Shown here: positions 1 through 54,711 of the stretch, in pieces
Numbering within the stretch: position 1 is the first letter of the stretch
Layout: the number at the start of each line of letters is the position of its first letter
DNA from: a virus
Lineage: Duplodnaviria; Caudoviricetes
Length of the DNA stretch: 54,711 bases
Virus record (IMG/VR): IMGVR_UViG_3300030119_000989
Span: 1-54,711 of that record
Reading direction: 5' to 3' (one strand)
Made by a program: the position numbers and the translations under genes
Notes under the pieces: generated by a model
Told to the model about the DNA's origin: nothing
The model's input: only the letters and a program-made list of their open reading frames with translations
Databases searched by the model: none

Positions 1-1182
1 TCAAGCGAATTTCAATGCCGCTTCGCGGGCACGCTGTAGCTGGCGTTCACCATAGAGTTTGGTGGTTGTTACGTCGCTATGCCCCATGATTCCGGCCGTA
101 ATTTCAATGCCGAGCATTTTCTCGTATTCGTCGTGAGCATAGTGTCTCAGTTGGTTGGGTGACCAGATATCAATCTTGGCTGATTCGCACGCTCTCCTGA
201 TGGTCTTCCTGTAGCTGGCTGTGTCGTAGAACGGTCGATACTTGTCGCCGTACCCCTTGTTTGTTCTGGGGGCTTCCTTGTCACCGCGACGCGCGGCATT
301 GCGTTGCAGCTGGGCATCTTCTGGCTTGAACAGATTTTCAACCGGCTCACGATTCATGAACGGCTTGATGATCCCCTGACACCGCGGGCCAAGGAAGATG
401 GTGCGACGGTCGCCACGGTATTTGGTCTTGAACTTGTCGGGTTCGTAAATCCAAACGTCATGGTCGGACATGTCGATATCGATCAGCCGCATGCCGCACA
501 CGTCCTGGGGGCGCATAGCGGTAAGCATTTGCAGGTCAATCATAGCGCAGACGGTGTGAGGAAGAAACTGCTTGGCCTTGTTGATTGCCAGCAATGGCGC
601 GGCCACAACCTTTTCAGACTCACGGGCCGGTGGCGTTCCCTTTTTGGGTGACCTGCCCTTCTTGATGGCCGTCACGGATTCAATTGCATAGAGCACTCGT
701 GAATCCAACAGTTCTTCGCTGACTGCCCAACGAACCATCCTTCGGATATGCTCGCACATCTTGTTGATGAGTGTTCTGGCCTTATCCTGTTTGATCATTT
801 CAACCTGGAAATCGCGTAGCTGGATTGGACCAAGACTATGCAGCGGTTCTTCACCATACAGGTTGTTGTAAAAAGTGAGTGTGTAATGAATGTTGCGAAC
901 TTCGGTCGTTTGTTTCCCGTCTTCATCCCGGTAATACCCGGCCGCGAACACCAGGTATTCACGACATAGATCATGCACGGCAAGCAATCCTGATGGATTT
1001 CGAATTACTTCACGAGCGTAGAACTCGTCGCTAAGCCACTTCGTGAAGCGTTGGTAGGCGACGTCCTTGCTTACCTTTTTCACCGGGCCGAAGCTCTTGT
1101 TTCGCACATGCTTCTCGTCGTCCCGCCACTGAGTCACCCACGATCCGTTCTTGGGCTTGGGATCCGTTGGTCTTGTTGCCAC
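1..1182 (-). CDS. int: Tyrosine recombinase / phage integrase
   Basis: Catalytic motifs TAMRPQD (R), HxxR-like NQLRH, IMGHS (H) and TKLYG (Y); GTG start. Confidence 0.95.
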   Translation of the reverse strand: MATRPTDPKPKNGSWVTQWRDDEKHVRNKSFGPVKKVSKDVAYQRFTKWLSDEFYAREVIRNPSGLLAVHDLCREYLVFAAGYYRDEDGKQTTEVRNIHYTLTFYNNLYGEEPLHSLGPIQLRDFQVEMIKQDKARTLINKMCEHIRRMVRWAVSEELLDSRVLYAIESVTAIKKGRSPKKGTPPARESEKVVAAPLLAINKAKQFLPHTVCAMIDLQMLTAMRPQDVCGMRLIDIDMSDHDVWIYEPDKFKTKYRGDRRTIFLGPRCQGIIKPFMNREPVENLFKPEDAQLQRNAARRGDKEAPRTNKGYGDKYRPFYDTASYRKTIRRACESAKIDIWSPNQLRHYAHDEYEKMLGIEITAGIMGHSDVTTTKLYGERQLQRAREAALKFA

Positions 1183-1351
1183 GCTTCACCTCGCATTGTG
1201 ATAGGAACTCATCAATGTGATGTTCCCCGAAAATGAATATCCCGTCACCTGGTTTAAAGTGACCGATCTTGCCTTCATAGCACCATTTTTTCAAAGTACT
1301 TTCGGCACATCCTAATTTTGTAGCAGTTTCTGCCAGATCATGCGTGATCAT
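1031..1351 (-). CDS. Excisionase-like HTH protein
   Basis: From the ATG at 1351: AETATKLGCAESTLKKWCYEGKIGHFKPG resembles an HTH_17/Xis domain; lies directly upstream of int. Confidence 0.75.
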   Translation of the reverse strand: MITHDLAETATKLGCAESTLKKWCYEGKIGHFKPGDGIFIFGEHHIDEFLSQCEVKRGNKTNGSQAQERIVGDSVAGRREACAKQELRPGEKGKQGRRLPTLHEVA

Positions 1352-1394
1352 TTTTACCGTCCTTGTCTCACGGGTGAGCAAGCTAGCCGTGTCA

Positions 1395-1832
1395 TCATCC
1401 AAATAAAACGCCTTGCGCCCCGGGCTCCACCGGGATATCAGCCGCGTCGATGCGTTCGATTTCCAGCACGACCCGCGGGTTGGCTTTGTCATACGCGAAC
1501 ACTGTTGGCTTGTGGCTGAGCACCTTCGAGTTGTCATCGAGGATCAGACCCGCATCGACCAAACCGTCATAGGCAGGCTTGAGGGCATACTCGAAGTTGC
1601 GAAAGTCACGGCGACGATTGGTGTCAAAGTAAAACGTCGCTTTGCATTCTGCGTGGTGCCAGCGGCGCATGGCGCCACCCGCTTCGAGCGTGCGAATCAT
1701 AGTCAGTTCACGATACTTTTTGGCGGCAACTGATTTGGCAATGCGGCCATGCTTCGATCCTGGAGGATTGTTCGGTTGCAGTTTGCGGTCGGGCAGCGGG
1801 ATTGTGATGGTGATGGTGATGATGCGTGTCAT
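1395..1832 (-). CDS. RusA-like Holliday junction resolvase
   Basis: RRRDFRN..LKPAYDGLVDAGLILDDN...PRV matches the RusA pattern. Confidence 0.85.
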   Translation of the reverse strand: MTRIITITITIPLPDRKLQPNNPPGSKHGRIAKSVAAKKYRELTMIRTLEAGGAMRRWHHAECKATFYFDTNRRRDFRNFEYALKPAYDGLVDAGLILDDNSKVLSHKPTVFAYDKANPRVVLEIERIDAADIPVEPGAQGVLFG

Positions 1833-2203
1833 GCAGCACCGCCTTCGATTTCACGGGCTTGCTGCCTGAGAAGCTGTTTGGAGATCGAGCATGGTTTATT
1901 TTTCATTGCCCCACGCCCCACAGCACAGGCCGTGGCGATGTCATTGTGGGCTTCGATCGCGGTTTTGACTGACTGACGATATGGGCCAATGCATCCACAT
2001 TTGCGACATGCAACTGCAAAATAGATGACATCAACATTGCTTGACGTAATTGATGGATATTCACGGACAATACATTTCCCATTGCAATCTTTTGAGTAGC
2101 ATGGAAATATTTGAGCAGGCAATAAATCATTTAATCCCTTAGGAACGGGATAATCTTTTGTTCTTGAATCATCGTATGTCTCGTCATAGTCTCTGCTCAT
2201 CAC
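1829..2203 (-). CDS. Zinc-finger protein, Lar (restriction alleviation)-like
   Basis: PCYSKDC...VACRKCGCIGP....AIEAHN; ATGA coupling to neighbouring genes. Confidence 0.5.
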   Translation of the reverse strand: MMSRDYDETYDDSRTKDYPVPKGLNDLLPAQIFPCYSKDCNGKCIVREYPSITSSNVDVIYFAVACRKCGCIGPYRQSVKTAIEAHNDIATACAVGRGAMKNKPCSISKQLLRQQAREIEGGAA

Positions 2204-2661
2204 GCAACTCCCATCTGTTTATGCTGCTTGCACCACCGGTGCACGTACTTGTAGTCAATTCCCTGGCACACCTTGACGACACGCTCGCAGGTTGGTTTGT
2301 CGAACATGCCGATGTGACATTTATCAGGATCAATACCGAGCCTTGCCGCAAGCCATTCGTAGGCTTCACGTCTGGCGCTGCGTACAGTGAATCCTTTGGG
2401 CACACTCGCCATTCGCTGGTTCCAGATGCGATCGAACACAGCGTGGGCGTCTTGCCGGGCCTTACGGGTTTCCGAATCAACCGGGATGCCAAGAGGTTCA
2501 CCCCATTTGTTACCACTGCCATCGCCATGAGCACCGTGGGAAGCTTTGCATTTGGGGAACCGCTTACAGCCGTAGAACGGGTCATACTTGCTGATCTTGA
2601 GCACCATGTCGCTGCCACAATCGGGGCAGGCGTTGGGGAGGATGTGACCGCGTTTCTTCAT
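2200..2661 (-). CDS. Zinc-ribbon protein (topoisomerase C4 finger / DUF3268-like)
   Basis: CPDCGSDMVLK...FYGCKRFPKC; RQDAHAVFDRIW; AYEWLA..LGI....CHIGMFD. Confidence 0.75.
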   Translation of the reverse strand: MKKRGHILPNACPDCGSDMVLKISKYDPFYGCKRFPKCKASHGAHGDGSGNKWGEPLGIPVDSETRKARQDAHAVFDRIWNQRMASVPKGFTVRSARREAYEWLAARLGIDPDKCHIGMFDKPTCERVVKVCQGIDYKYVHRWCKQHKQMGVA

Positions 2662-3143
2662 TTACTCACTCCCAATGGAAGCAGCACGAGCAAGATCACG
2701 AATACCACTGGCAATATCGCGAGCACTTGTTGGGCCGCACGCGGCCGCCTGCTTGCATTCACTCCACCACTTAATCGCCTCAGCCAACTCACGTTCGTTG
2801 ATGTCGTGGCAGACATGAAGAACTGTTTGGGACGATGGATCGGCTCGGTGAAGCTCAACACCATCTGACCGTCTTCTATGACGGCGCCGTCGATGGGGAT
2901 GGTTTTCGTGCAGACGTGGCCATCCTGATTGATGTACTGGAACTGAAACATCAAAGGCATGGCCGGTGCAACGTCACAATCAGGTGCTGCCAGATCAAAG
3001 ATGGTGTCGGTGGTGACGGGTTCGCCAATCAATCGCACCTTGATCCCGCTGGTGCAGTACCGTGCAGCCTCAGTTGCCGTGCAAGGTCGCCAGTAGTTCG
3101 TTACGCGATCCGACCAGATGTTGAGGTATTGCCAACGGCTCAT
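2658..3143 (-). CDS. Hypothetical protein with C-terminal transmembrane segment
   Basis: ATGA-coupled ORF in the early operon; hydrophobic C-terminus. Confidence 0.6.
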   Translation of the reverse strand: MSRWQYLNIWSDRVTNYWRPCTATEAARYCTSGIKVRLIGEPVTTDTIFDLAAPDCDVAPAMPLMFQFQYINQDGHVCTKTIPIDGAVIEDGQMVLSFTEPIHRPKQFFMSATTSTNVSWLRRLSGGVNASRRPRAAQQVLAILPVVFVILLVLLPLGVSK

Positions 3144-3757
3144 TGAACACCCCCGTTTATATTGCTTTTGAACCGGTCAAACGCTGCGTCTTGAGATAGT
3201 TTGTGGGAGTATCTATCGCACGCCTCAACCGCCTGCTCTACCGTCAACCCCATGTCCTCGACCTGCTTCAACAGGTGCAGGGCATTGGAGACTTGCTCGT
3301 CGTTGTGGTGTTGCAGGTCGCGTAGGGTCGCTTTAAGCTCAACGTCATGCGTATGGTTAATTACCATTCCTAAATCAGAGGCAAGACCTCCAACCGATAC
3401 TGACTGGCAGCCCTCTTTTTCTGCCATATTTCGGACCCATTGCTCGGATGGCTGCTGAACTGTTAAAGAATCCTTAACGGTTGAACTATCCGGTTTTTCC
3501 GGGCGGTTGAAGTTGTCAGCAGGTGGATGGCTTTTAAATTTAATAACTACAACTCGTCGTTTTGATTTTAAAAGCCGGTCGTTACTGAACGGCCTGCCTT
3601 CGATTGCCGACTCAATCGTTTCATCAAGCCAATTCAAATTTAAAGCTTCAACCCCTGGGTAGCAGCAACATCCACCAATGGCTTTGTGTACATGCTTTAG
3701 AGCGTCGATTAGCCTGTCGTTATGCTTAGTTAAATCCACAGTGGCTTTGTCATTCAT
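3140..3757 (-). CDS. Hypothetical phage protein
   Basis: Coupled ORF; shares a module of about 27 aa with 6428-6661. Confidence 0.6.
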   Translation of the reverse strand: MNDKATVDLTKHNDRLIDALKHVHKAIGGCCCYPGVEALNLNWLDETIESAIEGRPFSNDRLLKSKRRVVVIKFKSHPPADNFNRPEKPDSSTVKDSLTVQQPSEQWVRNMAEKEGCQSVSVGGLASDLGMVINHTHDVELKATLRDLQHHNDEQVSNALHLLKQVEDMGLTVEQAVEACDRYSHKLSQDAAFDRFKSNINGGVQ

Positions 3758-3758
3758 C

Positions 3759-4634
3759 TCATATCCCTTTCTTGTTCACGATCAAGACCTCTGGGGCCTT
3801 GCCTGGCTTGGCGCCACGTTTGTTCTGCACATGCAGGTTTTTGTTGATTGCCGCATTCAGGTGATCCCATTGCTCGGGCGGGTAAAGTTCGCTGAGACAC
3901 GGATGGGCGTAATAGCTGATCACGATTCGGGTGTGTTGGTAGGCGTTCAGCAGCTTGGCCAAACGACGATGTTCGATGCCTGAAAAGTCATGCCGGTAAC
4001 CACCGTCCGCATCGCCACCGGTTCGCGTTTCGATCAGGTAAGGCGGGTCGCAGTACACCGCCACGTCACCGCGATCGGGAATCTTGGGGATCATGTCCCA
4101 GGCCGACCAGTTGAGGATCACCACGCTGCGTAGACGATCATGCCACCATGGAATTGATTCGATTGCCGAACGAAATCGCGTCGTCGCAGAACCACCCGTC
4201 GGTGTCCATCGCATTGCCAGGCTGAATGACATGCGTTTGCTGCCCGATACACCGTTGCGACCAGCCCATGAGTGAATGAAAAAGTGATAAGCCCAATCGA
4301 GCGGATCTGGATCATCAGGACGATCCATGAGGTAATCGCGTGACTGCTCAAATAGTGCCTGTGAAAACAGCGTGCGAGTCAAACGATCGTAGAGTTCAAC
4401 CGCCTGATCGTGATCGGCCAGAACCTTGGCCATGTTGGTCAGGTCTTGGTGCAGGTCGCAGGCGGTTTCGTACTGTGCAGCAGGCTTTGCCAGCAGGACG
4501 GCCATGCTCCCGCAGAACGGCTCATAATACATCTTGTGGTCACCGAGCAGTTCGACGATGCGCGGTGCCAGGATTCGCTTGCTGCCATACCATGGACTGA
4601 TGGCTGTGATCTTGGGTTTGGTTAATGCAGTCAA
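3759..4634 (-). CDS. DNA adenine methyltransferase (Dam/D12 class)
   Basis: PWYGSK, YEPFCGS (motif I) and YCDPPY (motif IV). Confidence 0.92.
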   Translation of the reverse strand: MTALTKPKITAISPWYGSKRILAPRIVELLGDHKMYYEPFCGSMAVLLAKPAAQYETACDLHQDLTNMAKVLADHDQAVELYDRLTRTLFSQALFEQSRDYLMDRPDDPDPLDWAYHFFIHSWAGRNGVSGSKRMSFSLAMRWTPTGGSATTRFRSAIESIPWWHDRLRSVVILNWSAWDMIPKIPDRGDVAVYCDPPYLIETRTGGDADGGYRHDFSGIEHRRLAKLLNAYQHTRIVISYYAHPCLSELYPPEQWDHLNAAINKNLHVQNKRGAKPGKAPEVLIVNKKGI

Positions 4635-5314
4635 AACGGCAACTCCTCATCTTTCTGGAACCTCGAACGAATCCAACGCGCCGCGTTCCTGGGCACGTAC
4701 CGCAGCCGCACCAGGTACCAGGCCAACATCACGGCATAGAGCAGCGGCCACCTGAGATTGGCAGGACGCAAGCTGATGTTCGGGTGCCAATAGTCGTAGA
4801 CATAGCGACGGATGAACCGGAAGCGACCACCTGCAACACGACAGAGGATTGACAGCAACATGGCTGCTTGCAGCGCGGTGCGATCGTCAATATGCGGGTG
4901 TTGGATGTAGCCTTTGATGATTTCGCCCTTGTATGTCCGGGCTCCATCAGGTTCGAGTCGGCGACCGGGAATGTAGAACGTGCGATCGGCGAACTGGTAC
5001 CGTTGTAGCTTGATGTAGATGCGACGATAAACGCCGGTTCCATTGCACTTATAACATGGCTCTGGGAACGGTCGACGATTGAACTGGCCGGTACCATGAC
5101 ACGACCAGCAACTGTGATCAATCTGCTGCACGTCAAACCATGCAGCGTATGTCGTGCCGAAGCGTTGAAGGATTTCGGATTTCATGAAGTAGAACGATGA
5201 CTTCACATCGTCCGTCCAGTATCCGGCGCGGCAGTTTGCTTGCCAAAGCAGGTAAGATAGCAGGCGATGAAATCGCGGATGCTTGGCGAATTTGAACCTG
5301 AGTTGGTTGGTCAT
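4631..5314 (-). CDS. Hypothetical protein with DnaJ-type zinc finger
   Basis: CWSCHGTG and CYKCNGTG; start placed at the ATG overlapping the upstream stop. Confidence 0.65.
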   Translation of the reverse strand: MTNQLRFKFAKHPRFHRLLSYLLWQANCRAGYWTDDVKSSFYFMKSEILQRFGTTYAAWFDVQQIDHSCWSCHGTGQFNRRPFPEPCYKCNGTGVYRRIYIKLQRYQFADRTFYIPGRRLEPDGARTYKGEIIKGYIQHPHIDDRTALQAAMLLSILCRVAGGRFRFIRRYVYDYWHPNISLRPANLRWPLLYAVMLAWYLVRLRYVPRNAARWIRSRFQKDEELPF

Positions 5315-5580
5315 AGCGTTCCGACCTCCAATCCGTCGCTGAAAAGAGATTGGGTCAGTTCTTTGCACAGCACCATTCCACTGCGTGTTGTTTCGTACTT
5401 TGCCTTGCCAAATCGAACCACGTGACCATCGTTGCGAAGATGGAATATGTACTGATAAACCTTCTGGCGTTCGATGCCTGATGTACACGACACATCCTTG
5501 ATACTGGCAGGCTCAATCACACGCAGGGCAAGCAAAGCTTTTTGTTTGGTGGATAGGTTCACGCCGTCACCGCCTCTCAT
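5311..5580 (-). CDS. Small winged-HTH-like protein
   Basis: SIKDVSCTSGIERQKVYQYIFHLRNDGHV...YETT pattern. Confidence 0.55.
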   Translation of the reverse strand: MRGGDGVNLSTKQKALLALRVIEPASIKDVSCTSGIERQKVYQYIFHLRNDGHVVRFGKAKYETTRSGMVLCKELTQSLFSDGLEVGTL

Positions 5581-6431
5581 TCACAAAGACCATATTTAGA
5601 TTCGCAAGTCGGACGTTTTTGCAAAACATGCAGCCCCATTTGTCGGCCGCCGTTCACAGTCTTTGACCATGCAACTACGTCATCGATCCAGTTAATTGCC
5701 ATGCCGGGTACTTTGGGGGCAAAGAACGTCCGGCCAACTCGCTTTTCCCATTCACGTATCTTGTCGATCATCTCTGGCGAACGGTCAGCCCAAGCCCGAA
5801 TATCTTCTTTGCCGCTATTAATACATGGGGCGCATCCAACCCGACTAAATCCCAGCGTGTAAAGTTCGTTGATCTTTTCACCGTGAGCTTGCACGTAGTC
5901 GAAGCACATCTGTTTCGACCAGTCAGCTATTGGGTGATGCAATTCGCAATCAAAATATTTATCCCATGTCTCAAAATCTGCTGATGATCGCCTGCGGCTT
6001 TCATCGCGTCGCACGCCCACGTAGCGGATTACTTCACGGTCTGGCCACAGGCTTTCAATTACACGTTTTTGTGGGTTAATTTTTAAATGCTCTGTGCAAA
6101 ACTGAAACCTTGACGACGGGAAGAAGCCTTTGATTTTGGCCATCAGGTCGAACGACAATGGGTCGTCGGGCTGCAACCCGAGTTCTTTGATTTTGCCCTT
6201 CGCTCGTCCAGCCATGTCCGCAACGATGGGTGTGACCATCATGACCTCATGCACATTTGCTGAATACCACGCAATAAATGCTGTGGTCATTGGATGCTCG
6301 TTACCACCTGCGTCAGAGTTGATCAAAACAACCTGATCAGCCGGGATTCGATTTAACACCCATCTTGCGCAGGCTTGGCTGTCAATGCCGCCTGAGAACC
6401 CCACTATATGTAGCGCTTTGTGTTCACTCAT
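5577..6431 (-). CDS. PAPS reductase family (PP-loop, Cys-cluster) protein
   Basis: FSGGIDS PP-loop, FCTEHLK, VGVRRDES, LGFSRVGCAPC. Confidence 0.9.
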   Translation of the reverse strand: MSEHKALHIVGFSGGIDSQACARWVLNRIPADQVVLINSDAGGNEHPMTTAFIAWYSANVHEVMMVTPIVADMAGRAKGKIKELGLQPDDPLSFDLMAKIKGFFPSSRFQFCTEHLKINPQKRVIESLWPDREVIRYVGVRRDESRRRSSADFETWDKYFDCELHHPIADWSKQMCFDYVQAHGEKINELYTLGFSRVGCAPCINSGKEDIRAWADRSPEMIDKIREWEKRVGRTFFAPKVPGMAINWIDDVVAWSKTVNGGRQMGLHVLQKRPTCESKYGLCE

Positions 6432-6661
6432 CCCTCACCCCCTGCCTGCTCAACCGTCAGTCCTGCGTCCTCGACTTTCGCCAACAGGTGCATGGCCTTG
6501 CTGACCTGCTCGTCGTTGGGGTGGAGGAGGTCGTATTTTTCAATCATGTCTTTTGTACTCCTTGTATACGGATCATCTGGATTCGTGTCACATACAAAAA
6601 ACCAAAGTCGATCTCTCATCTTTTTTGCCAGCTTCGCCAGCGTGTCGGGTTGGTCAGTCAT
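6428..6661 (-). CDS. Hypothetical protein
   Basis: ATGA-coupled ORF; carries the module shared with 3140-3757. Confidence 0.6.
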   Translation of the reverse strand: MTDQPDTLAKLAKKMRDRLWFFVCDTNPDDPYTRSTKDMIEKYDLLHPNDEQVSKAMHLLAKVEDAGLTVEQAGGEG

Positions 6662-6924
6662 TGGTCGTCCTCCGTTGTTCGTATGTACCGGCCAAGTTCA
6701 GCGACTTGGCTGGCGGTTAGTTTTTCGCCTTTGGTAGACAGTTCAACTGCCTTCCTTCCCACCTCCGCCTCCCTCGCCAGTTTGTTGTGGGCGGCGAGGG
6801 ATGGGGCCTGATAAACGCACTTGCGAACACCATCTTTCGTGATGACGCCATGCCAAACTGTTCCTGTAGGCTTATGTACATTTAAATCACCCCCACAAAA
6901 CGGGCATCTCGCAATATCAGTCAT
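6658..6924 (-). CDS. Small hypothetical protein with CPFCGG motif
   Basis: RCPFCGG N-terminus typical of Lar-like phage proteins; coupled ORF. Confidence 0.55.
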   Translation of the reverse strand: MTDIARCPFCGGDLNVHKPTGTVWHGVITKDGVRKCVYQAPSLAAHNKLAREAEVGRKAVELSTKGEKLTASQVAELGRYIRTTEDDQ

Positions 6925-7488
6925 GGCCGGACTCGCTTTCGATCTTGTCGCACATCTTCATGATGTGGCTGGCGAATTCACGCGCCTGTTTGGGTGTAAC
7001 TTTGAACGTGTAAGCTTGCAGGGAATCGAACGATATTCCATCATCCCTCACCCCCAAAGTGCTTCTCGATGAGCTGTTTGGCCAATTGAAGCTTTTTAAA
7101 CAGTTCGTCGCTTCCACCAGTGTCTGGATGGCATGGACGCCGGGGCCATAGCTGGAGTTGCCAAGGTTGGTGATCGGCTTGCGATGTGACTCTGCATCAA
7201 CCACCGATGCCGGGCATGCAAATCCGCTTCGCTCACCGGCCAGTCGGCATGTTTAGCAACCTCAGCAGGATCATGCTGCACCGCCCGCCAGAAGTTGGCG
7301 ATAAAATGACTCGCATCGTTGACCGTCTCGACCTTGCCCGTGTGATCCGCAGGCCGACGCAACAGCACGGCCACCGAGCCGGCAAACGGCTCGATGAAGT
7401 TGGAGACATCGCCCAGACGTGACCAAACCAGGTCAGCCACCTTGGACTTGCCGCCGAACCATGGGAATGGGGCTTTAAGAACACTCAT
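6917..7488 (-). pseudogene. Truncated or frame-disrupted second adenine methyltransferase
   Basis: 7096-7488 has APFPWFGGKS and IEPFAGS but no DPPY; the reading shifts into ORF 6917-7204 near position 7200. Confidence 0.7.
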
Positions 7489-9323
7489 ACCGTCACCGCC
7501 TCTCTGCGGGTGCTGTTACGCTTGGCAGGCTTTGGCCAGTACGGTATGACATTGGCACGGATAATAGCCTGCATTGGCGGTGGGCTGACACTGTTACCGA
7601 TCAGCCGAACCTGTACCCGTTTGCTAAGCTTCTTTCCGTTGGCACCCTCATCGATCACATAGTCATCGCGGAAGCCTTGAGCACGCGCCAGTTCACGGGG
7701 CGTGAGCATTCGCATCATGATGTCCACGATGGCGTAGGTTTCACCGTCGATGGCTAGTGTCACCAAGCCAAAACGCTCGTGTGTCGGGATAGTGTGCAAT
7801 GGCTCACTGCAAGATTGACCATGCACATCACATCCGTAGTATTTAGCCATGAAGGCTGTGACCAACGCCTTGTTGTGATAACCGCTTGTGATGGTTGATA
7901 ACGGATCGGTCACCGACTCGTGACGGTTTTCGCCTTGTCCGACGCGAACGATGTGAGCTGCCCCCACGCTATGATGATCCCATGACGTGATCGTACCAAG
8001 GGGCTTTTCAACAGTCTGCCCTACCACACCGGTGTAATGCTTGTTCAAGAACGCAGCGACCAGAGCATGTTTGCCACCACCACTGACAATGGTGCCCAAG
8101 GGTTTGTCGAGTCCAGGCACGCGGGGAGATTGGCCGGCACGTTCACCGTAGCCGATCTGAACCAGTGTGGGCGACACCAGTGCGTGACGCCCTCCCTTGG
8201 GAGATGCCGTGACGGTCGATAGCGGCTCATTGACGCTACGAGTTTGAGCATGGTCTGATCCATAGTTGGCGATAGACACGATGAACGGTCGAGTCGCATT
8301 GATTACATGCCGATACATCCCGGCTGCAATGCGTTTTAAGGTGTTGTCCGCAAGCGGTCGACGTGGACAAGGTCGCTTGTGATGCTTAGCCCATGCCTTA
8401 GCCTCTGCTGGAGTAGCAAAGATGCTGCACATCGGTTCGGACCAAACGATGATGTCGGCTGCGGTGCGGTAGGGTTTTAATTGTGGTTTCTTCTGATGGC
8501 AATTAACCGTTCGTTTCTGATGTACTTGTCCACATCGTCCGCCCATTGAGCAAGATGATGATGTCCCATTCTGGTCAATTCTGATTTGATCACTGCCATC
8601 TTGCACTGGGCAGCTGTTCCCGGATCTTCTTGTTCGATTCTTTTGACAGCCTGCTCGCTCGTTTCTGTGCGTGTTTCCATATGTAGCCTCCGGCCAAATA
8701 ATTGGTTTGCCATCGCAACGCGCGATGAGGAATAGTCTGTTACGTGTGGTGGGTGCGCCGTAGTCGCAAGCCTTGAGGCATCGCCATTCGACCGCATAGC
8801 CCATATAACGCAGCAGATCGACAAAAATCTGGAAGCATGATCCGTCACGCAGCGGCATGCCTTGTTCATCCAGTTCACTCCACTGCTCGAACTCCGGCAC
8901 GTTTTCCAGCGTGATAATCTTCGGCTTGACCGCAAAGGACCAGCGAATCACCACCCATGCTAAGCTGCGACGCTTGACGGATCGGTTGGGCTTACCGCCC
9001 TTTGCCCGACTGAAATCAGTACAGTCTGGAGAGGCGTGCAAAAACGCGACCGGCTTACCCTCGGTAACCTCACATGGATCCACATCAAACACATCGGACT
9101 GTATGTGATCTGTCATCGGATGATTTCGCATGTGGCAGGAAATCGCGTCCGGATCGTGGTTGATGGCGATGTCGACGTGCCGATTGATACCAACTTCAGC
9201 AAACGCCTGCTCAATGCCGATCGACGCACCACCGCCGCCCGCAAACAGGTCGACGATCAAGCCATCCATGGTGGTGTCGTACAGGCCGGGGGTTTTCACG
9301 CGTGGAGGAACTGCCATTAGCAT
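7485..9323 (-). CDS. DNA cytosine-C5 methyltransferase
   Basis: DLFAGGGG (I), SPDC (IV), LENV (VI), TRNRLF (VIII), RMLTPRELARAQGF (IX), IGNSV (X). Confidence 0.95.
   Translation of the reverse strand: MLMAVPPRVKTPGLYDTTMDGLIVDLFAGGGGASIGIEQAFAEVGINRHVDIAINHDPDAISCHMRNHPMTDHIQSDVFDVDPCEVTEGKPVAFLHASPDCTDFSRAKGGKPNRSVKRRSLAWVVIRWSFAVKPKIITLENVPEFEQWSELDEQGMPLRDGSCFQIFVDLLRYMGYAVEWRCLKACDYGAPTTRNRLFLIARCDGKPIIWPEATYGNTHRNERAGCQKNRTRRSGNSCPVQDGSDQIRIDQNGTSSSCSMGGRCGQVHQKRTVNCHQKKPQLKPYRTAADIIVWSEPMCSIFATPAEAKAWAKHHKRPCPRRPLADNTLKRIAAGMYRHVINATRPFIVSIANYGSDHAQTRSVNEPLSTVTASPKGGRHALVSPTLVQIGYGERAGQSPRVPGLDKPLGTIVSGGGKHALVAAFLNKHYTGVVGQTVEKPLGTITSWDHHSVGAAHIVRVGQGENRHESVTDPLSTITSGYHNKALVTAFMAKYYGCDVHGQSCSEPLHTIPTHERFGLVTLAIDGETYAIVDIMMRMLTPRELARAQGFRDDYVIDEGANGKKLSKRVQVRLIGNSVSPPPMQAIIRANVIPYWPKPAKRNSTRREAVTV
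8477..8680 (-). CDS. Putative 67-aa gene nested out of frame inside the C5 methyltransferase
   Basis: GGAGG six nt before the ATG; helical-looking product METRTETSEQAVKRIEQEDPG...; coincides with an atypical insert in the MTase frame. Confidence 0.55.
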   Translation of the reverse strand: METRTETSEQAVKRIEQEDPGTAAQCKMAVIKSELTRMGHHHLAQWADDVDKYIRNERLIAIRRNHN

Positions 9324-9631
9324 GAGACACCATCCTTGCTAGCCATACGCGCTTTTGCCTCAGCCACCAATCGCTTACGCCATCCGGTCGAGATATCCAC
9401 GGCCTCACGGTCGGTCAGTTCCTTGGCACCGGCTTGTACCGCCAATGCTCGTTTACTGGCCGTCAGGTCATAATGCGGGGAAGTACGTAGCTTCTGTGCC
9501 CAGGATCGCTTTAGCCCGATGGATTGGGCGAACCGATGCAGTTCGTCAAGATCACAGTCAGGTGATATCAGCAGGTGGCAAGACTTTCCGTATCGCCACC
9601 CCCAATCGCGGAGTTTGTCGACACCGATCAT
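9317..9631 (-). CDS. DUF4031-like protein
   Basis: SCHL...LDELHRFAQSIGLKRSW...HYDLTASKRALAVQAGA. Confidence 0.8.
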   Translation of the reverse strand: MIGVDKLRDWGWRYGKSCHLLISPDCDLDELHRFAQSIGLKRSWAQKLRTSPHYDLTASKRALAVQAGAKELTDREAVDISTGWRKRLVAEAKARMASKDGVSC

Positions 9632-10092
9632 TGAGTACCCCCATCAAACAAAGGAGCAGGTTTCTTGACGAGTTCTTTGGGGGGAATGGCATCACGGCGC
9701 TTGAAGAATCCAAGCCTGCCACCACAAGGGTCGAATAGTAGAATCTGAGGGTCGCGCAGGACAAAGCCGAAATCGCCCATGAACCACTTCGACTCGGATT
9801 GATTTACGCAGTCCACAATCTCAACGCTTCCGACGATGCCGCCTCGTTCAATTTCTTTTAATGCGGGTACGGCAATTCCACGTCCGCGATATTTTTCGTC
9901 AACGGCAATGTTGGCGTAATCGACTGCATCCCAATATTCAGCCCGAGTGCATCCTTTGGACGCATGTATCAGGATGCGCCCGCGAACATTCGTTGGCCAA
10001 GATCGATTTTCGATATCCTTGCCGACATTGAGTATCAACCACGCCCAAGGCTGGCGAATAGACAGGCAGAGCATGTCTTGATAGTCGATCAT
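9628..10092 (-). CDS. ASCH domain protein
   Basis: LSIRQPWAWLILNVGKDIENRSW...RGRILIHA, GGIVGSVEIVDC. Confidence 0.9.
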   Translation of the reverse strand: MIDYQDMLCLSIRQPWAWLILNVGKDIENRSWPTNVRGRILIHASKGCTRAEYWDAVDYANIAVDEKYRGRGIAVPALKEIERGGIVGSVEIVDCVNQSESKWFMGDFGFVLRDPQILLFDPCGGRLGFFKRRDAIPPKELVKKPAPLFDGGTQ

Positions 10093-11159
10093 GCTGCACC
10101 TCGAATCTTCGGCATCTGCCGAACACGAAGGTCTTCCGGCCACTGATTGAATGGAATTTTTCGACCGTTGTGGATCAACTGTTTGACGAACACAGGCACG
10201 TTGTGATCTTGGCAGAACTCGATGATCTCACGAACCCACTCGATATCACATGACCGGGCGCCATGCCCAGACTCTGCACCAACGATCACCCAGGAAACAC
10301 CAAGGCCACCCCACATTACGGTAGTCATTCCATCTGGATTATCTGATGCACAGTCTGCACAAAATTCCTCAGTGCCACCTTGGCCGTTGTCACACTTCAA
10401 TGGCGTGTACGCCGGCCCGCACCACTCGCAATACGGCGAGTCTTCGGCCATCTCGATTTGACCAAGCAACGGCTCAATCGAAAGAAATGTTGTCCAACCC
10501 ACAGTGGTGAGTTTGTCAATGAACGGATGACGCTGATCGTAGGTGGATTGATTTTCAGTGCTGGTGCCGAGCCAGACATTCGCAAGCGGCAACTTCCAAG
10601 CCATGAATTCATGACGACCGCCGGTGACGGATTGACCAGACAACTCATGAACGCGATCCCATTGCTTGCCAAGAAAGCCTTGTTCACCTTCATCAAGCCA
10701 GTCCTGTACCTGCTGGTAAATCCGATGCCCCATATCACCCATGGTCATGACCTCGAACATCCGCATGGTGCGTTTGGTCAGAATCTGCATGGTGTGTTGA
10801 GGACATATAGCACAGACGGCCAGAACATTGATGATGTAATCTAGTGGAACACCTTCATGGAATAGATCACTCATTGAATTGACGAAGATCATCCGCGGCT
10901 TGACCCATCGCAGTGGATCGCCGAGGGATTCGTGTACGCATCGAACGATACCATTCCACTGAGGCAACGGCGTGCCCATAGCGTCATGCTTGACCACATT
11001 CAGATAGTTGGCTTTGCGACCTTTGCCGCCATCCTTGATGGCCATTGCAGCCAAGCGTCGTGCCATGACTTCGGCGTAGCAGTTTCTGCACCCTTCACTG
11101 ACCCTGGTGCAGCCGATGACGGGATTCCAAGTTTTCTCTGTCCATTCGATATTGCTCAT
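10089..11159 (-). CDS. Phage Gp37/Gp68 (DUF5131) family protein
   Basis: IEWTEKTWNPVIGCTRVSEGCRNCYA, FVNSMSDLFH, ILTKR, SIEPLLG, WVIVGAESG. Confidence 0.92.
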   Translation of the reverse strand: MSNIEWTEKTWNPVIGCTRVSEGCRNCYAEVMARRLAAMAIKDGGKGRKANYLNVVKHDAMGTPLPQWNGIVRCVHESLGDPLRWVKPRMIFVNSMSDLFHEGVPLDYIINVLAVCAICPQHTMQILTKRTMRMFEVMTMGDMGHRIYQQVQDWLDEGEQGFLGKQWDRVHELSGQSVTGGRHEFMAWKLPLANVWLGTSTENQSTYDQRHPFIDKLTTVGWTTFLSIEPLLGQIEMAEDSPYCEWCGPAYTPLKCDNGQGGTEEFCADCASDNPDGMTTVMWGGLGVSWVIVGAESGHGARSCDIEWVREIIEFCQDHNVPVFVKQLIHNGRKIPFNQWPEDLRVRQMPKIRGAA

Positions 11160-11180
11160 CCCTGTTATCCTTTCTAAAAT

Positions 11181-11561
11181 TCATCCCACGTACCGCCAGC
11201 ACTTGATCGGATTCCCATGCGACCCGGGCGTCTTGCTTTTCACGTATTGATCTGTCCATTCCCATTCATCCGTGCGGAATACCTGGCCAAGGAAATTCCG
11301 ACTCAAACGCTTCGGCCCGGGGACGTTGGGAATCGCTTCGAAAATCGCTCGTGCATCGTCGGCAGTGACATACGCGTCGTGACCAACTTCATCAAAGCGA
11401 TGTTTCCAGACGATCCTCAGACCCGCCCGGATCATGTCAAGGTATTCACCGCGGGAATACTCGAAGCCATCGAGCACTTGCTGTGCCTTTTCAACTTCGC
11501 TTGGTTCACGTTCGCGCGGTTTAGGTTCGACTGGTATGTCCCAAAGCGTTTGCATGTTCAA
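11181..11561 (-). CDS. Hypothetical phage protein
   Basis: ORF in operon orientation with plausible composition. Confidence 0.65.
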   Translation of the reverse strand: MNMQTLWDIPVEPKPREREPSEVEKAQQVLDGFEYSRGEYLDMIRAGLRIVWKHRFDEVGHDAYVTADDARAIFEAIPNVPGPKRLSRNFLGQVFRTDEWEWTDQYVKSKTPGSHGNPIKCWRYVG

Positions 11562-11607
11562 AATCCTGTGTAATCAACCCATGCCCGTCAGCAATTCGCA
11601 ATCTGTC

Positions 11608-12231
11608 TCATGCGACAAGTTCAAACTGATTGCGGAAAAAGTCCCGCAGAACATGCCCCAACCATGGCTTTGGTGAGTCCACGCGATCAGCTTCCAACTG
11701 CTCAAGATTCTGGACGCGTTGGCGATATGCTTGCTCTGCCTGGGGTGACCAGCTGCTGTAAGGTGCGTTGGCATCAATGCACTTCTGCCATTTCCAATAG
11801 GCTGAAATGGTTGACCGGCTGATTGTTCCATAGACCTTGACCGACATCTGCCAGTCATGGAGCAGCAGACACACACGCATGTCACGTTCGGTCATCTGCT
11901 CGATCTCATCACGCAGATCAGGTATCGCCTCAGCGAATCGATCGATGTGGAATTGCTCCCATGACTTGTGCTTTGTGGAAACGCCGGTCTGCTTTTCGTT
12001 GGCACGTTCTTCACGCAGACGCTTGTGCAGCAACGCAGGTTCGGGGAACTTGGTGGACGTGTCCTTGAGGCCACGCAACGCCCTGATCGCCTGGTTGACT
12101 GTGTATGCGCCCCAGACACGTTTCCAGGACATCCATTGCTCGTTGGTCATCTTCTGAGCAATGCCATCCCACAGGTCAGTGAACACCGCGATCACTTCTT
12201 TATGTTCGACGTCTGTCATTCGCCTGGTCAT
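11608..12231 (-). CDS. Hypothetical protein, possible helicase loader/inhibitor
   Basis: Follows the initiator gene; W..V...YT..Q...A.......KFP.PA pattern resembles G39P-like proteins; start chosen by its RBS. Confidence 0.5.
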   Translation of the reverse strand: MTRRMTDVEHKEVIAVFTDLWDGIAQKMTNEQWMSWKRVWGAYTVNQAIRALRGLKDTSTKFPEPALLHKRLREERANEKQTGVSTKHKSWEQFHIDRFAEAIPDLRDEIEQMTERDMRVCLLLHDWQMSVKVYGTISRSTISAYWKWQKCIDANAPYSSWSPQAEQAYRQRVQNLEQLEADRVDSPKPWLGHVLRDFFRNQFELVA

Positions 12232-13048
12232 CACTGTCATCCTTCGCGTTAAGAGCCCTTTGAATGATTGCATCCCGATCGACGCTGGATTTGCTTGCTG
12301 GTGGTGATGGACCACTGCTCGTTTCGCCAGGTATCGTTCCCTCGCGTCTGCTGTTGTCGATCACCGCTGCCAAATATCTGGGCCAATGCTTCACGTTGTC
12401 ATTGATGGTTCCAATGGCGCCGATGAGAACATGGTCGGTCGGAACTGGTTCGCCGTCTTTCATCAACGGCGATTCTTTGACCTGGTTGAACAGTCTGTTG
12501 AGCTTGTCCAGTTCCGATGCCGAGAGCGGATACACCAATCTCTGTTCAATCGCTTTGACAACGTTGACCCAGGGATCGGTTGTTTTTTTCCTGTTGGCAT
12601 CACCACCAGAATCAGGTGGTTGCGGATCTGGTTTTTGAACTGGCACAGAAGTTGGTGTGTTTGTGGGCTTGGGATTGGTGTGTCTCAACTTGGGGTTTCC
12701 ACCACCAGTTTTCCCGGCCTTGGCACACTTGTTAGCCTTGGCAGCTTCCTTGACCATGAGCTTTGAGTACAGAATGCCGTCTTCCGTTACAGAAACAACG
12801 CCGGTGTCTTTAAGTTCCGTTAGATGGCGGGAAAGCTCATCGGATGAACAGCCAGTCATGCGAGCGATCTGTTCATGCGAAGGAGCTTTGCCACCAACTA
12901 AGAGATACCCGCAGCGGTCGCTTTTGTGCATCAGAGAGAGCATGTCTGCCCAAATGCCACGAGATCCAGGAGAGCAGGCTCTGAGTTCTTCATCAGAGAG
13001 CCATTTATCAGCCCACCATTTAAACCACGGTTTCTTTGCCACAGTCAA
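12200..13048 (-). CDS. Phage replication initiator / replisome organizer
   Basis: PWFKWWADKWLSDEELRACS...RGIWADMLSLMH N-terminus, winged helix, then AGKTGGGNP linker. Confidence 0.75.
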   Translation of the reverse strand: MTVAKKPWFKWWADKWLSDEELRACSPGSRGIWADMLSLMHKSDRCGYLLVGGKAPSHEQIARMTGCSSDELSRHLTELKDTGVVSVTEDGILYSKLMVKEAAKANKCAKAGKTGGGNPKLRHTNPKPTNTPTSVPVQKPDPQPPDSGGDANRKKTTDPWVNVVKAIEQRLVYPLSASELDKLNRLFNQVKESPLMKDGEPVPTDHVLIGAIGTINDNVKHWPRYLAAVIDNSRREGTIPGETSSGPSPPASKSSVDRDAIIQRALNAKDDSDDQANDRRRT

Positions 13049-14005
13049 TCAGTCCTGTTCGTCTTCGTCCATTTCGTCGGATTCATCATCCGCGTCATCG
13101 TCGAGGTTCTCGGTGTCATCGATCTCGTCTTCAACGTTGTCGGCATCGTCCTGATCGACCATGTCTTCATCAGCTTCGGGTGATTCGTCGTCATCATCGT
13201 CTTCAACACCGACCAGGCTCAGTACAACATCACCCGATTCAGGTTGATCCGAATCATCAGACTCAGAATCATCCGTTTCAGTGGTTTGCTCATCGTCAGG
13301 TTGCTTGGTGGAAACGGGGTGACTGGCAAAGTAGTCAGCACAGGCATCAGAGATCAGTTCAGCCTTCTCAGGGCCAATACCTTTAATGTCGGTGAGTTGC
13401 TTGCCAGCCGAGGTGTAATCACTGATCTTGCCGAGCGTGTCGAGTTCGGCGTCAACCAGCTTGTCAGCCAGCTTGTCAGCCAACGCCCCGGTGATGCCAA
13501 GATCATCAAGTGATGCTTCACGCCATTTGTCATCCGTATCAGGCGTGGGAGTGGCGGTGTCAGAGTTCTGCTCAAAGACATCACCGTCATCTGGTTGATT
13601 GAACAAAGGCAATGACGTGTCCTTCATGGCCATTTCGTGTAACTGCTCTTGGGCTGCTTCGTAGGATTTTTTAAAATCAGCGGTTTCAAGCTTGGATGAT
13701 TCCCATGCACTTTTGCGCCGGGAAACAATCTCGGCCTGTTTCTGCAGGTCTTTGCGATAGTGACGTAGATCTTCGAGCAAGCGATGTTCTTTCTCAGCTG
13801 CGATCTGATCGGGTGTGCGATCATCGACTGGCTCATTGGATTTCTGTTCATCAGTAGATTCTTCTGATGACTCATCCGCTGTGACATCATCCTCGCCGGT
13901 GGTTTGAACTTTGCTATCTCCTTCGACCTGTTCGTCCAACAGTGGTGTTTCATCTGTGGTTTCTGGGGTGGCAGTTCCGGGTTCGGTAACGGTGCTTTGG
14001 ATCAT
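13049..14005 (-). CDS. Highly acidic protein with helix-hairpin-helix domain
   Basis: D/E-rich termini; LTDIKGIGPEKAELI HhH motif; central coiled coil. Confidence 0.7.
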   Translation of the reverse strand: MIQSTVTEPGTATPETTDETPLLDEQVEGDSKVQTTGEDDVTADESSEESTDEQKSNEPVDDRTPDQIAAEKEHRLLEDLRHYRKDLQKQAEIVSRRKSAWESSKLETADFKKSYEAAQEQLHEMAMKDTSLPLFNQPDDGDVFEQNSDTATPTPDTDDKWREASLDDLGITGALADKLADKLVDAELDTLGKISDYTSAGKQLTDIKGIGPEKAELISDACADYFASHPVSTKQPDDEQTTETDDSESDDSDQPESGDVVLSLVGVEDDDDDESPEADEDMVDQDDADNVEDEIDDTENLDDDADDESDEMDEDEQD

Positions 14006-14083
14006 CGGATCCTCCTTGTGTCAGCGCGTACCAACATTGGCACGCATGGGTGGTAGTTGAAGGTTTGGTTTTCAAGGCTTTAA

Positions 14084-14153
14084 AGCCCCGTTCAGGTCAC
14101 GAACCCGAAAACACTCTGCGGACGTGAACGCGTCATGCTCACAAGTGCGGGGC
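14084..14153 (-). ncRNA. tRNA-like structured RNA (acceptor-like stem and T-arm, no D-arm)
   Basis: GCCCCG/CGGGGC closing stem; TCGGG-TTCGTGA-CCTGA T-arm; one long internal hairpin; intergenic. Confidence 0.5.
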
Positions 14154-14208
14154 GAAGACCTGCCGCCACTGACCGCCAGCAGCGTTAGTGCAGGTTGGGT
14201 ATTTACGG

Positions 14209-15183
14209 TTAAATCTTGTCTTCCTGAATCAGGCTGTACATTGCAGCAAGCTGATCATTGTTGAGCTTGCCAAGATCACCTATGTTAAATTCCTGCTTGG
14301 CGGCATCGATCAAACGGCGTTCGGCCTGAGTTTGATTACAACCCAAAGCACCAGACGCGTAGTCAATAAGCTCATCAACCACAGAGAGGCCAGTGTCGCC
14401 GGTTTCAGTGTCAACCTGAACACCATCCGGAACTGGATTAGGCTCTGTGGTTTTGGCAGATTCGTTGATGATCGATTTGCTTCCGGTCAGCTTGCTGGTA
14501 AGGGCTTTGGCGCCGGATTGCTTGGTGGTGGACGGAATGTATCGCGTATCACCATAGGTGTCTTCAAGCTCGTCATCAGTGTGCATGCCCATCAACACTT
14601 CCGGGCAGTATGTTCTGGCAAGCCAAGCAGCAGATCGATACTTGAACATTTGCTCGGGCATGGTTTTCCACTTGGAGCCGGGTTTTTTGTCCCAACCCTC
14701 TTTGATAACCACGTCCCATGTGACGGTGGTTTCACAGCGTTCGCCACTTTTATGCACCGCGTAGGCGGTACAAGAGACGGGGTTGCCACTGTTATCACGA
14801 TCGACTTGGAATTGGATTGGGCCACGGAACGGACCACGCTGGTTAACCAGTGCAATGGCCATCTTGGCTTCAAGGCCGGGCTTTCCGCTGACGACATACA
14901 TGCTCTGCATCAGCATGAACACATTGACACGCATGCGGTAAGCAAGCTCGTAGGCGATCATGCAGTTGGCCAGATTGCCTGCAAACTGCTTGGGAACCAC
15001 ATCAGAGTTGGCATAGACCTTGCAGACACGCTGCATGTGCTCGAACACGCGCGGGTCCATCATCAGAGAAGCATCGCTGTGAACGACTGACAGTTGATTG
15101 TCGGTTTCCATATGCAGGCTTGGGAGGCTGGATTGCTCCTCATTAGCCTGCATGTCTGTTTGTGGTGCGGTTGCAGTGGTCAT
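14209..15183 (-). CDS. RecT/Bet-like ssDNA annealing protein
   Basis: VVPKQFAGNLANC, MQSMYVVSGKP, WKTMPEQMFKYRS...ARTYCPEVLMG; adjacent to a YqaJ gene. Confidence 0.85.
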   Translation of the reverse strand: MTTATAPQTDMQANEEQSSLPSLHMETDNQLSVVHSDASLMMDPRVFEHMQRVCKVYANSDVVPKQFAGNLANCMIAYELAYRMRVNVFMLMQSMYVVSGKPGLEAKMAIALVNQRGPFRGPIQFQVDRDNSGNPVSCTAYAVHKSGERCETTVTWDVVIKEGWDKKPGSKWKTMPEQMFKYRSAAWLARTYCPEVLMGMHTDDELEDTYGDTRYIPSTTKQSGAKALTSKLTGSKSIINESAKTTEPNPVPDGVQVDTETGDTGLSVVDELIDYASGALGCNQTQAERRLIDAAKQEFNIGDLGKLNNDQLAAMYSLIQEDKI

Positions 15184-16190
15184 TTACCACGTCCTTTCTT
15201 AGGAGTTTTGAGTCGGAGTACACGGTGTTGGTTTGGCGAAGCGTATTTTTCATACACCCCGTCTGCTTTCATTTGATTGCGGTCAATACTTGGGGCGCCA
15301 TTCTGCATGAAGTGGGTCAGCGACATGCCGCCAGGCAGATCGGCACCTTCGGCGTCACCGAGTGCTGCAAGTACCTTGGCCTGCTCAGCCTTCTCAAGCT
15401 TCTCAGCATCAAGTCGGGTTTGACGTGCATCCTGCCATCGCAAGATCATGTCCACGTCATCGATCTGCACGACCTTGTTGGGCACCTTGCGGAACCGCTT
15501 GACGATGTCCAACTGTGGCTCGCACGGATCGCCTTCGAGATTGATGCCGTGCACGCTGACCAAGCGATCGGCCCAGTCTTCGCGGGGGTCGCGCTGCGGC
15601 GTCACGTAGCGTTCCATGAAGTCTGTGGAAACGTCGCGGATTTTCTTGATCAGTGCATCAACAGGTGTGATCTGGAATTCCACGAAACCGCGTGAGCCAA
15701 GCAATGCGACCAGGTGACACACTTCAGCACCGGTGCAAAGAAGTTGCGTTTGGCATTGAATAATGTAACCGTCAGGAACTTCATCCGAACCAGCCTCACC
15801 CCAGTTGCCATGGATCGGGCCTTCGATACCGCTAGTCTTTGCTTCGACAGGACGACCATTGGCTTTGACCTGGCCATCGAGTGTTGATGCGATTGGAGCA
15901 CCTTGCTTGTCCCAGACGACGACGCTGCGGGTTTCCTTGCCATTCTCGTCGATGGTCCTGACAAGCTCGCCGTATTGTTCTTCGGCATAGTCCAGCACCA
16001 CCGGTTCCAGGCGATTGCCTGCACTGATCGCCGCACTGGTTCGCTTCTCAGGCTCAAGCATGTCACACTTCTCAAGCCATGTGGTGTAGGCATTGCGGTT
16101 GCGAAACGTCGGCATGCCGAGGATAGTTGCGACGTCGGATGCACCGACACGGTGATGACGTTGTTCGATTTCAGTTGCGCTGAGTACCAT
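15180..16190 (-). CDS. YqaJ / lambda-exonuclease family protein
   Basis: VGASDVATILG, GNRLEP, ASTLDG, VEAKT, YIIQCQ. Confidence 0.9.
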   Translation of the reverse strand: MVLSATEIEQRHHRVGASDVATILGMPTFRNRNAYTTWLEKCDMLEPEKRTSAAISAGNRLEPVVLDYAEEQYGELVRTIDENGKETRSVVVWDKQGAPIASTLDGQVKANGRPVEAKTSGIEGPIHGNWGEAGSDEVPDGYIIQCQTQLLCTGAEVCHLVALLGSRGFVEFQITPVDALIKKIRDVSTDFMERYVTPQRDPREDWADRLVSVHGINLEGDPCEPQLDIVKRFRKVPNKVVQIDDVDMILRWQDARQTRLDAEKLEKAEQAKVLAALGDAEGADLPGGMSLTHFMQNGAPSIDRNQMKADGVYEKYASPNQHRVLRLKTPKKGRGK

Positions 16191-16192
16191 TG

Positions 16193-16369
16193 TTATCCCA
16201 TCCTGTCTTCTTCGATTTTGTAAATGCGTTCAGCCTGCTTTGGCGTGAACGTGTGAATGTCCTTGTCAATCAGATTGGAGATAAACTCGATCTCCCAATC
16301 CGTCAGGTCTATGCCGCATGCGTCGATTTCACGCACAAGCGTGTAGAGTTGGGCGTGGTCAATGTGCAT
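16193..16369 (-). CDS. Small hypothetical protein
   Basis: LTDWEIEFI...TPKQ..I; coupled ORF. Confidence 0.6.
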   Translation of the reverse strand: MHIDHAQLYTLVREIDACGIDLTDWEIEFISNLIDKDIHTFTPKQAERIYKIEEDRMG

Positions 16370-17843
16370 TGCTGTGAATTCCTTCGAACTGCTCGGCCCT
16401 GAGTTCACCGTCAGTCGCTTCGGCTGTCAGCACCACAATCTTGTGGTGACGTGCAAGGTCGGCGACATGGGCGCGGTTATGCGGATCCAAGCCTTCCCAG
16501 AAGTTCTGCGGTAGGATCAAAATGCCGTGTTCGCCAACAATGGGTGCAGCAACATCAAATGCTTTGGTCCAACGCTCGCCCTCGGAGAGGTCGCCAAACA
16601 GTGTTTCGCCCCGTGCGTGATGATTGGTGCAAAGGCGACCATCTCTGACGAAAAGCTGATCGTTTTCAATCGCATTGCTCAGAACGTTGTCGATAAGTTT
16701 GGCAGAGTCGCGGAGACGTGATGCGGTGACGGCTGCTTTATTGGCCTGATCGCGTGCATCCTTGGCTTCACGAAGTTTTGCCATTGCATTGCGGATGAGA
16801 GCGCCCTGTTCAAGAGCGTTGCTCGCATCGTCCATGGCCTGTTGTGCGGCTTCAAGTTCATCAGGTGACGGAGCTTTGGTTGCAGTGCCTTCGAGAACCG
16901 CTTCATACATGGCGACTGCTTCGGTGTATTCCTCGGCGGCACGAAGTGATGATCGTGCCGACTGGAGTTTCAGGTCAATACGTTCCTGTGCGGATTTGGC
17001 TTCCGCCAACTGTCTTTCAAGATTGTTGACCGTTGCAGTTGCAGACGCGAGATTGTTTTCAGACGACTTAACATCTGCGATCGCCTGATCAACTGTTGGA
17101 CCTGTGTAATTCGCTTTGACCTGGTCCAACTTTTCACGTGCTTCAGCCAGTTGATTAGCTGATCGCTCGGAGGCTTCTTGGCGTTCTTGCAGCACTCGCA
17201 GGTTGCCGGACGCGATAGTGGAAGCGTTGCGGAGTTTCTGTTCATCACACTCGCCTGACATGTCCACACCGCTGGCTGCTTCCTCGTGGGCTTTGGCTTG
17301 GCCTTCACGGAGATTCGCTTCATCCTCTTTACCACGTGCCGCCTGTTCCAAATCCCGCTTTGCTTTGGACGCCACATCGAGCATGTCTTTGCCTGCCCAT
17401 GTAGCGGCAGAAACATAGTCGGCCATCTCGTTGCCGATCACATCAGCAAACGCCTTGGCAGTGGGTTCCACGCCAGTGATGCTGATCAAAGCCTTGATGC
17501 GTTGACGATCCGCAGCCACGGGGTCTTTGAGCGGAGGCTTAACCAGGTCGGCGATGTTGAGTTTGCCTTCAATGCTGGACACTTCAACCTCACCGGCGCG
17601 TGTGGTTTTTGCCCCCACATGGATCATCGCACCGAATCCATTGACTCGACCAGCAGATGGTGCGTCGTCACGTGTGCTGAGCTTGCCGTTGCCAGACACA
17701 AGTGCCTGTGCCGAGCTAAGTGCGGTGGACTTGCCAAGACCATTACGTCCCCGCAGGACGACGACGCCGCCATCTGGTGGGCATTTGATGTCTAATTGTT
17801 CAATTGGCCCGATGTTTTCAATATTTACGTTTTGCTGAATCAT
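16359..17843 (-). CDS. SMC/Rad50-like coiled-coil ABC ATPase
   Basis: Walker A GRNGLGKST, long coiled coil, signature LSEGER; Walker B region atypical. Confidence 0.8.
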   Translation of the reverse strand: MIQQNVNIENIGPIEQLDIKCPPDGGVVVLRGRNGLGKSTALSSAQALVSGNGKLSTRDDAPSAGRVNGFGAMIHVGAKTTRAGEVEVSSIEGKLNIADLVKPPLKDPVAADRQRIKALISITGVEPTAKAFADVIGNEMADYVSAATWAGKDMLDVASKAKRDLEQAARGKEDEANLREGQAKAHEEAASGVDMSGECDEQKLRNASTIASGNLRVLQERQEASERSANQLAEAREKLDQVKANYTGPTVDQAIADVKSSENNLASATATVNNLERQLAEAKSAQERIDLKLQSARSSLRAAEEYTEAVAMYEAVLEGTATKAPSPDELEAAQQAMDDASNALEQGALIRNAMAKLREAKDARDQANKAAVTASRLRDSAKLIDNVLSNAIENDQLFVRDGRLCTNHHARGETLFGDLSEGERWTKAFDVAAPIVGEHGILILPQNFWEGLDPHNRAHVADLARHHKIVVLTAEATDGELRAEQFEGIHSNAH

Positions 17844-18061
17844 GATTTGCTCCCGTGTGTTTTAAGTAGGTCGTATTCCCGTTGTGCGGTTTCAAGGCTT
17901 GCTTCGAGTTGGTTGATCTTTTCGCGGAGTCGCATTTCCTCGCCGTAGTTTTCATCAAGGATGTTGGCGATGGTTTCAATTAGCACATCCGGCCTACATC
18001 GTGCCGACTTGACCTTGATGGCCACCTGTACAGCCTTGGGCATCTTTGCAGTCTGAATCAC
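17840..18061 (-). CDS. Hypothetical protein
   Basis: ATGA-coupled ORF with a coiled-coil end. Confidence 0.6.
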   Translation of the reverse strand: MIQTAKMPKAVQVAIKVKSARCRPDVLIETIANILDENYGEEMRLREKINQLEASLETAQREYDLLKTHGSKS

Positions 18062-18372
18062 AACTTCACCTCCCCGTTGTTCGGACTGTCATTCCAGGCA
18101 TAGATCAGCGTGCCAATGATCAGTAGCAGTGATGTCACGAAGACGGCCCCGCGAATACTGCCGGTGATCCAGCAGAGAAATCCAAACACCGCGATAGCCA
18201 TAGCCATGACGCCAAGGGTGATGGAGATCAGCGATCCAGTCACACAATCATTCCCCTCGTACCCTTTGACGAGCGGACACCCCTGCTCATCAGTCTCAGA
18301 CATCATGGCTGCAAACCGTGCGTCGTCGCTGATGTAGACGGTGTCTTTGTTGCTCGACACTGTGCGTTTCAT
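18058..18372 (-). CDS. Hypothetical membrane protein (2 TM)
   Basis: Two hydrophobic stretches; coupled to csrA. Confidence 0.65.
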   Translation of the reverse strand: MKRTVSSNKDTVYISDDARFAAMMSETDEQGCPLVKGYEGNDCVTGSLISITLGVMAMAIAVFGFLCWITGSIRGAVFVTSLLLIIGTLIYAWNDSPNNGEVKL

Positions 18373-18557
18373 GCTGTACCACCTTCCAGCTTGGGACTCA
18401 CCAACCTTGCGTCTCTGATCTCCGAGCGATCAACTCGAATGTTTTCAGGTGCCTGCACACCAACAAGTGCTTTACCGTCTTTGATTGCGGTGATCCGCAC
18501 GATGATGTCGTCGCCAATGATGATGTCCTGTCCGACTTTTCTGGCTAATACAAGCAT
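18369..18557 (-). CDS. csrA: Carbon storage regulator CsrA/RsmA homolog
   Basis: MLVLARKVGQDIIIGDDIIVRI.......VGVQAPENIRVDRSEI; AAGGA RBS upstream. Confidence 0.92.
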   Translation of the reverse strand: MLVLARKVGQDIIIGDDIIVRITAIKDGKALVGVQAPENIRVDRSEIRDARLVSPKLEGGTA

Positions 18558-18578
18558 GGTTTGATTCCTTTCAGTTAA

Positions 18579-18664
18579 TGGAGCCGGTGGGAATCGAACC
18601 CACGTTTCCAACCAGCTACCGCATGCGGTCTTTGCTGGCGGTCGAAACCAACACGTTCGGCCCC
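18579..18664 (-). ncRNA. tmRNA-like mini RNA (tRNA-like domain only)
   Basis: GGGGCCG/CGGCTCC-A acceptor stem with G3:U70; unpaired D-region ending GGTTTCGAC; T-arm GTGGG-TTCGATT-CCCAC; no tag ORF. Confidence 0.8.
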
Positions 18665-18672
18665 GCGTTCAA

Positions 18673-19272
18673 TCAAATAGCGTTGGCCATCCGTGGCCCT
18701 TGAAGCGTCAATGCCTTACGCCGTTGTGTTTTGTTATGTGCGATTTCTGTGGCAATCTGTACAACCTGGTCAACAGCACCGTTGATCTCGGTTCGCAGTC
18801 GCATGGCTATCGCTTGCTCGCTCGAACTGATTTCACCATCTTCGACCGCATCAACGATGTGACGCACAGTGCGGTTGACTGCATCAAGTAATCGCATGGC
18901 CGCTTCACGCTCGTCTTTGGCGTCAACAATGCCGTTGCCATCCAGATCGGTTTCAATTTTTCGCTTAGGCAATACAGTGACAGCCCAACCATTGAGGAGC
19001 GTCTGAATCACCGGTAACTGCAAATCAGATGGCAGGCGGTCAATGATGTACCAGAGTGTGCTGAACATCTGATCCTCTGGCGTTGGCGTTTCGTCACTGA
19101 GCATCCTGGCCACGGTTGAACGGCTTACGCCCGGCTCGGTGTAAAGCTGCTTTGCAGGCAGGTTGCCAGACTCAACGGCGTCACGGACCTGGGCGTGGAT
19201 CGCTGCCAGAATCCGACTGGCTTTGTCACCGGCGTGATGGTTTGTGTGTCGTGTGTCATTCATGGTCATCAT
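18673..19272 (-). CDS. CII-like phage regulatory protein
   Basis: N-terminal HTH-like GVSRSTVARML; C-terminal AVEDGEISSSE typical of P2/186-type CII; early-operon position. Confidence 0.55.
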   Translation of the reverse strand: MMTMNDTRHTNHHAGDKASRILAAIHAQVRDAVESGNLPAKQLYTEPGVSRSTVARMLSDETPTPEDQMFSTLWYIIDRLPSDLQLPVIQTLLNGWAVTVLPKRKIETDLDGNGIVDAKDEREAAMRLLDAVNRTVRHIVDAVEDGEISSSEQAIAMRLRTEINGAVDQVVQIATEIAHNKTQRRKALTLQGPRMANAI

Positions 19273-19305
19273 CCGTGGGTTAGAGTGTTTGGTATGAAAA
19301 ATGGA

Positions 19306-19605
19306 TTACATCGAAATAGCGTTGTGCCGGAGCATCCAGCGAACCTTTTTGTGATTGGTGCAGATTTGCAGGTGTTTAGGCTTGCCGTTGTTGCTGGATC
19401 GCAAGTCAGCCACTGCCTTATCAACCTGCCTGCGAATCTGGCGAGTCACTTTGCGTGGCTTTGGATTGGATTCAAAAGACCGGCTGTCGGAGAACCAGAC
19501 CTTAGGATGCTTGCGAATGGATAAGCGAAATCGCCGTCCTTGATTCGCCATCTCGGCAAACATCTGAAAGAACTGCAATGATTTTTTCTGTTTTTCCATG
19601 TTCAT
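19306..19605 (-). CDS. Basic hypothetical protein
   Basis: K/R-rich ORF in operon orientation. Confidence 0.45.
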   Translation of the reverse strand: MNMEKQKKSLQFFQMFAEMANQGRRFRLSIRKHPKVWFSDSRSFESNPKPRKVTRQIRRQVDKAVADLRSSNNGKPKHLQICTNHKKVRWMLRHNAISM

Positions 19606-19739
19606 GCTCGCTACGGTTTGAAGTTAAAAAATTCAGGTCGGACGCAGTAGGTTTAGGGGTTCGCCCGACCTGCGGAGGGGGTTTGGAAAACACCGGCACG
19701 GCTCGTTAGAACACGCACAGCCGTACCGGCGAAGGTAAT

Positions 19740-19970
19740 TCATGTTGGTTGGGTAGCGGAAGGCATGGGGGCGGCAGTGACGCCAACCCCCTGCCCTTCC
19801 GGGGCCTGTGTAGCGACGGGGCCGAGTTGGCCACCCATCGCGTGGAATGTCTGAATGATGCGGACAAGAGTTCGTCCGGCCTGCTTGTCATCGACTTGGC
19901 GTTGATAATGCTCAACGATCGCAATCGCGGGCTTGTCAGTCAGTCGAATGGCGTCAAGATTGTTCGTCAT
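19740..19970 (-). CDS. First early gene (cro position), hypothetical
   Basis: Divergent from cI; AGGAG RBS. Confidence 0.55.
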   Translation of the reverse strand: MTNNLDAIRLTDKPAIAIVEHYQRQVDDKQAGRTLVRIIQTFHAMGGQLGPVATQAPEGQGVGVTAAPMPSATQPT

Positions 19971-19995
19971 TGGATTGGCTCCTGTGTTGATGTAA

Positions 19996-20024
19996 AGTTT
20001 ATGTCAAGTTTCTTGCTATTTCAA
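19996..20024 (-). promoter_or_regulatory. Early (PR-like) sigma70 promoter
   Basis: TTGAAA-N17-TAAACT on the minus strand in the AT-rich divergent region. Confidence 0.6.
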
Positions 20025-20067
20025 TACATTTTGACAGAAAATGTGAAATTTTAATACCTATTCTTTG

Positions 20068-20096
20068 CTTACAAATGCATAAAACTTGTCTAAAAT
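20068..20096 (+). promoter_or_regulatory. Repressor (PRM-like) promoter, probably leaderless
   Basis: CTTACA-N17-TAAAAT, six nt before the cI ATG; no SD. Confidence 0.5.
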
Positions 20097-20102
20097 CATA
20101 CA

Positions 20103-20753
20103 ATGCATGAACTTGGTGAAATAATTAAAAAGGCTCGCACGAACCTTGGAATGAGCCAAGAAAAGCTTGCAAGTGAAGCCAGCGTTTCTCGTGTCAGTAT
20201 TCAGAGCATTGAAACTGGCAAGACTGGAACGCCTCATGCAGCAACACTGATCGCCATCGCCCGTGCTCTAGGCTTCAACACATGGGGTGAGGTCATTGCG
20301 TCAGTCACGCAACCACCCGCCCCCAACGGTCATCACGGGCAAATTCCAATCCTGTCTCAAATTCCGGCAAGCTGGGGGAGCGATTTTGAAGTGAACGGTG
20401 CGTACAACTATGAAGAAGCTTTAAGCTATCTGCCAATGCTTCCAGGCGTTGAAGATATTCGTGCATTTGGACTGGTTGTAACGGGCGATTCGATGATGCC
20501 GCGTTACCAGGAAGGTGAAGTGGTTGTCTGCTCCCCTTCTGAATGGCACAACCAAGGATTCGAAGATGGCCGACGTTACGCAATTCGTTTTACAGAAGAT
20601 TCAGGTGGTGGCACTACCATCAAGCGCGTGCACCGCGTGGATGATGATCACATCGACCTGATTCCCGAGAATGACCGTCACCCCACCAGGCGAGTTAAAG
20701 ACGCTGATGTTGTCTTGGCCGCTGTTGTTGTGGGTCGGTATGTGAAGGAATGA
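20103..20753 (+). CDS. CI-like repressor (XRE HTH + S24 peptidase)
   Basis: HTH GMSQEKLA..ASVSRVSIQSIETGK; VTGDSMMP (Ser) and TIKR (Lys). Confidence 0.93.
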   Translation: MHELGEIIKKARTNLGMSQEKLASEASVSRVSIQSIETGKTGTPHAATLIAIARALGFNTWGEVIASVTQPPAPNGHHGQIPILSQIPASWGSDFEVNGAYNYEEALSYLPMLPGVEDIRAFGLVVTGDSMMPRYQEGEVVVCSPSEWHNQGFEDGRRYAIRFTEDSGGGTTIKRVHRVDDDHIDLIPENDRHPTRRVKDADVVLAAVVVGRYVKE

Positions 20754-20777
20754 TTTAACTGCTTTAAAGGGGGGAAA

Positions 20778-21575
20778 ATGCCCGCACCTAAAAAGATTTC
20801 AGAAACCATCCTATCTGCCATGAAGCAGATGCAGCCTGTCATTGAGCAACAAAAGACAAGGGACATATCCGAAGCTGACACTGTCACATTGATCAAAGAT
20901 GTGATGTCTGAGGCATTGGGATACGACAAGTATCTTGACCTGACGGGTGAGTATGCCATTCGAGGCACATATTGTGACCTTGCCGTTAAATTCGACGATA
21001 AAAGCAAAATCTCAATCATCATCGAAGTTAAAGCAATCGGTATAACGCTTGATGACAAACACATTAAACAAGCTGTTGATTACGCTGCCAACGAGGGAGT
21101 TGAATGGGTCATTCTGACCAATGCTGTTGAATGGCGCTTGTATCGTGTCGTGTTTGCCAAGCCGATTGATCACAACATTGTTCACAGATTCGATACGCTC
21201 GAACTGGACTTCAAGAAATCCGATTCTGCTGAGGCTTTGTACCCAATCTGCAAACATGCCTTCCAAAAAGGTGTTCCCGAGAAGATGCTTGACCTGCAAA
21301 AAGCAACCAGTAGATTCATGATCGCTGCACTGCTACTCAACAGCGATAACGTTCTGACTGCGATAAGAAGGGATCTCAAACGCGTTGTTGAGGTCAATGT
21401 CGACGAAGACACACTGGCTGACATCCTCAAAAATGAAGTCATTAAACGCGATGCCCTTGAAGGGAAAGATGCAACTGACGCTGCAAAATTGGTTGACAAA
21501 CGCAGTGGACGCAAACTCAGAAAGGTTGAATCCAAGCCAGCCCCAGAATCTACCCCACCCACCTCTCAACCTTAA
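20778..21575 (+). CDS. HsdR N-terminal-type PD-(D/E)XK nuclease domain protein
   Basis: EADT...EY....CDLAV....IIIEVKA...QAVDYA.....WVILTNA; no helicase domain and no adjacent HsdM/HsdS. Confidence 0.82.
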   Translation: MPAPKKISETILSAMKQMQPVIEQQKTRDISEADTVTLIKDVMSEALGYDKYLDLTGEYAIRGTYCDLAVKFDDKSKISIIIEVKAIGITLDDKHIKQAVDYAANEGVEWVILTNAVEWRLYRVVFAKPIDHNIVHRFDTLELDFKKSDSAEALYPICKHAFQKGVPEKMLDLQKATSRFMIAALLLNSDNVLTAIRRDLKRVVEVNVDEDTLADILKNEVIKRDALEGKDATDAAKLVDKRSGRKLRKVESKPAPESTPPTSQP

Positions 21576-21975
21576 TCACCGGGATAGGCGGCAGTTTCGG
21601 CCCCATCTCTTTGACCTCCAACAACTCAATCGCACTCTCACCCCCCTTGCGAACCCATGTGCTCATGAACTGTAAACACACAGCAGCAAACCTGTCACAC
21701 TGCTGTTCCTCGTCCGATTCAAGCTTGCCGAAGTGATGACACCAGGCGTGCCAATACTCGTGAAGCACAATCTCAAGCCATCGCCTACGGCTGGCCTGAT
21801 CACTGATGTAAATCTCCCGATCGTCGAAGTTGATTAGGCCATCCACTGATTGGCCCGTCTCAGGATGTTTCAGATTTTTTACAACCAATACACGATACGA
21901 AAATGGACCGGCAAATAATTCCACGTCCCCGAACTCCCTTCTCCTGGGCCCCCATTGCCACATCAACACGGGCAC
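21550..21975 (-). CDS. HEXXH metallopeptidase-like (ImmA/IrrE-like) protein
   Basis: GLI......IYI........IVLHEYWHA......EEQQCD. Confidence 0.7.
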   Translation of the reverse strand: MPVLMWQWGPRRREFGDVELFAGPFSYRVLVVKNLKHPETGQSVDGLINFDDREIYISDQASRRRWLEIVLHEYWHAWCHHFGKLESDEEQQCDRFAAVCLQFMSTWVRKGGESAIELLEVKEMGPKLPPIPVIKVERWVG

Positions 21976-22476
21976 TAAAATTACCCTAACAACAGTTTCA
22001 TGATTTGAGACGGCTTGTCAAGATTTTTTGATCGCAGTTATGAAATATGACACGACCGGGACAGGCTTATCAATCTGCATGACGCGCAAATTTGAACAAA
22101 TTCAGATTTCGGAGCCCAATTTCGTCGCATCACACCTCAGTCCAACCGAATCGTGACGCAGCAAGGCCATGATATTGACCTGGTCGGATGGCTTTTTCCC
22201 ATTCTATATAGATGCACTGCTGAATCCCGAAAATCGCCCCTGGTTCGACTGTGCGGCGTTCCAGCAAAATGCGACTAACGTCCCGTCCTGTAAACCCGGC
22301 TCAAACAGGCGGCAAATGGGCTGGCAAAGCGGGCAAGTCGAGCGTGCCGGCAGATTGTCACCGCAAATCTCAGAATTCGGTCGTCGAAAATCGAGCCTGA
22401 TTTTCCCCCTCTCCCTGCACCCTCTCCCCCCGAAAGATGAGAGAAGAAAGAGAGAAAGATAGAAGACGTCATAGGG

Positions 22477-22536
22477 ACCTTTAAACCCACCTTTGGAACG
22501 ACCTTTGAGAGCACCTTTGGGAACACCTTTAAACGT
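22477..22536. repeat. Five tandem 12-bp ACCTTT-N6 units, iteron-like
   Basis: ACCTTTAAACCC ACCTTTGGAACG ACCTTTGAGAGC ACCTTTGGGAAC ACCTTTAAACGT, next to a purine tract at about 22434-22466. Confidence 0.8.
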
Positions 22537-22692
22537 GGGACATATTGACGCACCTACATATAGCGCAAATATTGTCCAAGTCAGATGACGGATGATGATG
22601 ATTTTTGTTCTTGATTTTGCTGTTGATCATCTGTGGAAAAATTGGCTTTTATGTCTCGCGCGTGAGCCACATAAGGTGCATACAATCATGGG

Positions 22693-23223
22693 ATGCCAAA
22701 GACCACACGCAAACCGGGACCAGTCACTGTCAACGCTGACCGTTGGGGCATCGGAGAAGATGGCGAACCGTCGATCCGGCTGATCCCGCGCTCGGGGTCT
22801 GATCCTGACCGACGCGATGAGATCAACCAGGACTTGTCGGATCGGATCAATGAGGCGTCTGCCCAGTTGCTGCTGTGGGAGCGTCAGTTGATGCGGCTGC
22901 GTGGATCCACGTCATACGCCGATCAAATGTTGGCCATGTCGCTGACGGTGCAGCACGCCGATTTGATCGGCAAGGTGTATCAGATGGAGGAAGACCTGTT
23001 CACCGGCTTGATCGCAGCACTGCAGGAAGCCAGTGCCAATGCACCTGAGTACCCTGGGCTCTATGATGACACACCGGAGCAGAAAGACATGTTGTACGGT
23101 GAGCGGTCGAAGCTGACTTATGAACCACCAAAACAGCCGGATCTTTATCAGGATGTCCACCACCCCAAGCACATCGAATGGTTGGATCAGATAGATGATA
23201 TTGAGTATGGCGACGAATATTGA
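22693..23223 (+). CDS. Hypothetical protein
   Basis: 176-aa ORF; TACAAT box just upstream. Confidence 0.65.
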   Translation: MPKTTRKPGPVTVNADRWGIGEDGEPSIRLIPRSGSDPDRRDEINQDLSDRINEASAQLLLWERQLMRLRGSTSYADQMLAMSLTVQHADLIGKVYQMEEDLFTGLIAALQEASANAPEYPGLYDDTPEQKDMLYGERSKLTYEPPKQPDLYQDVHHPKHIEWLDQIDDIEYGDEY

Positions 23224-23335
23224 TCCCTACACCCAACATCCTGTAGACACGATGACGCATCTGCCGATATAGTGTGCATATCGATACCGACGCTGGTTAT
23301 GGGTAGGCCATCGTCCAAAGAAGCACGCCAAAATC

Positions 23336-23911
23336 ATGCCATCGTCACCACGCAGCCAAGCCAAAGGCTGTGAATCCACCCATTTCAGCCCCGACGACGA
23401 AGCACGCATCTGCGACGAAAATCTCGCATGGGCCGAAAATCTGCTGCGCAAGCATTATGGCAAGCGTGCGGTCGAATGGGCGGGTGAGGGACTTCTAGCT
23501 GCATGCAGAGCCTACGATCCTGACCGCGGAGATTCGTTCCGGGGATTTGCTGCAACCGTGACCCTGCGCACGGCCGCACATGGTCTTCGGCAGATGTACG
23601 GAGCACCTGATACAGCCAAAAACCAGGCGCTCAGCCAATCTGTCACGTATCAAGAATTCGACCAACCGGCCCAGCGGACCGAATTGGCCGCCCCGGATAT
23701 CTCCCCCACCGAATTTGATCCTGACCAGGCCGACGAATTTATTGCTGTCCTTGAGTTCATTGACTGCCAGCCGGCCAGGAACCGCCTGATCGGTCTTGGC
23801 GCCATCCTGACCGGTCTGACACCCACTCAACTATCTGAGGTCATCCATATTGACAAACGAGAGGTTAAATCCAAACTCGATCGTCTTCGGCGACTTGTAT
23901 CAGCTGCTTGA
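23336..23911 (+). CDS. Sigma70-family (FliA/WhiG-like) sigma-factor-like protein
   Basis: Region 2-like ENL.WA...EGLLAACRAYDPDRGDSFRGFA; region 4-like GLTPTQLSEVIHIDKREVKSKL. Confidence 0.75.
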   Translation: MPSSPRSQAKGCESTHFSPDDEARICDENLAWAENLLRKHYGKRAVEWAGEGLLAACRAYDPDRGDSFRGFAATVTLRTAAHGLRQMYGAPDTAKNQALSQSVTYQEFDQPAQRTELAAPDISPTEFDPDQADEFIAVLEFIDCQPARNRLIGLGAILTGLTPTQLSEVIHIDKREVKSKLDRLRRLVSAA

Positions 23912-24446
23912 TGCGGTGATGTTGACTGGCGCCGAAATGTCCATGGGCAAAGGCAACTCCAGACTCGCGCGCATCAGCATCACACGCCGGCACGATCACT
24001 GGCGACTGCTGTATTGGTACATGGTCATCCTTCAGCAGCATGGTATTGAGATGCGCATTCGTGGCTATCGCTCGGCAGTGCGCACGGGTTCCATCACGTT
24101 CTCGAGCCTCCATCAACCGCTCATGGTCCGGGCCTATCGGCGCTGGTACAGATCAGTGGGCAAGCAGCTACCGTTGGATCTGCTGATCAACAAGCCCACC
24201 TTGTGCATCCTGCTTGCAGGTGCCTTGAGGCGATGGTCCAGGGGAAGCCAGAAGTCCAATCAAATCATCATCCCAACACCGCCCTGCCACCTGATGAGTC
24301 TGGGCAGCTTAACCAGCCAGGTGCGGGAGCACGTTCCCGTCGTGTCCTCGTGCATGCTCAGTCGCAGCGGGAGGATCCGCGTGCCAGCAGATGCGGCAAT
24401 GGCGTTTGTAGACGGCGCGGTGCCGCAGAGTATTTGGAGATATTGA
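23850..24446 (+). CDS. Degenerate LAGLIDADG-fold protein (start uncertain)
   Basis: Overall LAGLIDADG_2-like pattern (SITFSSLHQP....YRRWY...KQLP.DLLI...TLCIL), but both acidic catalytic motifs are replaced (MLTGA, LLAGA). Confidence 0.55.
   Translation: MTNERLNPNSIVFGDLYQLLDAVMLTGAEMSMGKGNSRLARISITRRHDHWRLLYWYMVILQQHGIEMRIRGYRSAVRTGSITFSSLHQPLMVRAYRRWYRSVGKQLPLDLLINKPTLCILLAGALRRWSRGSQKSNQIIIPTPPCHLMSLGSLTSQVREHVPVVSSCMLSRSGRIRVPADAAMAFVDGAVPQSIWRY
24274..24317 (+). promoter_or_regulatory. Putative late promoter motif, copy 1
   Basis: CAAC-ACCGCC-N26-TAACCAGC upstream of the LamG gene. Confidence 0.65.
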
Positions 24447-24495
24447 TGGCATATTTAGTAGCCAATCAAAGTACTTGCCTGACAGGGGGTGGTGC

Positions 24496-25257
24496 ATGAC
24501 ATTTTCCGCAGATTTAGGTATTCAGGCGGGGGTCATGTACGCAGCAGGCTCCGGTCCGGTCACGCCTCCGTTTACCTGGCTTTGTTGGGTAGAGAGAGTT
24601 GATGGTTATGAATCTAACACGTTGGTGGCACACGATGCCACCGCTGGCAACGTCATATCTCTGTACATTTACAGCGATGGCAAGTTTGCCCCATCAATTG
24701 CATCATCTGGAGGCGCGCTGGAACTGACAGATCCAGCGGCGTACATTGGTACTGGTTGGCAGCAGATTGCATTTACATGGGCTGCAAACGGTGACGTAGC
24801 ATCGTATGTTGGAGCCACACAAGTTGCGACAGCCAACACATCGCTTGAGCCCGTGGTCAATAACGAATTGATCATCGGCGGTTTTAACTTTGGCGGCGGC
24901 TTTTTTTTCCCAAGCGCAACTTGCAAGGTGTCGCTGCCCGCGCAATGGACACGTGTCCTCACCCCCGCCGAAATCGCCACCCTTGCAGCAGGTGGACCAC
25001 CTGACACCATCTCAACCGGCTTGGCCAGGTACTGGGAAAATCTGACAGGTGCCGGACCGCATGCTCCCAGAGTTGGTTCAGGCAATCTGGTCGAATATGG
25101 CACTGTGACCGACGCCGCGTCCGACCCGCCGGTAACCTTAGGTGGCGGCCCGACTGAACCATCATCCCCAATCCTTTGTCCTTTCAATTCGCGCATCATC
25201 GACGCGGGGCATCATGGGCGGTCAAGGATTATTTCAAGATCGAGGTTAATCGCATGA
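24496..25257 (+). CDS. LamG/concanavalin A-like virion protein
   Basis: FTWLCWV, GWQQIAFTW......YV, WTRVLTPAEIATLA. Confidence 0.75.
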   Translation: MTFSADLGIQAGVMYAAGSGPVTPPFTWLCWVERVDGYESNTLVAHDATAGNVISLYIYSDGKFAPSIASSGGALELTDPAAYIGTGWQQIAFTWAANGDVASYVGATQVATANTSLEPVVNNELIIGGFNFGGGFFFPSATCKVSLPAQWTRVLTPAEIATLAAGGPPDTISTGLARYWENLTGAGPHAPRVGSGNLVEYGTVTDAASDPPVTLGGGPTEPSSPILCPFNSRIIDAGHHGRSRIISRSRLIA

Positions 25258-25796
25258 GCTACCAACCTGGCGACATGGTGACCGGCAGATTCTTTGCACG
25301 CCACACGGACACTGGCGCATTGACCGATGCGGATAGCCTGCCCACCGCAGCGATCTATCTCAACGGCACGGTCGCTGGTTCTGTCACAGTGACCATCACC
25401 AATATCACAACCGGCATCTACACCTATTCATTCACCTTACCCGCTGATTGGTCTCGCGGAGACCACATTCAATGCGAGGTATCAGCCACCGTGGACAGCA
25501 CAAGTGATATCGGCACGGTCATCGAATTCACACTCGAATCCGCGCTGGGCCTGGAGTTCACCGTTGACGATACATCGATCACGCCCACCACCACGTACTG
25601 CGCATTGAATGACGGGCCTGCTGGTGATGATGTTTTAAACGGTCGATTCCTGGTCTTTAGCAGTGGTGCAAACAAGGGGCTTGCACTACCAATCTCTGAC
25701 TACAACGGCACCACGAAACAAGTCAACTTTGCAACCGCATGGCCCACCGCACCGGTCGATGGTGATCAGTGTGAGGTCATTGGTCTGACCGTCTGA
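25254..25796 (+). CDS. Putative virion structural protein
   Basis: T-rich beta-type protein; ATGA-coupled to the LamG gene. Confidence 0.6.
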   Translation: MSYQPGDMVTGRFFARHTDTGALTDADSLPTAAIYLNGTVAGSVTVTITNITTGIYTYSFTLPADWSRGDHIQCEVSATVDSTSDIGTVIEFTLESALGLEFTVDDTSITPTTTYCALNDGPAGDDVLNGRFLVFSSGANKGLALPISDYNGTTKQVNFATAWPTAPVDGDQCEVIGLTV

Positions 25797-25828
25797 TCAT
25801 CGAACTACAACCTCAAGGAAACACTGAT

Positions 25829-26236
25829 ATGACACTTTCGAACTATGCTGAAGACGCAATCCTCAACGCCCTATTTGGCAAAACCAGTGATTTTGGTGCA
25901 TTGGGTTCTGCTCCAAGCATGTACGTCGGACTTTCAACGGCTGATCCTGGCGAAGACGGATCGAGCGATGCGCCTCCATCTGGTGACGGCTATGCCCGTG
26001 TGAGCACCGCGGCCAGCGATTGGAACGCAGCATCTTCTGGCAGCCTTGACAACGCCAACATTATTCAATTCCCAGAAGCAACTGGATCATGGGGGACTAT
26101 CACGCACTTCACGATCTATGACGCTCCAACTGGTGGGAACTTGATATTTTCAGGCGCTCTTGACACGCCTAAAGCATTCATTTCTGGCGACACGCCTTTA
26201 TTCGCCGCGGGTGACCTGAGTTTCACTGCAAATTAA
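25829..26236 (+). CDS. Phage tail-fibre-associated small protein
   Basis: SNYAEDAILN...YVGLSTADP...YARV...FPEATGSWGTITHFTIYDAPTGGN, a widespread phage structural pattern. Confidence 0.75.
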   Translation: MTLSNYAEDAILNALFGKTSDFGALGSAPSMYVGLSTADPGEDGSSDAPPSGDGYARVSTAASDWNAASSGSLDNANIIQFPEATGSWGTITHFTIYDAPTGGNLIFSGALDTPKAFISGDTPLFAAGDLSFTAN

Positions 26237-26249
26237 TCTAATGTGACAT

Positions 26250-27302
26250 ATGATCGACAGACGCAAACTATTGTTTTTCCTTACTGGCAATGCCAATCAA
26301 ATGATTGGACAATCAAGCCTGTCTGTCACTATGTCATCATCTTTATTGTCAGCCCACAAACTTCAAGGGAATTGCACGCTGGAAGTTGCTGGGAGTGCGG
26401 AACTATCAAGGGACCGGAATCATATTCGAGGGACATCAGGACTCACGGTATCTGTGCTGTCATGTGCCGTATCCCGAAAACCAACGCTAATCAGCAATGC
26501 TTTACCAACAGTATCTGCCAATGGCAACCTGTCCAGTGTAAAAAAAGTATCTGGATCATCAGGATTTGCAGTTGATACTGCAGCAGAACTCAACAGCCAG
26601 AAACTCATCGGCAGCGCTGCGATGAGCGATTACACGGCATCTGGACATCTGTCTTCCGTTCGCAAAATCACAGGCAATACCACCGCCACCATTGAAACGA
26701 CAGCACATGTGTCCAGCAGCAAACGGCTTATCGCCAGTGAAAGCTTTGCCATCAACGCGGCCATGGCCATCATCTATTACCATCAGTTTTTGCTGCATGA
26801 AGGCGATGTTGTCATTGACCAAACCAGCGGCAGTGTTCGCCAACTCGACCTTAACCACCTGCTCCCCCAGGGCCTCTGGACGCTCGGCCTGTCCTACGTG
26901 GACCAGTACGGCAGTGAATCCCCCCAGGCTATGATCGAAGTGGAATTTGACGCTGATGGTCATGTGGTCAGTCAACTACGTGAGATTGACACGATCGAAG
27001 CGGCAGCACTGGCAGGTGGCTACATCGCTCTGATCATCACACTGGAAGACAAGCAAGCCTGGCACCGCAATCCGATGGGCTTTGAAGTGTTCGATACATC
27101 TTCGCAGATGGTCATCGGCACGATCGCGGCATCTGGCAACGGCGCGTACATCACCGAAGCGACAGCCGGACCATTTACACACGGACTGACCAAGCGACTG
27201 AAGGTGCGGCCGTATGATGCTACAGGCTATGGGGTGTGGTCGAATGTGCCGTCGGTAGTGGTGGATTCTGAAGGGCCAGTGGCGCCGGTGGTGGTGGGGT
27301 AA
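26250..27302 (+). CDS. Putative virion structural protein with S/T/A-rich repeats
   Basis: Repeats of about 21 aa (ANGNLSSVKKVSGS, ASGHLSSVRKITGN) and an Fn3-like C-terminus. Confidence 0.55.
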   Translation: MIDRRKLLFFLTGNANQMIGQSSLSVTMSSSLLSAHKLQGNCTLEVAGSAELSRDRNHIRGTSGLTVSVLSCAVSRKPTLISNALPTVSANGNLSSVKKVSGSSGFAVDTAAELNSQKLIGSAAMSDYTASGHLSSVRKITGNTTATIETTAHVSSSKRLIASESFAINAAMAIIYYHQFLLHEGDVVIDQTSGSVRQLDLNHLLPQGLWTLGLSYVDQYGSESPQAMIEVEFDADGHVVSQLREIDTIEAAALAGGYIALIITLEDKQAWHRNPMGFEVFDTSSQMVIGTIAASGNGAYITEATAGPFTHGLTKRLKVRPYDATGYGVWSNVPSVVVDSEGPVAPVVVG

Positions 27303-27343
27303 AACCGCCATGCCCCATTTTCTGTCACAACTCGACAAGTACC
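27300..27343 (+). promoter_or_regulatory. Putative late promoter motif, copy 2
   Basis: TAAA-ACCGCC-N26-CAAGTACC, seven nt before the terS ATG. Confidence 0.6.
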
Positions 27344-27350
27344 TGTCGAG

Positions 27351-27842
27351 ATGGCCAACAAACCGACACAAAAAGAGAAAGAGCACCGCATCGCCAAGGT
27401 TTTGAAGATGCTCGTCGACGGCTATACCAAGGGAGAAATCAAGCGCGAATGCCGTGAGCGGTTCGATGCATCAGCACGGACTGTCGAGCGTTACCTGCAA
27501 CAAGCCCGCAATCTACTGATCGAGGAGTTGGAAGAGCCAATTGAAGCCATCAAGGCCCGCAGCCTCACGCTATACCGCTCAATCATTAATGATCGTAAAG
27601 CCACACTGCTCGACAAGGTCCGCGCTCAGAAGCGCATCGACAAGATCATGGGCCTTGAGGCGCCGCTCAAGCACGAGGTTTCCGGCCGTGATGGTCGCCC
27701 CATTCAAACGCAGATGATCGATCCGGCCAAGGCTACGAAGATTGCTGGTGATCCGGCTATGGCTGCACATGCTGAAGCACTTGGCCTGACACTTGGTTTG
27801 CCCACGGGCGAAATCACAGATGACGAGGGTGACAGTGAATGA
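27351..27842 (+). CDS. Terminase small subunit
   Basis: N-terminal HTH; KIMGLEAPLKHEVSGRDGRPIQ; directly upstream of terL. Confidence 0.8.
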   Translation: MANKPTQKEKEHRIAKVLKMLVDGYTKGEIKRECRERFDASARTVERYLQQARNLLIEELEEPIEAIKARSLTLYRSIINDRKATLLDKVRAQKRIDKIMGLEAPLKHEVSGRDGRPIQTQMIDPAKATKIAGDPAMAAHAEALGLTLGLPTGEITDDEGDSE

Positions 27843-29319
27843 ACCTGCCATCCAAGAAATCGACTGGCATAAAGTGCCGCGTGAAGTTGCCTGCTCACGC
27901 CCGGACTGGTTTGCGGCCTGGGTCACGCGGGACGATCCACCTGCTTTGCAGTACCAGGTGTTTGAGCACATCGCCTATATCGCCAACATCGTGACACGTG
28001 CCATCCGCAAGGGTAAGGGTCGTTTGATCATCAACCTGCCACCGCAGCATGGCAAAAGCCTGTTCCTATGTCGCTGGCTGGTTGTCTGGATCCTCGAACA
28101 CTGGCCTGATCTACGGATCGTCTCCGCTTCGTACTCTAAGGATCTGATTTACGGGCACTCCAGCTTTGCACGAGATCAATTCGACCAGCGTCAGGAACTC
28201 AACACCAGTTTGAAGCATGACAACAAAGCTGTTGGCCGATGGAACACACACACCGGACTGGGTGGGCTCTATAGCACTACCATTGGCGGTGCAATCTCCG
28301 GATTCTCGATGGATGTGGGTTTGGTAGATGACCCGTACAAAGACTGGGCAGACGCATGGTCCCCTGCCACCCGTCGCAAGGTCAAACAATGGTTCGACTC
28401 TGCGTTCTACACACGAAAGCAGGAGAACACCACCATGATCATCCTGCATACCAGGTGGCACCCAGATGATCTCTCCGGCTACCTGCTCAAAGATCACCCT
28501 GACGATTGGCAACTTATTCGATTGCCAGCCATTGCCGAACAAGGCGATCCCATGCGTCGTTATATCGGTTCACCGCTCTGCCCGCAGCTGCACACACTCG
28601 AATCACTCATGGGCAACAAGCAATCGCAAGGCATCTGGGACGCGGTCTATCAACAGGATCCCAAAGGCTTGGGTGATGACGCTCTTTACAAGCATTTCAG
28701 CGAGACTCGAAACGTCAGCGATACTGTTTTACTCAATTATGACCTGCCGCTACACATCTCAATCGACTTCAACAAACGCCCAGGTAGCCACATGCTCATT
28801 GGCCAATACGACAAAGACGCGGACATGATTACCACCGTCGATGAGATTTACGGCGACCGGTGGGACACGATCCAGATCATGCGGGACTTCACAGATCGCT
28901 GGTGGCCACAGAACTGCAAGCACAAATCGTTTTCAGAAATCAACGTGTTTGGAGACAGTGCGGGACGCTCCGAATCCATTTACACCAGTGATAGCGGCTA
29001 CAGGATCATGCAACGTGTATTGCAACCGCTGGGCGTACCGGTCTACAAACGAGTACCCAAGAAAGCCCCGGATATCATCGACAGCGTGTTGGCCACCAAT
29101 GACGCTCTGTCAGACATCAACGGGCAGGTGCATTGGCTCATTCATCCACGATGCAAGAAGCTGATCCGCGACCTGCGGGAAGTGATGCCTGATGAGTATG
29201 GCAAGCCGGACAAGGATGCTGATTTTACACTGACCCACGCCTCAGACGCGGAACGCTACAGGGTACATCGAATCAGGCCGTTGAGGATAAATGAGCCAAG
29301 CGGTCGTGTGAATGTGTGA
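27820..29319 (+). CDS. Terminase large subunit
   Basis: Walker A INLPPQHGKS, Walker B VGLVDDP, coupling HTRWH, nuclease ISIDFN and HASDAERY. Confidence 0.95.
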   Translation: MTRVTVNEPAIQEIDWHKVPREVACSRPDWFAAWVTRDDPPALQYQVFEHIAYIANIVTRAIRKGKGRLIINLPPQHGKSLFLCRWLVVWILEHWPDLRIVSASYSKDLIYGHSSFARDQFDQRQELNTSLKHDNKAVGRWNTHTGLGGLYSTTIGGAISGFSMDVGLVDDPYKDWADAWSPATRRKVKQWFDSAFYTRKQENTTMIILHTRWHPDDLSGYLLKDHPDDWQLIRLPAIAEQGDPMRRYIGSPLCPQLHTLESLMGNKQSQGIWDAVYQQDPKGLGDDALYKHFSETRNVSDTVLLNYDLPLHISIDFNKRPGSHMLIGQYDKDADMITTVDEIYGDRWDTIQIMRDFTDRWWPQNCKHKSFSEINVFGDSAGRSESIYTSDSGYRIMQRVLQPLGVPVYKRVPKKAPDIIDSVLATNDALSDINGQVHWLIHPRCKKLIRDLREVMPDEYGKPDKDADFTLTHASDAERYRVHRIRPLRINEPSGRVNV

Positions 29320-29360
29320 CACCGCCCCTACACATTTGAAACTTTTTTTCTCCAACCACA
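29317..29360 (+). promoter_or_regulatory. Putative late promoter motif, copy 3
   Basis: TGAC-ACCGCC-N26-CAACCACA upstream of the small TM gene and portal. Confidence 0.75.
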
Positions 29361-29395
29361 TGGCATAACCCTGATACCCCGGACGGAGAACGCCC

Positions 29396-29596
29396 GTGTT
29401 TGAATTAATCGCCATGCGGTCTGCATCAGCAGCACTGGCCACAATCACTTTTGCCACCGCCACGGTCGTAAGCGAAAGCTCGTTGATTCCCTTGGGGTTA
29501 GTCATCATCGCATGCGGCATTACTTGGAAAGCCGCTAGCAAACTCACCGATCTTGAAGCCCGCGTGAAAGCCTTGGAGAACAAGTCCAATGGCTGA
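29396..29596 (+). CDS. Small membrane protein, holin-like
   Basis: Hydrophobic segments followed by a charged coiled-coil tail; GGAG RBS. Confidence 0.45.
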   Translation: MFELIAMRSASAALATITFATATVVSESSLIPLGLVIIACGITWKAASKLTDLEARVKALENKSNG

Positions 29597-30899
29597 AAAG
29601 CCCAACGATCTTAAAAACAAGCCTGTAATCGGCGAGCAAACCGGATCACAGGGAACTTCTGCCGGTATCTCGACGTTCATGCAGATCCCCGGCTTGGATG
29701 CAACACCTGCAGGTACATATCAGACTTATCGCTCCATGCTCATGGACCCCACCATTGCACTGGCTCGTGCCGTGGTCATGTCCCCTCTCGTCTGCAACAC
29801 ATGGTCGGTTAAATCCACGGATGGCACGCCGGAAGATCGCGTGTCATTCATTGAAGACATGATTGATCCAATGACGCGGCACTTCGTCCGCGCCATGCTC
29901 CGCAGTCTTGACTACGGATGGGCAGGATTTGAAAAGGTTTTCGAGGTTTCAAACGGGCGATGGACGCTTAAGCGACTCAAGCCGCTGCTCCACGACATCA
30001 CACAGATCAATATTGACAGCAACGGCAAGTTCCAGGGATTCAAACAATCATCAACCGATCTCCCACGTGAAAAGGCATTGCTCTTTACCTATGACCGCGA
30101 AGGCGACAACCATTATGGCCGTCCGCGATTGGAAAACATCCGCGAAACATGGTCATGGTGGAAACAGGCCAATGAAGGTGCTGCACGGTACGACCGCAAA
30201 ATTGCAGGCGTCATGCCTGTGATTCATTATCCGCCCGGTAAATCCATAGACAAAAGCGGCATTGAACGCGACAACTACGAGATCGCCAAAGGTGTTTTAG
30301 ACAGCATTGCTGCAGGTCATGGTATCGCAGTACCCAACCGTAAAGCCATGGAAGATGATAGCGATGGCAAGGAATGGTCCATCGAGTTGATGGAAGATAA
30401 AGGTGGTCGCCAGCCCAGCTTTATCGAACGGCTGCGGTATCTGGATTCGCTCAAATTCCGTGGCTATCTTCGTCCCGAACGTTCTGCCCTTGAAGGTCAA
30501 TTCGGCACCAAGGCTGAGGCTCAAACTCACGGTGACCTTGGCCTACTCGATGGCGAGCAATTGCAGTCCGACCTTGCCGAAACGATTAATTGGCATGTGG
30601 TTGACCAACTTCTGGTTCTTAATTTCGGCGAGGATGCACGTGGGTCTGTCTACTTTGAACCCAATCCAATCCAAGACGAGTCTCGAACATTGGCACGCGA
30701 GGTCATCAAGGGCATGACCGCAACGCCTGACGGCCGCGAGTTCTTGCGAGTCTATCTGGATTTTGAACAAATCTCCGAAATGACCACGCTCCCCACGCTG
30801 CCTGACGCACCTGACCAGAGCGACAACAAATTGGTCGATGCCGACAATCCTGCCAAATCCATTATGGACGAGCTTGAGAGCACAGTCACAAAGGGGTGA
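29589..30899 (+). CDS. Portal protein (Mu gp29/DUF935-like)
   Basis: SLDYGWAGFEKVF, NHYGRPRL, AEAQTH...INWHVVDQLLVLNFG; follows terL. Confidence 0.85.
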   Translation: MAEKPNDLKNKPVIGEQTGSQGTSAGISTFMQIPGLDATPAGTYQTYRSMLMDPTIALARAVVMSPLVCNTWSVKSTDGTPEDRVSFIEDMIDPMTRHFVRAMLRSLDYGWAGFEKVFEVSNGRWTLKRLKPLLHDITQINIDSNGKFQGFKQSSTDLPREKALLFTYDREGDNHYGRPRLENIRETWSWWKQANEGAARYDRKIAGVMPVIHYPPGKSIDKSGIERDNYEIAKGVLDSIAAGHGIAVPNRKAMEDDSDGKEWSIELMEDKGGRQPSFIERLRYLDSLKFRGYLRPERSALEGQFGTKAEAQTHGDLGLLDGEQLQSDLAETINWHVVDQLLVLNFGEDARGSVYFEPNPIQDESRTLAREVIKGMTATPDGREFLRVYLDFEQISEMTTLPTLPDAPDQSDNKLVDADNPAKSIMDELESTVTKG

Positions 30900-30902
30900 T
30901 CC

Positions 30903-32657
30903 ATGACCGTCTCCCCTGAACGCCGCAAATATGCAGCAAAACTCGACGCCGACTGCGCCCGTCTGGAAAAGATCGGCATCACTGCATCACAGAAGATCGG
31001 TCGCAAGGTTCGTATGGCCGCACTAAAGGCGTATCGTGCTGGCAACGATCCTGCGGCTGCGATCAACGATCCACTTGGCGACCTGTCACCTTTATTGGTT
31101 GATGCAATGGTAGCTGCGTATCTGACTGGTCGCTGGCGTGTGCTCAAGACAGTTGAAGCACATCAAGCCAAGACGCTCAAACTATCCACTGCCTATGACA
31201 ATGCAATTCAGGCACTTAAAGCCCAAATGCACGTTGGCGGCCTGTCCATTGATCAACTGCGAAATGCGTTTGTGCCTGATGCGTTGGTCAAGCTGCAAGA
31301 TATCAATCGAGTGGTCGGCGGAAAGATAACCACCAAGATGCTGGAACTCACCCAGCGTCAGGCACATGTCGGCACGGGAATCCGTGAATTACAGCAGGTG
31401 TTTAAAGCCGCCGGCATCACTCCCGAAAACAGCTACACGCTCGAAAACATCTTTCGCACTCAAACACAACTGGCCTATAGTGCCGGTCGATGGGCAGCAT
31501 TGCATGAGCCGGAGATTGATGAGATTTTATGGGGGTTTGAGTATTCAACCGTCGGTGACGACAGGGTCCGTTCAAGCCATAATGCAATGGACGGAACGCG
31601 ACTTCCCAAAGATCATTCATTCTGGCAAACCAACTGGCCACCCAATGGATGGTCATGTCGATGCCAGGCGTTGGAGATTTTTGAAGGTGATGATCTGGCC
31701 AAGGCAAGCAAGATCATCCTGCCAAGCCCCAAGACGGTTGATGGCGTGGCTTTTCAGCCCCAAGCGGATCGTGGTTTTGAGTTTAATCCGGGACAGGCGT
31801 ATAGCGTTCCGAATATTGACCCGTTACCAGTTGTGAAACCCAAGCCGGAAGACAAACCAGTTCCGGTTGATCCCACCCTGGTCGTGCAGGACGTGCCTGC
31901 TCGTGTCACGCCGGTTAAACCAGCATCAAAACCCAAGAAAACACCCAAACAAAATGCGAAAAAACCATCCACTACGCCAAAGTCGAACAAGAAGCCAACG
32001 GTTAAGCCCGTCCCCCCAATACCAACCGTCAAAACTCAGCACGCCAAAAACTTGGTTAATTACAATGTACGCAGCAAAAACGCCAAGCACATTGCAAATG
32101 CCATGGAGTCGATCAATAGCGTGCACGGCGTTCCCAAGGGCATGCGGATTCTTGATGTGCGTGATAACAACAGTTCAACTTATGGCGAGTATGTCTTCGG
32201 GGAGCGTACTGGTTCGCCTTTCTACTTCAAGTTGACAACAAAAGGCAATCGTCAAGGATTCGCCATGCTGCATGAGATGGGGCATTATCTCGACCACCAC
32301 GGAATCGGTACGCCCGGCAAGTTTGATTCTAAAACAGGTGGTCAATCAAGTGTTGTCCTTGAGCAAATCAAAAAGTCTAAGGCTTACACAAAGCTGAAAA
32401 CAAAGCGGGATGAATATGCAGCAGCCAAAAACAAATCTATGGTCAAGCATCTTGATTATCTACTAAATGATGACGAGCTTTTTGCCCGCGGATACTCTCA
32501 ACATATTGCAATTAAATCGAAAAATGCGAAAATACTAGAAGAGTTAAACGAATGGCGTAAAAACAAAGAGATTTCCTATCAATGGGACGATGACGATTTC
32601 AAGGAAATATCCAGCGCTTTTGACCAAATGTTCAGTAATCTTGGATGGGCCAAGTGA
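30903..32657 (+). CDS. MuF / SPP1 gp7 minor head protein with C-terminal HEXXH metallopeptidase-like extension
   Basis: IFRTQTQLAYSAGRW, YSTVGDDRVRSSH, PPNGWSCRC; P/K-rich linker; HEMGH...ELFAR. Confidence 0.88.
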   Translation: MTVSPERRKYAAKLDADCARLEKIGITASQKIGRKVRMAALKAYRAGNDPAAAINDPLGDLSPLLVDAMVAAYLTGRWRVLKTVEAHQAKTLKLSTAYDNAIQALKAQMHVGGLSIDQLRNAFVPDALVKLQDINRVVGGKITTKMLELTQRQAHVGTGIRELQQVFKAAGITPENSYTLENIFRTQTQLAYSAGRWAALHEPEIDEILWGFEYSTVGDDRVRSSHNAMDGTRLPKDHSFWQTNWPPNGWSCRCQALEIFEGDDLAKASKIILPSPKTVDGVAFQPQADRGFEFNPGQAYSVPNIDPLPVVKPKPEDKPVPVDPTLVVQDVPARVTPVKPASKPKKTPKQNAKKPSTTPKSNKKPTVKPVPPIPTVKTQHAKNLVNYNVRSKNAKHIANAMESINSVHGVPKGMRILDVRDNNSSTYGEYVFGERTGSPFYFKLTTKGNRQGFAMLHEMGHYLDHHGIGTPGKFDSKTGGQSSVVLEQIKKSKAYTKLKTKRDEYAAAKNKSMVKHLDYLLNDDELFARGYSQHIAIKSKNAKILEELNEWRKNKEISYQWDDDDFKEISSAFDQMFSNLGWAK

Positions 32658-32890
32658 TGCATACACCACTTCAACTACTCAGCATGGATTTCGACGACGC
32701 AGTCGATGCAGTCATGCAGGATACGCCAGGTATTGAACGCAATGTGGCTGAGCAGGTTGTCAATACTGTATTCACCGGTGGTGATGTTGTTGCGATTGAT
32801 GAGAGCGATATTCCTGCATACGAGTCCGACCCTGATAGCTTCCTTAAGGCTCGGCAGCGTCAAAAATACCTTTCTGAGCAACCGTCATAA
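32657..32890 (+). CDS. Small acidic protein, candidate MuF immunity protein
   Basis: ATG overlaps the MuF stop (TGATG); 77 aa, acidic. Confidence 0.5.
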   Translation: MHTPLQLLSMDFDDAVDAVMQDTPGIERNVAEQVVNTVFTGGDVVAIDESDIPAYESDPDSFLKARQRQKYLSEQPS

Positions 32891-32931
32891 CACCGCCCTT
32901 CTCTCCTTCTGACGCCCGGCAGGTAACCACC
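32888..32931 (+). promoter_or_regulatory. Putative late promoter motif, copy 4
   Basis: TAAC-ACCGCC-N26-TAACCACC, five nt before ATG 32937. Confidence 0.75.
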
Positions 32932-32936
32932 TGTCG

Positions 32937-33155
32937 ATGCCCACCGACACTATCATCATTGAGATCACGCCATCCGAGGATGGGTTCCGCGCCCAGTCTT
33001 TCGGTCAGGAGCCGCGCGTTGTCGGTACGGGTGAATCTGCCCTCGCTGCACTTGATGACCTGGTAAACGACTGGCACCGCGCCCGCACAATCAATCCTGA
33101 TTTTAATCCCGGACCGTCTGCCTCAATTCCGAAAGCGACGGTGGCACGTGGATAA
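32937..33155 (+). CDS. Small hypothetical protein
   Basis: ORF immediately after the promoter motif; overlaps the next gene start. Confidence 0.55.
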   Translation: MPTDTIIIEITPSEDGFRAQSFGQEPRVVGTGESALAALDDLVNDWHRARTINPDFNPGPSASIPKATVARG

Positions 33156-34281
33156 CATTCTCGTCCCATACGCACTGGCATCACTTGGTTCAGAGCCAAT
33201 CGCCCTATCCAGCAAAAGTGGCTACCGCTTTCGCAAAGATGCGGCCAAAGTCGGCAATTGGATCGCCCGCAATCCCATTGATGGGTCTGACCTCAAACTG
33301 GAAATCACCCGTGAACGTATCGCTGAGTGGGTCGCAAAAAACAAGTTGATGCGAAACAACGGCGTGAGTGTGGACCTCACCAAAGACCACAAACGTGGTG
33401 CCGACTCCAAGATCGGCAAGGTTGACACCCTCGACATGGATGGCGATCTGCTGATGTTTGAGTCCACCGCTGCTGATGACGATGCTGCAAAGCTTTGCCA
33501 GCGTTGCAACGAGGTGAGTATTGAGATTCACCCAGACTACAAAGACTCCAAAGGTAACAGCTACGGCGAGGCGATCACTGCGATCACCGTGTGTCGCAAT
33601 CCTGTCATCACAGGCCAGCAACCGTTTGTCCCAATCGCTGCTTCACGCGACACCGCCTCTCCACACCTAATCATTTTTTCTCTCAACCAACCTGACGTAA
33701 CCAAAACACCTTCACAGGAGAGTGACATGCTCACCAAGGAACAGATCGCCGAAGCCAAAAAGAAACTCGGCCTTGCCGACGATACTGCTGACGCCAAGGT
33801 CGCTGAGACGATTATGCTCAGCCTGGACGCCCCTGCCAAAATCAGCACATTGCAATCCGACTTGGACAAGTCCAAGCAGACTGTTGCCGACTTGCAGACC
33901 AAGCTCGCTGCCGCTCCTGCCGCTCCTGTGCAGTTGTCCCGCGAAGTGCTGGCGCTGTCCAAGGACGCACTGAACACCAAACTCGGTTCGCTGGTCGACA
34001 AGTGCTGCATCACACCGGCTGTCAAGGATAAGCTCGAAGCCGAATTGTCCACGCCGATCATGCTCAGCATTGGCGACGGCCAAGACCGTCCGTCCTACGC
34101 CAAGATCGTCGACATCCTCGCCGAAAACAAGGCTGGCGAACTGGCCAAGCTACTCGGCGAAAAAACCGGTGTGCAGACTACCAACCTGTCCCGCGACATC
34201 CCTGATGGTGACGCTGAGCAGGAAGAAAAAGAACTCAAAGAACTTGCCGAACGCACCCGCAAAGCTGCTGGCGGCAAATGA
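33148..34281 (+). CDS. Prohead protease/scaffold (Mu gpI-like)
   Basis: DLTKDH (His), EVSIEI (Ser), AITVCRNPVI; helical C-terminal half. Confidence 0.8.
   Translation: MDNILVPYALASLGSEPIALSSKSGYRFRKDAAKVGNWIARNPIDGSDLKLEITRERIAEWVAKNKLMRNNGVSVDLTKDHKRGADSKIGKVDTLDMDGDLLMFESTAADDDAAKLCQRCNEVSIEIHPDYKDSKGNSYGEAITAITVCRNPVITGQQPFVPIAASRDTASPHLIIFSLNQPDVTKTPSQESDMLTKEQIAEAKKKLGLADDTADAKVAETIMLSLDAPAKISTLQSDLDKSKQTVADLQTKLAAAPAAPVQLSREVLALSKDALNTKLGSLVDKCCITPAVKDKLEAELSTPIMLSIGDGQDRPSYAKIVDILAENKAGELAKLLGEKTGVQTTNLSRDIPDGDAEQEEKELKELAERTRKAAGGK
33648..33691 (+). promoter_or_regulatory. Putative late promoter motif, copy 5 (internal to the protease gene)
   Basis: CGAC-ACCGCC-N26-CAACCAAC upstream of AGGAG-N6-ATG at 33727. 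Confidence 0.7.
33727..34281 (+). CDS. Scaffold protein from an internal in-frame start (Mu gpZ-like)
   Basis: In-frame ATG with an AGGAG RBS and its own upstream motif copy. Confidence 0.65.
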   Translation: MLTKEQIAEAKKKLGLADDTADAKVAETIMLSLDAPAKISTLQSDLDKSKQTVADLQTKLAAAPAAPVQLSREVLALSKDALNTKLGSLVDKCCITPAVKDKLEAELSTPIMLSIGDGQDRPSYAKIVDILAENKAGELAKLLGEKTGVQTTNLSRDIPDGDAEQEEKELKELAERTRKAAGGK

Positions 34282-34336
34282 ACTGACCAATCCATGCGGT
34301 AGTGACCGCTGAACCATCCAATTTGGAGAACCCATC

Positions 34337-35113
34337 ATGGGAAGCTTTGGACGAGAAATCAAAGATACAACTGGTCGCCCTATCCAAGTGAGTGCAGACG
34401 GTCGGCCTGAATGGAAGGTCGGCGGCATCACCGTTGACTGGTCTACCGTTGACTCCCTGACCGCTGAAGAAACGCTGACAGATGGCACTGTCGTCAAAAT
34501 CGGCGACAAGGTGCTGCCATACGGCACTGTCTTGGCTCACATCACCCTTGGTGAAGTGCAGACCATTGACCTGTCTGGCGATGCTGACCCCAACGGTGGC
34601 ACATTCACCATCTCATACGATGGCCAGACCACTGACACTATTGCATACAACGCGAGTGCGCAGGTCGTGCAGGACGCATTGTACGCCCTCTCGAACATCG
34701 ATCCCGGCGACGTGGTAGTGAGTAAATCAAGCTTTGTCTACACGCTGACATGGCGTAAAGCCCTCGGTAATGTCGCCGAAGTCACCGTGGATGAATCCTC
34801 GCTTGAATCCGGTGGCAGCATCACTGTGACCATCGCAACTTCGACCGGCGGCACTGACTCTGGCAAGTATGGTCCAGCTGACACCACCGCTTCTGACGGT
34901 CGCCAATCCCTTGAGCGTGGCAATGTGTACATCCTCGACGAAACCGTTGTGTACAGCGAGCCAGGCTCAGACCACCCGGCAGTGTTCGAAGGCGGTCGTA
35001 TCTGGGAGCAACGTCTGCAGGTCGGTGTGACCCGCGATGGCTACACCCAGCCCGCTTTGTCTACCGTGCTGACTGCGATGCCCCGGCTGCAACTGGTCCG
35101 CGAATCCAACTGA
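34337..35113 (+). CDS. Head decoration protein with inserted beta domain
   Basis: Position before the capsid gene; KVLPYGTVLAHIT...SGKYGPADTTASDGRQ split by an EVQT...GGTFTISYDGQTT insert. Confidence 0.7.
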   Translation: MGSFGREIKDTTGRPIQVSADGRPEWKVGGITVDWSTVDSLTAEETLTDGTVVKIGDKVLPYGTVLAHITLGEVQTIDLSGDADPNGGTFTISYDGQTTDTIAYNASAQVVQDALYALSNIDPGDVVVSKSSFVYTLTWRKALGNVAEVTVDESSLESGGSITVTIATSTGGTDSGKYGPADTTASDGRQSLERGNVYILDETVVYSEPGSDHPAVFEGGRIWEQRLQVGVTRDGYTQPALSTVLTAMPRLQLVRESN

Positions 35114-35146
35114 TTTTCTGAACTGTGAATTAACCATCGGCCACGA

Positions 35147-36286
35147 ATGGCCAAGAATAACGGAGATATTGACATGCCTGCAGGCTACAACCCCTTGGCA
35201 ACCAACCGAATCAAAGCGATGTGGAACGCCCTTATGGACGTTCGGCAGATCCCTGACAATCTCCGTTACCTTAAGCGGACACCGATTGTCTTTGCTGAAG
35301 ATGATGAAATCATGGCACGACTGACCGAACGTTCCATCATTGCCGATGTGGTTGCCGATGATCAACCCGCCGCTGTGCGTAACGATCACCAGATCACGCT
35401 GGAAGCGACCAAGATTCCCAACATCAAGTCCGGCACCAACATCAAGCAAAGCATGCTCAATCTGGTGCAGCGCATCAAAGCCGAACAAGCCATGGCCGGT
35501 GACGCGAACATCTTTGAAAACTACTTGACTGGCCGCATGGACAAGCTGATGATCAATGTTCGCATGCAGATGAATCTGATGTGTGCAGGCATGATGCTCG
35601 ACAGTTATTCATGGTCTGGCCTCGGTATCAAGTCCGGCACCGTGACGTTTGGTACACCAAGCGACTTGAAGGTCACGCCTAGCGTTGGCTGGGCTACATC
35701 AGCAACCGCAACCCCAGTCGCCGACATCATGGGTGTTAAAACCACAGCACAAAACAAATACGGTGTGGAATACAACCGCATCACCATGTCCAACGCTGAT
35801 TTTCTGCTGATGATCAATACCACTGAGTTCCGCAACGCGGCCAGTGCAATGAAGCTTTTCAACTTCTCGGCAGATCAATTCAGCACCGCCATTGCCAACA
35901 ACAACGCAATCAAGATGGTTGCTGAGTCTGTCCTGGGCATGACCATCGAAATCGACGACACGCAGTATGGACGTGAAGCCAGCGACAGCTCACACAGCTA
36001 CAGCCGCTACCTGCCTACCGGCAAGGTATTGCTGTCCAATACCAGCGACGATGGTAACTCCAGTTCGTTCGACTTCGCCAATGGCATCGTCACTGAAACC
36101 GTGGTCGGTTCCATGAGCATCAATGGTGCACCTGCCATCTTTGGCGGTCCTCAGACTGGCCCGGTCGCATTTGCCACGTTGCCGAACCCTGACCTCAACC
36201 CGCCCAACGCCAATCTGTGGAGTGTTGCTCGCGGCTTCCCCCGCAAGCACAACCAGGCGGCTACCGCCATCCTGACCGTCGGCTAA
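35147..36286 (+). CDS. Major capsid protein (lambda E-like)
   Basis: 379 aa; position; FGTPSDLKVT...W......PVADI, ITMS pattern. Confidence 0.82.
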   Translation: MAKNNGDIDMPAGYNPLATNRIKAMWNALMDVRQIPDNLRYLKRTPIVFAEDDEIMARLTERSIIADVVADDQPAAVRNDHQITLEATKIPNIKSGTNIKQSMLNLVQRIKAEQAMAGDANIFENYLTGRMDKLMINVRMQMNLMCAGMMLDSYSWSGLGIKSGTVTFGTPSDLKVTPSVGWATSATATPVADIMGVKTTAQNKYGVEYNRITMSNADFLLMINTTEFRNAASAMKLFNFSADQFSTAIANNNAIKMVAESVLGMTIEIDDTQYGREASDSSHSYSRYLPTGKVLLSNTSDDGNSSSFDFANGIVTETVVGSMSINGAPAIFGGPQTGPVAFATLPNPDLNPPNANLWSVARGFPRKHNQAATAILTVG

Positions 36287-36328
36287 ACCGCCATCCTGAT
36301 CCTGTAACAAATCCGCAAGGAGTCAATC

Positions 36329-36583
36329 GTGAGCAATTACGACAGTAACGGAAACCTGAAACGCTCGGCCATGGAACAGATCATCAAGTCCGGTGGTTCG
36401 GTCATGGTCAATGGCCAGACCATCACCAAGGTCGAAGACCTGCCCAAGCAAGCAGTGAAGGAATCCGGCTCAACCGCCCCATCCGACACTGCTGACGCCA
36501 AGGCCAAGGCAGAATCTGACGCAAAGGCTAAGGCCGACGCCAAAGCTAAAGCAGAGACTGCAAAAGCTAAGGCCACAAAGTAA
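36329..36583 (+). CDS. Small head-associated protein with A/K-rich tail
   Basis: AAGGAG RBS; (D/E)AKAKA repeats. Confidence 0.6.
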   Translation: MSNYDSNGNLKRSAMEQIIKSGGSVMVNGQTITKVEDLPKQAVKESGSTAPSDTADAKAKAESDAKAKADAKAKAETAKAKATK

Positions 36584-36622
36584 GTCATTCTGATACCTCA
36601 CGTGTGAGAGGTCGTCATCCTG

Positions 36623-36660
36623 CTGCCCGGCCTGTTCATCCCAGGTCGGGCAGTTTTATT
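36623..36660 (+). terminator. Intrinsic terminator after the capsid genes
   Basis: CTGCCCGGCCTG-loop-CAGGTCGGGCAG followed by TTTTATT. Confidence 0.75.
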
Positions 36661-36673
36661 AAGAGAGCATCAC

Positions 36674-37108
36674 ATGCCCTATTCAACACGCACAGACATC
36701 GAGGACATCTTTGGCCCCATCAACGTGCAGACGTGGGGCAACCTGGATGCTGGCGACATCGAGGACGAAGATGTACTCGCCGACATCGCCGCACGCATCA
36801 CACGTGCAATCTCTCACGCAGACGATCATATTAATGCCATCCTTAGCGGGTCGGACTATACCATTCCCCTCTCTGCACAACCGGGCAAGTCCATCGGCCT
36901 GATCACAACCATCTCAGCGACATTAGCAGGCTGCTGGCTCTACGAAGCTCGCGGTCTGGATGATGCAGATGATGAGGGGCGACCGTACAACCGCTACTCG
37001 TCGAAGAAAAAATCCGTCGAGACCATGCTCGCTAACATCGCTGATGGCAGTCTCAAGATTGATGCAGTCCAAGCAACGGCGGGCGTCAACATCCCGTTCG
37101 TCGTGTGA
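36674..37108 (+). CDS. Head-tail adaptor (Mu gp36/DUF1320-like)
   Basis: MPYSTRTDI...AISHADDHINAIL...YTIPL...L.NIADG. Confidence 0.8.
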   Translation: MPYSTRTDIEDIFGPINVQTWGNLDAGDIEDEDVLADIAARITRAISHADDHINAILSGSDYTIPLSAQPGKSIGLITTISATLAGCWLYEARGLDDADDEGRPYNRYSSKKKSVETMLANIADGSLKIDAVQATAGVNIPFVV

Positions 37109-37632
37109 TCCCGAAAGGCTCCCCGATGTTCCGCATTCACAACACCATCACACTCGACCTGTCACGGCTTGAAGCGTACAAGCGTCGGTTCCGCAATCCG
37201 AAGACGCCCGAGATGCGACCGGTGATGAATCAATGGCGTGCCAGGTATCTGGGCTTTGTTCGCAGGCGATATGTCGAGCAATCCAAAGGTGGCGGCAATT
37301 GGCCAAGTCTGAGCCCCGCAACAATCCGCAGTCGTCGAAAAGGCAAGGGTAAAGGGTCGCCGGCGATCATGCGAAACACCGGCACATTGCTGGCCGTGCT
37401 TGATACTCAGCGGACAGACAACTGGAAATTCATCAACAACGGCCTGCGAGTCGGGTTTCTCAAATCAAAAACGTCAAGACACCCCGGCGGCAAACGCTCA
37501 CTGAGTGTCGCAGACATCGCTGGCATTCACCAGTTTGGCAAAGGCCGCAACCCCAAGCGAGAAATCATCGTTGATCCCGACAAACAAACCACCGATGGCA
37601 TGATCCGCGATCTGATGCGGGCCACCAAATAG
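37105..37632 (+). CDS. Virion morphogenesis / tail completion protein (Mu gpG-like)
   Basis: WPSLSPATIRSR...IMRNTGTL...AGIHQFG...PKR. Confidence 0.8.
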   Translation: MIPKGSPMFRIHNTITLDLSRLEAYKRRFRNPKTPEMRPVMNQWRARYLGFVRRRYVEQSKGGGNWPSLSPATIRSRRKGKGKGSPAIMRNTGTLLAVLDTQRTDNWKFINNGLRVGFLKSKTSRHPGGKRSLSVADIAGIHQFGKGRNPKREIIVDPDKQTTDGMIRDLMRATK

Positions 37633-37643
37633 GAAACGCACAC

Positions 37644-38120
37644 ATGACTGTACCTGCTGAACCATGGGGACAAGTCCTCACTGCATTATGGAACGTTCTC
37701 GAATCCAGAAGCGGATTTACCAGTCTGGTCAAACCCGGCAACCGTATCCGATTCGATAATCGCATTCGCAAGTCCACCCTGCAGGCCGCTGACGTGCCAT
37801 TGGTCGCTGTGGTCGCTGATGCCGTGGATCCGCACATGTTTCGCACCAGCAACGGAAGCTCGTTCAAACGCCAGTTCCGCTTTGAGATTTACACCGGCGA
37901 GGTGGACATCACCGCTCAAGCTTTTCCTGTGGAGTGGCAAATCATGCTGGCGGTTGCATCGATTGGCAACAGGCTGGACGGATTGGATTTCGTCCGCTCA
38001 GTCAGACCCGTACAAGGCCAAGCCCCCGGCGCCGATCCCGAAGGCAAATCCAACGGCTGGTATACCGTCATTGGCGTCGAAGTTGAAGTCTGGTTTGACA
38101 CCGCCTCTCTCCAATCTTGA
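37644..38120 (+). CDS. Putative tail terminator
   Basis: Size and position before the tail tube gene. Confidence 0.55.
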   Translation: MTVPAEPWGQVLTALWNVLESRSGFTSLVKPGNRIRFDNRIRKSTLQAADVPLVAVVADAVDPHMFRTSNGSSFKRQFRFEIYTGEVDITAQAFPVEWQIMLAVASIGNRLDGLDFVRSVRPVQGQAPGADPEGKSNGWYTVIGVEVEVWFDTASLQS

Positions 38121-38139
38121 ATTTTTTTCTTCAACCACA
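38096..38139 (+). promoter_or_regulatory. Putative late promoter motif, copy 6
   Basis: TGAC-ACCGCC-N26-CAACCACA upstream of the tail tube gene. Confidence 0.75.
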
Positions 38140-38165
38140 TGGTGACTCATTAACAGGAGATCATC

Positions 38166-38972
38166 ATGGGTAACACATACACGGGCATGGGTGGGACAGT
38201 CGACGGCGCCAACACAGTGCGCACTTGGTCCACCTCTGAGACCGAAGAAAACAAGCCGTACAATGCATCCAATACCCTTGGCGGTACTGGCCAGCTTGGT
38301 GGCATCAAGGATTGGAGCGGTTCGTACACTCAATATGGTCACACCCCAACACACTTCCCCGGCGACACCATCACGTTCGTCGGGTTCGACGGTGCCAACA
38401 AGACCACCGGATCCGCGATCATCTCGCAGGTGGAAATTACCGCCAATCAAGAGTCTGGCGACATCGAAAGTATTACCGTGACGCTGGCGGGCAATGGCGC
38501 CCTGACGCACACAACCGGGACGATTACCGACTCCACACTTCCCAACCCGCCAAGTTCTCTGTCGCTCAAAGTTGAGTTGGCTGAAACCGACACGTTTACC
38601 GAGCTTGATGATGTGCGGTCGTGGACGCTCACTATCGCTTGCGATCTCAAAGAGTATGCATCGTCCAGCACCAGCGGCTGGAAGAAACGCAAGGCTGGCA
38701 ACATCACAGCGAGTGGTTCAATCTCGTTCTACAACCAGGACGTGCGTACCGCCCCTGATATTGGCGATGTTCGCAAGCTGCGTCTCTACGTCACATCGAC
38801 GCTGTTCTACCTCATTCATTGGGCACGATTCGGCGAAGGTGCTTACGAGACATCCATCGAAGGTGCTGAACTCGCCAGCGGCACCGCGAACTGGAACTGG
38901 TCCGGCTTTAACGCTGGCGTTGCAGGCACGATCACCAAACCCGACACCACGGAATGGTGGCCAGCAGCGTAA
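38166..38972 (+). CDS. Major tail tube protein with two tandem tube-like domains
   Basis: VRTWS...GIKDWSGS and VRSWT...GNITASGS halves; AGGAG RBS. Confidence 0.72.
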   Translation: MGNTYTGMGGTVDGANTVRTWSTSETEENKPYNASNTLGGTGQLGGIKDWSGSYTQYGHTPTHFPGDTITFVGFDGANKTTGSAIISQVEITANQESGDIESITVTLAGNGALTHTTGTITDSTLPNPPSSLSLKVELAETDTFTELDDVRSWTLTIACDLKEYASSSTSGWKKRKAGNITASGSISFYNQDVRTAPDIGDVRKLRLYVTSTLFYLIHWARFGEGAYETSIEGAELASGTANWNWSGFNAGVAGTITKPDTTEWWPAA

Positions 38973-39016
38973 GCGACTGAATCAATCAAACAAACCTCCT
39001 GACAAGGATCAATCCC

Positions 39017-39403
39017 ATGCCCACTCATTCACTCACTCGCGGCTGGCAGCGTAACAGCGATGTCGAAACCAAACGCCAGGACATCACCGCCGATGGTGAA
39101 ATCACAGCCGAAATCGCAGTCCCGGATAGCTCGACCGATCTGCAAGCCACTGTTGGCATCGATGTGTCGGAAATCAAATCGCTCTACCTGCTCTCCACGC
39201 AGGATGTGACCATCGAAACCAACGATGGCAGCTCAGCAGACGACACAATTGCTCTCAAGGCTGGCATTCCGCTCATCTGGGAAAACGTGTCTGGCTATTA
39301 CGACAACCCCCTGAGCACTGATGTTACCGACCTGTACATCACCAACGCATCCGGCAGTGATGCTACTGTGACACTGCGTGTGTTGCAGGATGTGACGCCA
39401 TAA
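39017..39403 (+). CDS. Putative tail-associated protein
   Basis: Beta-rich 128-aa ORF between the tube and chaperone genes. Confidence 0.55.
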   Translation: MPTHSLTRGWQRNSDVETKRQDITADGEITAEIAVPDSSTDLQATVGIDVSEIKSLYLLSTQDVTIETNDGSSADDTIALKAGIPLIWENVSGYYDNPLSTDVTDLYITNASGSDATVTLRVLQDVTP

Positions 39404-39440
39404 CAACTGATTAACAACCACTCACACGCAAGGAGAAGCT

Positions 39441-39914
39441 ATGAGTGATCTATCTACCGTGACCGCCGCGCCGATTGAAATCGAGCTTGGCAGCAAGACC
39501 TACAAGATGCGTCCACTGACGATTGCCGACTTAGGCGATTTTGAGAACTGGGTTCGTCAAAAGATTATCGCTAACAGCATGCACGCAGCGCGTGATCTGC
39601 CTGCCCGAGACCGCCGTGATTTGACCAGTGAAGCCATCAACGCTGCTTCACGCGTAACCTATGACTCGCGCGAAGCCCAAGGCATGATGCAGTCCATTGA
39701 GGGGGCAGGCCAACTCATTTACCTGTCACTACGCCACGAGCACCCCGACATCACACGTGAGCAAGTTGTGAGCAAGCTTGCCAATGTGCAGCAATTCTCC
39801 AATCTGGCTGATTCCCTAATGAAAATCTCAGCCCCTAATCTCAATGGAGGCGAATCCCCAAAAGCGGAGCCGGTAAAACCGGCCATCACACAGACATCGC
39901 CAAGCTCTTTGTGA
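39441..39914 (+). CDS. Tail assembly chaperone (gpG-like)
   Basis: IELGSKTYKMRPLT pattern; position before the tape measure gene. Confidence 0.75.
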   Translation: MSDLSTVTAAPIEIELGSKTYKMRPLTIADLGDFENWVRQKIIANSMHAARDLPARDRRDLTSEAINAASRVTYDSREAQGMMQSIEGAGQLIYLSLRHEHPDITREQVVSKLANVQQFSNLADSLMKISAPNLNGGESPKAEPVKPAITQTSPSSL

Positions 39915-40069
39915 TTTTGAGCCAAGAATATGGATGGACGCCTAGACAGATCGGCGACCTCACTCTAGCCCAGGCGGTGGTTTATGCGTCAAGCGGCGAA
40001 CGGCAAGTTGGTGGGAGGCAGAAATTTAAGAGCTTGGCTGCTGCTATTGCAGCTACTAAAGGATCGTGA
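39857..40069 (+). other. Programmed -1 frameshift site and gpGT-like extension
   Basis: C CCA AAA at 39857-39863, then hairpin GCCGGT-AAA-ACCGGC; the -1 frame is open to TGA 40069 and encodes EYGWTPRQIGDLTLAQ. Confidence 0.8.
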
Positions 40070-40072
40070 CCT

Positions 40073-42508
40073 ATGCCAATTATCGGTGAAGCTGCAATCA
40101 ATCTCGTGGCCAACACTCGCCCTTTGCAAAGCTCGCTGGGAAAAGTGGGCGGCATACTTCGCAATAACCTTGCACCTATTGCGAAGATCGGCGGGCTTAT
40201 CGGCGCGGCAATCTCTGGCGCAACTGTAGCAGCAGGCGTTTTTGGAACAAAGATGGCCGCTGACATGGAACAGACTGAGATTGCTTTTGAATCCATGCTT
40301 AAATCCGCAGACAAAGCCAAGCAAGTTATTGGCGATCTGAAAAGATTCAGCGATGTTACCCCATTCGAGCCGGATGAAGTGATTTCTGCGGGACGTGCAC
40401 TGATTGCGTTTAATGAGCCAGCCCACCAGTTAACGCAAACCCTGACCCGGATCGGCGACATCTCTGCTGGGTTGCGAATCCCCCTTGGCGAACTAACTGA
40501 AATCTACGGGAAAGCGCGTGTCAATGGGCGGTTGATGATGGAGGATATCAACCAGCTTACCGGTCGCGGCATCCCAATCATCGGCGAGTTGGCCAAGCAG
40601 TTTGGCGTCACAGAAGGCGAGGTGCGTAACCTGGTCAGCACCGGCAAGGTTGGGTTTAAGAATCTTGAGCAGGCGTTTACGGACATGACCAGCAATGGCG
40701 GCATGTTCTTCGATTTGATGGCCAAGCAGTCCAAGTCTGCAATTGGATTGTGGAGTACATTTCAAGGCGCGATCAAGGATGTTTTTCGTGACTTCGGAAA
40801 GATTCTTCTTGAGGAGCTAAACCTAAAGCAAGTCCTGTCTGCTGCGATTGACCAGCTAAAAGGCTTCAGAGAGACATTCATCCCAACAATTCGATCTGCA
40901 ATCCAGATTACACGTGAGTTTGCCACGGTTGTCGCTGGTGCCACAAAATGGATATACAACTTCATGTTTGGCGGCGAAGGGCTGCGCGGTGTAATCGGAA
41001 AGGTCAAGCTGGCTGTGGCTGGATTGGCTATTGGGTTTACCGGACTGTCTGCTGCCATTGTTGGCACTCAAGCCGCCTTACTGGTGTTTACTAGGACATC
41101 GCTACCCGAACTGATCGCTTTGATCAAGGTTATCATTAAGTCGCTAAAGGCGTTTACAGCTTCTCTCTGGACGTTAAATACTGCCGTTATTGCGGTCAAG
41201 GTTGCGATTGGTGGTGCCCTTATCACGGTCTTGTTGGCACTTGGTGCAGCATTTCTCAAAGCCAAGGCTGAAGGGATTGGGCTTGATGAGGTATTAATGA
41301 ATTTAGCAGACGACGCGGGCATCATCTACAACAAAACACGCCATCTGCAAAATGCCCAGGATAACCTTGCTCAATCCAGCAAACGACTTGCAACAGCAAT
41401 GAAAGCTGTTGATGCTGCGGATAGCACAGAAAAGCAATTGACCGCGAGTGTTGATCTCGTCAAGGCGCTTGAAGATCGCATTGCTGCAATCAAGCGGTAC
41501 AGCATTATTGCACGCGACCAGGCTGGCGAGATGAGCATGTCTCAATGGCGTGTTGATGTGCGAAATATCAAACTGCTTAGTGAGCAGTTAAACAAGGCCA
41601 AGCAAGCTGTCAAAGATCTGCAAGATCAAATAGCAAACGGATCGTCGGACCAGCACGTCGAGGACATCAAGCGGATTGAAAAGGCGTTAAAAGACCTCAA
41701 CACTGAGGTGCAACACTTTGGCATGTCCCAGGAAGATATCCTGCTGGTTGATTTTCTGGCTATGAAGAAGCTGGGCGTTGCGACTGATGAACAAGTCCAA
41801 AAACTCACAGCATTGCAGAATGATCTAAAACGACTCAAAGGTGAATCATTTCTTGATGACCTCCAACGAGAACTCGACACGATGGGTATGGACAGTATTG
41901 AGTTAAAGATTTTTGACCTGCAAAACATGAAGCTTGGCGCCGATCAACTCAAACAGGCACAAGAGATTTTGCAGCAGATGCGAAGCCAAAGTGTTGAGAA
42001 CTTGATCGGCGACCGTCAGCAAAAGGTTTCATTCTTTGGCGCTCCTGATGAGATGGAATTGGCAAACCTCAAGGGAGCAACTGAAGATCAAAAAGACCGC
42101 CTACGTGAGTTGAACGGCGAGCTTAAGCGCCTTTCCATCGGTGAACACATTGCCAAACTCCGCATTGATGTTGAAGAAAGTGGTCTTGGCGATATTGAGA
42201 GAAGGCTAAACGAATTGAGGCGTGAAGGTGCTGATGCATCACAAATCGCCGAGGCACGTGCTCTACTTGAGCAACAGCAGGAAAACCAAGATCGCCCTAA
42301 TCGCATCCAAACCGTCGGACTCACCGACATGTTCAACCGCATTCAAACCGCGATCAGCCCCAAGGACGATCCACAGAAAAACACCGAGAAGAACACCAAG
42401 TCGCTGGTGGATTTGGCTCAAAAGACCAACAAGCTGCTGGATACGGTGGCTCAAAATACCAAGACGAGCACCACGGCCAGCACGGTTGCCCTTGGGTTTG
42501 GTGCTTGA
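40073..42508 (+). CDS. Tape measure protein
   Basis: AFESMLKSADKA...TPFE...IGDISA...EDINQLTGRGIPI; helical, 811 aa. Confidence 0.93.
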   Translation: MPIIGEAAINLVANTRPLQSSLGKVGGILRNNLAPIAKIGGLIGAAISGATVAAGVFGTKMAADMEQTEIAFESMLKSADKAKQVIGDLKRFSDVTPFEPDEVISAGRALIAFNEPAHQLTQTLTRIGDISAGLRIPLGELTEIYGKARVNGRLMMEDINQLTGRGIPIIGELAKQFGVTEGEVRNLVSTGKVGFKNLEQAFTDMTSNGGMFFDLMAKQSKSAIGLWSTFQGAIKDVFRDFGKILLEELNLKQVLSAAIDQLKGFRETFIPTIRSAIQITREFATVVAGATKWIYNFMFGGEGLRGVIGKVKLAVAGLAIGFTGLSAAIVGTQAALLVFTRTSLPELIALIKVIIKSLKAFTASLWTLNTAVIAVKVAIGGALITVLLALGAAFLKAKAEGIGLDEVLMNLADDAGIIYNKTRHLQNAQDNLAQSSKRLATAMKAVDAADSTEKQLTASVDLVKALEDRIAAIKRYSIIARDQAGEMSMSQWRVDVRNIKLLSEQLNKAKQAVKDLQDQIANGSSDQHVEDIKRIEKALKDLNTEVQHFGMSQEDILLVDFLAMKKLGVATDEQVQKLTALQNDLKRLKGESFLDDLQRELDTMGMDSIELKIFDLQNMKLGADQLKQAQEILQQMRSQSVENLIGDRQQKVSFFGAPDEMELANLKGATEDQKDRLRELNGELKRLSIGEHIAKLRIDVEESGLGDIERRLNELRREGADASQIAEARALLEQQQENQDRPNRIQTVGLTDMFNRIQTAISPKDDPQKNTEKNTKSLVDLAQKTNKLLDTVAQNTKTSTTASTVALGFGA

Positions 42509-42511
42509 TCG

Positions 42512-42555
42512 TGACACCGCCGTTCTCCACCTGACTTGCCTAATGGGTAACCACC
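42512..42555 (+). promoter_or_regulatory. Putative late promoter motif, copy 7
   Basis: TGAC-ACCGCC-N26-TAACCACC just after the tape measure stop. Confidence 0.75.
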
Positions 42556-42689
42556 ATGCGAAGGCAAAAGTAGTAACCCACAAACAAACTTCCAGCGCCC
42601 CCGCTACCACAATCTGCTTTTCCTTCACGGGCATGGCCCTGCCGTAGGGCCTGCCCATTTTTCAATCTCCATGTGAAGGAAATCACATC

Positions 42690-43529
42690 ATGGCCCTCAC
42701 TGTCGAATTCGAAGAACTCCCCGGATCACCCAAAGAACAATACACCGCCACCGGGTTCCAGGTTACCCGTCGCTTCAAATGCCCGTGGTCGCGGCGTCAC
42801 AAGTTGGCCCGACAGTTCAAGGCCAAGCAGGGTATCGCCTACAAGTACAACGTGGCCGCACGTGTGACAGATGTGGCCATCGATCCGTTCTTCGACAATG
42901 AAGGCAAGGTCGATGAAAACCCCAATCCCCGCGAGATCACGTACTCCGACGCCTTGCTCACGGTGACATACCGCACGCCGGACGGCTACACCGTGATTGA
43001 TTCGGATGATCCTGAAACGCTCATCACCGAGAATGTTGATGATTGGACGGAGTTTTTGACAATATCAGGGCGTCGGCTGTGGTGGGGATCCGAGGGAAGC
43101 GATACTGTCGTCGGCCCATTTCAACCAAGGCCGCTTGGCGATGAAGCATCGCCCGGTATGCTGATCACTGGCATGACGTGGAAGATCACACGATATGAAG
43201 TGCTTTCGGTACCTCAAGTATGGCGAGACCTCAACGGTTACGTCAATTCGGACGAACTGTATTCGCGGACACTCGGCATGACCTTCGCACCGGAAACGCT
43301 GCTTTACATGCCGATGACCATGCAAAGAACAATCACCAGTGATGGCTTAAAGGCATGGACAGTCACGCAAACCATGTCGCATCGCTTGACCGGATGGAAT
43401 AGCTTCTATGATCCCAAACGGGCAGGCTGGTTTCCAGTGTACACGCCACCAGTCGGTGAAAATAAGGAACAAGATCAAAACCGAATTTACACCCCAACCA
43501 CATTCAAAGACAAGCTAAACTGGAAATAA
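42690..43529 (+). CDS. Putative distal tail / tail-tip protein
   Basis: Position after the tape measure gene; beta-rich. Confidence 0.55.
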   Translation: MALTVEFEELPGSPKEQYTATGFQVTRRFKCPWSRRHKLARQFKAKQGIAYKYNVAARVTDVAIDPFFDNEGKVDENPNPREITYSDALLTVTYRTPDGYTVIDSDDPETLITENVDDWTEFLTISGRRLWWGSEGSDTVVGPFQPRPLGDEASPGMLITGMTWKITRYEVLSVPQVWRDLNGYVNSDELYSRTLGMTFAPETLLYMPMTMQRTITSDGLKAWTVTQTMSHRLTGWNSFYDPKRAGWFPVYTPPVGENKEQDQNRIYTPTTFKDKLNWK

Positions 43530-44231
43530 TCAGTTCGGAATCTGAAACTTTCGTGGATAATTGGTCCATTCAAAACCATCACGTTCCCTGTTTGGCTTGG
43601 CACGCCAGACAGGGAATTCTTTTATTTGATGCGTGTGCAAATAATCAAATAGTTGCTGTGGGACAATTGCTAATTCAAATTCTCGATATTGGTTATAAGC
43701 GTCATAGCTCTTTGCTCCAGACGTGTACTTTCCTGTCTGTTTCTTTCCTAATGTCACAACTTTTGAATTCAATTTTGGTTTATCGAGACTATAGACAAAT
43801 GGATTGTTTCGTACTTTGGGCTGGTAAATAAAGAATCCATCATCGGTAAGATAATTTACTGTTCCCTCCAACACCTCATATCCCTCCGGCGCGTCCAGCT
43901 TCATGTGTTTGTACACCTCACCGATCCACCGACACCGCACATCCCCAATCGGCTCGTAAAACCACGGTGCTGAAGCGTCGTGATACGCATCGCCTTTGCC
44001 TCGCTTTGCTCGCTTCTGAGCCTCCTTCATCACCTCAACACACCACAGCTTGTCGCCAATCTTCACCCAGTTGGGTGCCTGCTGCTCAAACAGCCGCTTG
44101 ACGCCCGTGGGTTGATCTTCCCACTTCGGTCCCGCCTGTTTGTCTGCAATCTTGTTCGTGCCATCCTCAGCCGTTGCAACCATGCTCAAACTCAGGATCA
44201 TCATTCCAATCATCAATGTGCGACGTTCCAT
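43530..44231 (-). CDS. Secreted protein (moron) antisense to the tail operon
   Basis: Signal peptide MERRTLMIGMMILSLSMVATA; AT-rich 3' half; opposite orientation. Confidence 0.7.
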   Translation of the reverse strand: MERRTLMIGMMILSLSMVATAEDGTNKIADKQAGPKWEDQPTGVKRLFEQQAPNWVKIGDKLWCVEVMKEAQKRAKRGKGDAYHDASAPWFYEPIGDVRCRWIGEVYKHMKLDAPEGYEVLEGTVNYLTDDGFFIYQPKVRNNPFVYSLDKPKLNSKVVTLGKKQTGKYTSGAKSYDAYNQYREFELAIVPQQLFDYLHTHQIKEFPVWRAKPNRERDGFEWTNYPRKFQIPN

Positions 44232-44266
44232 GTCGCCCCCTTTCGTGTGTGAACTCTACGCCTACA

Positions 44267-44310
44267 TGATACCGCCTCACGCCATCCCGTAAATGGGAAA
44301 GGCAATCACA
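44267..44310 (+). promoter_or_regulatory. Putative late promoter motif, copy 8
   Basis: TGAT-ACCGCC-N26-CAATCACA upstream of 44344. Confidence 0.72.
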
Positions 44311-44343
44311 TAATGACCGTCAGTGGCAAAATGAGGATTCCAG

Positions 44344-45000
44344 ATGCCAGGCACAGACCAACTTCGATATGTCAAAGCAGGCGACCGCCCTAGCGCGAGC
44401 CAGCACAACATCATTGTCGATGCAGTCAAGGAAAAACAATCAGGCGCCAATGCTTTCTCTGGGCAAGGGTATACCCAGCGACCAGACGCCAGCAAGTTTT
44501 CCCGCGTGGCCAGATTCCGGGTGGACGAAGAGATTCCAGACCCAATCGAAGCACGTGACTATCTCAAGTGTGTTGAGTTGGACGGCAGTGACGTGGTTTC
44601 AGATCAGATTGTTGTCGCCTTATCTGAACACACCAAACCACTCAGCGTACTCTACGCCAAAGATTTGATCCTTTTCGCTGCTGAGGTGATCGACGATTTT
44701 GGTGAGACTGATGATGATGACAATCCAATCATGTGGTTGGAAGTGGTGCCGCCGGTGCTAGTGGGCGATCCAGTGGATTTGACATACACAGGCGGCAGCA
44801 CAACCGCAGTCACCGGCACGTGGGACAGGGACAATCAAACCGGCAACGGCATGACCAAGCGGTACCAGCGGATTGAGTGGGATGACGAAAACAAAAAGCT
44901 CGTCGCATTCGAGTGGACGGAAACAGTTGATGCATTTGGCCGCAAGGTAGGCAGCACGCTGGAAGTGGCGAGAGATATTGTTCAGTTCGAGGCTTGCTAA
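44344..45000 (+). CDS. Putative tail-tip protein
   Basis: VKAGDRPSASQHNIIVDAV N-terminus common to minor tail proteins. Confidence 0.55.
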   Translation: MPGTDQLRYVKAGDRPSASQHNIIVDAVKEKQSGANAFSGQGYTQRPDASKFSRVARFRVDEEIPDPIEARDYLKCVELDGSDVVSDQIVVALSEHTKPLSVLYAKDLILFAAEVIDDFGETDDDDNPIMWLEVVPPVLVGDPVDLTYTGGSTTAVTGTWDRDNQTGNGMTKRYQRIEWDDENKKLVAFEWTETVDAFGRKVGSTLEVARDIVQFEAC

Positions 45001-45542
45001 TGGCGTTACCACTTAATGCAAATGGGAATCCAGTGCTGGGACCGGGTGGGAAGCCTGCGTTGGATTGCGGGTGTTGTGAGTTACCAATGAAACTGACACT
45101 CACCTTGCAAAATATGGTCACACACGAGGGCTACTGCGAGACCAGTGAAAACACTGGATACTCCGCCACTTGGGGCGGAAGCTTGAATGGTGTGTATGAA
45201 ATCACTAAGGGTGAAACACAGCCAGTCGAAGGATCGACGTATTATTCCACCCAAATCAACACAGTTTCATTGTTTTTCGAGCTTTTTGCGGGTGGTGTTC
45301 GAACGTATGCCGCGACGGTAAGTTATTTCAACGTCGAAATTTTAATAGAAAATGACACAAGAAACATAACGTTTATATTGGTTCAAGCCAGCCCTAACGC
45401 TGGTAATCAATTTGCGTGGGAAAGCAGTGAAGTGCTAAAAAGCCTTGGCGACACTATCGACAACCCCGCTACATCATGTTCAACCGGTAGTACATACACA
45501 CCGACGTATAACGGCGAGGCGATTGTGGATTACACATCATGA
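45000..45542 (+). CDS. Hypothetical late protein (N-terminal CGCC)
   Basis: TAATG coupling; beta-rich. Confidence 0.55.
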   Translation: MALPLNANGNPVLGPGGKPALDCGCCELPMKLTLTLQNMVTHEGYCETSENTGYSATWGGSLNGVYEITKGETQPVEGSTYYSTQINTVSLFFELFAGGVRTYAATVSYFNVEILIENDTRNITFILVQASPNAGNQFAWESSEVLKSLGDTIDNPATSCSTGSTYTPTYNGEAIVDYTS

Positions 45543-45931
45543 TGCAATACCAACCAACTGATGACGGAGGCAGGATCGCGCAAGCAGATACCAAATTCGG
45601 ACGATACCGGATCATATGGGATGCCGAAAACAACATTACCGAAATGATGCACGAGCCACGACACCCGCAACAATCATCAGGGATGTCACATATCATTCAC
45701 GGCGCCGCAGGACTGGCAAAGGCCAAGCTCGGTATCGATCGGGCGTCGGATGGCGTGATTGAACATCGAACACAAATCTGCAAAACCTGCCCCAAATCCA
45801 TTTTTAAGGATGCGCAACTCAGAAAATGCAGTGCATGTGGCTGCGGCTTGATCGACAAAAAGCTGGTCGTCGCCAGTGAAAAATGCCCTCTCGGCAAGTG
45901 GGATGCTGTCACTGACAAACCGTCCGCTTGA
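45539..45931 (+). CDS. Cys-rich hypothetical protein
   Basis: RTQICKTCP...CSACGC...CPLGKW. Confidence 0.65.
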   Translation: MMQYQPTDDGGRIAQADTKFGRYRIIWDAENNITEMMHEPRHPQQSSGMSHIIHGAAGLAKAKLGIDRASDGVIEHRTQICKTCPKSIFKDAQLRKCSACGCGLIDKKLVVASEKCPLGKWDAVTDKPSA

Positions 45932-45972
45932 CACCGCCCGACATCCCCTTGCCGCCATCATCACCAATCCCA
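45929..45972 (+). promoter_or_regulatory. Putative late promoter motif, copy 9
   Basis: TGAC-ACCGCC-N26-CAATCCCA, four nt before ATG 45977. Confidence 0.72.
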
Positions 45973-45976
45973 TGGC

Positions 45977-46219
45977 ATGAGCCTGTCGCGCCCTGAACTC
46001 CACGAACTGAGCCCCAGCGAATTGCTGCATGTGCATCATGGTTGCATGGTGGCAATCCAAACCAGCCTTGCGGTTGGCGATGATGGCATCGATGAGTTTC
46101 TGGTACGTGCCAAAGCGGTCGCTGCTGAACTCCATAACCGCATCAGTCCCCACAACCCCATTGAAGTCCCAGATCATCGCCGCAAACTCAAGTCCGGCCG
46201 CACAAGGGCGCGGCGATGA
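45977..46219 (+). CDS. Small hypothetical protein
   Basis: ORF directly after motif copy 9. Confidence 0.55.
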   Translation: MSLSRPELHELSPSELLHVHHGCMVAIQTSLAVGDDGIDEFLVRAKAVAAELHNRISPHNPIEVPDHRRKLKSGRTRARR

Positions 46220-46302
46220 AAACCCGCTGGATCAACTGGTGGCATGTCATCGAGATGTTGGCATGGATTGCCTTTTATCTACTCGCTTTTTCTGCTGGCA
46301 CC

Positions 46303-46346
46303 TGACACCGCACTGCCCCATCAGTTGTCGAACTGCGTCAACTGCA
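46303..46346 (+). promoter_or_regulatory. Putative late promoter motif, copy 10
   Basis: TGAC-ACCGCA-N26-CAACTGCA, four nt before ATG 46351. Confidence 0.65.
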
Positions 46347-46350
46347 CAGC

Positions 46351-46800
46351 ATGGCCGAAGCGATGTCCATCACGATCACCTTGCCGCCCTCTCTGCTCCC
46401 CACAGATCAGGTGTACATCATTGTGGATGGCGAGACGGACACGATCACCGAGAACCTACTGGGGATTGAACGCGCGAGTCAAGGGTTTGGCCATGGTCTA
46501 TTTGGTGCCACCGCGTTTGGCTCATCTGTGCAGGGTCCCGGATTCGGCAACGGTCCCTTTGGGCTTGGACCTGTAGGACATGGCATTGACACGGTGACGC
46601 TCAGCACTGTCACAGAGTATGTGGCTGGCGACTACCAGGTGAAAACACAATCGATCGATGATCTAGGCAATACTGGAACTGCGTCTGCTGAAGCGACAAT
46701 CCAACACCGCCCCACACCACCCCCACCATACAGCTTGGCAATCACCACGGGGACGGACCTGCTGACATGGAGTTGGCAAGACCCCGCCCCAATCGCGTGA
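46351..46800 (+). CDS. Putative structural protein with GFG repeats
   Basis: GFGHGLFG..FG...GFGNGPFG; Fn3-like DDLGN motif. Confidence 0.55.
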   Translation: MAEAMSITITLPPSLLPTDQVYIIVDGETDTITENLLGIERASQGFGHGLFGATAFGSSVQGPGFGNGPFGLGPVGHGIDTVTLSTVTEYVAGDYQVKTQSIDDLGNTGTASAEATIQHRPTPPPPYSLAITTGTDLLTWSWQDPAPIA

Positions 46801-46817
46801 GCAAGTGAGTGATACCC

Positions 46818-47411
46818 ATGGCCGAAAAAGCATTGACAAACACACAGGCCAACGCACTGGCCGCCACAACCAATGCCACGACCGGCATGACCTATCCAAC
46901 TGCAAATGAAGACCCTTGGATGGCTGCGTACAACCGTCAGTTGGATCAGGTCAACGCCGTCGCGGTGCGCGGTAATGACCTTCGTGTGTATGAGGTCGAC
47001 GGCAACGCGGACGCCATCGGTGTTCGCCCGGGGCGAAAAGCCTTTGCCAACACCGTGCTGATCTATGCAGGTGCTGATCCTGCTGTGGACTCCCTGACCG
47101 ACAACGACACCACATACATTTGGCTCTACAACGCGTCAGGCGCCGCGACCATCGGATCAGCCATTGATGCCACCGGATGGCCTGCTGTTCCTCACGTAAA
47201 GCTGGCCGAGGTCACGATGGCCGACGGTGTGATCACCAGCATCCTCGATCGCCGCGGAGAAGGTCTGTCGGACATCCTCTTGCCCGTCTACGACGACGCT
47301 GGCCGCCCTGCTGCTGGCTATGCCGGTCGCATGATCTTCAACAGCGATGACGGTCATCTCAACATTGATGACGGAACCAACTGGACGCTGCCCGATGGCA
47401 CGACCACTTAA
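46818..47411 (+). CDS. Putative tail-fibre-like structural protein
   Basis: TGMTYPTANEDPW N-terminus; PAAGYAGRMIFNSD...DGTNW C-terminus. Confidence 0.55.
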   Translation: MAEKALTNTQANALAATTNATTGMTYPTANEDPWMAAYNRQLDQVNAVAVRGNDLRVYEVDGNADAIGVRPGRKAFANTVLIYAGADPAVDSLTDNDTTYIWLYNASGAATIGSAIDATGWPAVPHVKLAEVTMADGVITSILDRRGEGLSDILLPVYDDAGRPAAGYAGRMIFNSDDGHLNIDDGTNWTLPDGTTT

Positions 47412-47440
47412 TCACATTTTTCAACTGCAAGGAGAGCCCC

Positions 47441-48037
47441 ATGAAATCCTGTATGTCCCTTCTCATCCTTTTGGTGATCGGCCTGTTTGTGACCGGCTGC
47501 TCCACCGTCAACCAAGTCAGCCTGGACAAAGACACCATCAAGGCCAATGCGACCACGGCGTCCGTCATTCGCAACCAGGACGGCTCCGGCGTCTCCCAGG
47601 CAAGCCAAGCTGCTTCCCAATTGAAAGACGATGACATCCTGCTGACCACGGCCGGCACCGGAAGCATGCTGAGTATCAAGAAAGGCGATGTACTGGTTCG
47701 CGCATGGCTGCCCAAGGATGCCAAAATCAAAAACCTGAAATTCCTTAAGGGCGCAGACGGATCACCTGAACTGAATATCGAAGAACTCGTGGTCACCGGT
47801 AGCACTGTCATTGACGCTGCTGACGACCAGGTTGATAAGGCACTCGATACCCAGGGCAGCATGACGGATGTCGAAGCTGAGGCCCGTAAGGATGTTGCCG
47901 GAAAGGCCGTCGAAGCCGCCAAGGACATCGTCAAATCCGTTGGTGATGCGGTCGATACCGACGTCTCCATTGGCACCGGCGACAGTGAACCCGCTCCCGA
48001 ATCAAGCACCGCAACCAAGCCCGAATCAACCGAATGA
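47441..48037 (+). CDS. Lipoprotein, possible lysis/spanin-like component
   Basis: Lipobox LFVTGC; AAGGAG RBS. Confidence 0.65.
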   Translation: MKSCMSLLILLVIGLFVTGCSTVNQVSLDKDTIKANATTASVIRNQDGSGVSQASQAASQLKDDDILLTTAGTGSMLSIKKGDVLVRAWLPKDAKIKNLKFLKGADGSPELNIEELVVTGSTVIDAADDQVDKALDTQGSMTDVEAEARKDVAGKAVEAAKDIVKSVGDAVDTDVSIGTGDSEPAPESSTATKPESTE

Positions 48038-48660
48038 GTACCAACCGCATCTATCTCGTCCACGGTTTCAACGTCAGTGATGGCGGTGCCGGATCAATCG
48101 GCCGTCTCGCTGAACCGTTGCAAGAAGCCGGTCTAAAGACCCATCCACTTCGGTATGGATGGTGGGGCCTGCTCATGTCCCGCTTCGGCAACATGGGTCT
48201 GTCCCAAGCGATCGGCGACATGATGGACGAGGGTGATGCGTTCGTGGCTCACTCCAACGGTTGCGACCTGGTGCGACGATTGTCATGGATGGATGTGCCG
48301 CCATTCTCCGCGGTCTTGATCAATCCCGCCCTGGACCGTGACACCGACTTCGGGCCGCGTCTCAACCAAGCCCTGGTCATGTACAACCGATGTGACTGGG
48401 CTGTGTGGCTAGCTCGCTGGCTGATCATGCATCCCTGGGGCGCCATGGGACGCAAAGGCTACAAGGGCAATGACCCGCGAATCGACAATCTGGACTGCTG
48501 GCCGATGGCCAAAGGACATAGCGGCGTGTTCCGACGTCCGGAGTACTGGTCAAAGATCATCGTAGGTTATCTGCATCCTCAGGCAAGTGGCAAAAACTCA
48601 CCCATGCCACAGAGAACGAACCAGAATCCCATCTGCAGGCCTGTGCAGGATTCATCCTGA
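48034..48660 (+). CDS. Alpha/beta hydrolase (lipase/esterase-like)
   Basis: LVHGFN oxyanion motif, AHSNG nucleophile, Asp in NRCDW and His in KGHSG. Confidence 0.85.
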   Translation: MSTNRIYLVHGFNVSDGGAGSIGRLAEPLQEAGLKTHPLRYGWWGLLMSRFGNMGLSQAIGDMMDEGDAFVAHSNGCDLVRRLSWMDVPPFSAVLINPALDRDTDFGPRLNQALVMYNRCDWAVWLARWLIMHPWGAMGRKGYKGNDPRIDNLDCWPMAKGHSGVFRRPEYWSKIIVGYLHPQASGKNSPMPQRTNQNPICRPVQDSS

Positions 48661-48710
48661 ACGATTGCGACATTCCTACCCGGCATGGACTTGCTCGTTC
48701 TCTTTGCCAC

Positions 48711-48754
48711 GCACCCCGTCGATCTTGGGCCTTTGGTCGGCGGGGTGTTTTTGT
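48711..48754 (+). terminator. Intrinsic terminator ending the late operon
   Basis: GCACCCCGTCGA...TCGGCGGGGTGT followed by a T-run. Confidence 0.75.
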
Positions 48755-48907
48755 GTTTACCGGGAATGGATACAAAATCAGAAAATGGACTTACTGCATT
48801 TCACTGCATTTCGGTGTCTGCCAGGTGTTTCTTGGTTGTGATGGGTAGCGATGATCCGCATTATTGAGCCAGAAACGCTGATTCTGAACTGCTGAGTGGG
48901 GTCAAAA

Positions 48908-48954
48908 CACGCTTCACACGCGTGAGGTCACAGGTTCGAGCCCTGTATCGCCCA
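48908..48954 (+). other. att site: 3' fragment of tRNA-Val(CAC)
   Basis: CACGC-TTCACAC-GCGTG anticodon arm, ACAGG-TTCGAGC-CCTGT T-arm, ATCGCCC-A; the 5' acceptor strand and D-arm are absent. Confidence 0.88.
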
Positions 48955-50220
48955 TTCCCCGGTAAAGTCTGTATTTGACAGAACTTGCCGACCATGGACA
49001 AACCCCTTGTTTTCAGGGGTTTTTTCATGCGCACCCTTTTTACATGTCATGCCCTGACCATGTCCGTCGGACGGTGACTGCTGCGCTTTTTGCTGCGCCT
49101 GTCCCCTGCCGATTGCTTTTCTAAAATCAGCATCCCTGTCAATGCTCATGGCATAGTGTTTGGCAGCAACGGCAGGTGAATTACCAATCCACTTACAGAC
49201 AGTCGATAAGTCATACTCCCGCATCAATTCAGATTCCCGGCTTGCACGAAGATTTTGCCATAATCGCGGCCAGGGTTCAAAGCCGGCAGATCGGATAATC
49301 CGTATGAATTGGGTTCTGAGATTTTGTGTTGCATCCCGGTAACGTGTAATGACATGGACGGCACCTGGTTCAGCAGCTTCAAAAGCGTCCATCAACAGTG
49401 TCCGTAATTCAGGAAACATCGGGACGGTTCTGACAGCATGACCGTCATGGTGTTCAGTTTTGATCGACCGGACCCGCAATGCCCCAGCCTCCCAATCGAC
49501 ATCAGCCCAAGTCAGTGCCAAATGCTCAGACGGGCAACGCAAGCCACCCCATCGACTCAGGCCAATAAGCAAACGCCATTGCACATCGGAGCAAGCATCA
49601 ATAATCGTTTGGATCGTGTCAGCAGGTACAAAAAACTTTCGGCTTTCGTTTTGCTGTGTGCCAGATCGGATTCCTTCAAATGGGTTGGAACTCGTCAGCT
49701 TCCATCGAATAGCTTTACGCCAAAACGTTCGAGCAGCCACGACACGCCGCGCCACGGTTGGGATAGCTAATCCCTGATTCTCCACCAGCCATGACCGCCA
49801 GGCATCAGCATCCGCCTCTGTGATATCAGCAAGCAAGCGACTTGCATTGAAAAAGTCCAACAGGTTTCTTTTGGTATGCCCGTAGGATTTAAACGTTGCC
49901 GGCTTGCCGTTGATCGTCTTCATATATCGGCCCAGGAAGTCGCCCAGCGTCGTTTGTGTCACGCCTACCCCATCAGCCAGCCCAACGGCTCGAAGCTTTG
50001 AGAGCAACGTTTCATCCAGCGATGCAAGCCACTGTGAGACTTCCGCATCGTGTGGCCGACTTTGCAGCTTGTCAGCAATGATCGTTTCAACCTTCGCCAT
50101 GATGGACCGCGCTGCCTTGGCGTTTGTCCTGCCAAGTCGCACAGATCGCCGTTTACCGTTTGGCGTTAGTGTGAAGTCAATGCGTCGTAGTCCATCGTTA
50201 TAAGTTACAAGTGATGCCAT
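48928..50220 (-). CDS. int: Tyrosine recombinase / integrase of the second element
   Basis: GGLRCPSE, KT, QNLRASR, WIGNS, KHY; stop codon lies inside the tRNA fragment. Confidence 0.92.
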   Translation of the reverse strand: MASLVTYNDGLRRIDFTLTPNGKRRSVRLGRTNAKAARSIMAKVETIIADKLQSRPHDAEVSQWLASLDETLLSKLRAVGLADGVGVTQTTLGDFLGRYMKTINGKPATFKSYGHTKRNLLDFFNASRLLADITEADADAWRSWLVENQGLAIPTVARRVVAARTFWRKAIRWKLTSSNPFEGIRSGTQQNESRKFFVPADTIQTIIDACSDVQWRLLIGLSRWGGLRCPSEHLALTWADVDWEAGALRVRSIKTEHHDGHAVRTVPMFPELRTLLMDAFEAAEPGAVHVITRYRDATQNLRTQFIRIIRSAGFEPWPRLWQNLRASRESELMREYDLSTVCKWIGNSPAVAAKHYAMSIDRDADFRKAIGRGQAQQKAQQSPSDGHGQGMTCKKGAHEKTPENKGFVHGRQVLSNTDFTGEWAIQGSNL

Positions 50221-50225
50221 TTTGT

Positions 50226-50459
50226 TTATCCCCTCCGCCGGCGATTGATTCGTCGGCTTTCAATTCCAAAGTATTCAGCTAGTCGGTCAGCCAGATCAAG
50301 GCGCAGCGACGTCTCATTGTGCATGAACCGCAGCAGTGAAGAATGTCGAAGTCCTGTCGCCTTGGCCACAGCCCGTACTGATTCAACCTCGCGCAGTGCT
50401 TCACGAAGCAAAGCGGTCAAGTTTTTTTCCTTTGTTGACATGGTGTTTATTTTGACCAA
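50226..50459 (-). CDS. Small XRE-type HTH protein
   Basis: SVRAVAKATGLRHSSLLRFM......LDLADRLAEYFG. Confidence 0.8.
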   Translation of the reverse strand: MVKINTMSTKEKNLTALLREALREVESVRAVAKATGLRHSSLLRFMHNETSLRLDLADRLAEYFGIESRRINRRRRG

Positions 50460-50564
50460 TCGCCGTATTCAGGTCAATAGTAATTGCGGGTTTATCTGCT
50501 TTACTTTGTATTCACGTGCGAAGCCTTGAGCGCATGCACGTGCTTATGGTTCTTTATGGAATAG

Positions 50565-50631
50565 GTGACGTATACGTCATCAGTAATTGCACGGAAATGT
50601 CACCAGTGCTAGTGACGTACACGTCATCAGT
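50565..50631. repeat. Two 20-bp direct repeats with palindromic core, candidate origin of the second element
   Basis: GTGACGTATACGTCATCAGT (50565) and GTGACGTACACGTCATCAGT (50612), directly after the wHTH gene. Confidence 0.65.
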
Positions 50632-51026
50632 CACTTGTCTGTTACACTCGCCAATGGGAATATGCGATATGTAGACGCCCCACGGTTCAGACCGCCACGA
50701 TAAATGCGTTTTACCAAGCCACGCTTACAGAGCTTTCCGATGGCGTCCAGTGTGCGTCGTGGACTTGTGCCGGCTCGCTTTGCAATATAGGCGGCACTTG
50801 TACATGCGGTTCCCTTACGTTCATCCCGGTAGAGTACCAGCCAAACAGCGAGTTCGGACCGTGTCAGGTTGGCCATGCTGCAATCGACAAACGAATTGAG
50901 TACCACAAAGCGGTCACGTGTTCGCCGCTTGTCTCCTTTGCCGTGCTTAGGCTTTGCGGTTCGCGGTTCGTCATCCATCGGTGGCAGGACATCACCAGCA
51001 GGGATAATGCGGCTCTCACTCATCAT
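50631..51026 (-). CDS. Winged-HTH replication-associated protein
   Basis: LTRSELAVWLVLY....S...IAKRAGTSPRRTLDAIGKLCKRGLV....G......Y. Confidence 0.7.
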   Translation of the reverse strand: MMSESRIIPAGDVLPPMDDEPRTAKPKHGKGDKRRTRDRFVVLNSFVDCSMANLTRSELAVWLVLYRDERKGTACTSAAYIAKRAGTSPRRTLDAIGKLCKRGLVKRIYRGGLNRGASTYRIFPLASVTDK

Positions 51027-51963
51027 CGCACCCCGCTTCATCAGCAGCGGCAGGGGTACGTTTCCAAAGTTCGGCCACAGCGTTTGAAAGTTTCCGGATT
51101 GGAATTGCCGGCGTACCCGTTTCGCTTGCTGCTGGCTCAAAGTGTTGCCGTTTGCGGTCGAATGTTAGCGACAAGTCGCGGCACTCACCATGTCTTGATT
51201 TAAGATGTTTTAACGTCATCAGGTCGCCGGTCGAGTCGTCAGAATCCGGATACAGAATAAAGGCGTCATCGGCCCCAAATTCCAGTTCCGAGCTTTCGCG
51301 GAAGCTGGCAAGATTCAACCCCTCACCGGCATAACTTGAACGCCCCTTACTGTCTTTGGAGCGTCCTACAGCGCTTACCACAATGACAGCCACACCAGCA
51401 TCGGCGAATTGCCGTAAGCAATCCATCGTCCGATTGACGCGGCCCCGGTCAGGCTCATGGTCCCCCGGTAATGCAATGCGTTGAATGTAATCCAGAACCA
51501 GCAGATCAGCACCAAATTCATCGGCAGTAGCGGCCACGTTGCCCAAGTCAAACGGCGGTCGGACAAAACACAGTCGGTCGGCTACACTCTCAAGCGTTGT
51601 CATGCCTTGGTCGATGCGGTCGCCGTGTTGAGATTCCAGCCGGCGGTAGCGAATCGTCGTCAGGTCCACGCCCGACAATCTGGAAAGCTGGCGATCCATC
51701 AGCACCGTTGGCGGCATTTCGATATTGCATACCAATACCCGCAAGGCCGGTGTGAATCGCAGAGCATCGAGAACGCCTTGCATGGCAAAGGCGGTATTGC
51801 CGGCTCCTGGTGCGCCACCGATCAATGTTACCAGCCCCGGCCCGACTTCCAGCCGGCTCAATGCCCCAGCCCCCATGGGATAGAACGTCGGTTGTCTGCT
51901 GGTCATCAAGTCATCGCGCCACGATCCCAGTACATTTTCAGCGGTGGTGTAATTGCTTGTCAT
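51016..51963 (-). CDS. DnaB/RecA-like helicase with altered Walker A
   Basis: GGAPGAGNT, NIEM, LVLDYIQ, FRESSELEFGADD, LKSRHG. Confidence 0.85.
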   Translation of the reverse strand: MTSNYTTAENVLGSWRDDLMTSRQPTFYPMGAGALSRLEVGPGLVTLIGGAPGAGNTAFAMQGVLDALRFTPALRVLVCNIEMPPTVLMDRQLSRLSGVDLTTIRYRRLESQHGDRIDQGMTTLESVADRLCFVRPPFDLGNVAATADEFGADLLVLDYIQRIALPGDHEPDRGRVNRTMDCLRQFADAGVAVIVVSAVGRSKDSKGRSSYAGEGLNLASFRESSELEFGADDAFILYPDSDDSTGDLMTLKHLKSRHGECRDLSLTFDRKRQHFEPAASETGTPAIPIRKLSNAVAELWKRTPAAADEAGCDDE

Positions 51964-52952
51964 GCTATACCCCCTTTAATGCCGTGTTCATATCCGCACC
52001 GAATCTGCCGTTCGACTTCCGATGGCGGCAAACCCGAATCACGCGCCGGCTCACTAAGCAGTCCGTGGCATAGGTGTAGTGGTGCACCACATTCAGCTAG
52101 ATTCGCCGATGCGCTGAATAACAACCGGTGGCGGTCACCAGTCGTCGCACCTTCGCGGAGAAAATGCAGCGTTAGTGAGTTGAGCTTTGCCGATACGTCA
52201 CCTTTGACCACGGCATCACGGCGTTTGAGCATCGCTTTACTTTCATTCTGCACTTGCTCAGTAGCGGCATTCCATGCGGCAGGCAATTCAAAGCCACATT
52301 TCCCGTCGCCAAGTTCTGCCAATTCGAACGGCTCAGGCTCGCAGGCAAGTTCAACGATGCGATCAACACCCGTGTAGAGCAGTTCATCCACTGTCAAACG
52401 GCGTTTGTGTAATCCCGTTTTGGGGTGACGTGAGTTTGGGGCGCGGAAAGCCCGGACACAATCATAAACCCCCGTATCAATTACGATACCAGCTTGCTCA
52501 GCAACTTGCTCAGCAAACCGTCGGGCAATCCGGTGAAACATCGGCCCCGGTTTGGGACCGAAGCCCCACAGCGGCAGGCCCACGTGAAAGCCCTTGGAGC
52601 CAGAGAAGAATACCAGCAGTGAATCATCACTTACAGTGAAGCGTTCACCCAATTGCACGCAAAGCGTTCTAGCGTCATTTAGGGCGAGCACAAGATCATC
52701 GGCCCGGTCAATGTCCCACCAGCACCACAAGGCACCACACGACCCCTTATAGGCACGTGTGGAGCCAGTGCGTTGCAGGTGATCGCGAAAGTCGCACCCA
52801 AACGTGAAAGCCGATAGATAGCCCTCGTTACTCACCCCAGCCTTGGCATTTGCCGAGCAGTACGCAGCAAATGCTTTCGGCCAATCAATCAGCTTTCGGT
52901 CGCCGGTACATGCTCCGACAATCCGAAAACCGAAAGGGGTTGCATTACTCAT
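51960..52952 (-). CDS. AEP-family primase
   Basis: WWDID, FSGSKGFH, DTGVYD...RAPNSRH. Confidence 0.85.
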   Translation of the reverse strand: MSNATPFGFRIVGACTGDRKLIDWPKAFAAYCSANAKAGVSNEGYLSAFTFGCDFRDHLQRTGSTRAYKGSCGALWCWWDIDRADDLVLALNDARTLCVQLGERFTVSDDSLLVFFSGSKGFHVGLPLWGFGPKPGPMFHRIARRFAEQVAEQAGIVIDTGVYDCVRAFRAPNSRHPKTGLHKRRLTVDELLYTGVDRIVELACEPEPFELAELGDGKCGFELPAAWNAATEQVQNESKAMLKRRDAVVKGDVSAKLNSLTLHFLREGATTGDRHRLLFSASANLAECGAPLHLCHGLLSEPARDSGLPPSEVERQIRCGYEHGIKGGIA

Positions 52953-53439
52953 GGCTTACCCCCTCAGCTTGTCCCGGTTCGTCCGGTGCAAAGTCATTGT
53001 CAGCGGTCGGGTCAGCGTCGATTCCGACTACCACAAACGATTGAACACGGTTGTACTCCGCGCCGTCATCTTCGCGTCGTAACGTCACCTTGACAGTGCA
53101 ACGGATGCCCAGCGGTAGAGGCATTTCCAATTGTTCCAAGCTAGTGACGCCAAGTTTGCCCAGGTCCCTCTTGGCCATAGGCAATGCGGTAGCGGTCAGC
53201 CACACGTCATGCCAAAGTTGACGCCCGGTGTGTTCGCCTTCCAATATTCGGAAAGTCAGCTTGTATCCTGGAGTCCCACTTCGTGCTGTGAACAGTTCCC
53301 CGGCGGTCACATGGGTGGTATACGTTCCAGCTGGCAGGGGTGAAAAATCTCCGGCGGCTTGGGTCGATTGCCATTGCTGGTGTAGTGAGTCGGTTCCGCC
53401 GTTGAGAATGTCCGACAGTTTGGGGCGATTGTTCAACAT
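52945..53439 (-). CDS. DUF669-like ssDNA-binding protein
   Basis: FSPLPAGTY......G...YKLTFRILEGEHTGRQLW....YNRV. Confidence 0.75.
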   Translation of the reverse strand: MLNNRPKLSDILNGGTDSLHQQWQSTQAAGDFSPLPAGTYTTHVTAGELFTARSGTPGYKLTFRILEGEHTGRQLWHDVWLTATALPMAKRDLGKLGVTSLEQLEMPLPLGIRCTVKVTLRREDDGAEYNRVQSFVVVGIDADPTADNDFAPDEPGQAEGVSHE

Positions 53440-53684
53440 TTCGCACCCCCTTTACGGCAAGTCGGACAGCCGGCGTCAATCCAATCACGCAGTTCAACAG
53501 CACGCCAGCGAACTAGCGCCCCCAGTTTGACTGGTTGCGGCATCCGGCCCATGTCAGAAAGCCGGTAAACGGTGCGCGACGATGCGTTGAGCATTTTGGC
53601 GACTTGGCGAACGTCAAGCAATACGGGTCGGCTCATTTCGACCCCGGCGTCAGCCCCGCCGGTGGGTTTAGAAGTGAAAGCCAT
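53433..53684 (-). CDS. AlpA-family excisionase/regulator
   Basis: LLDVRQVAKMLNASSRTVYRLSDMGRMPQPVKLGALVRWRAVELRDWI. Confidence 0.88.
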   Translation of the reverse strand: MAFTSKPTGGADAGVEMSRPVLLDVRQVAKMLNASSRTVYRLSDMGRMPQPVKLGALVRWRAVELRDWIDAGCPTCRKGGAKC

Positions 53685-53892
53685 TGGGCTATCTCCGTAA
53701 CAGGTCGGGCCAGCATCCTTACCGGTGTGTCGCCTGTTATGGAAAGTTTATTGGCAGTTCCAGACAGAATACCCATTTACGGTTTTCTGGAATCATAATT
53801 GCCAGCACACGCCAAGCAAGTTCTTTTTTATTAAGAAGTTGCCACACCTACGTTTTTTCTTTCCAGAAAACCTATTGCTCCAGAAAACTTAA

Positions 53893-54711
53893 TTACAAGT
53901 TTGTACGCCCCCATTCTCTCATCCGTTTGCCTTCATTTAATTCGACGTCATTGTGAAGACAGTATTGTTCAAATGTAAGTCGATCCTCTTTCGGAGCCTC
54001 TTTGGCATCTTGCCAGCCACGATAAAAGTTCGTGTACTTATTGAGTTTTACGGGATTGTCCTTGATTGGTGTTCTGCCGCCTTTTCTCTTGGATTTACCT
54101 TTTCGTTGTTTTGATTCTGTTGAATTTTCAGGTGGATCATGCAGAGTTGAAGTGATGGGCAACTCGACGCTTCGATTCTTTTCACCATTTAGAGACTTAC
54201 CACCAGTATTGAAATCTAGTTTCTCTTTCGGCCCAAGAAGCTCAGGTAGCCGATATTCCACGGAATCAAGATGCGCAAGCAGTTCATCACGACTGACAAC
54301 AGACAGAATTGAAGACTTGCTTGGCCCAAGGCATAAATCGATCCGCAATCGGTTAATATCGCCACATAGCGCGATGGTGGTATTACGAACGTTCAGCCAT
54401 CGTTGTTGCTCAACATTCATACCGTCAATCGTGCCAAGATTCATGCTTGCGAGCATTTTGTCGGCCAAGCTGTTGATTCCCGAGTCGGCCCAATCCCCGC
54501 CGCGCTGCCGCTCCACCCGTTCCAGCGGGGAGTATTCGTCGCTGATCTTGATGGAGAACGTGAAGGCGTCCGGCTCGGACTTATCGAAGCGGCGTTTCAT
54601 CGCTTCCAGCAGGACTTTGATTTCATCGTCAGCTAAGCCTTCCAGTACATAACACAACTTGGGTCTGTCATCCCGATACGTGAAGTACAAGTCAACAATG
54701 GGAAAGAGCAT
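53893..54711 (-). CDS. Hypothetical protein, possibly 5'-truncated by the window edge
   Basis: Long ORF reaching the window end; basic C-terminal segment. Confidence 0.55.
   Translation of the reverse strand: MLFPIVDLYFTYRDDRPKLCYVLEGLADDEIKVLLEAMKRRFDKSEPDAFTFSIKISDEYSPLERVERQRGGDWADSGINSLADKMLASMNLGTIDGMNVEQQRWLNVRNTTIALCGDINRLRIDLCLGPSKSSILSVVSRDELLAHLDSVEYRLPELLGPKEKLDFNTGGKSLNGEKNRSVELPITSTLHDPPENSTESKQRKGKSKRKGGRTPIKDNPVKLNKYTNFYRGWQDAKEAPKEDRLTFEQYCLHNDVELNEGKRMREWGRTNL

What the first reader, a model, noticed from the sequence alone, without database searches (positions are those of the whole stretch)
24274..46346. Ten-copy bipartite motif YRAC-ACCGCC-N26-YAAYCACM marks the late modules: candidate new phage late-promoter class
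Seen: ACCGCC (once ACCGCA) starts at 24278, 27304, 29321, 32892, 33652, 38100, 42516, 44271, 45933 and 46307. Exactly 26 nt later come TAACCAGC, CAAGTACC, CAACCACA, TAACCACC, CAACCAAC, CAACCACA, TAACCACC, CAATCACA, CAATCCCA and CAACTGCA. All are on the + strand, upstream of the LamG module, terS, portal, protease, scaffold, tail tube and tail-tip genes; I found no complete copy in the early region. Four copies end 4-7 nt before an ATG with no SD, which suggests leaderless mRNAs. Established: sigma70-family -35/-10 spacers are about 15-19 nt, so 26 nt does not fit one canonical sigma. Inference: the upstream box is an activator site and the downstream box a -10-like element read by a phage factor.
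Basis: partly seen in the sequence, partly recalled or inferred. Interest (0 to 1): 0.92.

Follow-up and report, generated by a model that had tools for sequence, protein, structure and literature searches.

The report
Phage sigma-factor late promoters, Planctomycete prophage
A repeated DNA signal in front of the virus-particle genes of a prophage in a marine Planctomycete is real and conserved in related phages, and is most likely the set of promoters read by a sigma factor that the phage itself encodes next to the first copy.

Summary
An eleventh, with a 27-nt gap, lies at 46706. The strict motif occurs 6 times in the 6.0-Mb genome and 5 of those are in this prophage, all on the + strand. 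ACACCGCC is the most over-represented + strand 8-mer of the late region (9 seen, 0.62 expected, 0 on the other strand).

The upstream box is longer than reported: ACACCGCC-N3-C-N2-CA. That leaves 18 nt to the downstream box YAAYCAC.

The motif is kept at matching positions in five related phage lineages from Phycisphaeraceae. In 36 aligned sites, ACCGCC is exact in 29 and C+9 and C+12 are each kept in 35. Two sites follow a minus-strand gene, so they must start transcription of the + strand genes behind them.

The overlapping ORF 23850-24446 is a weak LAGLIDADG-like protein. It always accompanies the sigma and is predicted to bind sigma domain 4.

Best reading (0.6): these are phage-sigma-dependent late promoters, some probably giving leaderless mRNAs. 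No transcription starts could be obtained. This is a new variant of a known kind.

The parts
23336..23911 (+). Phage-encoded sigma-70-family (ECF-like, two-domain sigma2-sigma4) sigma factor, 191 aa
   Evidence: On its own the protein scores below the curated cut-offs: Sigma70_r2 E 2.6e-4 (21.2 bits against 24) and TIGR02937 sigma70-ECF E 8.2e-7 (28.8 bits against 42.9). Of 30 family members, 19 hit Sigma70_r2, 6 hit Sigma70_r4_2 and 3 hit Sigma70_ECF. The family profile hits solved sigma factors over positions 34-177 of 180 (3mzy SigH 4.6e-18, FliA 4.8e-17). The AlphaFold2 model has pLDDT 87.6. Every Foldseek PDB hit listed is a sigma-factor entry.
23850..24446 (+). Conserved partner gene 'gpX', about 183-198 aa with an uncertain start. 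It is a weak LAGLIDADG-like protein predicted to bind sigma domain 4. Its 3' part holds motif copy A.
   Evidence: Conservation across three genomes is periodic by codon. It sits next to the sigma homologue in G143, G141, G079, G062, G019 and IMG/VR phage C. Pfam LAGLIDADG_2 matches 5 of 8 members, best E 0.0011, all below the 25-bit cut-off. The Atlas feature hit scores 0.92. The profile finds nothing among PDB sequences. Complex prediction gives 0.86 against a best control of 0.00.
24274..24317 (+). Motif copy A (CAAC-ACCGCC-N26-TAACCAGC). It lies inside gpX, 158-178 nt upstream of the LamG-like gene (24475/24496).
   Evidence: Orthologous copies are present in G143, G141, phage C and G079, i.e. 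5 of 5 lineages. Laminin_G_3 hit.
27300..27343 (+). Motif copy B (TAAA-ACCGCC-N26-CAAGTACC). It ends 7 nt before the terS ATG at 27351, which has no SD.
   Evidence: Orthologues in phage C, G141, G143 and L024 keep C+9/C+12/A+13 and CAATCAC at N26, but their first hexamer varies (CTCGCC, TCCGCC, CCCTCA, ACCGCA).
29317..29360 (+). Motif copy C (TGAC-ACCGCC-N26-CAACCACA, with a T7 tract before box 2). The TGA is the terL stop. It lies 35 nt before the SD-led GTG at 29396 (66-aa ORF), which is followed by the portal gene at 29589.
   Evidence: It is present in 5 of 5 lineages. In G143 a minus-strand ORF lies between terL and the copy.
32888..32931 (+). Motif copy D (TAAC-ACCGCC-N26-TAACCACC). It ends 5 nt before the ATG at 32937, which has no SD. 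Box 2 sits in the loop of a conserved CAGG...CCTG hairpin.
   Evidence: 4 of 4 lineages covered. The start codon and protein N-terminus are conserved in G079.
33648..33691 (+). Motif copy E (CGAC-ACCGCC-N26-CAACCAAC, with a T6 tract). It lies inside ORF 33148-34281, 35 nt before the internal SD-led ATG at 33727.
   Evidence: It is present in 4 of 4 lineages, with a degenerate first hexamer in G079.
38096..38139 (+). Motif copy F (TGAC-ACCGCC-N26-CAACCACA, with a T7 tract). It overlaps the end of 37644-38120 and lies 26 nt before the SD-led ATG at 38166.
   Evidence: 3 of 3 lineages covered.
42512..42555 (+). Motif copy G (TGAC-ACCGCC-N26-TAACCACC). It follows the tape-measure gene, 134 nt before the ATG at 42690.
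   Evidence: window and G079.
43530..44231 (-). Conserved minus-strand gene for a 233-aa protein with a signal-peptide-like N-terminus. It interrupts the + strand late genes just upstream of copy H.
   Evidence: tblastn to G079 at the same place and strand, 27% identity, E 2e-11.
44267..44310 (+). Motif copy H (TGAT-ACCGCC-N26-CAATCACA). It lies in the divergent intergenic region, 33 nt before the SD-led ATG at 44344.
   Evidence: In G079 the orthologous copy ends 4 nt before the same protein's ATG.
45929..45972 (+). Motif copy I (TGAC-ACCGCC-N26-CAATCCCA). The TGA is the stop of 45539-45931. The copy ends 4 nt before the ATG at 45977, which has no SD.
   Evidence: No counterpart was found in G079.
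46303..46346 (+). Motif copy J (TGAC-ACCGCA-N26-CAACTGCA). It ends 4 nt before the ATG at 46351, which has no SD.
   Evidence: No counterpart lies upstream of the G079 orthologue.
46702..46746 (+). It lies inside the end of 46351-46800, about 62 nt before 46809.
   Evidence: An orthologous copy is in G079 at 24701 of the reversed contig.
36622..36654 (+). Terminator-like hairpin (13 pairs plus a T-rich tail) after the head genes
   Evidence: This is a consensus scan only.
43583..43617 (+). Terminator-like hairpin (14 pairs plus a T-rich tail) after 42690-43529, inside the 3' part of the minus-strand gene
   Evidence: This is a consensus scan only.

Best explanation
The eleven copies are late promoters of a temperate tailed phage integrated in a Phycisphaeraceae (Planctomycetota) genome.

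Proposed mechanism: after induction, host RNA polymerase transcribes the phage's own sigma factor (23336-23911) together with the overlapping gene 23850-24446. Core polymerase carrying this sigma then starts at each copy.

Proposed anatomy, with positions counted from the A of ACCGCC as 0:
- A composite upstream element, AC-ACCGCC-N3-C-N2-CA (positions -2 to +13).
- An 18-nt gap without conservation. It is T-rich in the three copies in front of the SD-led 66-aa ORF that precedes the portal gene, the internal start of the 33148-34281 ORF, and the 268-aa ORF at 38166.
- A -10-like element, YAAYCAC(M) (+32 to +39).
- A transcription start a few nucleotides further on.

If the start is at about +44 to +47, the downstream box core lies at about -12/-7. 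The C..CA part then lies at about -36/-32, where sigma domain 4 normally reads. ACACCGCC lies at about -47/-40, one helical turn further upstream.

Four window genes (27351, 32937, 45977, 46351) would then have leaderless or nearly leaderless mRNAs. Four others (29396, 33727, 38166, 44344) would have short SD-bearing leaders; their start codons lie 26-35 nt after box 2.

The LAGLIDADG-like partner, predicted to sit on sigma domain 4, either helps to read the extra upstream block or controls the sigma as an anti-sigma. I cannot tell which.

Shown: the motif, its statistics, its conservation, its position relative to genes, the sigma-family membership, and the conserved sigma-partner pairing. 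Inferred: that this sigma reads this motif, where transcription starts, and the role of the partner.
For: 1. Non-random and strand-specific. Five of the 6 strict genome hits lie in the prophage, all on the + strand. ACACCGCC is the top 8-mer, with 9 seen against 0.62 expected and 0 on the other strand.

2. Conserved at matching positions while the flanks diverge. A table of 36 sites covers the window, G079, IMG/VR phage C, G141, G143 and metagenome contig L024. Their sigma is 41-74% identical to the window's and their terL 75-87%. In that table ACCGCC is exact in 29 of 36 (19 of 25 outside the window), C+9 in 35, C+12 in 35, A+13 in 27, A+33 in 30 and A+34 in 31. Of the 11 window copies, 9 have a counterpart in G079. 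In 4 of 9 window-G079 pairs the longest word shared within 200 nt is the upstream box itself.

3. The copies belong to the downstream gene. Copy H follows a conserved minus-strand gene in both the window and G079. In G143 a minus-strand ORF has come between terL and copy C, and the copy stayed with the downstream genes.

4. Several short intergenic regions consist of little more than the motif. The stop codon of the upstream gene is the TGA or TAA at -4..-2 in copies B, C, D and I, and lies about 10 nt upstream of ACCGCC in copy G.

5. Constrained distance to start codons. In the 12 SD-less sites across lineages the gap from box 2 to the ATG is 4-7 nt in 11. In the SD-led window sites it is 26-35 nt.

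6. A phage sigma is encoded 367 nt upstream of the first copy. All four lineages whose sigma locus and late sites were both recovered (G143, G141, G079, phage C) have both. L024, a 1.5-kb contig, does not cover the sigma locus.

7. Partner protein. Complex prediction scored 0.86 with a best of 3 controls at 0.00. That mark was reached by 58 of 80 solved complexes and 2 of 110 mismatched pairs. The runs agree in at least 95% of contacts and the partner's pLDDT is at least 86. My own alignments were used, so the calibration counts hold only roughly. The interface covers sigma residues 119-171 and partner residues 48-82. These stretches include invariant residues of both families.

8. No copy matches a terminator-like site, and no Rfam family matches at the copies.
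Against: - No transcription start data exist for this phage.
- The two best-conserved blocks are 26 nt apart. The -35-like reading rests on only three conserved positions (C+9, C+12, A+13).
- The consensus does not resemble the ECF promoter consensus that I recall.
- In G079 the downstream box is poorly kept. YAAY stands at +32 in only 2 of 10 sites, and similar words lie 1-2 nt off in several others.
- The G079 terS site has its box-2-like word 70 nt after ACCGCC, not 32.
- In contig L024 the terS ATG follows box 2 after 1 nt. This cannot fit a start 5-8 nt after a -10 element.
- The first hexamer of the terS site varies among lineages.
- Copies A, E and F lie in coding sequence, so part of their conservation may come from the protein.
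- The sigma-partner pairs in G062 and G019 sit beside ordinary host genes. They show no ACCGCC motif at the place matching copy A.
- The G079 sigma gene carries an in-frame TAA.
- In G143 no copy was seen in the 60 nt after the orthologue of 26250-27302 on contig C743.
- A partner bound to sigma domain 4 could equally be an inhibitor.
Confidence: 0.6

Rival explanations
1. The copies are late promoters, but the polymerase carries a host sigma. The upstream box is the site of a separate phage activator, for example the LAGLIDADG-like protein or another early product. On this view the phage sigma has another task.
For: The ACACCGCC block would lie at about -47/-40, which is where class II-type activators sit (recalled). 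WhiA, a LAGLIDADG-derived factor, activates a leaderless gene from a site upstream of the -35 element (passages of PMC10243135). The partner gene is co-conserved with the motif lineages.
Against: Box 2 (CAACCAC-like) bears no likeness to the TATAAT-type -10 used in the consensus scan. None of the 20 sigma-70-like sites that scan lists coincides with a copy in the + orientation. A sigma gene stands directly upstream of the first copy in every lineage whose sigma locus was recovered. The partner is predicted to bind that sigma.
Confidence: 0.13
2. The motif acts in RNA, not DNA. It would be a processing site that cuts a long late transcript into separate mRNAs. Alternatively it would be a signal that lets ribosomes start, or restart after the upstream stop codon, at SD-less ATGs.
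For: The strand specificity fits. Several copies begin at the stop codon of the upstream gene. Box 2 lies 1-7 nt before SD-less ATGs, and the 1-nt case in L024 fits an RNA signal better than a -10 element. Site D has a conserved hairpin around box 2, with stem changes that keep pairing.
Against: Copy H and the G143 copy C follow minus-strand genes. No upstream + strand ORF or obvious + strand transcript feeds them. In five window copies box 2 lies 26-178 nt from the next start codon. Only site D has a shared secondary structure. There is no Rfam match. The longest contiguous complementarity I saw to the host 16S 3' end is 4-5 nt, in a stretch that is paired in helix 45 (the helix assignment is recalled).
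Confidence: 0.1
3. The motif is a DNA signal unrelated to transcription, such as a polar recombination, packaging or segregation word, or a repeat spread by duplication.
For: It is an over-represented 8-mer on one strand. Three G079 copies share a further 30 nt upstream, as duplicated cassettes would.
Against: The copies are tied to gene starts at fixed distances and carry a second conserved box at a fixed spacing. They are not enriched in the host. The upstream box pattern gives 5-20 hits per genome across 144 family genomes, with no sign of enrichment tied to the phage. In most copies the flanks are unrelated, so they are not recent duplicates.
Confidence: 0.04

Closest known systems
Phage-encoded sigma factors with their own middle/late promoters (phiEco32 and phage 7-11; T4 gp55 and SPO1 gp33/34, the last two recalled)
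   Same: A phage-coded sigma-70-family protein redirects host core polymerase to many copies of a phage-specific promoter in front of structural genes. [quoted passage not shown]
   Different: Those are virulent phages of Proteobacteria or Bacillota. Here the phage is temperate and siphovirus-like, lives in a Planctomycete, and has a cI-like repressor and an integrase. No homologue of this sigma was found in 50,697 phage records. The consensus is different. It has a 16-nt upstream element whose best-conserved block lies about one turn upstream of the usual -35 position.
ECF (group 4) sigma factor with a co-transcribed partner and cognate promoters, e.g. HrpL and its hrp box
   Same: It is a two-domain sigma2-sigma4 protein. 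Its best NCBIfam hit is sigma70-ECF. A partner gene lies directly downstream and overlaps it. Its promoter is bipartite. The CCAC core of box 2 resembles the -10 half of the hrp box. That consensus is recalled; one search gave a search listing only and the papers were not read.
   Different: All family scores are below the curated cut-offs. The upstream box does not contain the AAC-type -35 at the usual 15-17 nt from box 2. The partner is not a recognisable anti-sigma domain but LAGLIDADG-like.
WhiA/WhiB activation of Streptomyces promoters
   Same: WhiA is a degenerate LAGLIDADG homing-endonuclease scaffold joined to a sigma-domain-4-like HTH. That HTH reads GACAC upstream of the -35 element of a leaderless gene (passages of PMC10243135). 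Here a LAGLIDADG-like protein is predicted to hold a true sigma domain 4. In 7 of 11 window copies the upstream box begins GACAC. Some downstream genes look leaderless.
   Different: The two parts are separate proteins. No WhiB-like protein was seen. The LAGLIDADG assignment is weak. Neither partner is shown to bind DNA. In G079 the box mostly begins AACAC.
RinA/ArpU-type late activators of temperate phages of Gram-positive bacteria
   Same: It is a phage-coded regulator placed just upstream of terS that switches on the packaging and morphogenesis genes (start of the abstract of PMC3152322).
   Different: RinA acts at one promoter upstream of terS. Here at least eleven copies are spread over 22 kb. 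No sequence relation to RinA was tested.
T4 middle promoters (sigma appropriation by AsiA and MotA; recalled, nothing read)
   Same: A small phage protein binds sigma domain 4, and the promoter has an unusual upstream element in place of a normal -35.
   Different: In T4 the target is the host primary sigma and a second protein reads the DNA. Here the target is the phage's own sigma.

Membership tests
Sigma-70 family sigma factor (for ORF 23336-23911) | Domain sigma2 (region 2) present | tested here: met
   Sigma70_r2 scores E 2.6e-4 for the window protein, below the cut-off. Of 30 family members, 19 hit it, best E 1.9e-19. The profile aligns with region 2 of many solved sigmas.
Sigma-70 family sigma factor (for ORF 23336-23911) | Domain sigma4 (region 4 helix-turn-helix) present | tested here: met
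   The profile-to-3mzy alignment runs to position 177 of 180. Six of 30 members hit Sigma70_r4_2. The model shows four C-terminal helices at pLDDT 90-96. Foldseek matches whole ECF and SigH chains.
Sigma-70 family sigma factor (for ORF 23336-23911) | Binds core RNA polymerase and directs promoter-specific initiation | not testable with these tools
   This needs biochemistry or genetics.
Sigma-70-type bipartite promoter | Two conserved elements on one strand upstream of genes | tested here: met
Sigma-70-type bipartite promoter | Spacer of about 15-19 nt between the -35 and -10 elements | tested here: inconclusive
   The spacer is 26 nt between ACCGCC and box 2, which does not fit. It is 18 nt between the conserved C..CA end of the upstream box and box 2, which does fit. 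Which part domain 4 reads is unknown.
Sigma-70-type bipartite promoter | Transcription start 5-9 nt downstream of the -10 element | not testable with these tools
   The only RNA data found were low-depth metatranscriptome contigs, which cannot show starts. Indirect evidence: the ATG lies 4-7 nt after box 2 in 11 of 12 SD-less sites and 1 nt after it in one.
ECF-type promoter consensus (AAC-containing -35, CGT-type -10; recalled) | The consensus words at 16-17 nt spacing | tested here: not met
   Positions +14 to +31 show no conservation. The AAC/GAC just 5' of ACCGCC is 32 nt from box 2.
LAGLIDADG homing endonuclease (for ORF 23850-24446) | Significant match to a LAGLIDADG family model | tested here: inconclusive
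   PF03161 matches 5 of 8 members with best E 0.0011. The window protein scores E 0.17 at 12.3 bits against a cut-off of 25. The Atlas feature score is 0.92, in a band that 4-10% of shuffled proteins also reach. There is no hit among PDB sequences.
LAGLIDADG homing endonuclease (for ORF 23850-24446) | Conserved catalytic acidic residue at the end of the motif helix | tested here: not met
   In alignment A4 the position after the invariant G27 region reads E, E, E, E, E, Q, R, A across members. The second motif region reads LRRW and has no acidic pair. Placement of the motif is by eye.
Intrinsic terminator | G+C-rich hairpin followed by a T run at the copies | tested here: not met
   None of the 23 terminator-like sites in 27000-46999 coincides with a copy. 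The T tracts of copies C, E and F are not preceded by a G+C-rich stem.
Known RNA family | Rfam covariance-model match at gathering score | tested here: not met
   The only match in the window is a tmRNA-like stretch at 18576-18664 on the minus strand.

The most novel reading that the evidence does not exclude
This would be a 'split WhiA' promoter-recognition device. A catalytically dead LAGLIDADG protein clamps domain 4 of a phage ECF-like sigma. Together they read a 16-nt asymmetric element that reaches one helical turn upstream of the normal -35 position. The result is a tripartite promoter (ACACCGCC / C..CA / YAAYCAC) that fires leaderless late mRNAs in a Planctomycete phage. It would be the first case of a homing-endonuclease-derived protein working as a sigma co-factor, and a possible evolutionary intermediate towards WhiA-type regulators.
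Probability: 0.2. Interest if true: 0.8.

Novelty: new variant of a known kind. Interest (0 to 1): 0.6.

Why it matters
Almost nothing is known about how phages of Planctomycetota control their genes. Promoters in this phylum are also poorly defined. My three literature searches (listings only) turned up no paper on a Planctomycete phage sigma or on a LAGLIDADG-sigma pair.

This finding gives a concrete regulatory unit that can be tested. It has a small orthogonal sigma, a partner protein and eleven natural promoters of graded make-up. These could serve as genetic parts for Planctomycetes. They could also be used to ask how a sigma reads an element longer than a normal -35.

If the partner proves to be a co-factor and not an inhibitor, it would link homing-endonuclease scaffolds to the basal transcription machinery in a second, independent lineage besides WhiA.

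Tried and rejected
- RNA evidence. One search found three marine metatranscriptome runs of one study. Only X1 held part of the stretch (0.19 of words). Laying them gave 23 short contigs at depth about 3-4, with 22 at 99% or more. Some cross copies D, E and H (records 3, 4 and 7). Contigs cannot show starts, strand or level, and DNA carry-over is possible. This says nothing for or against the promoter reading.

- Searches for relatives.
  - The sigma found nothing in viral contigs, metagenome contigs or 50,697 phage records.
  - Genome contigs gave only the two MAG contigs already known.
  - The exact full-motif pattern in viral contigs gave 7 single hits on unrelated contigs, with no clusters and no homology to the window's late proteins apart from one weak hit to 25829. 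These look like chance.
  - The upstream-box pattern across 144 family genomes gave 5-20 hits in nearly every genome. It is too unspecific to find prophages.
  - The partner-protein profile found 2 of 401 sampled phylum genomes, G000 and G062.

- First sigma fold. With 7 sequences the model was poor (pLDDT 51.8). It was repeated with 30 sequences.

- Alternative promoter layouts.
  - TGACAC as a -35 with a -10 at +18..+23: no conservation there.
  - TTGACA-like words at +14..+22: their position varies, and several are the stop codons of the upstream genes.
  - TTGCAA-N17-AACACC in the long G079 copies: the second hexamer is not -10-like.

- Pairing of the boxes with the host 16S 3' end. Only 4-5 contiguous complementary bases were seen, so I rejected it.

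- CATCACAC. This was the second-ranked 8-mer, but its copies have unrelated coding contexts, so I set it aside.

- A possible degenerate copy before the major capsid gene (TAACCATC 8 nt before the ATG at 35147). Its upstream box is poor and it was not counted.

- Repeats in the G062 sigma locus. Nothing motif-like was found.

Supplementary files of papers were not consulted.

Full report
**What the window is.** The window is a prophage in contig C34 of a 6.0-Mb genome. Public names of close homologues place the host in the Phycisphaeraceae, Planctomycetota.
- An integrase lies at the left end (1-1182, minus strand).
- Early genes run on the minus strand: a RecT-like gene, a YqaJ-like gene and two DNA methylases.
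- A cI-like HTH plus S24 peptidase repressor lies at 20103-20753.
- From about 22.7 to 48.7 kb the late genes run on the + strand. They include a LamG-like protein, a Gp80-like protein, terS, terL, a Mu-type portal, a minor head protein, the major head protein and the tape measure.
- A second integrase at 48928-50220 and a DnaB-like helicase gene belong to a neighbouring element.
- No close relative exists among 50,697 phage records. The best terL hits are below 35% identity.

**The observation.** All ten copies are at the stated coordinates, with exactly 26 nt between the boxes.
With three mismatches allowed it loses specificity: 62 hits against 26.5 in shuffles.
- In the whole genome the strict pattern occurs six times and five are in the prophage. 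The sixth lies antisense inside a long host ORF.
- A count of all 8-mers on the + strand of the late region, made without reference to the finding, puts ACACCGCC first: nine seen, 0.62 expected, none on the other strand.
- An eleventh copy at 46706 has a 27-nt gap.

**The motif is longer than described.** Aligning the copies shows conserved A-2, C-1, C+9, C+12 and A+13 around ACCGCC. The upstream element is therefore AC-ACCGCC-N3-C-N2-CA, and 18 unconserved bases separate it from box 2. Three copies have a T6-7 tract just before box 2. They stand before the SD-led ORF at 29396 that precedes the portal gene, the internal start at 33727, and the 268-aa ORF at 38166.

**Conservation in relatives.** Searches with the sigma and with terL gave five related lineages:
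- G079, a whole syntenic prophage (sigma 41%, terL 76% identical);
- an IMG/VR phage seen on three contigs (sigma 63%, terL 76%);
- G141 and G143, on short MAG contigs;
- the 1.5-kb metagenome contig L024.

I located sites by gene order and tabulated 36 of them.
- ACCGCC is exact in 29, C+9 is kept in 35 and C+12 in 35.
- A+13 is kept in 27, A+33 in 30 and A+34 in 31.
- Outside the window ACCGCC is exact in 19 of 25.
- These rows come from related phages and are not independent events.
- Nine of the 11 window copies have a G079 counterpart; copies I and J do not.
- In the four lineages closest to the window, box 2 is at the same offset in 14 of 14 sites. In G079 it is weak: YAAY stands at +32 in 2 of 10 sites, and similar CAATAC-like words lie one or two bases off in several others.

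**Why promoters.** The copies lie on the coding strand only, in the late region only, and just upstream of gene starts.
- In copies B, C, D and I the stop codon of the upstream gene is the TGA or TAA at -4..-2 of the motif. In copy G it lies about 10 nt upstream of ACCGCC. In these cases the intergenic region is essentially the motif.
- Two contexts speak against a signal that belongs to an upstream transcript. Copy H lies in a divergent intergenic region behind a conserved minus-strand gene, both here and in G079. In G143 a minus-strand ORF has been inserted between terL and copy C, and the copy stayed next to the downstream genes.
- Most late genes have AGGAG-like ribosome sites and the host 16S rRNA ends in the usual anti-SD. 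So the four SD-less genes whose ATG follows box 2 after 4-7 nt stand out.
- Across lineages this gap is 4-7 nt in 11 of 12 SD-less sites. A start at the A of the ATG would put the core of box 2 at about -12/-7.
- The twelfth site, in L024, has a gap of 1 nt and does not fit.
- In the SD-led window sites the start codon is 26-35 nt after box 2.
- None of this replaces mapped 5' ends, which I could not get.

**The factor.** ORF 23336-23911 scores only weakly against Sigma70_r2 by itself.
- A profile search of 1.84 billion representatives found a sparse family of 54 proteins at E up to 0.001.
- I aligned 30 of these. Nineteen hit Sigma70_r2, six hit Sigma70_r4_2 and three hit Sigma70_ECF.
- The profile hits solved sigma factors across both domains.
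- The model built on that alignment is confident (pLDDT 87.6). All hits shown in the listing are sigma factors.
- NCBIfam's best hit is sigma70-ECF, below its cut-off.
- The phage therefore carries its own two-domain sigma, 367 nt upstream of copy A.

**The partner.** The overlapping ORF 23850-24446 is a real gene, with codon-periodic conservation. It accompanies the sigma in every lineage found, including two distant pairs in G062 and G019.
- It has weak LAGLIDADG_2 signals and no conserved catalytic acidic residue.
- A complex prediction passed its controls. The score was 0.86 against a best of three controls at 0.00. That mark was reached by 58 of 80 solved complexes and 2 of 110 mismatched pairs. 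The runs agree in at least 95% of contacts and the partner's pLDDT is at least 86. My own alignments were used, so the counts hold only roughly.
- The interface covers sigma residues 119-171, which are the domain 4 helices ahead of the last helix. In the partner it covers residues 48-82.
- This supports binding but does not show it. It cannot tell a co-factor from an anti-sigma.

**Things that weaken the link.**
- The G062 pair sits beside a pseudouridine synthase and a glycosyltransferase, with a DUF1349 (ConA-like) protein next to it. The module may therefore be an ordinary host-type ECF unit that the phage captured.
- Neither distant pair shows the motif at the place matching copy A.
- The G079 sigma has an in-frame stop.

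**Comparison with known systems.** Phage sigmas with their own late promoters are well known (phiEco32 and 7-11, passages; T4 and SPO1, recalled).
- The closest analogy for the partner is WhiA. It is a dead LAGLIDADG scaffold fused to a sigma-domain-4-like HTH, and it reads GACAC upstream of the -35 element of a leaderless gene (passages of PMC10243135).
- In 7 of 11 window copies the box starts GACAC. I treat this as a lead, not as evidence.
- The CCAC core of box 2 recalls the -10 half of the HrpL hrp box (consensus recalled; listing only).

**Verdict.** The motif is real, functional by the test of conservation, and most likely a set of phage-sigma-dependent late promoters (0.6). It is a new variant of a known kind. 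It has an unusual long upstream element and a possibly new kind of sigma partner, in a phylum whose phage biology is nearly unexplored.

Noticed in passing
window 18576-18664 (-): An 89-nt stretch matches the Rfam tmRNA model above its gathering score (51.1 bits against 47), inside the prophage's early region. ARAGORN calls no tmRNA or tRNA in the window. It may be a piece of ssrA carried by the phage or left by integration.
   Followed up: no
window 48928-54711: A second tyrosine integrase (48928-50220, minus strand) and a DnaB-like helicase gene (51016-51963, minus strand) lie directly to the right of the prophage's last late genes. This suggests a second mobile element in tandem.
   Followed up: partly
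window 32918-32935; G079, phage C and G141 orthologues: At copy D, box 2 sits in the loop of a hairpin (CAGG-N6/7-CCTG, extended by 1-2 pairs) that ends 2-3 nt before the ATG. The stem is kept in four lineages. In G079 the loop sequence differs and the stem extension changes in a compensating way (AACAGG/CCTGTT against GGCAGG/CCTGTC).
   Followed up: partly
window 33148-34281: One 377-aa ORF is conserved end to end in G079 (53% identity). An internal SD-led ATG at 33727 is preceded by motif copy E in the linker. This looks like a nested C-terminal (scaffold-like) product made from its own promoter. No PHROG hit.
   Followed up: partly
window 43530-44231 (-): A minus-strand gene for a 233-aa protein with a signal-peptide-like N-terminus sits among the + strand tail genes. 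It is conserved at the same place in G079 (27% identity). It looks like a moron-type insertion with its own promoter. A 14-pair + strand terminator-like hairpin lies inside its 3' part.
   Followed up: partly
L011 (G062:C145) 1652-5053 and L012 (G019:C17): Distant sigma plus partner pairs (sigma 26-34% identical, partner 26% identical to the window's) lie next to ordinary host genes. In G062 they are followed by a 672-aa DUF1349/ConA-like protein, which echoes the sigma-partner-LamG order in the prophage. The module may be of host ECF origin.
   Followed up: partly
G079 reversed contig, 312-355, 11433-11476 and 20547-20590: Three motif copies in G079 share about 30 further bases upstream of ACCGCC (AACGTTGCAAGTGAG...CAACGCAAC). 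One of them stands about 100 nt upstream of the sigma gene itself, which would allow autoregulation. The window has no copy upstream of its sigma.
   Followed up: partly
L009 (G079:C103), sigma gene: The G079 sigma homologue has an in-frame TAA in the linker between the two domains. Either the gene is broken or this is an assembly error.
   Followed up: no
window 24475-27302: Four genes lie between the sigma module and terS: a LamG-like gene, a 206-aa ORF, a Gp80-like fibre/head protein and a 350-aa ORF. This is an unusual place for such genes. The segment differs between the window and G143, while its flanks are 70-81% identical.
   Followed up: partly
window 28451-45281: Short contigs of one marine metatranscriptome run match the late region at 99% or more (22 of 23 laid). 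This phage or a near-identical one was therefore present, and possibly transcribed, in that sample.
   Followed up: partly
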